Source: Chiloscyllium plagiosum (lineage: Eukaryota). From it: a stretch of DNA of 64,000 nucleotides. The stretch spans positions 73,890,696-73,954,695 of the forward strand of contig NC_057712.1 of NCBI RefSeq assembly GCF_004010195.1. Direction: 5' to 3'. Shown here piece after piece: positions 1 to 64,000 of this stretch. Both the position numbers and the translations under genes were made by a program. Position 1 is the stretch's first letter. Each line of letters starts with the position of its first letter. Under the pieces are notes generated by a model. That model worked only from the letters and a program-made list of their open reading frames with translations. It made no database searches and had not been told where the DNA came from.

Positions 1-1141
1 TATATGGACTTTAGCAAGGCATTTGATAAGGTTGCCCATGGTAGGCTCATTCAGAAGGTCAGGAGGAATGGGATTCAGGGGAACTTGGCTGTCTGGATAC
101 AGAATTGGCTGGCCAACAGAAGACAGCGAGTGGTAGTAGAAGGAAAATATTCTGCCTGGAAGTTTGTGGTGAGTGGTGTTCCACAGGGCTCTGTCCTTGG
201 GCCTCTATTGTTTGTAATTTTTATTAATGACTTGGATGAGGGGATTGAAGGATGGGTCAGCAAGTTTGCAGACGACACAAAGGTTGGAGGTATAGAGGGC
301 TGTTGTAGGCTGCAGCGGGACATTGACAGGATGCAGAGATGGGCTGAGAGGTGGCAGATGGGGTTCAACCTGGATAAATGCGAGGTGATGCGTTTTGGAA
401 GGTCGAATTTGAAAGCTGAGTACATGATTAAGGATAGGATTCTTGGCAGTGTGGAGTAACAGAGGGATCTTGGTGTGCAGGTACATAGATCCCTTAAAAT
501 GGCCATCCAAGTGGACAGGGTTGTTAAGAAAGCATTTGGTGTTTTGGCTTTCATTAACAGGGGGATTGAGTTTAAGAGCCATGAGATCTTGATGGAGCTC
601 TATAATAGTTTGGTTAGACCGCACTTGGAATACTGCGTCCAGTTCTGGTCGCCCTATTATAAGAAAGATGTGGATGCTTTGGAGCGGGTTCAGAGGAGGT
701 TTACCAGGATGCTGCCTGGACTGGGGGGCTTATCTTATGAAGAGAGGTTGACTGAGCTCGGACTTTTTAAATTGGAAGAAAGGAGGAGGAGAGGGGACCT
801 AATTGAGGTATACAAGATAATGAGAGGCATAGATAGAGTCGATAGCCAGAGACTATTTCCCAGGGCAGAAATGACTAACACGAGGGGTCATAGTTTTAAG
901 CTAGTTGGAGGAAAGTATAGAGGGAATGTCAGAGACGGGTTCTTTACACAGAGTTGTGAGAGCATGGAATGCATTGCCAGTAGCAGTTGTGGAAGCAAGG
1001 TCATTGGGGACTTTTAAGAGACTGCTGGACATGCATATGGTCACAGAAATTTGAGGGTGCATACATGAGGATCAATGGTCGGCACAACATCGTGGGCTGA
1101 AGGGCCTGTTCTGTGCTATACCGTTCTATGTTCTATGTTCT
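1..1141 (+). mobile_element. CR1 LINE, RT domain to 3' end (inactivated)
   Basis: DFSKAFDKV, GVPQGSVLGP, KFADDTK and LVRPHLEYCVQFWSP motifs. Premature TAA at 457-459, frameshift near 950, (TTCTATG)n tail at about 1124-1141. Confidence 0.95.
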
Positions 1142-1289
1142 AACTAGGAAAGAGTTTTTTTTGCTGAGGGAGATGAAGAGTTAGCTGCGAAATTAGCAAG
1201 ATAGTATGCCATGAATTACCACATGAACAACATACAAATTGGCATGACGGAAATAAGACTGAAGAAATGAATATGTGTTCAAATGATAT

Positions 1290-1703
1290 GGTGGAGCCAG
1301 TGTTGGCCTGGATTGGACAAAGTTAAAAATCACACAACACCAGGTTGTGGTCCAACAGGTTTATTTGGAAGCACTAGCTTTTGGAGCGCTGGTCCTTCAT
1401 CAGGTGGTTGTGGAGGTTAAGATCATAAGACACAGAATTTATAGCAAAAGATTACGGTGTCATGAAACTGAAATGATATATTGAATAAACCTGGATTGTT
1501 AAGTCTTTCATCTATTAGAAAGGGTCGCAAATTTTCGTTCATTAATATGATAATCGCAGAACTTCTTTTAAGTCACTTTCTCGAGGTAACTTAAAATTTT
1601 ATAACAAAAAGTGACAGCTCAGCTCAGACAATGCATTAAAGGTGTGAGGTCAGAATCTGTCTGTATCCCAATCCTGAGTCAGACTGGTTCTATTTCCAAA
1701 GTG
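1290..1703 (-). mobile_element. Penelope-like element terminal-repeat fragment (family A) with degenerate hammerhead
   Basis: Homologous to both arms of the 2566-3442 element. Minus strand 1406-1372 reads CAC CTGATGA A GGACC AGC GCTCC AAAA GCTA GTG. Confidence 0.7.
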
Positions 1704-2565
1704 GATTTCAGTAGGAAAGTGGAAACGAAATCATATTCCAGTATTAGCCTGGGTGAGGAGTTCATAGAACATTTTTCAGATAGTTTCTCAGAACATGCGA
1801 CATTCTTTAAGACCATAAGATACAGGAATGGAATGGCTGCTCTGCTATTCGATCATGATTGATATGTTGGAGAGTGGAAGATGGCTCAGAGTTTGGTTGG
1901 AAATTGTTTCAGGAATAAGTGAAACAATTGCCTGGCATCTATCTGCATTTTGATCAGTTGCCCATCTAGTTTAGGCACAATCCAAAATCTATGTGTTCCA
2001 TCATGATGTTCAATTTAAATTCTTCATTGGAGATGTCTGATTCACTTGCAGCAGCCACATCTTCCTCGTGGCCAACAGCATGGACATTCTTCATTGGGCT
2101 TAGTTGATTTTGTCTTTGGTAGGACTCCTGCAAACTGACACTACAATGTCCAACTCAGTTTTAAGATTTAGATTTCTCTCAGTTAGTAGCTTTCATTAAA
2201 TGGCCTAATTTCACAGGCTGCATAATAGTCTGTTTCTTAAGATGTCATCTAAAACATTGTTAAACTCACAGCATTCTATGAGGTGCTTAAAAGTCATGAT
2301 GAATTCAATCACTAATTCTCCTTCCAGTTAATACCTCTTGTGAAATCTGAAACTCTCTATGTTTGTACAGGTTTTGGTACATAATGGTCTTCAAAAATAT
2401 CAATTGAGTCCTGGCATATTTTGTCACCAGGTTGTCCAGCTGGAGAAGTCTTCTAAATAAATTAATAGGTGTAAACAGGGTGATCTAGTCAGGAGTACTG
2501 AGACATGGTAGCAGGGTGACCAGGGATGGGAACTGAATATCCAGGAGCATTCAGTAATTTAGGAA

Positions 2566-3442
2566 AGTCAAAAATCACATGACACCAGGTTATAGTCCAA
2601 CAGGTTTATTTGAAAACACTAGCTTTCAGAGCTTTCAGGTGTTAGTGAGAGAGGAAGACCTTAGACACAGAATTCATAAGGTAAAGATTAAAGGGTCATA
2701 CAACTCATGCGAACGAATTGAACACACATAAGATAGCTCTTAACTCTTTAATCAATTTGAACAGAGGTGCAGGTTTCAATTGATTAATATGTAAATCACA
2801 GAATTTCTTTCAAGTCACTGCCCGAGACAACTTAAGGTGTTATCAATGTAAAGGTGGTAACACCTTCGGTCAGACAATGTATTTTAGGTGTGAGGTCTTG
2901 TTTGGAATTTGTCTGTGTCTTTTATTTCCAAAGTAAGAGTTTATCAAATACAACATTGACTGACTGTCTACAAATATTGTGCTTTTTGAACAAAACAGAA
3001 TGTATCTGCAAACACAAATCTACAAATTCACCCCACAGATTTATATATATATATATAAGTGTGTGTGTGTGTATGTGTATGTGAGACTGAGTGAGAGAGA
3101 GTTAATGTGTGTGAGGGAGTTTATGCACCTCAGAGAGAGTGCGTTGTTTGAAAGAAATTCTGGGATTTGCATATCAATCAATCGAAACCTGCACCTCCAT
3201 TTTAACTGATTAAAGACTTTAGAGCGATCTTATGTGTGTTTAATTTGTTCACATGAATTTTATGACCCTTCGATCTTTTCCTTATAAATTCTGTGTCTAA
3301 GGTCTTTCTCTCTCACTAACACCTAATAGAGGAGCAGCGCTTTGAAAGCTAGTGTTTTCAAATAAACCCATTGGACTATAACCCAGTGTCATGTGATTTT
3401 TGACCTTGTCAAACCCTGTCCAACACCAGCACCTCCACATCA
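2566..3442. mobile_element. Non-autonomous Penelope-like element with about 250-bp inverted arms (family A)
   Basis: About 2566-2813 is the diverged reverse complement of about 3148-3407. 11-bp TSD TAATTTAGGAA at 2555-2565 and 3443-3453. Internal (TA)n(TG)n microsatellite. Hammerhead remnant at 3320-3354. Confidence 0.8.
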
Positions 3443-3812
3443 TAATTTAGGAAGGACAGACAAAAAGGAAAACACAGAGTTGCATGACATGCTGAAGAGG
3501 AAATTAATGCAGAAGCGAGAAAGGATATTGGTGTTGACTATGTGCAATCTGTATGGGTACAGCTGAGAAACACCAAGGGACAAAAAACATCACTAGGTGT
3601 TATATATAAACTGTAGGGGTGATGTTGGGAATGGCATTAAACAGGCAATTGGAGACACATGCAATAAAGGAGAATCTGCACTTAATGGGAAACTTTACTC
3701 AGCATCTAGATTGGGCAAATCAAATTAGTCAGAATACCATAGAAGAGGAAATCCTGAGTGTGTACGTTGAGGAACCAAGTAGAGAACGGGCCATCCCAAA
3801 CTGGGTATTGTG

Positions 3813-4044
3813 TTGTGGAGTTTGCACATTCTCCCTGTGTCTGTGTGGGTTTCCTCCATGTGCTCCGGTTTCCTCCCACAGTCCAAAGATGTGCAGGTCA
3901 GGTGAATTGGCCATGCTAAATTGCCCATAGTGTTAGGTGCATTAGTCAAAGGGAAATGGGTCTGGGTGGGTTACTCTTCAGAAGGTCGGTGTGAATTTGT
4001 TGGGCCGAAGGGCCTATTTCCACATTGTAGAGAATCTAATCTAA
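3813..4044 (+). mobile_element. HE1-type SINE, 5'-truncated
   Basis: GGAGTTTGCACATTCTCCC...GGCCATGCTAAATTGCCC body and (CTAAT)n tail. Splits the host CR1. Confidence 0.9.
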
Positions 4045-5663
4045 TGTGAAAGGATTAATTGACAACCTAGTTGTACAATCCTTGGGGATAAGTAACATTA
4101 CATGATAGAATTCCTCATCAAGGTGGAGAGTGACATAGTTGACTTGAGACTAGGGATCTGAATCTACATAGAGGATTTTAAGATGATGAGGCACGAGTTG
4201 GCTATGATGGTTTGGGGACCTTTAGTGAAAGGGATGACGTTGCAAAGGCAATGATAGAAACTTTAAGAGTGCATGGGTAAACTACAACAATTGTTCACTC
4301 CTGCAAACGTTAAATGGGAGAAGTGACTAAACCATGCCTTACAAGGGAAATTGGGATTAGATCCAAAGAAAAGGCATATGAATTGGGCAGAAAAACAATA
4401 GACCTGAGGAAGGCAGCAGTTTGGAATTTGACAGAGGAGGACAAAGGAGTTGATTAAGAAAGTTTGAGGGTTAGCTTGCGGGGAACATATAATCTAAGCT
4501 CGAAAGTTTCCATAGGTATGTGAAGAGAAAAAGACAGGTGAAAACACGTGTAGGTACCTTAGAGTCAGAAACAGGGGAATTCATAATGGGGAACAATGGC
4601 TGATGAACTAAATACAGATTTTGATTCTGTATTCACGAAGGAAGGCCACAAACAACATATCAAAAATGATGGGTTTAGTGACAGGGAGGAACTGAAGAAA
4701 ATCAGTATTAGAAAGGAAATGGTGTTCGAGAAATTTGATAGGATTGAAGGCCGATAAACCACCAGGACTTGATAATCTACTTCCTACAGTACATCAGAAA
4801 CTGGCCTTCGGAACAGCGGATGCATTGGTGCTCATCTTCCAACATTCTAGAGGTTTTGAATCAATTCTTACAGATTGGAGAAGGGAGACAAAGAGAAAAC
4901 CAGGAATTATAGATCAGTCAGCATGACGCTGGTAGTAAGGAAAATGTTGGAGACCGTTATGAAAGAATTATTAGTTGAGCATTTGAAAAGCCTTGGTAAG
5001 ATTGAATAGAGTCAGCATGGACTTATGAAAGGAAAATGATACTTGAAAATCTACAGGAATTCTTCAGGGATACAAGAAGTAGAAGTGATCTCAAGAACCA
5101 GTTTATTTCAACGTTTGGAAGGCTTTTGACAAGATCCAACATAAGAGAAGAGTGTGTAAAATTAAAGTGCATGTCATTAGGGATAGTGTATTGAGATGGA
5201 TAGAAAACTAGTTGGCAAACAGGAAATGAGTAGGAATAAAAGGTCTTTTTCCAAATGGCAGGCAGTGACCAATGCAGTACTGATAGGATCAGTGCTAGGA
5301 CCTAGCTATTCACAATATATATTAATGATTTAGCTGAGGGAACTAAATATTACATCTCCAGATGTTACAAAGTTGGGTGAAAAGGTGAACTGTGAGGATG
5401 ATGCAAAGATGCTTTAGTGCAATTTGGACAAACTTAGTGAGTGGACAAATGCATGGCAGATACAGTATCATGTAAATGGATAAATGTGAGGTTATACACT
5501 TTAGTAACAAAATTAGGGAAGTGGATTATTATCTGAATGGCTATAAATTGAGAGAGGGAAATGTGCAATGAAACCTGGGTGTCTTCATGCACCAGCCACT
5601 GAAAGTAAGCATGTAGGTGCAGCAGATAGTAAAGAAGGTAAATGGTATTCATAGAAGAGAATC

Positions 5664-5800
5664 ATCATAGAATCCCTACAGTGTGGAAACAGGCTCTGCA
5701 GCCCAACAAGTCCACGCTGACCCTCTGAAGTGTAACCCACTCTGACCCATTTCCCTACTCTATTAATCACCCAACCTGCACATTTTTGGATTGGATTGTG
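5664..5800 (-). mobile_element. HE1-type SINE 3' fragment
   Basis: CATAGAATCCCTACAGTGTGGAAACAGG is the reverse complement of the HE1 tail. Confidence 0.8.
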
Positions 5801-5924
5801 GAGCATTTGTTAGGGTGAATAGCTAAGATAGGAGAGTCCAAAACTAGAGGGCATAGGTTTAAGTTGAGAGGGAAAAGATTGACAAGTGACCTGAAGGCTA
5901 ACTTGATCACACAGGAAATTTGGC

Positions 5925-6448
5925 ATGTCGGTAAGGACTCTCATCAACTTCTACAGATGTACAATTGAAAGTACGCTGTCTAGGTGCAAAACGGCATGCT
6001 ATGGCATCTGCTCTGTCCAAGATCATAGGAAACTACAAAGGGTGATGTGCACAGCCCAGGCCATCATGGGAGCCAACCTTCCATCCATGGACTCCATTTA
6101 AGCAACTCGTTGCCACGGAAAGGCTGCCAACACCATCAAAGATGCTTCCCTCCCCCAGTAATGATCTCCTCCAATCTCTTCCATCAGAGAGAAGATACAG
6201 AAGCCTGAACACACACACCAGCACATTCTGGGATAATTTCTTCCCAGCCATTATTAGACTATTGAATAGACTCTCTGGCCTCAAATAATGCGGATTTTGC
6301 TACTGTTGATTTCTCTTGTACACCTTGCGCAATGTTACCTGTATGCCTCTGCCTATATCTTTTGTTCTGTACACCCTTGCTTACTATGATCTACCCATAC
6401 TGCTCGTAAACAAAGCTTTTCACTGACAACAAATAAATCAATCAATCA
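5925..6448 (+). mobile_element. Rex1/Babar-type LINE 3' fragment inside a CR1 3' end (CR1 pieces at about 5810-5925 and 6448-6645)
   Basis: Decayed NFYRCTIES, LQRV and PS.RRYRSLNTHT motifs, (ATCA)n tail. Homologous to the 19676-20480 element. Confidence 0.8.
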
Positions 6449-7747
6449 GAGGGTGGTATGTGCATGGAACAAGCCTGCCAGGCAAAGTGGTGGAGGTTGG
6501 TACAATTACAACATTTGATGGGTACATGAATAGGAAGAGTTTATAGGGATATGGTCCAAATGATTTAATACCTGGTTGGCATGGATGAGTTGGACTGAAG
6601 GGTCTGTTTCCATGCTTTACATCTCTACAACTCTATGTCTCTAACCTTACAATCTGCCATTAGAGTGTATTGGAAGAATTTACAAGTTCATATTCAACCA
6701 GTTTGTCTACATTGTGAATGCATTTTTCTTGATCATCAAGTCCCAGTTCGGAACTTTGGATTCAAGTGTCTGACTTAAATATCCACTATATCATAAGGCC
6801 TACAGCAATATTCTTAACAATGTTTAAGATTTTATGTTCTAACATATAATGTACATGACATATACACAGGACAATACTACAATTGATTTTTTAAAAACAA
6901 AACTTCTCTGTAAGGGTGCTGAAGTTATTTGATTTTTCGGTGATAAATCTCATGGAATTTTATCTGTACTAAATCTCACAGTTGGTATGCACTATACCAC
7001 TTGAATATGCTCATGATATTATCACTATCATACCAAGTGACTTGAGGGTATGAAAATCTCAGACTCCAACTTAACGAGAGCCATTCGAAGCATGACAAGC
7101 TGATGGAAGGGCTACTGTCTGTAATCAATTGTTTAATATTAGATGAGACATGCAAGTGCCTGTGACTCTAATATATGTGTATAACAGGTGCTGTATTAAA
7201 TGCTTATTAAAATTTCCAAGACCACTTTATCCACACCTAGTTCTTATGTTGTAAAATCTAACATAAGATTGCCATATCATGTATTACAAATACTGTTCTG
7301 GAGGCAAAGCCTATGCAATGGTGACAGATCATGGGTACAGTGCAGTTTTTTTTAAAAGGGTGAAAGCTGTCAGAGTCAGATATTTGCCAATCTCATTAAA
7401 CATTGGCTTAACACCAGCCTTGCTTTTCAAAAGGATTGGCAAAATAACAGCACCTATTTTTGAGAATAGAAATCTGTCAAATTCAACAGCCTGAAAGCTA
7501 AGTCAGTGACTTTCTGCTTAAAATATAAGTTCTGTTTAGCCAGAAATCCTGTCTCTCCTTTAAAAATAAATGAATTATCAGTCTGCTTTCTAGTTTAAAA
7601 GTAAATACAGAGCTCTTCTGAATGAAATGGAGCTTTTGAAACACTCAAATGCAGTTTTCTAAACTAATTAGTAATTGGTTCTATCACTTTGTCTGTCCAA
7701 ATCAGAGGAAAACCTTGATGACATCACCACTCCTTATTGGGTGTAAA

Positions 7748-7779
7748 TGCCACCTAGTGGCAGACATATACTGGTGCAG
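7748..7779 (-). promoter_or_regulatory. Candidate CTCF binding site
   Basis: Minus strand reads TGCCACTAGGTGGCA, matching the CTCF core CCACNAGRKGGCR, with a TGCAC motif 13 nt 5' of CCAC. Lies in non-repetitive sequence. Confidence 0.5.
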
Positions 7780-8772
7780 ACTCTATCTCTTAAAGTAAAA
7801 GTACTTAAAGACATTAAAGAAGCAGCAACAGTGAAAAATAGTGTCCATTGTATGGTGGCAGATCAAAAGCCAATCAGTCTATTATACAAATGCTAACCTT
7901 CTGTGATAGTTATCTACTTGCTCCTATTCTACAGGTTTTATCAATTTTCCACTGTCTAAAATTAGCCACTTCACCTGGATTCTATGGCCAACATCTTATT
8001 TGGTAGGGTATTTCAAATCCTAATAATGTTTTGTTTTAAAAATGATCTCCCAATCTCTCTCTTTGGTGATGAGTTCCAACTTAAGTTTTAGTTACCATTT
8101 CACTGTTAAGTGAAATAGCTTCTTCCTGATTGACCTTATCAAAATCTTCTGTAGTTTTGAACATCATTATTAGAACCTTGATAGAACTAAAGAAAAACAT
8201 AAATTAAGTCCAAAAATTTGAGGCTCTTCTCATAACTAAAGCATTCATCATTACTATCACACTATTGAAATACAATTTAAAATTTAAACAGTGGAACTCC
8301 AATGGTACTTTTCTGTTTGCATCATTGGTTCCACTGCGTTCCATTTTCACATAATTTTCCAAAAAAAATTTGTAAAAGAGGGTGGTTCATTGCACATATA
8401 TAGGGCTACTAAGAATCATCAACTGTTACAAAAAGTAGAGAAAATGGTATTAATGCTGAGTAAGAATGTTAATTGACAGCACAACAACAATTTAAATGAT
8501 ATCCGAATTCCCAACTCACCATCAGAAAAATGCATTGTACCTTAAATCAACAAGAGTGTGGACCATTATAGGAAGTCATAAAATCTCACCCTTTGCAGGA
8601 GTCAGCATATCATGTTCTGAGACTTAAATATAGGTTTTGGGAGGCAACTTTAATAGTCAATGAGAAGTTACACTGAATTTTTATTGTTTAACTTCTCCTA
8701 AGTAACTATTAACAGAAGCATTTCCAGACCCAGTGGAAATACCCTCCAGAATTATCAATTTCTCAAGCAATT

Positions 8773-9149
8773 CACAGAATCATAGAATGCTTATATAGTG
8801 CAGAAGTCCATGCGGCCCATTGAGTCTGCATGCACCCTCTGAAGAGCATCCCACCTGGATCCAGCCTTCCATCTATCCCTAAAACCCCACATTTCCCAGG
8901 GCTAATCCACCTAGACTGCAATGGATACGCAGTCTAGGTGGATTAATTACAATATGTGGTAATTTAGCATGGCCAATCCACTTAACCTGCACACCTTTGG
9001 ATTGTAGGAGGAAATGGGAGCACTCAGTAGAAACACATGCAGGCACGGGGAGAACATGCAAACTCCACACAGTCACTTGAGGCTAGAATCAAATCCGAGT
9101 CCCTAACATTGTGAGGCAGCAGCGCAAACCACTGAGCCACTGTGCTGTC
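8773..9149 (-). mobile_element. HE1-type SINE, full length, with an internal fold-back
   Basis: tRNA-like head (A box TGGCTCAGTGG on minus strand), HE1 body and tail. Extra 17-bp inverted repeat at 8903-8945. Confidence 0.9.
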
Positions 9150-10999
9150 ATAGTGCCTGCAGGATCTAGGATTTCACAGAGTCCCAATAAGTAACTCCAC
9201 TCTGCACTGCTCCAAGGATTGACTTCAGGGTCATCAGAATATCTGGGCCTGTATTCCAGGTTTCGACCTCAATATTGATATCTCAGCCTGCCATCGTCTT
9301 CCCAACCTTGGGCCAATACTAGCATATTTTCCACCCTTGCTGAACCATAACCACAGATGATCTAGCTGTACAATGCTATTATTATAAACATTTTAACTTC
9401 ACTCTCCATTATGCCTGTAACCATGCATGACCTTCCACCCAGATCTTCCAGTCTCATATGTCTCATGAAGAAGAATTTGACACATAAGTGGTTATGTCAT
9501 AAACAATAGAAGTTAATTGAATCAGCAAAACAAATTATTTATTTTAAAGTAAGTATAGCTGTAATTGTAGTTAATGAATGCTTTCAGGAATTATTGGGCA
9601 TTAATAATATGCTACTTGGAGTATTTCTTGCCAACACCTCAGCATAAAGCATGTTTGTTTTTTTGATATTTCCTATGAAGCTGTGAGAAATTGTTCTTCA
9701 ATAGATTGTTCTGCAGGGGTAATTTACTGACTTTGTGTTGTTGGCAGGACAATCTCCTGTTGAGTGTGCATATTGGATATTCTCACACATGCTGCACGCT
9801 ATTTTCAAACTGTACTGGAAAATGGTGCAAAATACATGCTGAATTTTTGATATGTGCTCTCACTTAGAGAGACTCCCTGCTGAAAGTGCAAAGTCAGCAA
9901 AGTGACCCTTACTTATTAGAATTCTGGTTTTACATTCTGTCATTCATGGGATTACTAATGAACTACCCTTTTTCCATCACTGCGAACATTTGTATTTTCA
10001 AATTACTTGTTCTGTCAAATTAATCTGGATTAGTGCCCTACCATTTTTTATTTCATATTTTATTGACTAAATTAATTTACGTGTATATGGCTAAAATAAC
10101 AAAGCAATTGTTACAATTTCTTTGATCTAAATATTGCAATCATTTGAAAGAAACACAAGGTTCATCTGTGTGGAAGAACTTTTTCTAATCAGAGCATAAA
10201 TCCTGTTATTTTTCCATAGGATGTGGTAGAACAATGGCCTAAACTAAATCAATGGAGAATTTGGGTTGAAAAATACAATTAATTCTAATCATGGAAAAAA
10301 ATTTCAGTCATTAGCACTCTCATGAGCAACTTTTATTTTAACTGGATAAATGTAAAATAATAGAATTAACAAGTAAGTGGCAACCTTGATGCCACTGTCT
10401 CTCCGTGAAGATAATGCTCTGGAGCTAGATAACATTAACTGGGCCACCCAGCATCAACCTATGCTCCAGAAAAATAATCAAGGCAGACCAATCCTACAAA
10501 GTCCGACTCAATGACATTTAGAGTCTTGTACCAAAATTGGGAGAACAATCTAATTAAATCATGATCAAAGTCAATGATCCAAGTACTGCTATCAGCTTTC
10601 CTGACCGAGTCCTATCCTATAAGTAGGACAGACCCAGTTCGCAGGTGGCAGTGCAGTCATATATACCTGTGAGAAAGCATTGGCAATAGTGATCACCACA
10701 CAGAAGGCTTTTAGAATCAAGATCCCAACCTTACACTGACAAGAGCAGCGATTGTCTTTTGTGAGGAGCCCATTAACAATGGCCTGGGTTCTGGTGGGCC
10801 AGCTGTACCCAGGGTTAGAGATGGGAGATAGGTGGGTTGTGTCCCGCATGGGGGATGAGCTGCTGTGCCAGGAGCGGGAGATGGGGCTGGGCCGCCTCTG
10901 TCCAGAGTGGGGAGATTGGGGATGGGCCGGCTATACCCGGGGATGGTCGAACTGCCCCTGTCTAAGTCACTTTTGCTCACAACAGATATTTGCCAACCA

Positions 11000-11089
11000 A
11001 CCTGTTCAGGAATTTTCTGACACACCTCAGAACAGGGTTGGACTTGAACCAGGGCCTCTTGGCGTCACTACCATTGCACTATGACAGCC
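11000..11089 (-). mobile_element. Short tRNA-derived SINE (non-HE1 family)
   Basis: Minus strand GGCTGTCATAGTGCAATGGTAGTG...GGTTCAAGTCC contains A-box and B-box-like motifs followed by a non-tRNA body. Confidence 0.55.
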
Positions 11090-11604
11090 ATTTACGTCAC
11101 TTACTTTACCAATAAGTTAAAAACAAAGTCAGATGTCAACAATTATAAGCTGCTTGACCTCCATATTACAACGACAGAGTCAGTAATGACTGATGACGTG
11201 AAGCAGCAGTTGTTTTCTGAAGAGTAGTCTGACAAAGGGATGGGGTGTTGCTGCTGAGATTGAGCATGGACACCCAGGTATTGTCCATGTTTTCTTCACA
11301 GACAGAAATTCATGAATATACTAAACAAAGTATCCACTGAATTAACCCCAAACATGTCTGCCTTAAATAGCATTGACCAGAGCTTTATCAATAAAGATAG
11401 ACCATTAAGAATGATTATTTGATCAGCACTGGCTAATTACCAGATCACACCAATCTCAAAATTACTGGATTAAACATGATGCACATCAACCTTTTAATTT
11501 ATGCCTGAAATATGAAACAAATAGCAATGACATTTATGATTCATTTTTCTTTATATCGATTACAATTACAAGTAGAAGATCGTGCAAAGTTAAGTGTTAC
11601 TTAC

Positions 11605-11780
11605 CTTGCCGTACGGCCAATGTGGTTGTGTAAACCAGGAACAGGAGGATGTAGTTAAGAAAGCTCTGAAATACTGGAGTGTTGGCATGGAAGTCCTCCA
11701 CCAAGTACTTGCTAGTCAGGCCTATACCACAGATCAACAATGACAGCACCTGGCCCAGTGCCAACGACAGCAGCAGCTCT
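11605..11780 (-). CDS. SLC35F1: Internal coding exon (probably exon 2) of solute carrier family 35 member F1
   Basis: Translates to (R)ELLLSLALGQVLSLLICGIGLTSKYLVEDFHANTPVFQSFLNYILLFLVYTTTLAVRQ(G), which I recognise as the N-terminal transmembrane region of vertebrate SLC35F1. Acceptor ttgttcctttag|AGAG, donor CAAG|gtaagt, and a CTAAT branch-point candidate about 25 nt upstream. Length 176 bp. Confidence 0.92.
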
Positions 11781-12939
11781 CTAAAGGAACAAGTGATCTG
11801 CATATTAGGGCAAAATCAACGACCAGAAGACAAATTCTTTCACTGACTGGCAACACAATTCGCGCCTCAAGGGAGCCATATCACAATTAGGATGGAGATA
11901 AAACCAAAAGATTTACAACCTTATTGAAACATCTAACTGCTCAATAACTGATTTTATTTTTACCAAGTTCAGAATTTTCAGCCAGCATGTCCAAAACTCA
12001 GAACAGGCAATTGTCAGCATGACTGCTTTCACAGCTCAAAGCCGATGGGTAGAACTGCAGTGTAAATTCAAAGAAGCTGTGTTTTCTGTGAAATGACTTG
12101 TCACATCATCATTCTCAATGTAACCAGTGAAAGGAAAGTTCTTGACCTGTGGTGACAACTTCATTCACACTTAATACTCGAAGAGAGGGGTCTCATAAAT
12201 TAAAACTTTCAAGAAAACCAAAGTTTATAATCTTCCAAAAACAAAAGCTTGTTTTAATGGCATGGTGCTCTGTATCATTTCCTATGATGTGGCTTTGAGC
12301 TTTAGATTTTAAAACTTTCTGCACATTCTTTACACTCCTATATCACTGGAGTTACCATAATATATGTTTTGGGGATTTGCATTGTAATCCATAAGAAAAA
12401 CTCATAATATCAAAATAATGTTTAAAATATACCTTTTCCCAAATGGCAAAGCTTTCTCTATTTAGGGGTCAAAAACACATCAGTATTCTTCTCCTGACCC
12501 CACTTTAACATCAGAACGCAAGGAATTGTCATTGTTCGCTAATTCTGAGTTTAGAAAATGATGTATCTTCTAAGAGTTGTTCAATGCTTATCCTTCAAGA
12601 ATAGATTGAAAGTTAACTGTGAGGTGCAGAATATTCATTTTTTTATAAATTAATTAGTTTCACATATTTTAACAGTGCAAAGTGCTTGTTCATTTTTTTT
12701 TGGATCTTTTTTCCTTAGTTTGGTTTAGAGAATGGCAAGGCAAATTCAGGTTCTTTTCAAATGTTTCAAAAGAAACTATTAGACTTTAGATTTAATCAGC
12801 AAAACCTCAGGAAGAAACAGTATGGAATATTTCAATTTAAAGTGATTTTGAAGTAAACAACAAATAGTAAAATTTCTTTTCAGAAGCAGAAACAATCCTT
12901 CAGGTGAAAAGGTCCTACCTTAACTTTTTTTTAAAACAG

Positions 12940-13210
12940 TTCATATGGATGTTAAAGATTCTATGTGTTTAATCAAAGAAGACCAGGGGGTTATCCTGGT
13001 ACTGTGGTCAACATTCTTCACTCAACCAACAATAACATGCAATAATTCCCTAGTCGTCCCTCTCATTGTGTTTTGTGGATCATTGCTGTCCCAAATGGCA
13101 GCTACAGGACTCTAAATAACACCACTTCAGTACAAGGCAATTCTTAATACATAAGCTCTTTGAAATGTTTCTGAAAGATGTGATTAGGCACTGTATATAT
13201 ACAGGTCTTC
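12940..13210 (+). mobile_element. Deu-domain SINE remnant (SacSINE1-like)
   Basis: GGATGTTAAAGATTCTATG...AAGAAGACCAGGGG...CTCAACCAACA...TTTGTGG..TTGCTGT..CAAATGGCAGC resembles the Deu core as I recall it. The 3' tail ends GGCACTGTATATATACAGGTCTT. Confidence 0.65.
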
Positions 13211-13734
13211 CAATGCACATGGAATTGCTTTGGATCAGTAGCTGCACCCTCATGTTCTCCAGTTTCCCAGTTAAGTTCTGTGCAGCCTTCAGTATTGAAC
13301 AAAGGTGCACCACATGTTACTGCTGCAGACTGAAGAGAAAATAAAGTGCTCCCTGTGCCATTTAGAGAAAGTGGCTACATGTGTTTAATGAGAACAGACA
13401 GACTAACAGTTTTTTTTTTAAAGCTTAGCTCTTTCATGTTTCGCAAGTTCTCTCATCACAGGCAGAAACAAAATACAAGACCATCACGTCAATATAATGC
13501 AGGCATAACTTTCGATCGCTATTTGACTGTCAGAACTGAAATACATGAAGGTGTGTTTCTGCAGATGCTCCAAGTGACAATGAAGTGCTTTGATTTAAAA
13601 TATTTTTGATTTACTGTTTTATGTGCATGTGTGTCCTGCCTAGCATTATGTGATTAAATTTACCTTTTAACTTTTAAAATATTTTTCACCTCTTCTGTTG
13701 TTGCTCCCCTTTGCTTTTTAACCACCTATTACTA

Positions 13735-14183
13735 GGCTGATTCATTGGACATAGAGGCAAATTTATCAAGAATGGTTAAACAGGTTAGGCCTTTATTCAT
13801 TAGAATTTAAAAGAATGAAAGGTGTGCTCAGAAAACATACAAGATTCTGACAGGGCATGACAGGATAGATGTTGTGAAGATTCTCCACTAGCGGGGGAAT
13901 CTTGAACTAGGGAGTATGTTTACAGAACAAGGGGAACACTCATTAAAAACTGAGATGCGAAGGAATTTCTTCTCCCAGAGGGGTAGTAAATGTCTGGAAT
14001 TCTCTACCATAGAGTATGGAGGCTTGATCACTGAAAGTATTTAAAAAGGATATAGATAAACCTTTGAAATATCAGAGCTGATGACTATGATGACCAGACA
14101 CGAAACAGGACTTGGGCAAATCAACTATGATCGTGATGAAAGGTGGGGCAAGTTTGAGGGGCTAAATGGCCTACATTTTCTAT
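13735..14183 (+). mobile_element. CR1 LINE 3' end, old
   Basis: Decayed ETYKIL.G.DR, RNFFSQR and WNSLP motifs plus a CR1-type 3' UTR. Confidence 0.8.
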
Positions 14184-14184
14184 T

Positions 14185-14854
14185 TAGAGTCGTAGAGTTG
14201 TACAGTACAGAAACTTTGGTCACAACTCATCCTTGCTGACCAGATATCCTAGTCCCAATAGCCAGCATTTGACCCATATCCTTCTAAAGATGTGTTGAGT
14301 TCTGCAGGCCCATGATACAGCAATGATACCTAACTATGCAATTCTCAAAGTGTGTTACACCCAACTTCAATCTCACAGGCTTTAGAAACCAAGCATACAC
14401 AATCTGTTGCAATCAATATCTCTTTCAACAGTTTAGAACATAAGAAATACTTTAAACTTGAAATGATTCAGAAAAGATTTACAAGGATGTTGCCGGGTTT
14501 GGAGAGTTTACTTTACAGAGAGAGGATGAATAGGCTGGGGCTGCTCAGATGTTTCCTACTCAGATGCCTTTTAAATGCTGTGATTGTACCAGCCTCCACC
14601 ACTTCCACTGGCAGCTCATTCCATACACGCACCACCCTCTGCACGAAAAAGTTGCCCCTTAGGTTCCTTTTAAACCTTTCCCTTCTCACTTTAAATCTTT
14701 GCCTTCTAGTTTTGGATTCCCCTTCGCTGGGGAAAAGACCTTGACAATTCACCCTATCCATACTCCTCGTGATTTTATAAACTTCTATAAGATCATTCCT
14801 CAGCCTTCGATGGTCTGGGGCAACAGCCTCAGCCTATTCATCCTCTCTCTGTAA
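14185..14854 (-). mobile_element. Rearranged HER1/CR1 3' end
   Basis: Minus-strand pieces at 14185-14289 and about 14553-14854 (RGNFFVQRVVRVWNELP), with a plus-strand piece at about 14452-14543 (IQKRFTRMLPGLE) between them. Confidence 0.85.
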
Positions 14855-15239
14855 TGTCAAAAAGGAAGAGGCAATCAGATTCTAAAGAAGAGGAATTGAT
14901 ATCATCGTTAACGTAAATCATAAAGATCTGACAGACAGAGTGAATTCACTTTAGTATGAGTACTTAAAAGGAGTGTTGTTGGGATTCATGGAATTATATT
15001 TTACTGTGTATTTCAAAGTCTTTAAATTTGTGTTATATGTACATTGATTTATTCCATTTTAACTTCAAAACTCTTCTGCACATCACTTTTGCTTTATTGT
15101 GAAAACCAAATCTGTAGCACTGTCTGTGCCTCAATAAAAGAAGACCTTGTTAAAGCCTAAAAATAAGTTATCTATCAAGCCAGATTTCAGGGTGGCATTT
15201 GATCTATCCAGTAATAACATTAGTTGGTATCAAAATATC

Positions 15240-15617
15240 TCCACCATTAATGCTTAGATGCAGCAGTGTGTACTGTCTACAAGATTCAATGCAAAATTCA
15301 CCAAGGTCCCACAATAGCACCTTCCAAACTCATGGCGACTACAATTGACTTAGACAAGGCCAACAAGGACATGGGAACACACCACCTAAAGGCTTCTCTC
15401 CGTGCCACTAACGGCCTTGAGTAGGAAATATATTGCTGTTCCTTTGGAGTCATTCAGTCAATAACCTGGAACTCCCTCTCTAAGAGTACTATGGGTGGAC
15501 CTACACTAAATGGATTGAAATAGTTCAAGAAAGTAGCTCCCAATGACCTTCTCAAAGGCAACACAGAATGGAAAATAATTCCAGTGATGCCCATTTCCCA
15601 TGAATGAATAAAAAAGA
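15240..15617 (+). mobile_element. L2-like (non-HER1) LINE 3' end
   Basis: WNSL-coding stretch and CCCATGAATGAATAAAAAA tail. Homologous copies at about 23340-23610(-), 36530-37170(+), 52900-53965(+) and 56700-57800(-). Confidence 0.7.
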
Positions 15618-16430
15618 CTTCCATTCACTGAATGGCAGTTGATCTATGATCACAAGAAACCATCTTGTGGACATTTGGCTCCCAGACAGCTGCATGATGC
15701 ATTTGTCCTTTGAGAGTCCATATGCTTCAAAACTTCTGGTCAATGTCCAGATTCTTTCAGGAGTGGCTACTAAAGAATGAGGGTTATTTTCTGAGGAATT
15801 GGCTTTTCATAGAATCCCTACAAAATTCCAACTCTCACAAACACTAACCAGTGCATCCATTAGTATAAAAAGAGGCCATTTGGTCCATCAATTCCACACT
15901 GATCTTCCTAAGCACATCCCATCCTAACCCCATGATCCCACATCTACCATGGTTAACCCATTTAGGCCTACTCATTCTTGGACACTACAGGACAATGTAG
16001 CATGGCAAATCCACCTAATCTGCGCATCTTTAGATTGTGGATAGAAACTAGAGCACCCAGTGGAAACCCATGTAGACATAGGGAGAATATGGAGAGTAAC
16101 CCAAGGCTGGAATCAAACCCAATCCTTGGCATTGTTGCAGCAGTGCTAATCACTGAGCCACTGTGGCACCCACATGACGCTCATGCTTCTGATGTTCATT
16201 AAGCACTCAGATTCAGATGCACTATAGCCAGAACTATCTACAACATGGACCTGCATTAAAGAAGCTCTTGTGCACCCACTGCTGTTATTGGTCAGGTATC
16301 GTGTTCCAGTCCAAGTGTCTCATACTGTGGTCAGCTGCTGTGCACTCCACAATATGAACATCCAAAGACGGCAGAAGTTGGAAGAAAGGGAGAACTTGGA
16401 ATGCTACTCTTCCTCAGAGGGGGTTCTCTA
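15617..16430 (+). pseudogene. PIF/Harbinger transposase fossil, split by an HE1 SINE
   Basis: Frame-broken motifs in canonical order: DFHSLN.QLIYDH, P.S(C)HDAFVL.ES, EWLLKNEGYFLRNWL (compare GWLLGDKGYPL..WL), RCTIARTI and VSHTVVSCCALHNM. Confidence 0.75.
15865..16171 (-). mobile_element. HE1-type SINE
   Basis: HE1 head and body on the minus strand. Confidence 0.85.
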
Positions 16431-16431
16431 G

Positions 16432-17195
16432 CCGCTCATTCCATACACGGTCCACCCTCTGTGTGAAAAAGTTGCCCCTTAGGTCTCTTTGATATCTTTC
16501 CCACCTCACCCTAAACCTATGCCCTCCAGTTCTGGATTCCCCTAACCCAGGAAAAAGACCTTATCTATTTATCCTATCCATGCCCCTCATGATTTTATAA
16601 ACTTCTATAAGGTCACATCTCAGCCTCTGACACTCCAGGGAAAACAGCCCCAGCCTATTCAGCCTCTCCCTATCGTTCAAATCCTCTAACCTTGGCACAT
16701 CCTCGTAAACCTTTTCTAACCCTTTCAAGTTTCACAATATCCTTCTGATAGGAGGGAGATCAGAATTGCACACAATATTCCAAAAGTGGCTTAACCAATG
16801 TCCTGTACAGCTGCAATATGACCTCCCAACTCCTATACTCAATGCTCTGACCAATAAAGGAAAGCATACCAAACGCCTTCTTCACTATCCTATCTACCTG
16901 ACACTCCACTTTCAAGAAACAATGAACCTAAACTCCAGGATCTCTTTGTTCAGCAACAATCCACAGGACCTTGCCACTAAGTATATAAGTCCTGCTCTGA
17001 TTTGTTTTTCCAAAATGTAGCACTTCACATTTATCTAAAGTAAATTCCATCTGCCACTTCTCAGCCCATTGGTTCATCTGATCAAGATCCCATTGTACCC
17101 TGAGGTAACCTTCTTCACTGTTCATCACACCTCCAATTTTGATGTCATCTGCAAACTTACTAACTATACCTTCTATGTTCACATCCAAAACAATA
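16432..17195 (-). mobile_element. HER1/CR1 LINE RT C-terminal fragment
   Basis: SKFADDIKIGG..WAEKWQMEF..DKCEVLHFG in ORF 16928-17209, with downstream CR1 motifs. Confidence 0.92.
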
Positions 17196-18908
17196 CATGA
17201 ATGAACCAATTAAAATTCTGGATACATTTCACATAGCCCAATGTAAGTTCACTGTAAAGTAAGTGATGTAATATTAGATATATACTAGAAAGTTTGGAAA
17301 GGAAATAGGTAATTCCAAACTCCTGGACATACCCGAGAGTCTCACCAAATTAAGCATCAATCACAAAGAGAGCTAAACCCATAACAATATTTCAAACAAA
17401 CTCTGTTGGTTTCTAGGACTCCTGCTGGATATTCCCACTTGACCCTGGTATGGGTTGATTACTCGATTTACTGTTTGACATTACGGAACAGTGTGTATCA
17501 TTCAAGTAGTGCCAACCAGCGCGAATGATGTGATCATCTGGGTGCACAAGTTCTGGAGAATTGCCAAATCTAAAAGAATGGTACATTCTCATAAGCTGAA
17601 TGTAGGACAATTCCTAATTGCTTTCATGGTTACTGTGAACAGCTGAAAAATACAAGATTTTCTGGACTCCTTCCAGTAAAAGTCCAGAGTGTGGTCAGTT
17701 GGATTGTGATCCTGACGACATCTGTTCCTAGCTGTCTGAAACAAGACATTAACGATCCCTCAGACTGCACGCTAATGCTGATCACACAAGAAAAACCAAC
17801 ATGTAAAGAAATCGTTCCCTGGTCCAATTCACTCCCTGTCAATTCTGCAGCTCTGTAAATGGTGAGACCTTTGACCTAGAAATCTGTAATCTTTCTCTGG
17901 ATTTTCCACCTAACCAAGGAACCATCATGGGCAGCAACATCTTGCACTAACACGATTCCTAAGTAAACTGGCTCTGATGCAAATACCTTTGAAGCATATA
18001 TTTATCCTATCCAGAAACATGCTCACAAGTTGCAATATGTAGATAGTATGACATTCATCTATCCCATACACAACACCACATTCATTAAAAAGTATAATGA
18101 TGAAAAGACCAAAATAAAAATTAAAAATACAACTTGCTAAGAAAGTGAATTCAAGGCATTTCAAGTTGATTTAGCAGACAGACCTGAGGCTGAAACTTTG
18201 GGCCCCGCCAAGGAGATGGAACTGGAACATACTGGTACCAGCTGGTGGATTGGTTTTCTGACCGCATTTCCAGCACTAGGTATTTTTGCTGAGGCACATT
18301 TGTAGCTGCCAGGGTTACCTGGTCCCACAAGGTAGGTAACCAATCAGCTTCATTCAGAATTTCGTTAACCACAGTTAAAAGAAGATCAATTGGGATTTTT
18401 AGATCAGCTTCAGTTTTCCTATCTGACAGGGTTGGTTAAACCCCTGGGTGAGAGCACCCAGTCACAGGCTAAGTGATGGTGCTGGTGGGGAGAGAAATAT
18501 GCTTATAGAAATCCTGTAGATTCTCCTTATTGGGAGGTGACTGAAGCCTAAGGTCTTACTGTAGACGGTCTCCCTTCTGCCACAGTGGTACCTGTTTTTC
18601 ATTTGAAGTTTAACAATGTTGGAGGATGCCCCCACTTTGAACTGCCCTCTCAGTTATATGATGTAAGGTATGTGATTCATTGAGAGGATTTTTGGATTTT
18701 GAACCAAGTGGGTTCTCTGTAAGTACGAAAAAATTAATTGTTAACTTGTGTGTATTTCTGTAACCATAATGATTAATTTTAAAACAGACTAGGAGACAGA
18801 CTCTACCTCAAGAGTAATGGGCTTTTGTTTGCATTATTTGTTGTAAAACACAGCCAGCATAAACAGTTGTGCATTAGACTGCTGGAGAAGGTTCTAGAAT
18901 GGATTTCT

Positions 18909-19382
18909 TTTTGCTTGGGGAAAATAACTGTAGCTTGAAGACAGCTGTATTGGTTTCAATTTCACAGAAATCTTGGCTGATGTTGGATGTGTATACGAGT
19001 TGCTCCCAAAGAAGGGAGATATGTTCAGGTATAAGTTTCCTCGATGTTCCAGATCAGAAACGTTTGGGTAAAATTCTGAAAGGCCAATTCGAAGCAGAGA
19101 AAGTCGAAGCACATTTGCATTAAGACTCATAGAATCAATGCAATTATTATTTGCTTGGGAAAAATACTGCATATTGAAGACAGCCGTATTGGTTTCAGTT
19201 TCGGAGAAGTCTTAGCTGATGTTGGAGGCGTATACTGATTGCTCCCAAAGAGGTAAGCTTTTCTAACTGTTAAAATATAAGTTTCCTCAATGTTATGAAC
19301 CAGAAGCGTTGCATAAAATCCTGAAAGGGTTAACTTAAGCTGAAAATGTCGAAGCTCATTTGTATGAAGACACATAGAATCA
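18909..19382 (+). repeat. Diverged two-copy tandem duplication, period about 240 bp
   Basis: TTTGCTTGGG..TTGAAGACAGC.GTATTGGTTTCA..GCTCCCAAAGA..TATAAGTTTCCTC..CATAGAATC occurs at about 18909-19137 and 19150-19382. Confidence 0.85.
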
Positions 19383-19588
19383 TTGAGTCATAGAATCATG
19401 CACTATAGAAGATGTCCTTTGGCTCACTGAATCTGCACCTACAAAATTGCTCTAAATTTGAGTCCACTTTCCAGCCTTGGATCATAGCCTTGAAAGTTAT
19501 GACATTTCAAGTGCTCATCCAACTGGTTTCAAAAGGTTGGGAGGTTTCCTGCCTCACCTACCCTCCCAGGCAGTGCATTCCCGACTCT
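19373..19588 (-). mobile_element. CR1 3' end (second subfamily; similar copy at about 56195-56370)
   Basis: CATAGAAT tail repeat; the minus strand encodes NALPG..V..G.L..F..LDEHLKC. Confidence 0.7.
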
Positions 19589-19675
19589 TAGAAAAGACAA
19601 TCAGATTCACCAGAATTTTTACATTGTGTTATATGCAAATAGTTTGGTTTATTCGATTTTATCTTCATTTCATTT

Positions 19676-20480
19676 GAATTGAATTGAACTGAACTGAATT
19701 TATTATCACGTATACCGAGGCACAGTGAAAAGCTTTGTCTTGCGAGCAATGGCCATGCTAAATTGCCCGTAGTGTTAGGTGAAGGGGTAAATGTAGGGGA
19801 ATGGGTCTGGGTGGGTTGCTCTTCGGAGGGTCGGTGTGGACTTGGGCCAAAGGGCCTGTTTCCACACTGTTATTAATCTAATCTAATCGAATCAATGCAG
19901 GCAGATCACAGAGTTAAGTAGCATAGATATGTAAATAATAGATAAACAGTGGCAAAAACAAAAACACAGGTACAGACAAATGCTAAGAGTTTGTGAGACC
20001 ATTCAGTATTCTAACAACAGTAGGGTAGAAACTGTTTTGAAACCAGCTGGTGCGTGTATTCAGGCTTCTGTACCTTCTCCCTGATGGTAGAGGTTGTAGA
20101 AAAACATTGTCAGGGTGGGATGGATCTTTGAGAATGCTGGCGGCCTCTCCTTGACAATGAGATTTTATAGATGGGAAGTTTGCCTTTGTGATTATCCAGG
20201 CTGAGTTCACCGCTCTCTGTAACCATCTCCGATCTTGAATGGTACAGTTGCCATACCAGGTAGTGATACATCCAGACAGAATGTTCTCGATGGCGCACCT
20301 ATAAAAGTTGGCAAGGGTATTCGCCATCATGCTAAATTTCCTCAGATGCCTGAGGAAGACGTGAGTAACATCCCACCGAAAGTCAATAATGAGTTCCTCG
20401 GTTTTGCCGGCATTGAGAGCTAGGTTGTTCTCAGTGCACCATTTTTCCAGGTCTTCCACCTCCTCTCTATAGTCTGTTGC
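19676..20480 (-). mobile_element. Rex1/Babar-type LINE 3' portion, containing a truncated HE1 SINE at about 19750-19890 (+)
   Basis: ORF 19983-20459 has WCTENNLALNAGKTEELIIDFR, NFYRCAIENILSGCITTWYG, KDPSHP and LPSGRRYRS. (TTCAR)n tail. Confidence 0.9.
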
Positions 20481-21354
20481 ATAATAAACTTCTGTTTTAT
20501 TGTTAAAATCAAATCTAAAGCATTGTGAGCTTGTGCTCCTATGAAAGACTATCTAATTAAAATCAAACAAAATGAACAAAATATGATCTAAAAAAGCCAG
20601 ATTTCAGTCTGGGATCTGACTTACCCAGAAATAACATCAGCCGGGATAATAACAATTGTTTACCTTCCATCTAACTTCTCCCAGCAGTGATTACACTTTC
20701 AAAGTACAACACTTGAGAGGTTCCAGTGATCATTAAAAGCATAACAAAGATGTAGGCCTTTTGTTTTCATTTTTCTCCACCGCAGGCTGCTGCTCCATTT
20801 AAACTGAAAGGCCACTGTGTCTTGAATTTACCTGCCATCCTTAATTGGACAGGCAATCTGTGTCAATACCAGTTAAGGGAGCACCTCCCTAAACATCTCA
20901 AGATTGACTGCTGACTCCTGCTGAGGGGTCAACTATTCCAATATGCTCTTTCCTAACTGTCTTCCACAAAACTGAGATCATCCATAACTCTGTTGTTCGT
21001 ATCTGATTCACAAAGTCCATGCCTTGATGCTGGTTCCCTCTAACTACCTCTGAAATAGAGAGCCTCTCGGAGGCAGCTGACAGACCTTACACTGCTGGCA
21101 GCATTCAAGAATCACTGAAAACCCATGAGAGTTCATGCAAATCCCTGAATCAACACTCAATCCCATTGGACTCAGGGATAATGAGCTTTCAAAAACGTGC
21201 CCATTAGCCAAGGTGGGGGTGGTATCGCACATTAGGCTATTCACACCACTAAGTAATAAGGCCGTCTTTCCCCCAGAGTGAATGAAATGTGCAAATCTTC
21301 TCAGTGAGTACATGGAACTGCCACTTAACCCACTCCAGCAGGGTACAATAAATC

Positions 21355-21485
21355 ATTCCTGACAAAGGTCTTTTGCCCGAAACATCGATTCTCCTGCTCC
21401 TTGGATGCTGCCTGACCTGCTGTGCTTTTCCAGCACCACACTCTTCAACTCTGATCACCAGCATCTGCTGTCCTCACTTCCACCC
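21355..21485 (+). mobile_element. Short Penelope-derived insertion (family B) starting at a degenerate hammerhead
   Basis: ATTC CTGACAA A GGTC TTTT GCCC GAAA CATC GATT. TSD CAATAAATC at 21346-21354 and 21488-21496. Confidence 0.75.
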
Positions 21486-21639
21486 TGCAATAAATCCATG
21501 CCAAAGTTCAGTGTATGGGGGGTTACCTTTACATTAGGTGTTATCTTGGTGAGAGAGGTGTTTCGGAGATCTTGTCCTAACAAGTCACAACCTCACCTAA
21601 AGTATAATCACTGAAGTGTGCATCTGTAAATGATAAACC

Positions 21640-22010
21640 ACAAAGTAGTCAAGTTGATTTTTCTTTTGAGAAACCTATTATGCTAATGGAGGAGTGCTTG
21701 CGTGTACTGTTTGTGTGGACATCTTCAAAACATTTTAATATGTGCATGCATAAGAACTTACCATTATTAGCAAAACTGAAAGCACAGAAAATTGGAGGTA
21801 GTCATGTGAAATGGTTTGGTACTTGACTGACAGGATAAAGATAGATACAGAGATAAAGGGTTTTCTATCTGATTGGTGGAATATGGCAAGTGGTGCATCT
21901 CAGAACTCCATACTTAGCTCCTCTCCTTCTAAATGGCTTGGGCTAAGAAAAAGAAAATTGTCAATCCAAGTTTATACATCTCAGTAAGTTAGGTAGTACT
22001 TTCACTACAG
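21640..22010 (+). mobile_element. Very old CR1 RT fragment
   Basis: Faint DF.K.F, W..V.SG..Q.S.L and SKF-like remnants. Confidence 0.45.
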
Positions 22011-25000
22011 CCTGAACTGCAGCAAATTTAAACAAAGTCGGATTTTGATATTTCTGGGTCCTTCCCTTCTTGCCTTGTGCACTTTCTCCTGATTTTATCT
22101 ACAGTACACTGAGGGAAGAATTTTCTTGAGGTGTCAGGAGTCTGACAAGACCTCTGAAGAAGTCTTCCCTTTCTAAGGAAAGTCCAATGAATGACAAGCT
22201 AATTGCGTGGTGGCAAGGCTACCAACAGACTTTCCCCTCGAATCAGGCTCCCAGGGATGGAGGTCCTGCTGACCAAGAGCAGCTAGATAACCAGAGGCTG
22301 ACAACTCTTGCACTTAGCAATACGACAGAGGACTGCTGGCGAGACTCAGGATAAAGCTGAGTGATTTGGAGAGGGGAGGAGGTTTCTTGGATTGCAGGTC
22401 ATAAAGAGAGGTGGTTCGGGCATTTCAGAAGCAAGGGAAAGAGGTTGGCTCCCAGATGTCCCTGAAACAGGCACTGACTGCACACATGCACGCACATACA
22501 CACACACCTCCCCTTCAACCCACCAACCCAACCCCAGCAAAGTGACAACCTGCCCACAGGATTGCAGGCCCTTTCAGCTGGATTAATTCCAGCAGCCAAA
22601 GGCTGAGGCCTTTCAAGTGGCCCTCAAGGCTACATAAGGACCTCAGCAGCAGCAGACAGCAAGGTTAACCGGGGCCCTTTCTACCCACCATCCAGCGTAG
22701 TTGAATGTTCTTCCTCCCTCCAAACCCTCCACTTTTGAAAACAAGTTTCTGGCCTTTATTTCGTCATCCCACAGTTCCTCAAAGCGAACATTGCTTTTAG
22801 TCACATGAGCTGAGGATTAGGATATTTTATAAGTACCACTCATGGACAGAGCCAAAGGAAATAAAAATGTACAGCAAATCCACCATCACCCATTTAACAT
22901 TAGCAATCCGAGTCAATATCTACACTTCCTGATTCAAGCCCGATGAGCAAAACATATTTCACAGGAATGAAACATCACCGATTCAGTGACTATGCCACAT
23001 GAGATCTTATGGAAATAAAATCAGTGCCACACTTTATAACTCTTGACAAGACTGATTACATCATTAATACTGATTATCAGTCTTAATAAATTTGGAAAAT
23101 GAGATGCAAAACCTGATTGCTTCATTCACGATTCCTTCAACAAAAAGTGCAAGTACTTAGGATTTAAAAAGAGAATTTAAATAGCTCTACATCATTTTTC
23201 CTATAGCATCCCCAGGTTTCTGAATAAGTCTTCCTTTCTTTCACGGCTTTCTGAGCAACAACATGATCACCTTTACAGCCTGACTGTTTCCCCAAGTGAA
23301 AAGAATATAAATACTGTCAAAATTCAAATTTGTTGATGAGTGAGCAGAAATGGCTGGATTCCATGCAGTAGATCAGTACATCCCAGCTTCGTGCTTCTTT
23401 TTATGATACGTATTGCTACATCTGCTCTATCCACAATCCCACACTCCTACGATCATCGGAACAACCCCCACCAACAATTCTCCTTTGCTGTTTGGAATAT
23501 TTCTCCAATTGGCATTTTTCGCATTGGGTGAAACACTACATATTTCTGTATAGCTTGGATTTGGCCAATGAGGTTCAGATGCCAAATGGATTCTGTGGTG
23601 TAAGTGCTTCCATGCTGCCTCCAAGAAACGCTCTATCTGGCCAAGAGCTGACGGAGATTACAACTTTATACAATAGGACAGCTTTCAGGGATTGAAAAGC
23701 TTCTGCTTGTGAGTTCACTGCATAATCACTTCCCCACTCTGACCATTTAACCCCCTTTAAAGGAAAACTGCAACTTTAAAATAATACAATCTGCTGGTAT
23801 AGGGTCCCCTGCATTTCTACATACATATACACGTAAACTAGTCAATCATTCACATCATTGGGCACAAGGAATTAAGGCCAAGCTCAACCTTCACATCAAG
23901 CAGTTAAAAAGGTAATTCTATAATTGGAGCCACTGACGTGGGGGCCGGGGAAGAGAAAATAAGAAAGGCAGAGACAGAGCAGAGACAGAAAGGTCAGGAC
24001 AGGGCAAGTTAGATGTGGAGGAGAAATGAGGAGGAGAGAAAGCTGAGGTACAGATCAAGTACGGATCCGAACAGGCTGAGAGATAGATTTGCTTCTTGGG
24101 TGGAAGATAAGTTACTGTTTGGAGAAGCAGATGCCTGGCTATCAGCTGATACTGTTCGGATTCTGTATTGTATGGTGTTGAATAAAGAGGTAATCATACC
24201 TTGACTCTAAGAATAACAAAAGAGCAAATGCAAAAGTAATTACACCATAGTGATGCCAGATTACATGGAACAGGGCTTGAATTTGTAAGACTTTACCAAC
24301 ATGTCCTCTCTTTCCATGCCTTGTGAACATTTATGTTTGTTAAAGTCAGGTAATGTTCACTTTTCACATTTCCACATCCTCATTTTGGATGCTTGGCCAA
24401 GCTCCAGACTAAACTAACGAATTAGCTCAGTAGAGGTCTGATTACAAAGGTTAAAGTGGAGTGTTAACTTTGATTGATTTATATCTTTCTGAGATGATAT
24501 AGTTCAGTTATAGTACATAGAAAGTTATTCTTTCTTTGCTCTGATGTTTTATTATAACATTAATTGATGTGAATGGGATCTGTCATTGCAACTATGAATG
24601 ACAATGTCCATTTGGCACTTCTATAGCGTTGTAAGAACAGTAGCTTTTCTCAAAGTAGATTTTTGAATGTGTGTTTTATTTGAATTAACATTTTATTGGT
24701 TTTGTATATAGTACATATTGGGCATCTGGGTATGGAGGGGATATGGATAAGACCTTTTCAGTAACAGAATCCACACTAGAGTTCATGACTTCTCTGAGGT
24801 GCCTAACTCATGACTGCTGAGGAGCGGACTGTAGTACACAGAAAGTGCAAGGTTCTCAGATTCCTGCTCCCAACATGGAACCTGCCGGGGTGGGAGTGCA
24901 GGTTACAGCTTTGCCACCGATACTCTCATCCCTTTAGCAGCAAAACATCGTCAGCATTGGGATTACGGGCGGGAATCCTGAAATCAGATTCTGCTTGCCA

Positions 25001-25479
25001 TTTTTAAAGGCCTCCCGACCTGGCCAGACTTCATGAAAATCTAGCCCAGGAGTTAGCAGGTTGTCCACGGTCTTGTTCTAGGTGGACAAAAGTTACATCT
25101 CCAAAGTACCAGGATACTATCCTCGCCAACTTCAACTAAAAGAGCTGCAAAAAAAAACCTGGAAGTCAGCAAATGAGCAAGGGAATGTTAGATAAATTAA
25201 TACCTTCAGCTACTGAGGGCCTCCTTTCTGTCTCTCTTTTCTTCTGTATGATGCCATTTAGAGCTTGGGCCAAATTTTTGGTTACCTGCACTAATACCTC
25301 CTTATGCAGCACAGTGTAACAGCAATAAGTATGTATGGTGTTTCAGTGTTTTCCGTAAATATTTTAAAATAGGAGTGATTACTGCTTTTATTTCACTCAG
25401 GTGCCTATTAAATCTTTATAACAGCTTTCATAGACAGTTATTTATACAGATGTCATTTGCACACTCTCTCATCCCCTAT

Positions 25480-25960
25480 TTACAGCACAAAAACAGGCCA
25501 TTCAGCCCAATAGATCTATACTGGTGCTTATGATAACCATGAGGATGTTCTCACTCTTTATTTTGTTTGTCAGCATATTCTTCTACTCTGTTCTCTGTTG
25601 TGCTTATCTGGATTCATTGTTAATTCTTCTTGCCTCAACTACTTCTCATGGGCTTTATTCCTGATGAAGGGCTTTTGCCCGAAACGTCGATTTTGCCTGT
25701 CCTCGGATGCTGCCTGAATTGCTGTGCTCTTCCAGCACCACTGATCCAGATACTTCTCATGGCAGCATATTCCGCACTGTAAGCATTCACTGGATAAAGA
25801 CCATTCTCCTGAATACCTTGTTGTACTTATTTGGGTCGATCTTATAATTATTCCATTTAGTTCAAATCTTGACTGCAAACCAGAAATATTTCCCTTTTAA
25901 CACTTTAATACTTTTAAAGATCACTATCAGTGCTCTCTTTTCCAGAGAACAGAACCCAAA
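25480..25960 (-). mobile_element. Old CR1 3' end hosting the 25652-25750 insertion
   Basis: CAGCACAAAAACAGGCCATTCAGCCC is a reverse-complement CR1 3' UTR; the degraded body continues across the insertion. Confidence 0.55.
25657..25692 (+). ncRNA. Minimal type-I hammerhead ribozyme motif with intact core (family B)
   Basis: AUUC CUGAUGA A GGGC UUUU GCCC GAAA CGUC GAUU. All core nucleotides present, 4-bp stem II with tetraloop, GUC cleavage triplet, palindromic ACGU stem III. Inside a 99-bp insert flanked by the 12-bp TSD TACTTCTCATGG. Confidence 0.8.
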
Positions 25961-26771
25961 CCTGTTTGATGTAATTTCTTGAAATGGTTTTCTTTTATTC
26001 AAGAATGTAATGATTTACAGCATCAACTGCCGCCAAGGCTCCTGCAAATGAAAGCTGTGTTTAACAAGCTTTGTAAATGGTTCTGAACAGGCTGACAGAT
26101 TTTATTTAGAGTAAATCTGGAATGCAGTTTATGTACACTATCATTTAGGGGTGCCATCTGACCCAAACTAGTATTGTACTAGACTGGCTCATCTAAAACC
26201 TCTAAAATTGGCCTGGACTCTCCAAGAATTGAAGACTAATCTAGAGGGCACTGGCCACTGTTACTGGAAATCAAGCCCCGCTATTTGTTCCTGGCTTCAC
26301 CATGTCCTCACCTGTCCTAGTGCTCCTCCGTAGTGCTACCTCAGTTGATGCAGCATGTCTATTGGAGGTCTGCTGACTTTCAGTGGGGGAGTCTGTCTAT
26401 GACCTTACAAGAAGATCTCCGGCATCTTCAGCCTGGAATCCCCATCTTATATTGTCCAACCAAAGTGTGGCAGCAACAGGTCAGGGTTGAATGTTGTCAA
26501 GCGAGAGCAAAATCACAGATGGAATGTCAATGATGGCAGGATGAAATGCAATCAATCCAAGAAAAGCCAGAAGGTTTGTGCTCCAACGAGGAGCTAGTGT
26601 CTCTCCTACGGTTCTGTATTTAAACAGTCTTATCACAATAAGGATAGGCTGCTGAACTGTAGGCTGACTGCCAAGCTGCTCTGAACTCAAATAGCCAGAG
26701 CTATGATCACTCCTTTTTGAATGACAGTAAGCTGAGCTTCTACTGCAGCCCTGAATGTTCAAGGGGCTTTT

Positions 26772-27088
26772 CATAGAATCCTCACAGTGTGGAACCAGGC
26801 TATTTGAGTCCACACTGACCCTCCAAACAGTATTCCACCCAGACCCACCCAATTCCCGGAACCCTGCATTCCTATGGCTAACCCACCTCACCTGCACATC
26901 CCTGGACACTATTGGCAATGTAGCATGGCCAATCCACTTAACCTGCACATCTTTGGACTGTGGGAGGAAACCGGAGCACCCGCAAGAAAAACATGCAGAG
27001 AATGTGCAAACTCCATACCCAAGGGTGGAATTGAACCTAGGTTCCTGGTGCTGTAGGGCAGCAGTGCTAACCACTGAGCTACCATGCC
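26772..27088 (-). mobile_element. HE1-type SINE, full length
   Basis: A and B boxes, HE1 body and tail. Confidence 0.92.
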
Positions 27089-30000
27089 ACTCCTTTTACA
27101 TATGCTGCAATGGAAGCTTAAATTGAGAGATGAGCATCAGACGCAGAATCAGAAATTGGATAAGAAGTGCACTCATGAACCTGACAACCGTTCACAACTC
27201 AGAGAGGATGCATTCCTAGCTTCTACACAAAGCACTTGCCAAATTGATAATGGACTCCTCTGTGTTCCTTGCCATTGACCATAGTCTTTCCAACAAGCTC
27301 CTTAGTGCAAAACATATTTCACGATACATACCCATCAGTAAACCACCATACAAAGGGGTTGTTCGAGTCATCAACTACAGAGCTCATGTGTGGCATTTCA
27401 GCAAGCTTGCATCTCCACTGTCCATCTGCGCTGGCCACCAGCTACTCATGACCTCTAAGCCACACTCAGTCATTGAACTGATTGCTGTGAGTATAAAAGG
27501 GAACGATGGTTCTGCTTCATCATCACTATCTTTCTGTTCCTCCGCTTCTCGCTGTTTCACCTTGCTTTACCATGTGGTAGTTCTTTGGTAGATGAAAGGA
27601 TAAAGTCTCAAGCCAAGATTTGTGATAAGGGTAAACAGGGAATGTAAGAGTTATGTGTTTACACCACCTGTGGCTTGTAACTCAGAAGAAAGTCCGGAAT
27701 GAGGGGCCAGTGGCATGTGACAATGATGAAGTAGGAACATAGCACCATCTTGTATTATCTCAGCCGGCTTCAGCAATGATTGACTCAATAAAGGCGAGCA
27801 CTAGCTGTTTCCCCTTTCCTGAACTACCCCAGGCATGTGTCATCTTGCCCTTCATGGGAGGGAAGGTGCATCAGTAAATGTAGCTGAGCAGTTGGCAGTG
27901 TATGCGAGCTGTGAGCCGTGCATGTTTAGCTTGCAGCAACATTGATTGTGTGAGGGCGAAGTAGAACATATACCTGATTAACAGAGATTGTTTTGAGATG
28001 AGGCGTGTAATGAATTGAACAATGTCAGATTAATGGCAGAGCTGCTGGGAAGTGACATTTGAAGGTGAATTTACTAACTTTGGCCTGTGATTAAACCTCA
28101 TGAAGTACCATATCCAAATCCTTGGGGCTGCATCACTTGCATTTGCAAAGGTGCTTTCCATTGTCAGTTTAGTTTGGAAGGCTTTCAAAAAAAGATATAT
28201 GTCCTCTTCTCCATCTCCTGCAACATCTCCTATCTCATCCTTGCTATCGTCCCTCTTCTTGCTGGTAAGACTCTTTTTTCCCAAACAACTTCCATTCCTG
28301 GAGCAGCCCTAATGCAGTTCCCCTTTATAAAGTCAGGCTGGCTTTGGGTAAGCAGTGTTAGCCTCACACAACCCTGAATCCTGCGCTGAGATGTCCAGCC
28401 ACTCAACAGCACATTTTTATGTTGAACTGCATGCAGCTGTCATTTTAACAAGAAGGCAGTCCCAAATTTATAAGCTTCCAATATCCGAAGGAATAAGTAC
28501 AGATTAATTGATTTCTATGCCTGTTTTTAGTAATATCAACTTTTTCCCTATATTTTAATGTTGCACCAATGCATCATGTGTGAAATACAGTTTGAAAGTT
28601 CAATACAACACGCACCCGACAGCTCCACTCAGCATATTTTTAATTACAAGTATTATCTCATCAATATTAGATACAGAGATGCCATTGCAGTGCACGAGGG
28701 GTTAATTCAACACAATCCATCGTACAAAGAATTGTTACAATGGCACAAAGTGAAGATATAGTCCAGTAAGAAGCAGAGAATTGATGGAAAATGACTAAAT
28801 CTGGCAGGAATCAACAGACAGTGACAATCAGCGCCCTAAAATAGAAAGAAGATTAAATAGATGAATGTGCTATAAAATCCTTAGCAGCTTGGATTATAGC
28901 TCATCAGGCTGCAAATTGCTCACAGTATTGATCAACCCTACAAATTGACATTCCGAATGCCCATGGTTAAGATTTCTGAAGGCCTGCACAGCATATTATG
29001 GATGAGTAGTCAGCCACTCCAGAGGAGATTGATTTCAATTCACCTGGGACTTTCATCTCACTTACCATCAAAGGCTCTTTGTCCTCATCAAGCAGGCCAA
29101 TCAAATGCCTTCTTCCTGCAGTGCAAGCAGAATGAATGAAGCTCCGAGCAGCAGTTTTCCTGAGAAGACCATGAAAGCTCTATCTTTCTGCATCAAGTAG
29201 CACTAGATTGGAGGGTAACACTCAGTTCTACCTAAGATCTATATTAATTTATTCCCATATTACAGCCTCAACGTTCATGCACCAAGTAACTGAATGGACC
29301 TGTTTGAATCTCCAAGTCTAATAGTTTACAAGGATGCACAAAATCGGAGCCATGTAATTCTATACTGAGTTAGCAATCTGACTACAGTAATAAAAGGAAC
29401 AAAATAGAAACTTCTTTTTGCAAGAAGTGGCAGAAGAAAAATGAAATATTTGAAATCTGAGGCCAACCGATTTGAATCTGAAGAGAAAATCTAATTCTTT
29501 TAACACTGACATGCAGCTTGGGTGTACTTATGTGAACAAATAGTGCAGTTCCAAACCTTCCTCAGTCATCTCCAGTTCAAGACTGACAGCATCACTTCTG
29601 AGCAATTATTCTCATCTTCTCATGACCAAGTGTTACTTTATCATTTTACTGGACAATAGTTTGAGTTAAGCAAATCAAATGACGTGTCCCACAATGTGCT
29701 CTGCCTCTTTTGCTAGTGGCACAAGCAACAAGACCAGTCGCAGGCTGCTTGTAATTATGAGTGACTTGCTTACCTTTCTCTCACCCTTTCTGTTTTTCTG
29801 TCCACCAAGAAAACCAATGCCAGGCTCCAATCTGAGTTAATGTGTTAAAACTGGCTGACTCATAACACCAGAGGGGTAGGATACAGAACTCAATCTGCAG
29901 TGTACCTCTGATTAGGGTGCAAAGGGAAAAATGCATCACAGAATTTCAGATAATGCTATAATCAGACATAAAGCCATTCAGACTTCAATGCTTTATGGAA

Positions 30001-30254
30001 TACAAAGGCAGTCCTTGAACTCAGCAGTTTTAGCCTCTTCTGATGCCTTCAGCATTTGGCTTATTACACAGGCTGCAAGCCTTCTAATCAGCCAGACAAT
30101 GAATTTGCACTTATCGCTGATGTGACATTCTCAATAAGGCAAAAACATTGAGGACTAAAGTTGAGAGTCTCTTAGAATAGGTGCAAGGTTTCTGATTAAC
30201 CCATGGCTGATGAGTGGAATGAAGCAGATTTGTGCTGCTTGCTCATTTCAATAT

Positions 30255-30465
30255 GAGACCAGACATACAAACAGGAGCAGCGGGCCAATCAATCCCTCAA
30301 ACCTGCAGTGCCATTCGGTGAAACCTGACGACCTCACACTCCTGCCTAACCAAAATAATCTCTTTATTTAGCAAGAATCTATCTACCTCTGCCTTAAAAG
30401 GATTCAAAGATTCTGCCTCCATCACATTTTGAAGAAGAGAGTTCCAAAGACTCTCAAATATCTAT
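30255..30465 (-). mobile_element. CR1 3' end, old
   Basis: The minus strand encodes SLWNSL..NVMEAESLN.FKAEVDRFL. Confidence 0.7.
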
Positions 30466-30999
30466 AAAACAAAAACAAGAATTTTAAATCAAAGCATTCT
30501 CAGTCCAAAAGCCGAAGAAGGTCAAAAGACACTTGAGTAATGGACAGATGGGACTTGGTGCGCGTTACAATGCAGGCAGAGTTTTAGACCTGTGACTTGT
30601 TAAGGAGGTCACTGAATCGTCAAGGCTGGAGGTAACAAAAGCATGAAAGATTTGACTAGTGAATGGACTGTAACAGAATCAGAGGTGAACATTAAGTAAA
30701 AAGTGGCCTGTTCAGGAAAACTCAAGTTTAACTTTTGCAGCTATTGTTCAGAGAATTTTAAGAATGTTTGAGGTTTGACATTACTACCAGTTTCTTTGAT
30801 AGAAGAAGAAAGTATTTCTTACCCAATTAAGCTAACTGAGCTCAGACATCCACAGATTGGGGTCATTTGAAATGGCCTCAGTAACACTGGACCAGAGAAG
30901 TTGGAAAACCAGCCCATTGTGACTGTTGATGAATGACCCCTGGTGGAAAGCATTTGTATTTTAACTCAATGTTTGCATACAGTCAACCATAAATTATAT

Positions 31000-32440
31000 T
31001 GCTTCAGTATTTACTGTGGAAAAGGATATGGAAGATATAGACTGTAGGGAAATAGATGGTGACATCTTGCAAAATGTCCAGATTACAGAGGAGGAAGTGC
31101 TGGATGTATTGAAACGGTTAAAGGTGGATAAATCCCCAGGACTTGATCAGGCGTACCCCAGAACTCTGTGGGAAGCTAGAGAAGTGATTGCTGGGCCTCT
31201 TGCTGAGATATTTGTATCATCAATAGTCACAGGTGAGGTGCCNNNNNNNNNNNNNNNNNNNNNNNNNNNNNNNNNNNNNNNNNNNNNNNNNNNNNNNNNN
31301 NNNNNNNNNNNNNNNNNNNNNNNNNNNNNNNNNNNNNNNNNNNNNNNNNNNNNNNNNNNNNNNNNNNNNNNNNNNNNNNNNNNNNNNNNNNNNNNNNNNN
31401 NNNNNNNNNNNNNNNNNNNNNNNNNNNNNNNNNNNNNNNNNNNNNNNNNNNNNNNNNNNNNNNNNNNNNNNNNNNNNNNNNNNNNNNNNNNNNNNNNNNN
31501 NNNNNNNNNNNNNNNNNNNNNNNNNNNNNNNNNNNNNNNNNNNNNNNNNNNNNNNNNNNNNNNNNNNNNNNNNNNNNNNNNNNNNNNNNNNNNNNNNNNN
31601 NNNNNNNNNNNNNNNNNNNNNNNNNNNNNNNNNNNNNNNNNNNNNNNNNNNNNNNNNNNNNNNNNNNNNNNNNNNNNNNNNNNNNNNNNNNNNNNNNNNN
31701 NNNNNNNNNNNNNNNNNNNNNNNNNNNNNNNNNNNNNNNNNNNNNNNNNNNNNNNNNNNNNNNNNNNNNNNNNNNNNNNNNNNNNNNNNNNNNNNNNNNN
31801 NNNNNNNNNNNNNNNNNNNNNNNNNNNNNNNNNNNNNNNNNNNNNNNNNNNNNNNNNNNNNNNNNNNNNNNNNNNNNNNNNNNNNNNNNNNNNNNNNNNN
31901 NNNNNNNNNNNNNNNNNNNNNNNNNNNNNNNNNNNNNNNNNNNNNNNNNNNNNNNNNNNNNNNNNNNNNNNNNNNNNNNNNNNNNNNNNNNNNNNNNNNN
32001 NNNNNNNNNNNNNNNNNNNNNNNNNNNNNNNNNNNNNNNNNNNNNNNAGGCTGAGGGGTGACCTTATAGAGGTTTACAAAATTATGAGGGGCATGGATAG
32101 GATAAATAGACGAAGTCTTTTCCCTGGGGTCAGGGAGTCCAGAACTAGAGGGCATAGGTTTAGGGTGAGAGGGGAAAGATATAAAAGAGACCTAAGAGGC
32201 AACTTTTTCACGCAAAGCGTGGTACTTGTATGGAATGAGCTGCCAGAGGCTGTGGTGGAGGCTGGCACAATTGCAACATTTAAGAAGCATTTGGATGGGT
32301 GTATGAATAGGAAGGGTTTGGAGGGATATGGGCCGGATGCTGGCAGGTGGGACTAGATTGGGTTGGGATATCTGGTCAGCATGGACGGGTTGGACCGAAG
32401 GGTCTGTTTCCATGCTGTACATCTCTATGAGTATGACTCT
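31000..32440 (+). mobile_element. HER1/CR1 LINE spanning an assembly gap
   Basis: LKVDKSPG..YPRTLWEARE before the gap and RLRGDLIEVYKIMRG..RGNFFTQ..WNELP after it. CTCTATGA-type tail. Confidence 0.92.
31243..32047. other. Assembly gap (805 N)
   Basis: Run of N bases. Confidence 1.
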
Positions 32441-33261
32441 ATATTGACATGAGGAATAACAGTGGCAGAAGAAAGATATCTTTTTGTGACTGTGTTTCAT
32501 ACAAATGTCACCTCTAGCATGGAGCACACGGGCATTGTGCTCCACCCAGGATCAAAGGTATCTCTGTGCTGTTCAACTTTCCTCAAACAGCTGTTCTTAG
32601 TGCATCCTGAGATCCACACTCAGTGCCACACATCGCCACATGCGCACTCTTGACCTCTCTCTCTCCATCAGCACTACTTCACGCTGGCTCAGAGCTGTCT
32701 TGCCCTCTAGTTCCACTTTCCTCCTGCTCATTCAACCTTCTATTTTCGTTTCAGGCATTAAAGAACCCAAGATGCAACAACGTAGAGATACCCACATACC
32801 TCTGGTACTCCCTCCCCTCCCCTTCTATCTGCTTCCATCCCCTCTCCTAACCCCACCTTCTGTTATGTATTTACTATGTATTATTTACTAACCCTTGTGA
32901 TCTTTCACTCTCTCATGCTGAACCCAGCAAAGGTCTCAGTTTTATCCCTCTGCGTCCTCACCTTAATGAACATTGGGCTTGACATGACATTACTCTTTTT
33001 CCGTTGCCTTGGCCTCTGTGCCCATTTCTTTGGATATGAGTCCCCTCCCCTTCCCACGGATTCCTTTGCCCACCTCCAACACTTTCCCTCCAACTGGACG
33101 ACTTCCCTCTGCCTTTTCCCTGCACTTGAACTGTTCAGTGAGAACTGTCAACGTGACATTGGTCGCCTCAATTTCTCTGCCCCTTTTACGCATTCCAACC
33201 TATTTCCCTCTAGACTGACTGCACTTCATGCTCTCAGATCCAACCCTGACTTGGTTCCTTC

Positions 33262-33605
33262 AGGTGGCCCAGTGGTTAGCACTGCTACCTCACAGCATCA
33301 GGGACCCAGGTTCGATTAAAGCCTTTGGGGGAATGTCTGGGTAGAGTTTGCATGTTCTCCCCTTGTCTGTGTGGCATTTCTCCGGGTGCTCCGGTTTCTT
33401 GCTACAGTCTAATCATGTGCAGGTTTGATGGATTGGCCATGTTAAATTGCCCATAGTGTCCAGGAAGACGCAGGCTTGGTGGGATAGCCATAGGAGATGC
33501 AGCTTATATGGATAGGATGAGGGTTGGGGTGGGATGCTCCTTGGAGGATTAGTACAGATGCAATGGGCAACATGGCCTCTTTCTGCACTATAGGGATTCT
33601 ATGAT
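33262..33605 (+). mobile_element. HE1-type SINE
   Basis: GGTGGCCCAGTGGTTAGC head, GGTTCGATT B box and GGGATTCTATGAT tail. Confidence 0.9.
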
Positions 33606-33607
33606 CT

Positions 33608-33912
33608 GTGTCGAGAGTGTGGTGCTGGAAAAGCACAGCAGGTCAGGCAGCATCCGAGGAGCAGAGGAATCGATATTTTGAGCAAGAGCCCTTCATCAGG
33701 AATGAGGTTTGTGAGCTGAGAGGGTGGAGAGATAAATGGGAGGGGGGTGGGCCAGCTGAAGGTGACAGGTTGGAGAGGAGGGTGGAGCGGATAGGTGGGA
33801 AGGAAGATGGACAGGTAGGGCAGGTCATGAGGGCGGAGCCGAGTTGGAAGGTTGGAACTGGAGAAGGTTGGGGGAGAGGAAATGAGGAAACTAGTGAAGT
33901 CCACATTGATCC
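33608..33912 (-). mobile_element. Penelope-like element 3' fragment (family B) with degenerate hammerhead at about 33667-33703
   Basis: Minus strand ATTC CTGATGA A GGGC TCTT GCTC AAAA TATC GATT, preceded by a C-rich UTR and the endonuclease-end signature NVDFTSF. Confidence 0.8.
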
Positions 33913-33989
33913 ATGACTTTGTAATTAAGTCTGCTGACAAGGTTAGTACTGTTGTTGTCTGGTGGACTGACCTCTACATTTCAGAGGCA

Positions 33990-35033
33990 AAAAAAACTGT
34001 AGATGCTGGAATCCAAAGTAGGTAAGCAGAAGGCTGGAAGAATCCAGCAAACAAGGAAGCATCAGGAGGTTGGAGAAGTTGACAGTTTGGGTATAACCCC
34101 TCTTCAGGAATGGAGGTGGGAGTAGGGGGAGCTGCAGATAAAGAGGGTGTGGGGAGGGAGGGTTTTGGGTGGGGAGACGGGTGGAGTGGTGAGTTACTGA
34201 TAGGTGAATACAGATGGTGAATACAACCTGGTTGGTTGATGGGAGAAATGAATCCAGTAGGTAGCTGGAAGGATTGGTCGGAGGGATGGATGGGAGGAGG
34301 CGGGGCTGGAAAGGGAGTTGGGGGATGGGAAGGGAGGTTATTTGAAATTGGAGAACTCAATGTTGAGTCCTCCTGGCTGTAGGCTGCCCAGGCGGAAGAT
34401 GAGGTGTTGTTCCTCCAATTTGCGGTCTGATTCACTGTGGCAATGGAGGAGTCCAAGGATGGACATGTCAGAAAGAGGATGGGAAGGGGAATTGAAATGG
34501 GCAGTGACTGGGAGGTTAGGCTGGCCGTTATAGGCCCGGCTGAGATGCTCAGCGAAATTTGCCCTGAGTTTACGTTTGGTCTTACCTATGTAGAGAAGAC
34601 CACATCGGGAGCACTGCATGCAGTAAATAGGTTGGAGGAGAGACAGGTGAATTTCTGTCGTGAGAGTTGGGGGGTTGGGGGGGATTCGTGGGAAGTTTGG
34701 TGCAGACCAAGGAGTGACAAAGGGCACGGTCCCTGCAAAAGGCAGACAAGTGTGGGGAGAGGAAGATGTTCTTGGTGGTGGGGTCTAATTGGAGTTGGCA
34801 GAAGTGTTTGAGGATGATACTTCAGATGTGGAGAGTTGTGGGGTCAAAAGTGAGGACAAGGGGAACCCTGACTTTATTATGTTTGAGTGGGTGAGGGTGG
34901 TCTCGAGCAGTGGGCTAGGGAATGAAGGAAGTGAGGTGGACTGCTGTCTGGATGACAGAGGTGGAGAAAAGCAAGTTGTTTAAAACGGGTAGACATCAGG
35001 GATTCTTAGGAGTGGAACGTCTCCTCGTCCAAG
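33990..35033 (-). mobile_element. Penelope-like element 3' portion with GIY-YIG endonuclease
   Basis: ORF 34338-34727 reads IYCMQCSRCGLLYIGKTKRKLRANFAEHL..VTAHF..RKLEEQHLIFRLGSLQPGGLN. Hammerhead remnant CTGAAGA at about 34078-34112. Confidence 0.9.
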
Positions 35034-35828
35034 CAGAAGCTGAGCACCTCAGATACCTCCTCCTATCTTCCCCCTGGACCATGACCCCACCATTGAACAT
35101 CAGGCTATTGTGTCCACAATGGTCACCAACCTCATTTCATCTGATTCCAGCCCCCCGCAACTGCCTCCAAGCTCAGAGTCTCCTAACCCTGTTCAACTCA
35201 CTTCTACATCCTTCCCAAAATCCACAAACAGGAATTCCCGAGCAGACCCATTGTTTTAGTTCCACAGAACTCATCTCTTCCTACCTCGACTCGATTTTTT
35301 TCTCCCTTGTCTAGTCTCTTCCCACTTATATCTACACTTCCTCTGACGCTTTACATCAGTTTCAAAATTTCCAATTACTGGGCTCCAGCCACCTCCTCTT
35401 TACTATGGAGGTGCAATGCCTTTACACCTCCACTCCCCCATCAGGATGGTCACAGAGCTCTCCACTTCTTCCTGGAACAAAGGCCAGAAACGTCCCCAAC
35501 CACCACCACCCTCCTACACCTGACCGAGTTCATTCCCCACCCTGAACAACTTTTAACCCCTCTCACTTTCTTCAGGTCAAAGGTGTTGGCATGGATAACC
35601 CTTTAGACCTTAGTTTAGCATCATTTCCAAAGGTGCATGCTGCTCCTGGAATATTCTTACATTATTATTCCAATTATATCAGTACAATGAACACCATCGA
35701 GGAGAATGTTTGTAAAGGGAAACTATTGTTTCTGTATTTTATGCTTTCAGATGTTGAACTGAAGCATTCTGGGAGCAGGCATAATGGATTGAATTTCCTC
35801 TCCAACAACAAAATAAACCAAATATTTT

Positions 35829-36133
35829 TTAGATTACTTACAGTGTGGAAACAGGCCCTTCAGCCCAACAAGTCCATACCTACACTCCGAAGAGCAACCC
35901 ACCCTGACCCATTCCCCTACGTTTACCCATTCACCTAACACTAAGGGCAATTTAGCATGGCCAATTCACCTAACCTAACTTAACTGTGGGAGGAAACCGG
36001 AGCACCCGGAGGAAACCCATGCAGACACAGGGAGAACGTGCAAACTCCACACAGAGGGTTGACCGGGTGGGAATTGAACCTGGGTCTCTGGCACTATGAG
36101 GCAACAGTGCTAACCACTGTGCCACCGTGCCGC
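35829..36133 (-). mobile_element. HE1-type SINE, near full length
   Basis: GCGGCACGGTGGCACAGTGGTTAGC head on the minus strand, with body and tail. Confidence 0.92.
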
Positions 36134-36529
36134 AATGGTCTCTCAAGTTCTCTTATTTCATGTTTTTTTGTAGGCTTTCAGAGGAGTTTTATGTCACTGG
36201 CTGGTCTAGCGTTTGTTGCTTAACTCTATTTGAGATAGAGGGGAGTTACCTTCTTTAACTGCTGCAGCCTACGCACAGTATATTAGTGAGGAAATTTCAG
36301 GATTTTGATATGTGTTAAATTAGGGAAATTCAATACCATGACTCTGTTAAACATGAGTACAGAGGCAGGAGGCCATGAAAATTCATAATACCAACCTAGC
36401 AAATACATTAAACTGCCTGATTCCAGGTAGATGGCCTAGTCCCAAACTATCAAGCCAATGTCTGTCAATAAGCCTCAAAGGACCATTCCTCCCTTGCTGA
36501 CTCAGTTCTACCTTTCAAAAGATCATGGA

Positions 36530-37170
36530 ATAAGCATCTCAAACAAGAAAGAACCTGATGTCCTCTGCTTGACCTTCAAAGTCACTATCATTTCCAATGT
36601 CAAATTGATCAAGAGAGCAGTTCAGAAATGGGTTACTCTACAGTGAGTGACTCACTTCCTGTCCCCCAAAAACTGACCACCACTATGAAGAGTGAGTCAA
36701 GAAGATATTTGAATATTTCCTCTTGTTTGGATGGGTTCAGTTGCAATAATGCAGAAGAAATTCAACATCATCCAGGATAAAACAACCTGCTTTTCCTTAT
36801 TCACTAAACAAATATTCATCACTGGCATATCATGGCTGCAGTGTGCATTATTAGTCTACACTGAAGCAACTTACAAAAGCTCCTTCAGCTGCATCTCCAA
36901 ACACCAATCACCTCCAAACACCATTTAGCTCCAAACAGCTATCATTTACAATCACTTGTCGCCGTCAATCTCTTAAATCACAGAATACCCTGACTTAGAA
37001 TTACAGTTTTGGAACTTTCTCATCACTATGTTAAAATTCTGGAGCTCTTTACCAAACAGCATTTTGTGGTCATGTTCACCGCCATAATGAAAGCAAAGGA
37101 AGGCTCGACACTGGGGGCAATAATTTCCTTGCATGCCATCAATTCCCATGTCCTCAGAATGAACAGAATA
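36530..37170 (+). mobile_element. L2-like LINE 3' portion, degraded
   Basis: Colinear with the 52900-53370 and 15240-15617 copies (IQDK motif, CCCATGTCC..GAATGAA tail). Confidence 0.6.
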
Positions 37171-37199
37171 AAATGCAAGTACATGTTTGAGTTCTTTTC

Positions 37200-37380
37200 A
37201 TGTTTAGACCAATACTCTCCCCTGAATTAGTACAACCTGAAAACAGATTAATTGTCATTTTTCTGATTGCGTTTGGTGGAATTTTGTTATGCATATAAGA
37301 GCTTCCACTTTCATTTATGAAATAAAAGCTCATTGCACTGAACAGTTTCTCTGTGGATAAAGTGCTTTAAGACATTTAAT
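37200..37380 (+). mobile_element. Deu-domain SINE fragment
   Basis: AAAACAGATTAATTGTCATT..TTGCGTTTGGTGGAATTTTG resembles the Deu core; weak match to 12940-13210. Confidence 0.45.
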
Positions 37381-37399
37381 TTCTTGTGCATTCTTCAAG

Positions 37400-39240
37400 C
37401 CAAATGATGACAATGTTCATCAACTGGTGTGTTTGATAGGTTGGGTTCCTGTGGATACACACTAAAACTCCTGAGTGAGATTTTTAGGGTCACTTTATAA
37501 TGTCTCCTCTGACTGACATTAGCATACCCTACACTTAAGTACTCATTCGAAAATTCACTTTGGTAAGTTAATGTCAGGCATTCTGGCGAAATGATCACTC
37601 CAACTCAATTGCAACTGTCTTAATATGGTGTGGATATGTGACATACCAACTCAGATGAGCACTTCAGTATCCGGTATTCTGTCCTGCAATTTGATCTGCT
37701 GAAGGCTCTGAAGGCAGCTCAAGTGAAAGTGGTCGAGGTTCTCGATAGGGACAGTAAAAGAGAGTGTACTGCCAAAATAAGTGGACTTATCTGTTGTGAA
37801 CAGGATCTGGTCAAGGAGCGAAGGTTTGGGCTTGAACTAAGGATTTCTTGGAGTACGTATGTGCATCACTTCAGTTTTCCTCAAGTTTACAAGTAGAAGT
37901 TGCCACATGCATAGGAGAACAAACCCCTGTTACATTGTATGACCAGCTCTGATCCAGCAGCTAGTGCACAATCTTTGACAAAGAAGAAATCACAAAGTGT
38001 GTCTTTGGAGACCCTAATCTTAGGCTAGAGTCATCTCAGACTGAGCACCTTCTCATCCACGCGATATCAGATTTCAATTCCTGAATCACCCTCATAGAAG
38101 ACATTGGAAAATATGAAAGACATGCTGAAGAGGGTTGATGCCAGCATGTAACCCTGTTTAATTCCATCATTGGAATAATTCTTTGAATGGGTCAGTGGAC
38201 TCACTGACCTTCAGGATACATATGAGCATTCCATCATGAACCTGTTGAACTTCTCAAGAGTAGCTGAACTTTTCCATTGACTTCCAAAAGCCGCCAGGGC
38301 TGGTTATGTCAAAATCTTGGTCATGTCAACAGAAATAGTAAAGGAGTGTGTTCATTTTTGGCACTTTTCTTACAGCTGTCTACCTGACTATCGCAGTGGT
38401 TCACTGACCTTTTCTGAAACTATACTGATTCTCTGACAGAAAACCCTGAGACATGATGTTGCGCATGGCAAATCAGAAGGATTCTGGTAAAGATTTTGCC
38501 AACAATGAAGAGGAGTGAGATTCCATGATGATTTTCACAAGATTGGTGAGTCTCTTTCCACTTGTAGGGGCAGATAATGTAGGCAGGAGAAAGTGAGGAC
38601 TGCAGATGGTGGAGAATCAGAGTTGAAAGGGGATCTGAGGAGCAGGAGAGTTGACATTTTGGGCATAAACCCTTCATCAGGAATTCAACTCTTCTGCACC
38701 TTGGATGCTGTCTGATCTGCTGTGCTTTTCCAGTGCCACCCTTTTCGACTCAAGATAATGTAGACATCCTGATATATTTATGGTATCCTTCCCTATTCCT
38801 ACATAAGCTTCAAGTCACATCACCAACTGAACATATCACCCTCCACTTAATATGAATGCATTTTCATCCTTCTTTTTCTACTTAATCACTTCTCTCCCTC
38901 ACTTCACTGAAGTGGGGTGTACTTTCTAATTGTCATAAATACATACTTTGCTAATTTCATCATCGCATAAAATACTTCATCAGGGGATATGCAGCTGGTT
39001 ACCATTTATAGAAAACTTCTACTAATCAAACACTATTTTTCGCTGAGACCCAGTATGGACTTAATGGTTTCAATGCAGTATTCATTCTTCAAACTATTGC
39101 ATGTTCTGTCCAAAGTTCATTCACTGACCCTGAGGTTTGAATGATTAATTCATTGCATTCTTATGACTGATGACAGAGGTCATCTCAGTGGCAATCTCAG
39201 CTACTGGAAGAATATGTTAACTGCACTTGATTCATAAAAT
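37400..39240 (-). mobile_element. RTE-clade (BovB-like) LINE, degraded
   Basis: CENHHGISLLFIVGKIFTRILL (compare NYRGISLLSIAGKILARIL), plus ESV.GFR and FVDMTK.FD remnants. Confidence 0.75.
38583..38752. mobile_element. 170-bp inverted Penelope-derived insertion centred on a hammerhead (family B)
   Basis: 11-bp TSD AGATAATGTAG at 38572-38582 and 38753-38763. Minus arm 38583-38684 carries CTGATGA..GCCC AAAA TGTC; plus arm 38685-38752. Confidence 0.85.
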
Positions 39241-40149
39241 GTAAATATGGCAAATTGCAATAAAACAGAAAATCCTGGAATTCCACAACAAATGGTACAG
39301 TAAGTGTCTCATCAAAAACATTTATCTCCTGGAAATATTAACTGACTTGCTTTGAATTTCCAGCATGTTTTGTGGTTTTCTTAAATACTCTGACAGTTGC
39401 CACTTTAATAATCAAAGCTAATGGATGGTTTCCCAAAACCTGACAGCTATTTCAGTGATGAGGAAGCACAAGCAGAAGACAAATACCCAGCTGAGTATTT
39501 TTGTCCTCTGAAAACATGAAAATACTAATAGAATTTAGATTATTTTTGACACAGCTAAGTTCAAATAAAAATAACTTCTGAGAGAAATGTAGTATGCGCT
39601 TATTTTACTTGTAACACCCCTGCCAAGTTTATTCGATTCTTATTCATAGCCTTCTTCCAAATTTCATGCAGTGAATGGAGATGCATAGTGTCATCAAAGG
39701 ACTACATTAGACCGGAGGCTCTTCAGGTGACCAAATAATTAAAATTTGCTGCATGCCAGAATACAAACTACAAAACCAATCAGACACTTGTCTCTTTATG
39801 ATTGTCTCTGCAGGCATATTTTTATTTTTAATTTTTGGCACAAAAAAGGTGTCATTTTTAAAAGGACCTAGGGTCCAAAGATGTCTCTGAGGCCGGTCTG
39901 GCTAAAACATATGACAGTTTAATTCTGAAAAACATTTTCAAGTGGGTCACTTAAAGTTTTGTGTGGTAATCAATATCTGTTAAAGCTATGGTTGTATTGT
40001 CCATATTACTAACAATCAGGGACTTGGCGAAAACTGAAGGAGCTGTGAGAAGACAGGGGCATCAATATTCAAGACAATCGCAGAGCTGTTGCTGGACCGT
40101 GTGACTATATCATCATTCAAATAGTGAAACAAGGTGGGAATATCTGCAA

Positions 40150-40540
40150 AGACCCATCTGTTGCCCATCCTCGGTTGCCATAAAATGGTGGTGGGTCTTC
40201 TTGAACTGATCACCATTTGATACAACTGTGTAGCTAGTGAAACTGCTTCAGAGGCATTTAGAAGTCAATCATGTTGGTGTGGAACTGGATCACTCATCAA
40301 ACTGATCACTTCCAAACACCAAAACATCAAACTAAGGTGAGGAAATTTCAATTCTTAGAGGATTAATTAATCAGGTTTTATTTCACAATAATCTGACAGA
40401 TTCATAGTTACATTTAATGATGCTCACGTTTTAATATTCAGATTTTTAAAAACCGAATTCCAATTGTAAACTATTCATAGTGAGATTTGAATTACTTGGT
40501 TAATTGGGTCCCAGCTTCTATATTACAATTTCAATCAGGA
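40150..40540 (-). mobile_element. SINE with L2-like tail, degraded (related copies at about 58290-58550, 58815-59043 and 62370-62600)
   Basis: Shared GAGGGCAGTTAAGAGTCAACCACATTGC.GTGGGTCTGGA block, best preserved at 58861-58945. Confidence 0.6.
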
Positions 40541-41269
40541 ATTGCTCTGATTTAGTACTTATTAAGAAACATTGACTTTCAAAAACTTGCCTCTATCACA
40601 ATAAGAACTCCAAGCTTTGCTTTAATGTCATGTTTCTTATTGATTTGTGGATGTACATTTACAAAAGGGCTCACTCCCAAAGTGTTAGAAAGTTAAATAC
40701 CAATGTTGAAGGACTCTAAAATTCCCAGAAGGAAACTTCAAGCAGCAAACAGGGTGAGGTTTTCTGATCATCACATGACAAATCACAACAGCAAGAATGT
40801 TTCTAATGATTTAGATACCAATATGAGCTAATAACTAAAGATTAACATTACAGTATGCATCAGTTCAATCGTGTGAAAGGATTATGGGTTAATTATGTTC
40901 ATTCATGTGCTAACTTTAAAAAAAGTATCTTTATGCACTACATTTTAAATCATGTCTTGGGCAGTTTACATCTGACTTTAAAATGAATGCTGCATTACCA
41001 TGAAATAATGCTGTAACAAACAGAAACCCTAATAAACCTCTTCCAGTCATTGGTTTTGCTACACTGGTTAACATCATAACCCTATCCATGCAGAGCTAAA
41101 CATGGTAAGGTGTATTACACATCATAATTTTATTGTATCCTTTTTACTCTGATATAAGGTATGTGATATATATATTAATATAATTGTTTTAGAGCTTGTA
41201 CTTTGAACTAATAGCAATGGAATTTGATTTGTGTGTCAAAAAGGGCTTAATCATTAACTTGTCAGCATT

Positions 41270-41480
41270 GTCTTTACTCAACGAGTCGTGAGTTCATGGA
41301 ATGCCCTGCCAATAACAGTGGTGGACTTTCCCTCTTTATGGGCATTTAAACAGGCATATGGAGGATAGTGGGCTAGTGTAGGATAGTGGGCTAGTGTAGG
41401 TTAGGTGGGCTTGGATCGGCACAACATCGAGGGCCAAAGGGTCTGTACTGCGCTCTATTTTTCTATGATCTATGTTCTAT
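41270..41480 (+). mobile_element. CR1 3' end with an 18-bp internal tandem duplication, inserted in an LTR-like repeat
   Basis: FTQRVVSSWNALP motif. AGGATAGTGGGCTAGTGT occurs twice at 41362-41397. TTCTATG tail. Confidence 0.85.
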
Positions 41481-42149
41481 TTCTGGAGCCATGACAGTGA
41501 CAGAGAGGCACCCCTGGATGGATAATGGGGATTTGTTTGCATTGGTAGAGTTTTATGAATAGACACTATAAACATTGAGGAGTTGGAAGAATCACAAATT
41601 GATCTTTTGCTTAGTGGGAAAACATAGCTTGGAACCTTCTGTTTTTCACATTACAGAAATCTTGGTTGAAGTTAGATATATGGCATATATGTCGACGTGT
41701 ATGGTTAGAATGCTGAAGGGATTCTTCAAAGCTATTAAAGTATAAGCTTAGTTGTGCAAATTGTCAAAGAAGAGATTATCAAACTCTTAAATCTGCGCAT
41801 TGAAAGAGACAGCTAGGTCAAACTTATAGATGTGAGAGATAGAAATTCTCTCTGGAATTTATGATGATGTTACGATAGTGGAACTGTCTTCTACAGTATG
41901 TTTCAAAATCTTTCAAATTGTGTTGTGTGCAAATAGTTTGGTTTATTCTATTCTTCTACTTTTTTTTGCAAAGTAAAGTTCTGTTCTAGTGATAACATCA
42001 AAACTACAGCATTGCATGTTTGTGTTTCATAATCATGAAAACTATCCATACAGGATGTATTCAGACTGGCTTTATCAAAATGACATGAGTACACATGCTT
42101 GGAATTATTGATGCCTAACCTTCATGACAATGACATTGGTGTTCTGTGT

Positions 42150-42750
42150 ATTAAACCAGAAGGTGATAATGCGATGACTTACTGGCTCTACCTGGGAAAC
42201 AACAATTCCAGGGAAGGCAATATAAAGATCAGACCCAACAATGGACAAATTGCATCCAATGACTCCACAATGTGGATATCCAACATCAACACAATCATGA
42301 AGCAGCAACTCTACAAATCCTTTGGACTCCAACTACAATCTACACCAGCGAGACATGGAGGTGAACAGCAAAGGGATGACATAAATTGGACATCATGCAC
42401 AAGCGTTACCTACAGAAGATCCTGGGCATCAGGGGGAAAAACAGCATCACCAAAGAAGTAGTGCTGGTCAGAGGCACCATCAGGATATTATGACAGAGCT
42501 TTCAGTACCTGAATCATAACTGAAATGCATTTATCCTCCAAAGGAGCATGGACATTGCTAAATGAGGAAAGAATATGGAGCTTGGTCAAAGACCAGCTGG
42601 CAAAATACGCTTAAGGAAGATCTTCAAAAGTGGGGCGCTGAGCTGAAGAGAAATAGATTGAAAATGGATCAGGGCCACAGCAGGCTCTTGCTGATCATGC
42701 TCTTGCATGAGACTAGAAGGACCAAGTCTAAGTGAGTGAGTCTTAAGAGT
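42150..42750 (+). mobile_element. RTE-clade LINE 3' fragment
   Basis: YLG.., LYKS, SETW and KLDIMHKRYLQKILGI..ITKEVVL remnants. AAGTCTAAGTGAG tail. Confidence 0.7.
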
Positions 42751-45674
42751 GATTTAATTCATCTTGAATCTAAAGAATCACATTTTAGACAGTTACTCCA
42801 TGAACCACAGCATCAGAATTTGGTTTTATTGGAATAAAAAACAGCCAGATTTTATATTGTTTTCATAAAATGGTAATTAACTCATCTCACATGCTAAACT
42901 GATCACATAATCATTCTCATAAATGTGTGCATGTAATAGTGACTGAGCAGTTAGCAATGTTGAACATAATCACTGTAATCAATTAAAGCCCATTTAACAG
43001 TGTACATTTAATGTGACTACACATAATCACTAGCAAGAAGTAAAATAACTTACTTGTGGGTGCTTACTTGGATTGAATTCTGAGAAATCAATGCCTAGAA
43101 GACAACATCTATCATTTATATTATTAAAATCAACATAATATTTAGTCATGCAAATGTTGTAAGCTAGATCACCCAAAATCCAACCTAAATTTGTGGTTCT
43201 ATTAAAGGAGCTTCATTGATGCTGTACTGTTAGGTATTATTATTTTTAGGGAATGTGCAGAAAGAAATGTGAAGTTAAATTGTAACGGGCCATTATTTGT
43301 TGCCTTGGTAATGGGGGTGGTAATGGTGGACACTAGTTATTACATAAAAAATCCAATACCTTCAGGTGAGGGACAGACTTTTCATTGCATATAGATAACC
43401 AAAAATTCCTTTCCAAGGTGTGGAACTCTGAAGCTAACTCCACACAACTAGCAATTCACTACCTATCTCACCACTGAAATGCACTGAATGTGTGAAGTTG
43501 CTGTATTTATGCTGTAGATACGAACCACATATTGCTCCACTAAGTTAAATCTTGCTCGTACAGACAGAATACAATGTAGAAATGTCATAATTACAGGTTA
43601 CTGCTCTTCAATACTCCTAATACTGAAAACTTACAAGTGTCAACTTTCATTCCTTTAAGTGTGAATTATTGGTGCAGTGTTTGAAAATGTCAAATTTAAA
43701 ATTAAAATATATTTGCCAACTTTCTTTTTACCACCCTTTCTCTCTCTTCCTGTGCCTGGTTTGACATGCACTCACTGTAATTTGAACTTAAATCGTCAAG
43801 CAATAGTTGAGGATGCTAATTAGCTCTAGATTTTTCTTTTAAATCTAAGCACTGAAATATTATTGATAGCTCAACATATAATCCATATAAGTGGCTTTTT
43901 GTATTATAATGAAGTTTATAGACATTATTTTTTTTTTCATTTTAGCAACATTCTACATAATGTTAGATGCAACAGCTTAAGTATCTTTTGCGCTAACTAC
44001 ACCCTGTTTTTGGAGGCTCAGAAGCCTATTAACATAATGCAAGGCAATTTCACACTCTGAAAGAATGTACCACACAAAAACTTCCAGCTTCATTCAAAGC
44101 TGTGACAAAACACAGTTTTAGACAGTTCATAAATTCCATTCGGATACTGTGCCAATTGTTTGAGTAACTGCATTTCACAAACTTATTCAAGGGGGATCAG
44201 TTTGAGTTTCTTTAAATGTGATGTTATGTAGACAGCATTTGCATCTCATTATCTCAAATCTCAATTATTCTAATAATTTTATTTGTCAATTTGAAGCATA
44301 AATTCTAAAATTCTTAGCAGCATTGATTTCTAATACTTTTCCCAACGGAAGATAATAGACAGCGATTGCTGTAAAATTTACACTACATGAGGTAAGTTAT
44401 TTTGCAAAAATGTTTTTTACCAATCATAACTTTGCACAAAAGCACCTTTCAGTAAATATTATCACCATTCTATATCTTCTGAAAGCAGTTTAATACAGAC
44501 ATACAAGGTGACAAGATGAGGTTTAGATGTCAGTCTGTTCAATCTAATTCTTCTAAATAATCTTCCCTTCCCATTAGATTTCTGGCTTAAATGAATCAAA
44601 TCTTTCCAAGTGTCAATTATCTAATAAACAAAGAAATATTTTCTGCCTGCAAATATGGGGTTTTCACCAAGAAACTAAGGCTGGCAGAGCAGGAACACTT
44701 TCAAGGAATTTCCCAGATCAATTTTTTTTGTTGGAAGCAACCTCTAGTTGGTCATCATTGTCCAATAGTACAGCTTTTTCACAGGCCTGAATAGTGTTAT
44801 AAGAATCAGACTGAAAAGAATGATCCCTCTGCAGGCTCCCTGATGCACTCAGTAACAACAATTATTTTTTTAAAATGGTTGTAATGCAAATTTAAAAAAA
44901 GTTCTTGTTTAAAGAGATACTGTATGATTCTCCCTAGATGCTACTTCATATGAGTGGATATACACTATTGTGTTGGAGGTTTACATTACAACTGAGTTAT
45001 AAATATATTTTGCATGTCTAATAATCTTCTAATCCTGTGTCTGCAGTTTTAACAATGATCTCAGTTATGTTAATTGGGAGACACTAAAATAACAGGCCAA
45101 AGAATATTATATAAATGTGTTAGTCTGCAAGCATTAATATATCCTGCGTTAATTTATAAGCTTTGGTCTCAAATATATTTTTTACAAAAATTCTTCATTA
45201 TATATAAAACATTGACAAGTGATAATTTGTGGTGTCTGCTCTGAGTTCCTCCATCAATACTACCACTACATTCCTGTGAAAAATTCACTCTGTGGTTACA
45301 GGGAGCACTTGTTAGAAAACCACAGGAATGCAATGCTATTTCCCATCACTGCTGAACAGTTTCATTCTACAACCTAACATCAAAACACAAGGGGAATTGC
45401 TTGCTGCCATACGTCCAAATAACATCTTACTTTAAGAACTTATACTTTTACCTGCACTCACCATATTTGTTGAAAATTAATATTAGTGCCCTGCCAAGCG
45501 GATAAATATATTTCCAGTTCCTGGTTACTTGCTTATAATTTTTTAAAATGTGATTTTGCTTCAAAGGTTATGTTTCACTATTACTCTTAAGCTGCTCTGA
45601 AGATGATTTATCTTCCTGTGCTTTCAAGGTACTACATGCCTCTTCTGATGCAAACTGAAAAAATATTCAACTTT

Positions 45675-46093
45675 GAGCTATAGGGAGAGGTTGAATAGGC
45701 TGGAGCTGTTTTCCTTGGAGGGTCGGAGGCTGAGGGGGTGTCCTTATAGAGGTTTATAACATTTTGAGAGGCATGGATAGGATAAATAGACAAGGTCTTT
45801 TCCCTTGGGGTGTGGGAGTCCAGAACTAGAAGCATAGGTTTAGGGTGAGAGGGGAAAGATATAAAAGGGACCTAAGGGGCAACCTTCACACGCAGAGGGT
45901 GGTACATGTATGGAATGAGCTGCCAGAGGAAGTTGTGGAGGCTGGTACAATTACAACATTTAAAATACATCTGGATGGGTATATGAATAGGAAGGGTTAG
46001 AGGGATATGGGCCAAATGCTGGCAAATGTCCTCAGCATGGAGTAGTTGGACCAAAGGTTTTGTTTCCGTGCTGTACATCTCTGTGACTCGTGA
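45675..46093 (+). mobile_element. HER1/CR1 3' end
   Basis: Nearly colinear with 32048-32440. Confidence 0.92.
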
Positions 46094-46788
46094 CAGCAAT
46101 ATTTGTGAGTGAACTTGTATTAAGGACATGTACGCTTGGCACAACTTATTTTATCTGGTTTGAATTTTGCTGCAGCTGATGTACCATGTAAAATACAAAA
46201 AAATATACTTGACCGTATTTAAAATTGTAATTTAAAACTTTGTGAGTGGAACAGCAAATGTAGCATTAAAAAGAGAAGTTAAAGGGGCCATGACACTTCT
46301 TTCCTCCCTGCTGCATTCCAAACCTATTACATCACTGAAATACTCTGGAGGCGTTTAAGGAGTTTTCTGAAATTGGATCAACACGCCTTGTTCAAGGTGG
46401 ATATTTCAACAATGCATGAGACACAGTAATTGATTCCAGTGCATTTACAATTACCATGGTGGCCATTTGTTCAACAGAAGAATTTTTAAAAAGCTTTTTA
46501 GATCACAATTTTTATGACTTGCTTCAATTCTCTTTAATTCTTAAAAATGCTAGGATTCAAACATCATCATTCAACTTGGCAAATAGAGTATAATGTTAGA
46601 AAATTTGAGGTTGTTTATTTCAGAAGGGTTAAGAAAGGAACAGAATATTATCTAATGGAGAGAAACTGCACCAAGCTGGAACACAAAGGGACCTGAGGTT
46701 TTTGTGCACAGAAAGCTTGCACATAGGTGCAGCAAGTAATCAGGAAGACTAATGAAATGTTGACCCTTATTTTAAGGAAGTTGAAGTA

Positions 46789-47006
46789 CAGATCATTCTG
46801 CTATAACACATGTTTCATTAACATGAATTCACTATAACATGATTGAACAATTGGAGATACTGTTTCTAAAGTGCAAAGTTTTAAAGCATGCACTGGTTAT
46901 AACGTGATTCCAGCCCCCTTAGCTTAAATGGTGCTGCTTTTACTCGATCTTCTTATAACACGGGATTGCACGAGAATGGAACTAACGTGTTATAGCAGAA
47001 CTGATG
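46789..47006. mobile_element. Tc1/mariner (Tigger/pogo-like) MITE, 218 bp
   Basis: TA target duplication at 46787-46788 and 47007-47008. TIRs CAGATCATTCTGCTATAACAC and GTGTTATAGCAGAACTGATG. The CR1 sequence resumes across it. Confidence 0.85.
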
Positions 47007-47418
47007 TATAGAGTAGAAGAGTCTTACTGCAATTCTACAATGCACTGGTGAGATTACATCTGGAGCACTAAAATAAAATTATTTCATTGGAGGCATTTCG
47101 GAGAATATGCACGATCTCTGGCATGGAGAGGTCTTATGAGCAAAGATTAAATAGGTTGGGAAATCTACTCACTGCAATTTAGAAACATGACAGCTGATCG
47201 CATTCTTAATGGGCTTGACAGGGTAAATGCTGAATGGATGTTTCCCCTCATGCAAGAGGCTAGGACCAAACAGCATAGTCTCAGAATAAAGGCTGCTAAT
47301 TGAAGACAGATTTCTTCTCTCAAAGGGTTGTGAGTCTTTAGAACTCCTTGCCACAGAGAGCAGTTGGGTAGAGTCCTTGTGTATAATTAAGGTTGAGATG
47401 GATAAATTCTAGATCAAT

Positions 47419-47718
47419 GGGCAGCACGGTGGCTCAGTGGTTAGCACTGCTGCCTCACAATGCCAGGAACCTGGGTTCAATTCCCACCTTGGGCAACTGT
47501 CTGTGTGAAGTTTGCACATTCTCCAGTTTCCTCTGGGTGTTCTGGTTTCCTCCTACAATCCAAAGGTGTGTTGGTTAGATGAATTCGCCATGCTAAATTG
47601 CCCATAGTGTTAGGTGCATTATTCAGAGGTAAATGTAGGGTGGGTTACTCTTCAGAGGGTCAGTGTGGACTTGTTGGGACAAAGGACCTGTTTCCATACT
47701 GTAGGAAAACTAATCTAA
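47419..47718 (+). mobile_element. HE1-type SINE, full length
   Basis: A box TGGCTCAGTGG, B box GGTTCAATTCC and (CTAAT) tail. Confidence 0.93.
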
Positions 47719-50346
47719 ACAGGGGAACCAAGGGTTACAGGGGAAGGACAGAAAAGCAATGTAAGGAACATTGAATGGCAGAGCAGGCTTGATGGGCTGA
47801 ATGGCCTGTTTCTGTACCCTCTTCTTATGGTTTTATGATCTAACTTGACATAACTAAAGGGAGTGTTATTTCACAAAACATTGCTTTTAGAGAAAAGGAA
47901 TAAAATAATAAATGAGTCATTTTTAACAAAATTATTTCATATATATATTAAACTGTGTTGCTGAAAATTGAAGATTGAAAGACTGTAAGTTTGCAAAATT
48001 GTCGCTGCAAAGTTTAGTTACAATCTGCTTTGGAGCCATCTTGGAAATGTTTACATTTGGATTGGCTTTATCACTCCAAACTGGAGTTGCAGTCAGACTT
48101 AGTTAGCCTTGACAACATTAAACATCAATGATTTCAGTATGAGTTCAGACCAAAACGAAAATACATTTAGAGACAAGATATTATTGAGTAGACTTGTAGC
48201 AATTGGTGCAAAATGCATCCAAGATGTGAAATTATGTCAAAACAATGTTTTAAAATTACTGAAATAGTAACATATGCTGCGAAAAAACAAAACCAACAGA
48301 GAGTTTTGAACTCAAATGGCTGCGGCATGCATTTTTTCGGATGCAATCTTTGTAATCTCTGTATTTGCTAAATTTTTAAAATTATAAGTACAAATGTTTA
48401 TATCTTAATACGTACTGTGCCATTTTAAGGTCATGAAGTTGTCTGTTAAAAAAAACCTTGAACTTTAGATAAATCAGTGTGTCAAGGCCTTAAATTCTAA
48501 TCGTTGCTCAGAAATTACACAGGGACTGGACAATAGGTCAGAATCCAATACTGCAAATCTCCAAATGAGTCAGGATCTTTGCCATACAAAAAAGCAGGTT
48601 AAATTAAGTGGGGAGTTATTTTTGAATTTAACAATGAATAGCCAGTTTGCCTGGTTCTGGAAACTTAGATGTTACAACAAAGCATGGCTGGATATGCAAA
48701 GTATGTTCATCCCCTGGATCAATGGCATGAGTGCAGGCGATCCCCACCATTGGGAAGCCTTGTCCATTAACCTGCACCCTCTTACTGCCTCTAACCATCC
48801 CGACGGTGTTCCTGCATGCAACCCAAGAGAAAAACAAAATTGCAGGAGTGGTCAAAAATTAACCCTTTTTCTCATTTTCTGATTTATATAAAATATATGA
48901 GCGAGGCCATCAAAAATCATCCATCTGGTAATAAAGGGTGGTGGGACTTTAGAAACGGTGGACAGAACCAAGATCAGGAAGCCATGCCCCCATTTCCGGT
49001 AGATGCCATTTTCAACAATAGAGGAAAGAGGGCAAAACACAAAGTAAAAAAGAATGAATTTCACATTGAAAGGGCTACTTAAACACAGGGCATAGGCCAA
49101 GCAGACCTGATGTTTCCTCCAGAAGTAGCCTCAACCAGCAATTTCTTTCCTATACCTTTATGGTGGAGATGATTTCCACTTGGTTCCTGAGGTCCGGTGT
49201 TGGGAGATATATCGGATGAATTGGCACTGACGGTGTAGGAGCAAAAAGTGGTGGGAGCAAATGGTGGTGGGTGGCAGAGTGTGGTTTGGCATGGCAGACA
49301 GGAGGAGTTACTTAGGGTAGGTGAAGCAGCATTGCTGGACATGAAGGGTATAAGAGGGTCATGGGAGATAGGTGGATGGCATAGGATGGCAAAGATGGTA
49401 TAAAGGATGTCATTTTGGGGAGGGAGGAGGGATTTGGATTGGCATGAGTTAGCATAGGGGACACAGGGAGTAGGTGGCTGAGATGTTAGTGACGATGGAT
49501 ACAGAGCCTAATATTTAACAGAACAATTGGGACCAAAGTCTCAGAGATGTGAGGTGGGTCCTTTAGCCAGCTCACTGAGCAGCCCCTGCAACTGCCTCTG
49601 ATTTACGACTGGGGTAGGGGTGAGACGCTACATGGCAACAAGTTTCCCTCCTCCACCAGAAGAACAATTGGGGGCAATCTATCCTGAAGTAAGTGTGTCA
49701 AGCCAGAAGATTTCCTAGCTTAAGCCACTTGCCTCAATAGTCTCCTCCACTGGTTAGCTTACATCTGAATGGAGCAGGTTTACACAAACATGCTCCTTAA
49801 CATTCTTCAGTAAAACCAACATTGGTCCTGTGACTCCACAATAACAGGAAAATGTGGGATATACCATGCCACAAGGTCACAGATTGTGTTGAATACAAGT
49901 GACCCACCATGTCTTGTGGATACCCAGTTTTGACTTGCTTTATCTGTTTTGAATCAATTCCTTTAACATGGTGGTATTGCTTCAAAACACAATGAAGAGT
50001 ATCTTTAGTGTGACGAGGGGACTATATCTTCACAAGGTCATTTCCAACCATACTGTCATAAAAGATACATCAACAACATGTAGTTTGGTGAGAACAATGT
50101 TATGTAGGTTTTATCCAAATAGAGGTTCCTTCAATGCCTGCCATCAATCCAGTTTGACATTTATGTCAGTCAGAACTTGGCCAGCTCCATCAGAAATGGT
50201 GCTGCTGAGTTACTATTCATAATGGCCATTAAAGCCTCCTACTTAGAGTACATTATGTGCCCTTGTTGCCTTCAATGATTCCTTCAAGTGATGCTCAGTA
50301 CTGACTCATCAGTTGAGGTGGAAATGGGTGGTAATTAATAGGTGTT

Positions 50347-51313
50347 CAAAGTCTGTGAGAAGATTTGTAGCTCGGTGCTCGTTGTTGTGGCTCTCTTCGC
50401 CGAGCTGGGAATTTGTGTTGCAGACATTTCGTCCCCTGTCTAGGTGACATCCTCAGTGCTTGGGAGCCTCCTATGAAGCGCTTCTGTTTGTTTCCTCCGG
50501 CATTTATAGTGGTTTGTCTCTGCCGCTTCCGGTTGTCAGTTCCAGCTGTCCGCTGCAGTGGCCGGTATATTGGGTCCAGGTCAATGTGTTTGCTGATAGA
50601 ATTTGTGGATGAGTGCCATGCCTCTAGGAATTCCCTGGCTGTTCTTAGTTTGGCTTGTCCTATAATAGTAGTATTGTCCCAGTCAAACTCATATTGCTTG
50701 TCATCTGCGTGTGTGGCTACTAAGGATAGCTGGTCGTGTCGTTTCATGGCTAGTTGGTGTTCATGGATACGGATCGTTAGCTGTCTTCCTGTTTGTCCCA
50801 TGTAGTGTTTTGTGCAGTCCTTGCATGGGATTTTGTACACTACGTTGGTTTTGCTCATGCTGGGTATCGTCTTTCCCTTAGGCATCTGTTGATGAAATTG
50901 CGGGGGTATCCGTTTTTGGCGAATACATTGTATAGGTGTTCTTCTTCCTCTTTTTGCAGTTCTGGTGTGCTGCAGTGTGTTGTGGCCCTTTTGAACAGTG
51001 TCTTGATGCAACTTCTTTTGTGTGTGTTGGGGTGGTTGCTTTCGTAGTTCAGGACTTGGTCTGTGTGTATGGCTTTCCTGTATACCTTTGTATACACAGA
51101 TTCTATCAACAAACACATCGACCTGGACCCAATATACCAGCCACTGCAACGGACAGCTGGAACTGACAACTGAAAGTGGCAGACACAAAGCACTATAAAT
51201 GCCGGAGGAAAAATCACAGAAGCGCTTCACAGGAGGCTCCCAAGCACTGAGGATGTCACTTAGACACATCTGCAACACAAATTCCCAGCTCGGCGAAGAG
51301 AACCACAACAATC
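50347..51313 (-). mobile_element. Penelope-like element (family C, Poseidon-like): RT C-terminus plus GIY-YIG, with an inverted terminal copy
   Basis: VYRKAIHTDQVLNYESNHPNTHKRSCIKTLFKRA..NGYP and NVVYKIPCKDCTKHYMGQTGRQL..RIHEH..REFLEAWH. About 50380-50605 is inverted at about 51097-51311. 10-bp TSD AATAGGTGTT at 50337-50346 and 51314-51323. Confidence 0.93.
50420..50459 (-). ncRNA. Minimal type-I hammerhead ribozyme motif (family C)
   Basis: GCA CUGAGGA U GUCACCU AGAC AGGGGAC GAAA UGUC UGC. CUGANGA and GAAA intact, stem I GCA/UGC, GUC triplet. Confidence 0.72.
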
Positions 51314-51395
51314 AATAGGTGTTTTCCATACCTGATGGCATGAGAGTTCTTGGAATCTGGTTCCATGTTAAAGATACAAAGGAACAGAACTTCTG

Positions 51396-51693
51396 ATTAG
51401 ATTAGATTTCCTACAGTGTGGAAACAGGCCCTTCGGCCCAACAAGTCCACACCGACCCTCCGAAGAGTAACCCACCCAAACCCATTTCCCTCTGACTAAT
51501 GCACCTAACACCATGGCCAATTCACCTGACCTGCACATCTTTGGACTGTGGGAGGAAACTGGAGCATCCGGAGGAAACCCACGCAGATGCGGGGAGAATG
51601 TGCAAACTCCACACAGTCACCCGAGGTTGGAATTGAACCTGGGACCCTGATGCTGTGAGGCAGCAGTGCTAACCACTGTGTCACAATGCTGCC
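51396..51693 (-). mobile_element. HE1-type SINE, full length
   Basis: Complete head, body and (CTAAT)n tail. TSD-like CTTCTGAT at 51390-51397 and CTTCTAAT at 51694-51701. Confidence 0.93.
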
Positions 51694-51828
51694 CTTCTAA
51701 TGAAGAGTCACCGGACTCAAAATGTTAAATCTGCCTTATTTCCAATAATGCTGCCAGACCTGCTGAGTTTTGCCAGCAATTTCTATTTTTGTTTCAGATC
51801 ACCAGCATCTACAGATCTTTGTTTTAAC
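51694..51828 (+). mobile_element. Short Penelope-derived repeat (family D) with degenerate hammerhead
   Basis: TT CTAATGA A GAGTC ACCG GACTC AAAA TGTT AA, followed by an ATGCTGCCAGACCTGCTGAG..CCAGCA tail related to family B. Confidence 0.7.
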
Positions 51829-52274
51829 TTATTATCTTCTGGATTGTATCCCCTCTGCTGTCACTCCCTTCTTACCTGATGGACAGGACATACTGATGGA
51901 GGAGTCTGAAATGTTAGCTGAAAGATGAGAATCTCTGAATTTGAATGTTTCAGATTGTAACCTGACCAGTCTGGACCATAGTGCTTCCAATTTTGAAACG
52001 AGTCCCCAAAAGTTAGTCGTGAGTACCAACGAGGCCAATCTAGAATGGGTGTGGTCTTGTCCAATAGGCAAACCAATTCTTATTGTTTTTCATTGTAATG
52101 GCTCAATGTAGCCTAGTGGCTTACTAAGCAAAGCAAAGATTAGTTAAATATCCACCACATTACTATGGGTCTGGAGTCATAGGATGAGAGGTTTTTCATG
52201 GGTGGAGGTCATGTGATGACATGCCCAGGCACATTGAGCACTAAACGAATGCTACAATGTTGAGCATGCTGCCT

Positions 52275-52490
52275 ATTCATAGAATCAGAGAACAGCTCAA
52301 GCCCAGAAGGAAGCCATTCAGGCCATCTAGTACATATTAACTATTTCATAGAGTCCCACTCCCAATACTTTCCCTGTAAAGCTACAAACATTTTCCCCTT
52401 CAGAAAATTATCCAATTTCCTTTTGAAAGCTATGGTGAATCAGCTTCCACTGCACTCTCAGGCAATGCAATCCATATCCTAGCTACTGTT
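52275..52490 (-). mobile_element. CR1 3' end, old
   Basis: CATAGAATC tail; the minus strand encodes IALPESAVEADS..AFKRKLD. Confidence 0.7.
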
Positions 52491-52899
52491 GGACATGATG
52501 TTAACCTGGCAACCAAGGTACATTCATCTTCAGTTGTTCCTTATGCACAATCTACTATTGATGTATACTCAAAATCTGGGCCACTAACAGTTTGTATCAG
52601 CTGCTTTGCACAATAGTTTAAGGAATAATATTGTGGTTGCATATTAATGGTTTGAATCTCACCTATGCTCTACATCATTTTCTCACTGTACACAATTAAT
52701 GCCCTGTTACGTATGAAGGCTTATAAATTATTCTTTGGTGTAATGCAAATAGAAAAATATTGTCAAGTATCTAGAGCTACAAGTTCCAGTAGACAACCTT
52801 GACAGTGTGAATTGCTGAGTTATTGTTTTACAGACAAAACTCATTTGCAAATTAGTCTAGGCCAGAGGCTAAGAATTCTGCAGTGAATAATTCACCCTT

Positions 52900-53965
52900 T
52901 GTCTCCGAAAAGAGTATCCACTAGGCACAAGTCAGGAATGTAATATGATATTCTCCATTTGCCTGAATGAGTGACACCATCCAGGACAAACGGCGCCCCA
53001 TCATTCTACTCGTTCAGTACTAACTCCCTTCACCAGCCATGCACAGGAGCAATAAGTGTGCCATCTACAAGACGCACTACATCAGTAACTCACCAAGGTT
53101 ATTTCAACTGCATCTCTCATACTCATGACATCTAACTCCTAGAAGGTCAAGGGCAGCAGATGAATGGGTACACCATCAACTGCAAGATCCCTTCTTAACC
53201 ACACACAATTCTTGGGGTTATATGCCATTCCTTCATTGTCATGAGGTCAAAATCCTAAAGCATCATTCCTAACTGTCCTGGGGGTGTCCCTACACCCCAA
53301 TGACAGAAGCTCACCACCACCTTCTCAAGGGCAAATAGGACAGTAAATGCTGGCCTAGCCAGTGGTGTGAATCAGAGGACAGTTACAATGATTAAGAGGC
53401 ATTTAGATACACACATAAACAGGCAGGGAATAGAACAGAACAGAACATAATAGAATAGAACAGAACAGAATAGAACAGAGTGGAAATTTATTGTCACATG
53501 CACCTTTACGTACAAAATACAGTGAAAAGTTTTATAAGTCACCGTACCATGGCACCTACGTTAATGATTGAAGTAATATATAATAATAAAAAAAGTAAAA
53601 TTAAAGCAAAGTTCATTACTGTTCAGTTAACGGCTCCTAGGCTCAGGAAAAGCCAATTAAGGAACAATGGAATACCATGCCGGTAGGAGACTGCCAGTCT
53701 GTGATGAGACATCACATCATTTGGCCGGGAGATGCCTTCCAACAAAGGCATTAAAAGACAGTAAGATGAATTTTGATAATAACTAATAACTGTGGTGGCT
53801 CAGCTTTTCCTGTTAGGTCTACACCCTCCACCACAAAGAGGGATATGGACCATGTACAGAGAGATAGAATTAGTTTAGAATGGCAACATGGTTAGCATAG
53901 ACATGGTGAGCTGAAGGGCCGGTTTCTGCACTGTACTGTTCTATGATCTATCCCATGAATGAACT
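52900..53965 (+). mobile_element. L2-like LINE 3' end containing a CR1 3' end, which itself contains an antisense insertion with an (AGAAY)n tail
   Basis: L2-like at 52900-53373, resuming ATCCCATGAATGAA at 53950. CR1 pieces at 53374-53430 and 53836-53949. Microsatellite at 53430-53478. Confidence 0.75.
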
Positions 53966-54911
53966 CAAACAATAATCTAAATTAGCTTCATAAATAAAAT
54001 AAACTGGGTTAAAGTTATCATGGTTTAAGAGATGGATATTCAAAATAAACTGTTAACAGCTCATAAACTGCAATCTGTCAATCCTGAATATGCAATAATA
54101 AAAATGCGGTATTTAATATCATTATACAACAAGACATCATAATTCTGCATTCACCAACATTATCCCATATTGCTAACTATTTGCAGAATGACACTGTGAT
54201 TATTTTTTAATTGGTTAGCTTGGGACTGGAAGTGGCCATTTTTTTTCCTTTTCCCACTACACCTCAAAAGGTTTTTATTTTGGTTTTGCAAATGTAGAAT
54301 TCAAAGACTAGAGAGTGCTGACAGAGAAATAATTTCTACATATGCTTCAAGAAAATCATCAGCAAGAATAACAGATTCTAAACTTAACTCAAGCCAAGTT
54401 TTACCCTTAGGGCACACATGCAGGATTTGTTTTTTTGTTTTGTGCAATGACTAGTCTGAAAGAGATGCTCTATACGCAATGGACCACACTAGTTCCACAT
54501 TAAAACATTCTACTGTAAGCACAAATAATACTAAACCGCCATTTTACAGAAATTATGGTTCCAGGAAAATTAAAACAGTGAATTAGAAGTGGTAAATGGG
54601 CTAAACAGAAAGATCACAGACAATGTTCTAGTAAGCCAATTCAGCTATATGAACCCAAATAAGATGCAATGGCCTCAGCACTTGCTCATTTCCTGTTCAA
54701 ATGTGATCTTTGTTTTTTTTTAAGTCAATGTGCAGTTTGCAGTGCTTGAGTATCAGACAGTTGGTACTTTTTTGGCCTTTGAGAGTGGCCAGAAACTCTC
54801 TTGTCGATTTGAATGTGTTTACTAATGTGTAATCACACATTCTTCTTAATAGCGAACCTTAGCTCTACTCTGAGAAGTGAGAGGGGAATAAACCAAAAGC
54901 TCGTCATGGGC

Positions 54912-55035
54912 ATAACAAAGACAGAAAGTGGTGGAAAAACTCAGCAGGTCTGACAGCATCTATGTAGAGAGAAACAGAGTTAATGTTTCAAAACTGAAAT
55001 AAAAACAGTTCAGAAGAAGTCATACTCCACAGAAT
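54912..55035. mobile_element. Family D repeat, partly palindromic remnant
   Basis: AACTCAGCAGGTCTGACAGCATC..AGAGTTAATGTTTC is the reverse complement of the 51720-51790 type; followed by a plus-strand TTCAGAAGAAGTCA remnant. Confidence 0.65.
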
Positions 55036-56789
55036 TCACTCTCCAACTGGGAATAATATTTCTTTGATCTAGTTATGAGCTACTGCCTGCAACCATTCAG
55101 TGAAGCACCAACTGTTACATCTACCGACCCCAGCTCTCCGTTAAAGTAGGCTTCTATTAATACTTTGCACACAGACAAACATGCAATTTCATGCTAGAAT
55201 CAATTAAGTTGAAATGTGGTACATGTAATATTAAAGTTAAATGTAATCTTTGGGTGAAGAAAGAATTATTCCATTCAAAATAACACAGCCATGTTTTGTG
55301 TAGAAACATATTGGAGGTATGACCTTATTGGTAGTTCTCTCCAACTCTGACTCTCTTTTCAACTTGCAAAGAAAAACTTGAGAGCTTTATAATCTATTCT
55401 CATTACCCTCATCATTAATGACTGATTATGGTGTGTCAAGTGTTCTTACTGTGTGTTATAATGAACAAGATCATCAGAAAGGATACATTTCTGACAAAAT
55501 AACAGCTGTCAACTTGTTTACATCCTGTCTTCCCTGCTCCATCTCCCTATCTCAAAACTGCCGTGGCTAACCAATCCCCAAAGTCTCTGTAAAGAATAGA
55601 CAGATCGTACCATCTGTAATTCCAGCAAACAATGAATGCATTGTCAGATCAATCGTAGCCTGGCAAATCAAATCCTAAACTGCCCTGGAAACTAAGAATA
55701 TTTAACCATTTCAGTATTTCTAGCTACAGCAGGAACATGTCAGCTAACTACGTAAAACAAAACCAAAAGCTTTAACAATGTGAGATAAAATGAAATGTCA
55801 ATCTTATATATGTGGATACAGCATAAGGCTAAATATGGAAAGGAAATTGCATGATTCCCCAAGATGGAGTTCCATTAAGCTTCTTATCAAATATAGGCCT
55901 TGGCAGGCATTACAGTTCCAGAATTGAAGTTATATTAAAGGGACAGAAGAGCTCCAACAATTTGTTTCTAATTTGAATAAAGGCTCCTCCAAGGTGATAG
56001 TCTGCAAATTTGCTACATGATGTTTGAGAGTGCGGTCTGGGACTGGATAGGTAACATTCCTGTTGCAAAGGAGGAAGAGAAAGCAAGTTGGCACGTGTTC
56101 ATGGCAATTCATTAAGCCACCCCCCACGTGTCTTTCTCAGATATCCCACCATTCTAATGCCTGATTTGGAAGGAATATCCTCCCTACTATATTTCATAGA
56201 ATCATGCTGTACAGATGGCCCTTTAAGTCTGTACCACCAAAAATATACTACTACCTACACCAGTCCTACTTCCCCACTCTAAGCCTACAGCCTTGAATGT
56301 TACAACATTTCAAGTGCTCATGCAAGTACTTTTTAAAAGTTGGGAGATTTCCTATCTCAACTACCCTAACTCTATTTGACCAGGATTCACTTGAAGTCCA
56401 CACGTAGAAGTACAAAATGCACAACACATGATCGATTAGTAGCTTTTTGAGAGTTTAAGACAGATATGTTTAAATTTAGAATCATCCACCTGCCATTTTC
56501 CCCATTTATTTTCTCAGCTGTCATATCATCGCCATAAGAGGCGGTGCGAGACACCAGTCACTTTCCCCAGCTGAAAAGGATATTTAATTTTCATTAAACA
56601 TTGCTTGAGTGAAATGCAGCAAAAAATATTCTAATAGCAATCATTATTTCACTGATGAAGCCAGGTTTTTGACTATTTTGATGGTCATTTAATTTTTTTA
56701 TTTTATTCATTCACTGAATATGGGCATCACTCACTTAAAAGCATTTATTTATCACATGTAATAGCCCTTGGGTATGTGATGGTAAGCTA

Positions 56790-57320
56790 CATTAGAGTCA
56801 CAGAGTCATACTGCATAGAAACAGATGCTTTGGTCCAACCCATCTGTGCCAACCAACCATTCCAATCTGGCTTTGTCCTATTTGCAAGCACTTGGCCCAT
56901 ATCCCGCGAAACCCTTCTCTTCATGTAACCAGCCGAATGTCTTTTAAATGTTGTAATTGTACCCACTTCCACCAGTTTCTCTGGCAGTTAATTCCATACA
57001 TGCATCACCCTCTGTGTGAAAGAAGTTACCCCTCAGGCCCTTTTTAAATCTTCCTTGTCTCACCTTAAACCTGACCCCTTTAGTTTTGGACTCCCCCATC
57101 CTCGGAAAAAGACCTTGGCGATTCACCCTATCCTTGCCCCACATAATTTTATGAACTCTATAAGGTCACCCTTCAGCCTACAAAAAAGCTCCAGCCTATT
57201 CAACATCTCCCTATAACTGCAACCATCCAATCCCAGCAATATCCTTGCAAACCTTTTCTGCACCCTCGCAAGTTTAACAACATTCTTCTTATAGAAAGGC
57301 AACCAGAATTGTACCAAAAC
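56790..57320 (-). mobile_element. HER1/CR1 3' portion, followed by a family B tail (57322-57390), both inside an L2-like LINE (about 56700-57800, minus)
   Basis: VQFWLP..RVQKRFARIL..LKGDLIE..RGNFF motifs. The flanks encode SFTVAGSKSWNSLP and the GAATGAATAAAA tail. Confidence 0.85.
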
Positions 57321-59305
57321 GTCTGTGCTTTTTCCAGCTCCACTCTTTATCCACTCTGACTCTCCAGCATCCGTAGTCTTCACTATCTCCAAGTCCATGG
57401 TGAGTAGGAACATCCACAGTGCTGCTTGGAAGGGAGTTCCAAGATTTTGACCCAGCAACAGTAAAGGAACAGCAATGTAGTTCTAAGTCAGGATGGTGTA
57501 TACTTGCTGAAAATCTTGGTTGTGGCGTTTCCATGCGTCTGCTATCCTTGCCCTTCTAGATAATAGACTTCATGGGTTAGGCAGGTATTGTCAAAGAAGC
57601 TTTGCTGGATTGTTAGAGTACATCTTGTCGACAGTATACACTGTTGCCAATGTGCATCAGTGATTAAGTAAGTGATTGTCAAATGGGATGACTGTCAAGA
57701 GGCTGTTTTCTCTTTGATGGTGTCAGGTTTCTTGACTGTAGCTGGAGCTACACCCATCCATGCAAATGTGCAATACTGCAACACACTTCTCACCTGTGGC
57801 TAATAAGCTACAGATACTGACGAGCTTAGAAAAAAAATACAAGTGTTACTAGGTCCATGACAATCAGATGCAAAAGGTTGAGATCTCTTCCTTTACAGCA
57901 ATTCCAGGCTAGCAGCATGGCACTCAGGACTGAGACTTCAGCTCAGGAACATTCCTCATTTCAGTCTGTAATATTGATAGTTTGCACAGTTGTGAAACAA
58001 CAAAAAATCTATGTAGCTTAGTTCTATACAGTACAGCACAATATTCAGAATTGTATCAAATTAAATGCATTGTAAACCAAAATTAGCACAATATAAAGTC
58101 TGTTAAGCAGAATTGTAGAGTCATTTGAAGCAACCTGTTAAAAGGAACTGCATTGAGATGTTCTGAGAGGTGTTTCCTCTAAGTGTATACGAAGAAACTT
58201 TCTAAGATTTGATCTTGGTTAATAGGTATCACTGACAATGGCTCAGTCTGCATTGAGGGTGAGCAGCTTGACATAACTGAGTAGCTTGCTAGGTCCTTTC
58301 AGAGGGCATTTAAGACTCACTGTTGTGAGACTGCAACCAGAGCAGTTGAATACAGCATATTTCCCTCACTAAATGACATTAGTGAATCAGATGGGTTTCT
58401 ATGACAACCAACAGCTTTGTGGTCATTTTTACTAATCACCAGCTTTAAAATTCAGTTCAAATTCTCAAATCGCTATTTGTATTGAAATATGTGTGCTGTT
58501 AATTATTTGTTGAAGCTTACTAATCCAGTAACAGCCATTACATTACTGTAAATGCATTTGAGATATATTATCATTAAAAAGGATGTACATACATTATGCT
58601 GGATGCTCATTCAAATCTGATTTGTGTGTTTTTGGGTTATTCTGTCAAGATCCTGAGATCTATCTAATGTTTTTGAAAGATGCAATTAAGACGAAGTTAG
58701 GATAAAATTTCCAAGATGTTAATGACACTTTATTAAGTTGTTAAGTGTATAAATAGGTTTTGTTAGGATGTCAGCCCTTCCTGTCTGATTTTTCTCTCTG
58801 CACTTTTCTTTAAAAATCATTTATGGGATGATCGCTAACTACGCCAGCATTTATTGCCCAGAGGGCAGTTAAGAGTCAACCACATTGCAGTGGGTCTGGA
58901 TTCATATGTAGGCCAGACAAGGTGAGGATGGCAGTTTCCTTCCCTGAACGATGGCTATCATTGCGTTAACTGCCATGGCAGGATTTGAGCACTGTCTGGA
59001 TTAAAAGCCCTTTCAATAATAATCTTAGGCCATCACCCTGCCCAACTAATACTCAAACCCAGCCAGTAAAATTGCCCTATTATCTTTTAATATTATTTCT
59101 CGGCTAATCATTAGGTCACTACTAGGTGTACAGTCACATTAGCTCCAGCCAAAATACCACACACACTATTCTGTTTGGTACGGGTATTACTGGGGTGGTT
59201 TTTCATCCTTGAAAGTATATTTGCAACAAGTAAGAATAATCCTCACTCCTGTTCCATGGGTAAAGATACATGAAAGACATTCAAATTGGTGTAACACTAC
59301 ACTAA

Positions 59306-59628
59306 TCACAGAATCCCTACAGTGTGGAAACAGGCCCTTCGGCCCAACAAATCCACACCAACCCTCCAAAGAGTATCCCACCTAAACCCATTCCCATAAC
59401 TCTACGTTTACCCCTGATTAACACATCTCTGAACACTATGGGCAATTTACCATGGCCAATTCACTTAACCTGCACATCTTTGGATTGTGGGAGGAAACTG
59501 GAGCACCTAGAGGAAACCCACACAGGCATGGGGAGAATGTGCAAACTCCACACAGACAGTCGCCCGAGGCTGGAATCAAATCCTGGCACTGTGAGGCAAC
59601 AGTGCTAACCACTGAGCCACGGTGCTTC
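59306..59628 (-). mobile_element. HE1-type SINE, full length
   Basis: Head, body and GGGATTCTGTGA tail on the minus strand. Confidence 0.93.
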
Positions 59629-60511
59629 CCCAAGTACATAAGATGTTGTAACAGAAATACAATAAGAATCAATATAATGTTCCCTGAAACAAAAATCAGA
59701 AATAGTTGGAGACTTGTCATAAACTTTCCTAGGCTGATACTGGGATAGCTTTTCTAACACCTTAACTAAAGTTGAAAATGTAGTAAAGATCTTCATTTTT
59801 GGTTGCTCTGTCACTCTGAACTACTCGATTTAGCAAGCATACATGGTCTCTATAACATGAACAAATAATCTGGACCTGATGTGTGTATATTCCAGAGCAG
59901 TAACAATCAATATCCATTTAATTCAATGCCATTTCCTGAGCAAGTAAACAAGAAAGTCTTTGTATCCTGACTGCGTACTATACTGACACCATTCTGTAGT
60001 TATGCTGAGATACTGCTGGAGTGACATGCATCTCAGTCATGGCTCAAAACAGGAGATAACCAATTGGCAGTCAGCTTTACACTGCAGGCAGCATTGCCAG
60101 CCAGAACTTCATATTGGACAATTGAGTATTTGTTTTGTACAATTTTCAGACTATTCACAAAAAGATCAGACAGTACCACACAAGATTTTTTCCAGTCCAT
60201 ACTGCTGACGGGCAAGGCTCCCTTTAAGGGAATGCAAAATCATAAAATCTTATTTAGATTAGCACATATAGCATGGAGTATAAGGTCACTGTTCATTCTT
60301 AGTTTTAGTTAAGCTGTTCAAATGTTTGGGTGCATTGTAAACAGGCCTTGAACATGAAGAAAGAGCAAATTCAACTATTTAGGACCCCTCCCAGAGACTT
60401 GTTACATAAGGGGGACTGTTGTCAATTATAACTTGCTAAAAGATACAAAACTATGATCAGCAATCATGATTGATGGTATCCTGTGTTTTATGATTTCTTT
60501 ACTGATGGCTC

Positions 60512-61222
60512 AATTAGAAAGCAAAGAGATTGGTTATTGGGATTGAATAATTGTTGGACATTAGTCACTTCATTTGATCATTGTACACAGTTAGGCAGTC
60601 ATGTTTTAAGGTGTAAAATTAACACGTACTTCAGGAGAGTATGCTAGAAGACTGTTTACCCCTCCCCACGTTTCTTCACCTATTCACTTTAAGGAGTTCT
60701 TCCATACTTTAAGAGGGAAATGCAAATGTAGGGATTAGCTGACAGTGGGGAACATGATGTGAACATATGTACTAGATGAGCTGTGATTAGGAAGAAAGCA
60801 AATAGAATGGATGGGGGCATTGAAGGTTCAAGAGAGATAAATGTCAGTTTGCTGCATCTTCTTTCAAGTATCCTGTCCTCACTAGATTATTTGATCCAAT
60901 TCTAAATAAATACAAATGTTCTAAAATTCCAAACCAGGTGGACTCCAGAACAGCTCTGTCCACCCTTTTATAAACTTCCTCCTCCCCATCTCCCAGATTA
61001 TAAGAATTTCTCTCAGGGGTCACAAATTAGAAAGCAAAGAGATTGCTTATTGGGATTGAATAATTGTTGGACATTAGTCACTTCATTTGATCATTGTACA
61101 CAGTTAGGCAATGTTCTAAAATTCCAAACCAGGTGGACTCCAGAACAGCTCTGTCCACCCTTTTATAAACTTCCTCCTCCCCATCTCCCAGATTATAAGA
61201 ATTTCTCTCAGGGGTCACAAAT
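60512..61222 (+). repeat. Complex local duplication A-X-B-A'-B'
   Basis: A 60512-60597 matches A' 61025-61110 (86 bp, 1 mismatch). B 60915-61027 matches B' 61110-61222 (113 bp, identical by eye). Confidence 0.95.
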
Positions 61223-64000
61223 CCCTGTTTTTGCAGTCTCAGCACTTCCTATTCCACAGCTGCCTTTAAGCATGTAATTTATCTTTACATTGATCCCAGA
61301 TCATTGGTATCCTTTCCTAAATAGATCAATCTCATGAAGAATGGCAACACCCCCATCACCCACCCCTTTTCCAACTCAAGCCAATCTGTGGCCCTTTTCA
61401 AACTTTCAAATTCCCAGAGCCAACATCACTCTTGGTAATAAATGTTCCCTATAGCAATACTTGGTATAATACACTGTTCTTATAAAACTTGCAGGAAATT
61501 TCACGGGAGATTTAATATTACACAAATGGTGATAACATACAATTCCTATCCCTGATATTATACTCAAAACACATTTTCCTGTGTAAATCTCCATGTTACT
61601 TCTCAAATTCACTTCAATTCATTTGATTGGCTGATCTGATGTGCAAATTTGCTAATGTGATTCATTCATTGAAATGGTGTCATAAACAAAATTTCATCTC
61701 AAGCAAAATTTGAACTAAATAAGGCAAAATGTTTGATATATCCTGAAACAAAAAGTAATTCACCATTACTCTTCTACAGCTTCCAGATGCTGGATCTTAA
61801 AGCAGAGATATTTGCTGTGAACCATTAGATTTTCAAATCAAGTCAGATGCCCCACTCCAAACATTTCCAGTGCACACTGTTCTGAGTATCTATCAATATC
61901 ATTTAGTTTGATACAATTCAAAGTTAAATCATGAGACAGTGGTCCTAAATAATATATCTACATCATTCTTCACAGAAGCAGAATTTTTGCTCAAATACAA
62001 CTCAAATTTTCAATCCAAAATTATGTCAAGAAGCGATGTTATCCACAGTTCCTCAGTTATCCTGGGAATTCCACCCTTTATTCTTTTTGAAATCCCTACT
62101 AGAATTTACATCAGCTGAGGTCTCATAAAAGACTTCCTGTAACGCAGCTTTATGAACCCAAAGGGAATGAATTAACAATTAAAAGCCTGACATACTCAGT
62201 CCAGACTGGAAAAGGAGTTTTACTTTGAGCACTAACAACAGAAATACACGCGCTGCACTTTTAATTTGTTCATTCGGCTGTACATAGGTTCACTCCACTA
62301 TTTCACCATCAGCGCCATCATACTGGATTTGGGGCCACAGTGGGACTAAAATGTCTTAAGCTGGTAGTCAGTGTTTGGTTTTATAGGAAACAAATTTTGG
62401 CTTCCACCTGAAAGAGATTAAGTCACTAAAGGGGTCATACTGACTGCTTGTGACCAGCATCAGAAGCATTTGAGACTGCAAGGATTATTTGAATGTTGGT
62501 AACATGTTCATGTCTTACTGAAATTCATCTGTTGTGGCAGGATGGGACATAGTCTGGATCTTATAATTAGCCTACATATTAATTCACCATTATAGAAAAA
62601 AGTAGTAACTATCAGTTCTCAGGCTTTAAGCCTAGACTTTATTCATGTACGAAAGCAGCATTAAGTTTGCAATAATAATTAATCTAATGAAATAAGTTGG
62701 TACCATATCACCATTTTTTATCAGCTCCATTTAACAATCAAAGTTTAAAGCAGTGAGTTTATATTATAAGCCATGATTAAGGCACTTGAATTAATGTCAA
62801 CTGATCTTATTTATCATGCTAATACAGTTAAACCTCTTTGCATTTGACCTATGCAGGAATAGTCATGCGATTAATTCAATTATTACATTATTATGCTCAT
62901 AACGTTCATCTTATGTTTAAAAACTCTACTAGAATACTAATACTTCCATAATGGCATTTGGAGACAGAAAGAAGCATGATGGAGACAAGTGTAGTACAGA
63001 ATCAAAATGGTATTGCTTGAGACATTTCCACTACTCTCTTGATTTTACCTCCCAAGCTTCATATACATCTGACTGAGCTTATTTCAACATCAGGAAAGCT
63101 TCTCTGAGATCTTTCAATCAAAGATAATTTTGCTTCATAATATGGATGATAAATGGACATAATATGAAACTATTCTAGTGTTATGAATATAAAAAATAGT
63201 GGTCATCCCTGTTGAAGACTAGTACTGCCTTTGAAGTAGAAAAAATTCTTGTGCTCGTGAAAGGGTACCTTTACCTGCAATCTCAGTGGCACCTTTAACT
63301 GATCTAGATCTTACTCTCTTTACAATGAGGAGTAGGTTCTGGCTTAAGCAGTTGCCTCATTATTCTGCATTTGCAAGGGATGTAAGAGGCAGATTTCTAA
63401 CAAGCTTGTATTAGAACCTGACAAAGCTAGACAAAACAAAGGTAGGCTGTGCAGAGGAGCAGCGAGACACATTTAATTCAAACAAACATTTCCTTGTGAT
63501 GACCCAGGATACCTGTATGTCTCCATGAACAAAATTTGCATCCTGCCAAATCACTGTGCTGAAAATCTAAATGAATTTCAAGGGTTTTAGATCTCCTGCT
63601 TATACTCCAAGGTATAAGCTTGGGAAATGCAGAGCATTTTCTTTCGCAGGAAATTAATTTGCTTTCCCTCCCAGACCCACATTTTCTTCTGGCTTCTCCA
63701 CAGTTCAGGAAGGCCTTTGGTGCAAAATGAACAACTTTGAAGATCACAGTCCCCATTGCAAGGACCGCACAAAATCTGTGTTTCTTCTAGCAAACTATTT
63801 TAATGTGCTGGTGCAGCACTTGAAAACCATCCAAAAAAATTCCCATTATAGAACATTTGTGAAAACTATGGGAGGTCTGCTGAGGATTTGGCAACATCGT
63901 AACACATTAGAGTAAAAGGCTTCCTTTACCTTTAAATACAAGTAAGATGATCAATGCTATATTGGAATGTAAATATGTTTTAATGTAATGATTCATCATA

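Follow-up and report, generated by a model that had tools for sequence, protein, structure and literature searches.

Minimal hammerhead motifs in a shark genomic window as relics of truncated Penelope-like elements

The minimal type I hammerhead motifs present in a 64,000-nucleotide stretch of the Chiloscyllium plagiosum genome (the window, i.e., the whole stretch analyzed) lie, in the reading that we favor, in the terminal repeats of 5'-truncated insertions of Penelope-like elements (PLEs); in 9 of the 11, the catalytic core or stem II is damaged, and none is likely to be active at its present site (probability of about 0.92). These motifs are retroelement relics and not a working repertoire. 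Minimal hammerhead ribozymes of PLEs (PLE min-HHRs) have already been described, and the shark copies are further members, i.e., an ordinary case. A first-pass annotation of this DNA had proposed a high-copy and notable ribozyme repertoire: the high copy number in this shark-type genome was judged right, but the breakage, with its pattern of neutral CpG decay, speaks against the repertoire.

All 11 motifs listed in that annotation were recovered at their positions and on their strands (Table 1). They derive from nine insertions, the motifs at 2620 and 3320 and those at 50420 and 51244 being in each case the inverted arms of one insertion. The core is intact in two motifs, 25657 (family B) and 50420 (family C), where the type I order CUGANGA ... 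GAAA ... UH is preserved. Seven copies carry core substitutions (G12A in five, G5A in two, and G8A in two, some copies having two or three changes), and deletions run through stem II in two. The family forms given earlier are reconstructions. For family B, the majority core form is restored by public reads and contigs; in RNA run X21, C15.2 is found at 33675 in 796/988 reads and the stem II G-C pair is recovered at 33681 in 832/895.

Table 1. Coordinates of hammerhead motifs, insertions, and associated features in the window
Feature	Position	Strand	Details
Family A minimal hammerhead	1372..1406	-	G12A (dead core); within A-family repeat ~1284-1790
Single family A insertion with inverted arms	2566..3442	both	11-bp TSD 2555-2565/3443-3453
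Minus arm of 2566..3442, stem-II-deleted remnant	near 2612-2640	-
Plus arm of 2566..3442, motif	3320-3354	+	G5A, G8A, A9G
Family B insertion, 133 bp	21355..21487	+	Begins exactly at stem I; 9-bp TSD; long tail end
Motif in 21355..21487	21355-21390	+	G8A; palindrome ACAU
Family B insertion, 99 bp	25652..25750	+	12-bp TSD; short end
Family B, sole fully intact copy	25657-25692	+	C3 at 25661; H17 at 25688
Family B 3' piece	33602..33915	-	Final codons of Neptune-type endonuclease frame, then 3' UTR and motif
Motif in 33602..33915	33668-33703	-	G12A; palindrome AUAU
Neptune-type PLE, 5'-truncated	33985..35040	-	With 3' UTR and tail; RT-EN linker 34968-34672; GIY-YIG remnant 34628-34341
B-lineage motif of 33985..35040	34077-34111	-	G12A, A15.1C
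Decayed RT fragments, inverted	35154..35710	+	Adjoin 33985..35040; P0013 E 2e-7, P0007 E 0.003
Family B fold-back insertion, 170 bp	38583..38752	both	11-bp TSD
Minus arm of 38583..38752, motif	38649-38684	-	G12A
Plus arm of 38583..38752	38684-38752	+	Begins near predicted cleavage site
Penelope/Poseidon-type PLE, 5'-truncated	50347..51091	-	With tail; RT C-terminal part 51091-50867; internal deletion; GIY-YIG 50861-50490
Family C motif of 50347..51091	50420-50459	-	Core intact; palindrome AUGU
Inverted arm of family C insertion	51092..51313	+	10-nt-deleted motif near 51244
Family C insertion TSD	50337-50346/51314-51323		10 bp
Family D motif	51695-51728	+	G5A + G12A; unit 51695..51830; 3' flank homologous to family B
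D-like remnant	54899..54989	-	3' half of motif and flank only; absent from first-pass annotation
B-lineage 3' tail remnant	57306..57390	+	Absent from first-pass annotation

As had been noticed earlier, an extra base separates A9 from G10.1, and this holds for all nine copies of intact length, with the pair G10.1-C11.1 being G-C in eight of the nine and G-U in one. This architecture, which had been called unusual, matches the published PLE min-HHR consensus (PMC4209133). Instead of four distinct families, we recognize three lineages with D as a subfamily of the B lineage, the independence of D being ruled out by a homologous 3' flank common to B, the 34078 variant, and D. The stems differ between lineages yet stay paired, with compensatory pairs, but the putative covariation rests on three to four lineages, and B versus D is the only between-lineage stem comparison backed by flank homology. 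When the cores were aligned by sequence, family C was misplaced and the structure was not followed; pairs were therefore counted by coordinates. As for the palindromes, AGCU is kept in all three family A copies and ACGU is present in 25657. The AUGU reported for family C and the AAAA reported for D both represent CpG decay and cannot be retained as family features: the family C insertion has UG in one arm and CA in the other at 15.2-16.2, and the shark homolog P0009 has an Arg where the window family C frame has a Cys, which together indicate an ACGU ancestor. Judged from the CpG decay, ACGU would be ancestral for both C and D.

The motif holds two CpGs at critical places, namely, C11.1-G12 and 15.2-16.2. 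With states read by eye, the former is kept in 3/11 copies and the CG at 15.2-16.2 in 1/9, and the changes at both are all CG>TG/CA/TA; in contrast, the non-CpG palindrome AGCU is the one retained throughout family A. The breaks in the window copies fit neutral CpG decay, and the copies themselves likely decay neutrally. Methylation-driven deamination at these two sites would destroy the core early, and most copies would be dead because the two CpGs fall on catalytic and pairing positions.

The insertions bear marks of retrotransposition. Exact target duplications (TSDs) of 9 to 12 bp flank five of the nine, in families A, B, and C, whereas random pairs gave at least 9 bp in 24/2000 and at least 11 bp in 1/2000; no TSD of at least 9 bp was found for 1372, 33667, 34078, and 51695. 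Three TSD-flanked insertions (one each in A, B, and C) have inverted arms, and the tail difference between 3' ends, 38 nt in A, 35 nt in C, and 36 nt in B, matches the published 30- to 40-bp PLE tail. Every copy keeping the core spans the predicted cut site. The family D unit abuts an interspersed repeat of ~300 bp that ends at 51694. No tandem array of motif units was found among the seven tandem-repeat rows or in the window self-comparison, and tandem retrozymes were rejected since the window has no head-to-tail hammerhead array.

Upstream of the motif, on the same strand, family C and the B lineage present an RT and C-terminal GIY-YIG frame. In particular, the family C motif ends a truncated Penelope/Poseidon-type RT/GIY-YIG frame, for which 9 of 114 candidates are homologs at E<=0.001 (best identity 89%, several with RT domains), and the 34078 copy ends a Neptune-type frame with 25 homologs among 85 candidates. 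In a tree of homologs and window frames, with no named reference PLE and with Nematis as a possible alternative for the B lineage, a 100/100 split separates the two window frames. Four homologs (P0001, P0002, P0004, and P0007) group with the family C frame at 100/100, and the linker Cys motif is absent from all four; on the 34078 side, the linker CxnCxxC is present in four of five homologs (P0010, P0011, P0013, and P0016) and absent from the chimeric P0012. The corresponding region is deleted in the window copy itself, so that the assignment to Neptune relies solely on homologs. Against the Pfam GIY-YIG model, the window fragments score under the curated cutoff (E values of 0.13 and 0.025). 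The inverted RT fragments beside the Neptune-type element may represent its 5' inversion, to judge from their sequence and placement. Family D is tied to a PLE frame only through its flank homology to B. For family A, the window has no linked RT/GIY-YIG ORF, a protein search scored 0/23 candidates, and motif scans gave 0 matches in genome contigs and 0 in viral contigs; motif, inversion, TSD, and tail nevertheless suggest that it is a PLE as well. The B-lineage motif scan returned 18 metagenome loci, none resembling the window, and 0 in viral contigs, and the window has no full-length element, i.e., a full ORF between two pLTRs.

The motif features described above are those of the metazoan min-HHR consensus CUGANGAH-G..C-GAAAN-palindrome-NUH of Cervera and De la Peña (2014), who counted ~4,000 motifs in coelacanth and ~9,000 in Xenopus, in six and eight major families, respectively (PMC4209133). 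The window shares with that set the type I topology, the extra base between 9 and 10.1, G10.1-C11.1, the palindromic 15.2-16.2 without a loop, the several families per genome, the prevalence of solo truncated copies, opposite-strand pairs 100 to 700 bp apart, and the placement in the 3' repeat of RT-EN elements. The window copies differ in being mostly decayed, and in family B, stem II is short (4 bp) and stem I is weak, containing a U-U mismatch; neither Fig. S3 of that study, with its 56 motifs, nor its Table S1 includes a shark or ray. Family C resembles Poseidon PAc of Anolis carolinensis (Frangieh et al. 2024, PMC11167929) in the in-frame AUG at the start of stem II, the lack of the linker Cys motif (for family C, in its kin), the two 3' ends ~35 nt apart inside the ORF start, and the insertions spanning an uncut motif; however, PAc is intact and has been assayed in vitro, whereas the family C copy is 5'-truncated, internally deleted, and known from sequence alone. 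The B lineage shares with Neptune-clade PLEs (Craig et al. 2021, PMC8557442) the C-terminal GIY-YIG, an inverted 5' piece, a tail, and, in its closest homologs, the CX2-5CxxC linker that the window copy has lost. Animal non-LTR retrozymes, reported in one chondrichthyan genome, also have a type I hammerhead in a short pLTR-related unit (PMC7229834; bioRxiv 10.64898/2026.07.22.740005), but they are tandem units with mostly canonical hammerheads, different from the window copies with their TSDs, inversions, and PLE tails. No paper on Penelope, Neptune, or Poseidon in cartilaginous fishes was found in a literature search that fell short of most subscription papers and Repbase.

The earlier proposal that such motifs need a second copy for stem III holds, since two bases are too few for the loop of a hairpin closed by the 15.1-16.1 pair. 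In an active tandem element, stem III would be built by two motifs joined via the 4-nt palindrome (ACGU in B, C, and D and AGCU in A), with cleavage following base 17, probably at a slow rate or assisted by protein, as reported for other species. Dimer cleavage was reportedly observed by Lunse et al., as cited in a review. The RT of the element would initiate at either of two sites ~40 to 100 nt downstream of the motif, read through it on uncleaved RNA, and, after an early stop or a fold-back, insert the copy at an endonuclease nick. For the one PLE that has been reconstituted, insertion did not require cleavage, which itself depended on protein (PMC11167929). The predicted minimum-energy fold of the intact B copy is a noncatalytic hairpin (-11.4 kcal/mol), and no double hammerhead emerged on cofolding, with the caveat that such energies model hammerhead junctions poorly. 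No pile-up of read ends, where molecules begin or end, was seen in X21, a poly(A) single-cell library that is unreliable for showing one.

The probability that the motifs are chance matches read into repeats is negligible. A descriptor scan of the kind suggested by the first-pass annotation gave two strict matches in the window versus 0 in each of 10 dinucleotide shuffles and four matches with <=1 core mismatch versus 0 to 1; at two core mismatches, the 15 matches barely exceed the shuffle range (4 to 13), and since this count is so near to the shuffles, the decayed copies rest on nhmmer homology to intact ones and not on the descriptor. A chance origin would also agree with Rfam, which gave no hammerhead match at E<=10, either for the window or for two 181-bp stretches, and thus cannot serve as the test for which it had been put forward. 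However, the strict matches, the upstream PLE frames, and the pair counts contradict it: the motifs lie 3' of PLE frames in sense orientation, which is the published position, and all published ancillary features of PLE min-HHRs are present. It is also highly improbable that the shark keeps the copies as a functional, selected repertoire processing host transcripts. One copy (25657) is fully intact, and family B sequence occurs on both strands in X21 (3183 of 12,955,460 records), but reads on both strands fit a passive inclusion of repeats, and a second RNA run, X22, contains 0 reads of window sequence. Moreover, the two nearest intact cores are ~25 kb apart and of different lineages, the broken copies include G5A and G12A, which the annotation itself had named as negative controls, copy changes follow CpG decay, and core positions appear to decay here at the same rate as flanking neutral sites.

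Two further readings concern the elements from which the PLE relics derive. Compatible with a PLE origin, and conceivable although doubtful, is that in master elements the motif acts mainly as a protein-assisted fold or as a translation switch at the ORF start rather than as a free dimeric ribozyme. In family C, the extra base supplies the U of an AUG codon (A9-U-G10.1) that shares the frame of the RT ORF, P0009 reads through the family C motif with 34/38 residues identical, the anole Poseidon ORF also begins at stem II, cleavage by its ribozyme requiring added protein (PMC11167929), and all core-bearing window copies derive from RNA uncut at the site. However, the extra base is A, not U, in A, B, and D, the annotated start of P0009 lies 18 codons farther upstream, the palindrome is retained in the intact form of every lineage, as dimer pairing predicts, and low cleavage of dimer and trimer was shown for a Schistosoma motif (PMC4209133). 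Rather unlikely, instead, is that family B also spreads as a short, nonautonomous, SINE- or retrozyme-like unit (motif plus tail, 100 to 135 bp) with a defined 5' end, mobilized by Neptune proteins, as opposed to a random truncation of full elements. Three of four family B copies begin 0 (38649), ~1 to 4 (21355), and 5 nt (25657) upstream of stem I (binomial P <=0.003 under an assumed exponential truncation with a mean of 100 to 400 nt), but this is a sample of only four, picked once the pattern had been noticed. Recurrent joints between opposite strands connect 33664-33665 with 33701-33707 (54 X1 contigs, 19 X9 contigs, and 3 X21 reads), although two mismatches at 33665-33666 bias the 33664 breakpoint. 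Raw-read depth drops from ~575 to 55 across the 5' edge of the 33667 motif; as proof of boundary clustering this fall was rejected, since contig depth upstream (33768-33823) recovers to the motif level and the reference copy may be locally divergent, which would account for the drop. Furthermore, the units form no tandem array in the window, do not span cut site to cut site as retrozymes do, and the 33667 copy runs on into the endonuclease frame.

It is possible to speculate, with little confidence, that the uncut hammerhead fold sets where family B copying ends, with the RT stopping or folding back on the stem I complement at the 5' edge of the motif. If so, inserts of 100 to 170 bp made of motif plus tail would form a very abundant class, and the PLE hammerhead would shape insertions without any need for cleavage. 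A genome rich in short TSD-flanked copies could test whether insertion boundaries follow the motif edge or the cut site. With the window copies being relics of truncated PLEs, genome counts of such "ribozymes" mislead, most copies being dead, and the 2014 result on PLE hammerheads is extended to shark PLE families.

The first-pass annotation had reported 11 hammerhead motifs in the window; all 11 were found at the coordinates given, and their recognition as hammerheads was correct. With 0 core mismatches, a structural descriptor gave 2 matches (C3 at 25661, plus strand, and at 50456, minus strand), whereas none of the 10 dinucleotide shuffles scanned, of 20 generated, gave any; allowing 1 mismatch, there were 4 matches against 0 to 1 per shuffle, and allowing 2 mismatches, 15 against 4 to 13, so the decayed copies rest on homology to better copies and not on the descriptor. 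Scans against Rfam, both of the window as a whole and of two short pieces of it, yielded no hammerhead match. The expectation that ordinary annotation would not label these sequences as RNA is only partly borne out, since Rfam misses the motifs but the repeats themselves are recognizable as ends of Penelope-like elements (PLEs). Motifs resembling minimal hammerheads, with a paired stem II, also occur in metagenome contigs L002, L016 and L017 (601 to 673 in each) and L007 (601 to 660), which are unrelated to the window.

Family B, its variant at 34078 (B') and family D have a homologous 3' flank, which reduces the families to three lineages, A, B/B'/D and C. Nine insertions account for the 11 motifs, with inverted arms in 3 of the 9. 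Exact target-site duplications flank five of the insertions (the table gives the coordinates of each insert and the length of its duplication), whereas random window pairs share at least 9 bp in 24/2000 cases and at least 11 bp in 1/2000; duplications of at least 9 bp were looked for at 1372, 33667, 34078 and 51695 and not found. At pair 10.2-11.2, families A and B carry G-C, D carries A-U and C carries U-A, and the pair 2.1-1.1 varies (C-G, U-A or A-U). Compensatory differences of the kind claimed as covariation are thus present, but with 3 to 4 lineages they are not a statistical test, and flank homology backs only the comparison of B with D. The 33667 and 34078 elements, two distinct B-lineage subfamilies, lie nearly head to tail, the former beginning about 70 bp past the 3' end of the latter on the same strand (33915-33985).

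Features of the window, with motif copies named by start coordinate
Feature	Coordinates	Length or state
Exact target-site duplication	flanking 2566-3442	11 bp
Exact target-site duplication	flanking 21355-21487	9 bp
Exact target-site duplication	flanking 25652-25750	12 bp
Exact target-site duplication	flanking 38583-38752	11 bp
Exact target-site duplication	flanking 50347-51313	10 bp
Motif copy	1372	G12A
Motif copy	3320	G5A, G8A, A9G
Motif copy	21355	G8A
Motif copy	25657	no core change
Motif copy	33667	G12A
Motif copy	38649	G12A
Motif copy	34078	G12A, plus A15.1C
Motif copy	50420	no core change
Motif copy	51695	G5A, G12A
Motif copies	2620, 51244	10-nt deletions across stem II
Interspersed repeat, other places	3814, 5664, 8773, 15841, 19750, 26771, 33263, 35829, 47419, 59299	about 300 bp
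LINE-family 3' pieces, RT-like frames	1-1014, 14190-14860, 16424-17069, 32048-32430, 45672-46086, 56798-57314	longest open frames 1-456 and 460-1014
Old tandem duplication	18898-19385	about 240 bp, 76% identity
Assembly gap	31243-32047	805 N
Young local duplication	60512-61222	60915-61027 identical to 61110-61222 over 113 bp; 60512-60609 versus 61025-61119, 95% identity

Among the other repeats, an interspersed one of about 300 bp, which we take to be of the tRNA-SINE type, occupies 51393-51694 and about 10 other places. Since the copy ending at 51694 adjoins stem I of family D and a 5-bp repeat occurs at 51390/51694, it may have inserted into the 5' edge of that motif. The LINE family is presumably of the CR1 type, and the young duplication could be either genuine or produced by the assembly.

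The strand that carries the 50420 motif also carries, upstream of it, the C-terminal part of a reverse transcriptase (RT), followed after an internal deletion by a GIY-YIG endonuclease domain. Homologs of this family C frame numbered 9 among 114 candidates, several with RT domains, the best (83-92% identity) being from Chiloscyllium and Hemiscyllium, which would fit a carpet shark as the source. The linker cysteine motif is absent from the kin checked (4/4), which fits the Penelope/Poseidon clade as defined in PMC8557442. In family C the extra base completes an AUG (A9-U-G10.1; 50448-50450, minus strand) that shares its reading frame with the RT ORF in homolog P0009, as is also the case in the anole Poseidon element.

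The 34078 motif, too, has a GIY-YIG remnant upstream of it, and 25 of 85 candidates were homologs of this second remnant. Of the 5 homologs that group with it in the tree, 4 carry the CX2-5CxxC linker; in the window's copy the linker region is deleted, with an inverted RT piece farther out. The 33667 copy begins within the final codons of a frame of this kind, a point that reads connect to endonuclease sequence. The window fragments match Pfam GIY-YIG only weakly (E 0.13 and 0.025), and the two window frames split 100/100 in a tree of 11 rows that includes no named reference element and leaves out P0006, P0017 and P0021, where the anchor pattern was unmatched. Decayed plus-strand fragments at 32810-33277 and 30995-31141 resemble the Neptune-type homologs P0021 and P0018, the former fragment and the 33667 copy lying tail to tail on either side of the repeat of about 300 bp. 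For family D, the only link to B-lineage coding sequence within the window is its 3' flank homology to B. For family A, no RT or GIY-YIG frame was found in the window, by protein search or by motif scans, and we call it a PLE mainly because of its two-length 3' tail. Each of the three lineages has 3' ends of two kinds, which differ in length by 38 nt in A, 36 nt in B and 35 nt in C, and such a tail is reported as a feature that PLEs have in common and that only they have (PMC11167929, PMC8557442). PLE-derived stretches also appear in shark, ray and skate gene models P0003, P0005, P0017 and P0032, annotated as kinase, nucleotidase, divergent kinase and receptor; these are either annotation artefacts or exonised repeats.

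Core states were scored position by position in the 9 copies of intact length. The core is intact in 2/11 copies, and only 25657 combines it with a Watson-Crick palindrome. The C11.1-G12 CpG is kept in 3/11 copies holding the site (read by eye, an extra remnant at 54960 counted) and the 15.2-16.2 CG in 1/9 (states read by eye), all changes at both being CG to TG, CA or TA; the AGCU palindrome of family A, without CpG, is kept in 3/3. The CpG observed/expected ratio in the window is 0.22, and the damage to the motifs follows a pattern of CpG decay. AUGU, previously listed as a family palindrome, is a decay product, because at this place one arm of the C insertion has UG and the other CA, and the Cys of the window corresponds to Arg in P0009. 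Public reads on the 33667 copy give the family form at 33675 in 796/988 and restore it at 33681 in 832/895 (both among the matches listed, 40 of 231 variant rows), the loose-end majority carrying G12 and ACGU.

Three of the four family B copies start at stem I or within about 5 nt of it (given an assumed model of truncation, P is at most 0.003, a post hoc value with n=4). Opposite-strand joins of 33664-33665 to 33701-33707 occur in at least 54 contigs of set X1, at least 19 of set X9 and at least 3 reads of the polyA single-cell run X21 (first among the matches listed, 15 of 537 joint rows), and raw-read depth drops about tenfold across the 5' edge of the 33667 motif. Against a boundary, contig depth rises again farther upstream, the reference copy has diverged locally at that edge, and two mismatches bias the 33664 breakpoint position. 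We regard a real insertion boundary at the stem I edge as unlikely; a transcription start or splice acceptor there would explain the data equally well, an intron of D. virilis ending at helix I (PMC4209133).

In its position 3' of the frame the motif reads in the sense direction, and all copies that bear the core extend across the predicted cut site. As the 15.1-16.1 pair encloses two bases, it cannot form inside one motif. We infer that masters of these families would form a palindrome-paired double hammerhead and cut after base 17, that RT would copy uncut RNA, starting from one of two sites, that truncation and inversion would yield the short pieces, and that CpG deamination would afterwards kill the core. 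Minimal motifs of S. mansoni did not cleave as monomers and did so weakly as dimers and trimers (PMC4209133); the anole Poseidon motif cleaved only with the element's protein, its core mutants still inserted, and its RT initiated at two internal sites matching the tail (PMC11167929). For the intact B copy, folding predicts a non-catalytic hairpin as the optimum (-11.4 kcal/mol), against -5.2 when a slice shortened slightly takes the stem I + II fold. No double hammerhead came out of cofolding, and these predictions would count against an easy dimer model. Forced 4-bp self-duplexes scored -1.7 (ACGU), -2.5 (AGCU) and +2.6 (AUGU).

The features first described as an unusual architecture are present, but they equal the general features of PLE minimal hammerheads published by Cervera and De la Pena in 2014, namely, a base between 9 and 10.1, G10.1-C11.1 and the palindrome, together with many covarying families per genome (PMC4209133). 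For coelacanth and Xenopus the same work counts about 4,000 and 9,000 motifs, respectively, and neither its table nor its alignment includes a shark. Retrozymes have been reported in one chondrichthyan (bioRxiv 10.64898/2026.07.22.740005), and PLEs are expanded in the whale shark (10.1101/443036). The motifs of the window are new shark members of the PLE minimal hammerheads, of a known kind and mostly dead.

Follow-up and report, generated by a model that had tools for sequence, protein, structure and literature searches.

A recently inserted 99-nt unit with a minimal hammerhead core in Chiloscyllium plagiosum, very probably a stub of a Penelope-like element

Background

In a 64,000-nt stretch of Chiloscyllium plagiosum DNA (contig NC_057712.1, forward strand; called the window hereafter), a short segment with a hammerhead motif stands between the two copies of a 12-bp repeat. 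This raises the question of whether such a segment is a mobile unit of its own or a piece of a larger element, and of what fixed its two ends. An earlier note, made from the letters of this DNA, had offered two answers, an extreme 5'-truncated Penelope copy or a member of a non-autonomous retrozyme-like family. Here we consider both, using the other copies in the window and contigs from related organisms; published work on Penelope-like elements (PLEs) is cited from extracts of the papers named.

Insertion and age

The 12-mer TACTTCTCATGG occurs at 25640-25651 and 25751-25762 on the forward strand, nowhere else in the window, and encloses an insert of 99 nt (25652-25750). Exact 12-mer repeats at similar spacing are not in themselves rare, the first 31 kb of the window holding at least six others, but a shared 12-mer within ±10 nt was met in 3 of 20,000 random position pairs, so that a duplication abutting both repeat ends is rare by chance.

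For orthology, the contigs of four of the 24 runs listed (X1, X9 and X19, DNA; X21, RNA) were compared with positions 25250-26149. In organism B, contig 17 of run X9 joins 25491-25639 to 25751-26149, skipping 111 nt, with 12 letters that fit both sides; in organism C, contig 10 of run X19 has 25481-25641 and 25756-25958 contiguous, that is, with 111 nt plus 3 missing. The empty site that the earlier note had suggested looking for was thus found in both of the two related species compared, as a single 12-mer (organism B) or a 3-nt-shorter form (organism C). In organism A (run X1) both insertion junctions are spanned, and the 15 joints listed, of 29, include no empty one. Counting substitutions only, the flanks diverge by about 1.4% from organism B (11/805) and about 3.2% from organism C (26/811); two of these substitutions are common to the run of organism A too and so belong to the assembly of the window. 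The window also differs from the runs of all three organisms at 25561, 25971 and 26052, which are private alleles or assembly errors.

Since both relatives have the empty site, the insertion is younger than the splits from organisms B and C, and the four intact CpGs of the insert agree with a recent insertion. The 12-bp duplication around a 99-nt insert, and the youth of the latter, are therefore confirmed. Two other readings of the boundaries are ruled out: a 12-mer repeat older than the insert, by the empty sites of both organisms, and an outer boundary formed by the 10-mer that recurs at 25571 and 25763, by the exactly 111 nt that the empty site of organism B skips.

The insert and its hammerhead

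All parts of the insert lie on the forward strand. A 5' leader (25652-25660), in which 25653-25656 match longer subfamily relatives and an initiator-like motif, YYANWYY, has its A at 25657, is followed by a minimal type I hammerhead core (25661-25688; CUGAUGA, an extra A, helix II, a UUUU loop and GAAA-C-G-U-C) and by a downstream part of the pLTR module (25689-25750), which ends at the short, tail-less 3' end. This last part, previously described as a 60-nt tail, is present and measures 62 nt. As had been stated, nine nucleotides of the insert precede CUGAUGA, which starts at 25661. The core letters C3-A9, G12-A15.1, U16.1 and C17 (25688) are all present, with a predicted cut after 25688, and the motif has an extra A after A9 and the pair G10.1-C11.1; the reading that core bases and CpGs are kept is therefore correct. 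The best matches to the Pol III A and B boxes have two mismatches each, poly(A) is absent from the insert and its one frame is a mini-frame of 17 codons whose AUG lies in the hammerhead core, in line with the earlier statement that the insert has no Pol III box, ORF or poly(A).

In the folding model, helix II has 4 bp with pair probabilities of 0.98, helix I has 2 bp with a probability of 0.14 and is followed by a U-U mismatch, and helix III is a loopless ACGU palindrome that is possible only in trans. Folding of the ribozyme region does not surpass that of its shuffles (z -0.28). By nearest-neighbour energies, which contain no tertiary terms, an active-like dimer (helix II plus trans helix III) comes out at -18.9 kcal/mol, less favourable than two monomers (-22.8) and than a dimer in which the core is sequestered (-24.6). 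A search of the window with Rfam gave 0 matches at the gathering score, and a relaxed hammerhead scan gave 19 matches against 9-14 in 10 shuffles and was for this reason left out of the counts. The word "intact", applied to this hammerhead in the earlier note, is accordingly true of the core letters only: the core bases and helix II justify it, whereas the 2-bp helix I, the loopless helix III and the missing Rfam match do not. We describe the motif as the minimal, dimer-type form known from PLE pLTRs, and it is probably weak. Minimal hammerheads of PLE pLTRs are themselves predicted to need a dimer and are weak in vitro (PMC4209133), and the ribozyme of an anole PLE needs protein help (PMC11167929).

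Descent from a Penelope-like element

Within the window, blastn found three further family loci at E < 1e-6, plus weaker relatives. The first is a sister stub of 133 nt (21346-21496, forward strand), which has the same start A and a tail of about 38 nt and is flanked by a 9-bp duplication (21346-21354 and 21488-21496). The sister copy called 33703 (33610-33900, reverse strand) has the short 3' end and keeps, upstream of its ribozyme, some 190 nt that are rich in pyrimidines, the upstream limit being judged by eye; a duplication was searched for around 33610-33900 and none was found. A third copy (38572-38763) is arranged head to head within an 11-bp duplication: its inverted arm (38583-38684) has the same start A, a tail and an internal deletion, and its direct arm (38685-38752) is tail-less and starts 2 nt before the predicted cut site. 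Opposite-strand joints, of 25656-25660 with 25700, are seen in the contigs too.

The evidence for descent comes from what appears to be the decayed 3' end of a Neptune-type PLE (33990-34784, reverse strand), made up of a GIY-YIG remnant (34341-34784), a pyrimidine-rich UTR and a hammerhead module from 34111, about 225 nt behind the remnant. The insert aligns with this module at a local score of 85, compared with 38.5±4.4 for shuffles, none of 500 being as good, and the Penelope origin proposed earlier gains its support from this homology. The remnant has a weak Pfam match (E 0.038) and 131 relatives, several with PF01541, the named ones being skate, stingray and bamboo shark records. A CX2-5CxxC linker is found in three of the five relatives read, in a region that the remnant's own open frame does not show. 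Such a linker before GIY-YIG is a mark of Neptune and Nematis (PMC8557442); to judge from these sequences the parent element likely belongs to the Neptune clade, the linker of the relatives being a mark of Nematis as well.

In organism B, 134 contigs extend beyond 25653 in the upstream direction, their letters there being shared in part (agreement 0.47 versus a baseline of 0.33), and by eye these letters resemble those upstream of copy 33703. As relatives thus continue upstream with shared letters, the first bases of the insert were templated by a longer element, with the exception of the first G (25652), which differs from the majority letter of the longer relatives. The upstream region of copy 33703 compared with the UTR of the remnant scored no better than shuffles (284/500), and an autonomous parent of the exact subfamily was not seen.

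The 3' ends lie, counted from the shared A, at about +94 to +98 (three arms) or at +133/134 (two arms), about 38 nt apart. The short boundaries recur in X9 and X19, as pieces from 25653/56 to 25749/50, and the X9 row at 25749 has 57 contigs with an overhang agreement of 0.37. An optional tail of 30-40 nt has been described for PLEs (PMC3846280) and is delimited by two internal RT start sites (PMC11167929); by analogy, we read the two 3' ends as the PLE tail pattern. In the same system the length of the cDNA product follows the 5' end of the RNA, and ribozyme mutants still insert (PMC11167929).

The family is very abundant, with 32,183 contigs in X1, and comprises at least two sequence subfamilies that share the same 5' edge and each have longer relatives. 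Pfam searches of 72 of the 98 open frames of at least 78 aa in the window gave two RT fragments only and no host exon, the frame 35187-35603 gave no match to relative P0005, and exact-pattern scans gave 0 matches in viral contigs, metagenome contigs and prokaryote genomes. We hold it very probable that the insert is a PLE stub, that is, a truncated copy derived from a pLTR.

The window also holds a second PLE remnant (50346-51311), which we take to be Poseidon-type by its motifs. Its GIY-YIG-like frame is a different one, and it has a minimal hammerhead of its own at 50456 (reverse strand); a canonical TATAAA stands upstream of that core at a distance of about 55 nt, and there is an inverted arm, at 50491-50610 and 51092-51211. 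Decayed stubs of a further hammerhead-bearing family lie at 51697-51810 (forward) and 54928-54960 (reverse), two identical 113-nt copies stand 195 nt apart (60915-61027 and 61110-61222), and an assembly gap of about 805 N (31243-32047) falls inside a LINE-like frame.

The shared 5' edge

The A at 25657 is the commonest 5' edge of the family and this edge stands directly before ATT. Of the four other ribozyme-bearing copies of the window, two have precisely this A as their first base, namely copy 21355 (the sister stub) and the inverted arm of 38583-38752; the other two, copies 33703 and 34111, extend upstream. The insert has its own start 5 nt farther upstream than the modal edge. In both of the upstream-extending copies (33704-33720 and 34112-34135, reverse strand) a pyrimidine tract with CAG, a possible splice acceptor, precedes the shared A by 12 and 20 nt.

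The earlier note had recommended a BLASTN search with the insert alone, to see whether the copies peak at these ends. Such a search is confounded, as every query produces peaks where it starts and stops, and for this reason we used the agreement among overhanging letters instead. At 25657 and 25658 there are 835+270 (X1), 840+299 (X9) and 608+217 (X19) overhanging contigs, with a median overhang of 255 nt at the edge. Among the 24 of 668 loose-end rows listed, the agreement at these two positions is 0.31-0.33 in all three DNA runs, compared with 0.31-0.32 for unrelated flanks and with 0.67-0.75 where contigs go on inside the family (rows 25692/25694). By simulation, values of 0.31-0.33 allow at most about 10-30% of contigs, depending on divergence, to continue into shared upstream sequence; as young long copies collapse into shared contigs and are under-represented in such counts, the share of stubs is overestimated. 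In the RNA run (X21, poly(A) single-cell, 2% read) the agreement at 25657 is 0.47, which in the simulation corresponds to 40% or more of those reads continuing upstream. Family reads there are on both strands; the 2% read contain no pile-up of ends, in a library type not built for cut or capped 5' ends, and no reads on the unique flanks of the locus. The 5' ends of the family are clustered just upstream of the ribozyme and are not random, so that of the "extreme 5'-truncated Penelope copy" the descent stands and the random truncation does not.

A possible origin by run-off copying

We suggest that the stub arose by copying of pLTR RNA up to its very end. The parent PLE protein would bind the pLTR module and nick the target, with a stagger of 12 nt here; reverse transcription would start at the inner of the internal RT sites, about 95 nt into the RNA, and the cDNA would pass through the uncut ribozyme and run off the capped 5' end just upstream, the RNA start being placed in the initiator-like motif with a TATA-like box some 31-33 nt before it. 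Nicking, the internal RT start at two sites and the independence from cleavage are taken from another PLE (PMC11167929). The explanation as a whole, a recent pLTR stub of a likely Neptune element made by an internal RT start and run-off, has in our judgement slightly better than even chances; run-off at the 5' end of the RNA as the cause of the stub, where we infer the reason for which copying stops, is an evenly balanced proposition.

The sequences around the edge suggest a Pol II transcription start. The initiator consensus is YYANWYY, and it is matched at the modal A in both long window copies (33703 and 34111), in pyrimidine-rich DNA, which matches it easily. TTTATCT, which is not a canonical TATA box, stands at -33 in copy 33703 and at -31 in copy 34111; this pattern has a background of 3%, was written after seeing the sequences and is based on two homologous copies and one majority line. 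If this initiator and TATA-like geometry does mark a start, the stubs would be run-off products. Two other ways of ending a copy are disfavoured by the positions of the ends: a stall at the ribozyme structure would end copies 3' of it, and self-cleavage would end them at 25689, and the plain stubs do neither. The direct arm at 38685-38752, beginning 2 nt before the cut site, stands apart from the plain stubs. Against a TATA-like start at the shark edge speaks the Penelope promoter of D. virilis, which is TATA-less and internal (PMC2377424) and lies well upstream of the ribozyme, with a start about 120 nt before the 3' boundary of the intron, where the ribozyme lies (PMC2377424, PMC4209133).

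A bolder version, which we put forward tentatively and rate as somewhat doubtful, is that the stubs are the PLE counterpart of retroviral strong-stop DNA, cDNAs reaching from the internal RT start in the 5' pLTR as far as the RNA cap and integrated directly and in very large numbers. Shark genomes would then hold a fossil map of the transcription start and of the two RT starts, with the A of the initiator placed four bases ahead of the core, and the unmatched first G of the insert would be a copied cap. Reverse transcriptases can copy an RNA cap as an extra G; a single base counts as no evidence for it here. A literature search, with subscription papers and Repbase/Dfam outside its scope, gave no account of PLE stubs in sharks or of PLE products resembling strong-stop DNA.

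Other explanations of the edge

The PLE origin may hold and the edge may nevertheless have been set by the GIY-YIG enzyme trimming or resolving the cDNA at ATT, or by an intron-like acceptor or processing, which we consider rather unlikely. The modal edge directly precedes ATT, and 5'-ATT-3' is the preferred site of the anole enzyme, which also cleaves its own pLTR (PMC11167929); that enzyme, however, is of the Poseidon clade, and the present insert begins 5 nt upstream of ATT. As for processing, the Penelope intron of D. virilis ends at helix I (PMC4209133), and the pyrimidine tract with YAG in the two long copies would fit an acceptor, yet YAG stands 12 and 20 nt upstream and not at the edge itself.

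A self-propagating, SINE-like short family, with masters of about 95-135 nt transcribed by Pol II or by read-through and mobilised in trans by Neptune, would account for the same boundaries in three species and for the very large numbers (32,183 contigs in X1), and non-autonomous pLTR derivatives are described in other PLE clades (PMC8557442). Such a family is nonetheless improbable, given that at least two subfamilies share the edge and each has longer relatives, that the 3' ends follow the PLE tail pattern, that Pol III boxes are missing and that the unique flanks of the locus have no reads in the 2% read of the X21 RNA.

Still less probable is ordinary random 5' truncation, in which case the edge would be only apparent, produced by the ends of the query, by contig breaks or by a pyrimidine tract that decays faster. 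PLEs are heavily 5'-truncated (PMC4209133, PMC8557442), and both the collapse of contigs and the RNA agreement of 0.47 point this way; on the other side, the DNA overhangs, with a median of 255 nt, agree at the level of unrelated flanks in each of the three DNA runs, and two window copies have duplications or inversions exactly at the modal A.

A retrozyme cycling through self-cleaved circular RNA is very improbable: animal retrozymes, monomers included, derive from PLE pLTRs (bioRxiv 2026.07.22.740005) and in one X1 contig 10 letters connect 25750 with 25653, which may be a head-to-tail pair, the orientation not being given, whereas the insert is a single copy with no tandem array and with ends away from the cut site (25688/25689), its helix I is non-canonical, its active-like dimer is energetically worse than the alternatives, and what stands 5' of the ribozyme differs from copy to copy and does not repeat the 3' end.

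Meaning of the stub

If the stub arose by run-off copying, it would leave the TATA-like box behind, and stubs of this kind would mostly be dead-end by-products; the present one is likely such a by-product, left by its parent's copying, rather than an independent mobile element. The class has already been described in outline and is very abundant, so that the single object is ordinary, and its value is that of a clean, dated example, with an empty site in two relatives and both ends exact. If the clustered edge is an RNA start, the thousands of shark stubs would show computationally where PLE transcripts begin, and the same stubs would bear on why PLEs need a tandem pLTR and on whether the ribozyme helps to make inserts.

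Comparison with known systems

The minimal hammerheads of truncated PLEs (PMC4209133) have the same type I core without loop 3, the palindromic 15.2-16.2, the extra base between 9 and 10.1 and G10.1-C11.1, as in the insert; they are mostly single dispersed motifs from truncated PLEs and also occur in the pLTRs of fish Neptune elements. Helix II of the insert has 4 bp and its helix I 2 bp, as in D. virilis, compared with 4-5 bp in Schistosoma (PMC4209133). In the extract of that paper available to us, cartilaginous fish are not named and a clustering of 5' ends is not described.

Animal retrozymes (PMC7229834; bioRxiv 2026.07.22.740005) resemble the insert in being non-coding, with a type I hammerhead, PLE-pLTR ancestry and long duplications. 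The insert differs from them in having no tandem repeats and a minimal instead of a canonical ribozyme, and in falling below the 150-450-bp monomer (PMC7229834). No array of ribozyme units is present at the locus, the seven tandem rows of the window being unrelated, and in place of a 6-bp helix I with contacts between loops 1 and 2 there is a helix I of 2 bp, with no loop 3; because both the tandem array and the canonical ribozyme are missing, the retrozyme-like family offered earlier as the second option is set aside. For a tRNA-derived SINE, the insert has two mismatches in each Pol III box and no poly(A) 3' end.

With EN+ PLEs (PMC3846280, PMC8557442, PMC11167929) the insert and its family share duplications of 8-12 bp and the optional 30-40-nt tail, and the inverted pLTR arm, solo pLTRs and the internal RT start are also alike. 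The insert departs from the elements of these papers in its length of less than 100 nt and in a 5' edge concentrated before the ribozyme, the 5' truncation described in the extracts being without such an edge. It has the minimal hammerhead, the homology to a GIY-YIG-linked module and the insertion duplication of this class, and the optional tail and inverted arm are found among its copies (21355; 38583-38752). On this sequence evidence we classify the insert as a truncated EN+ PLE copy, and not as an animal retrozyme or a Pol III SINE.
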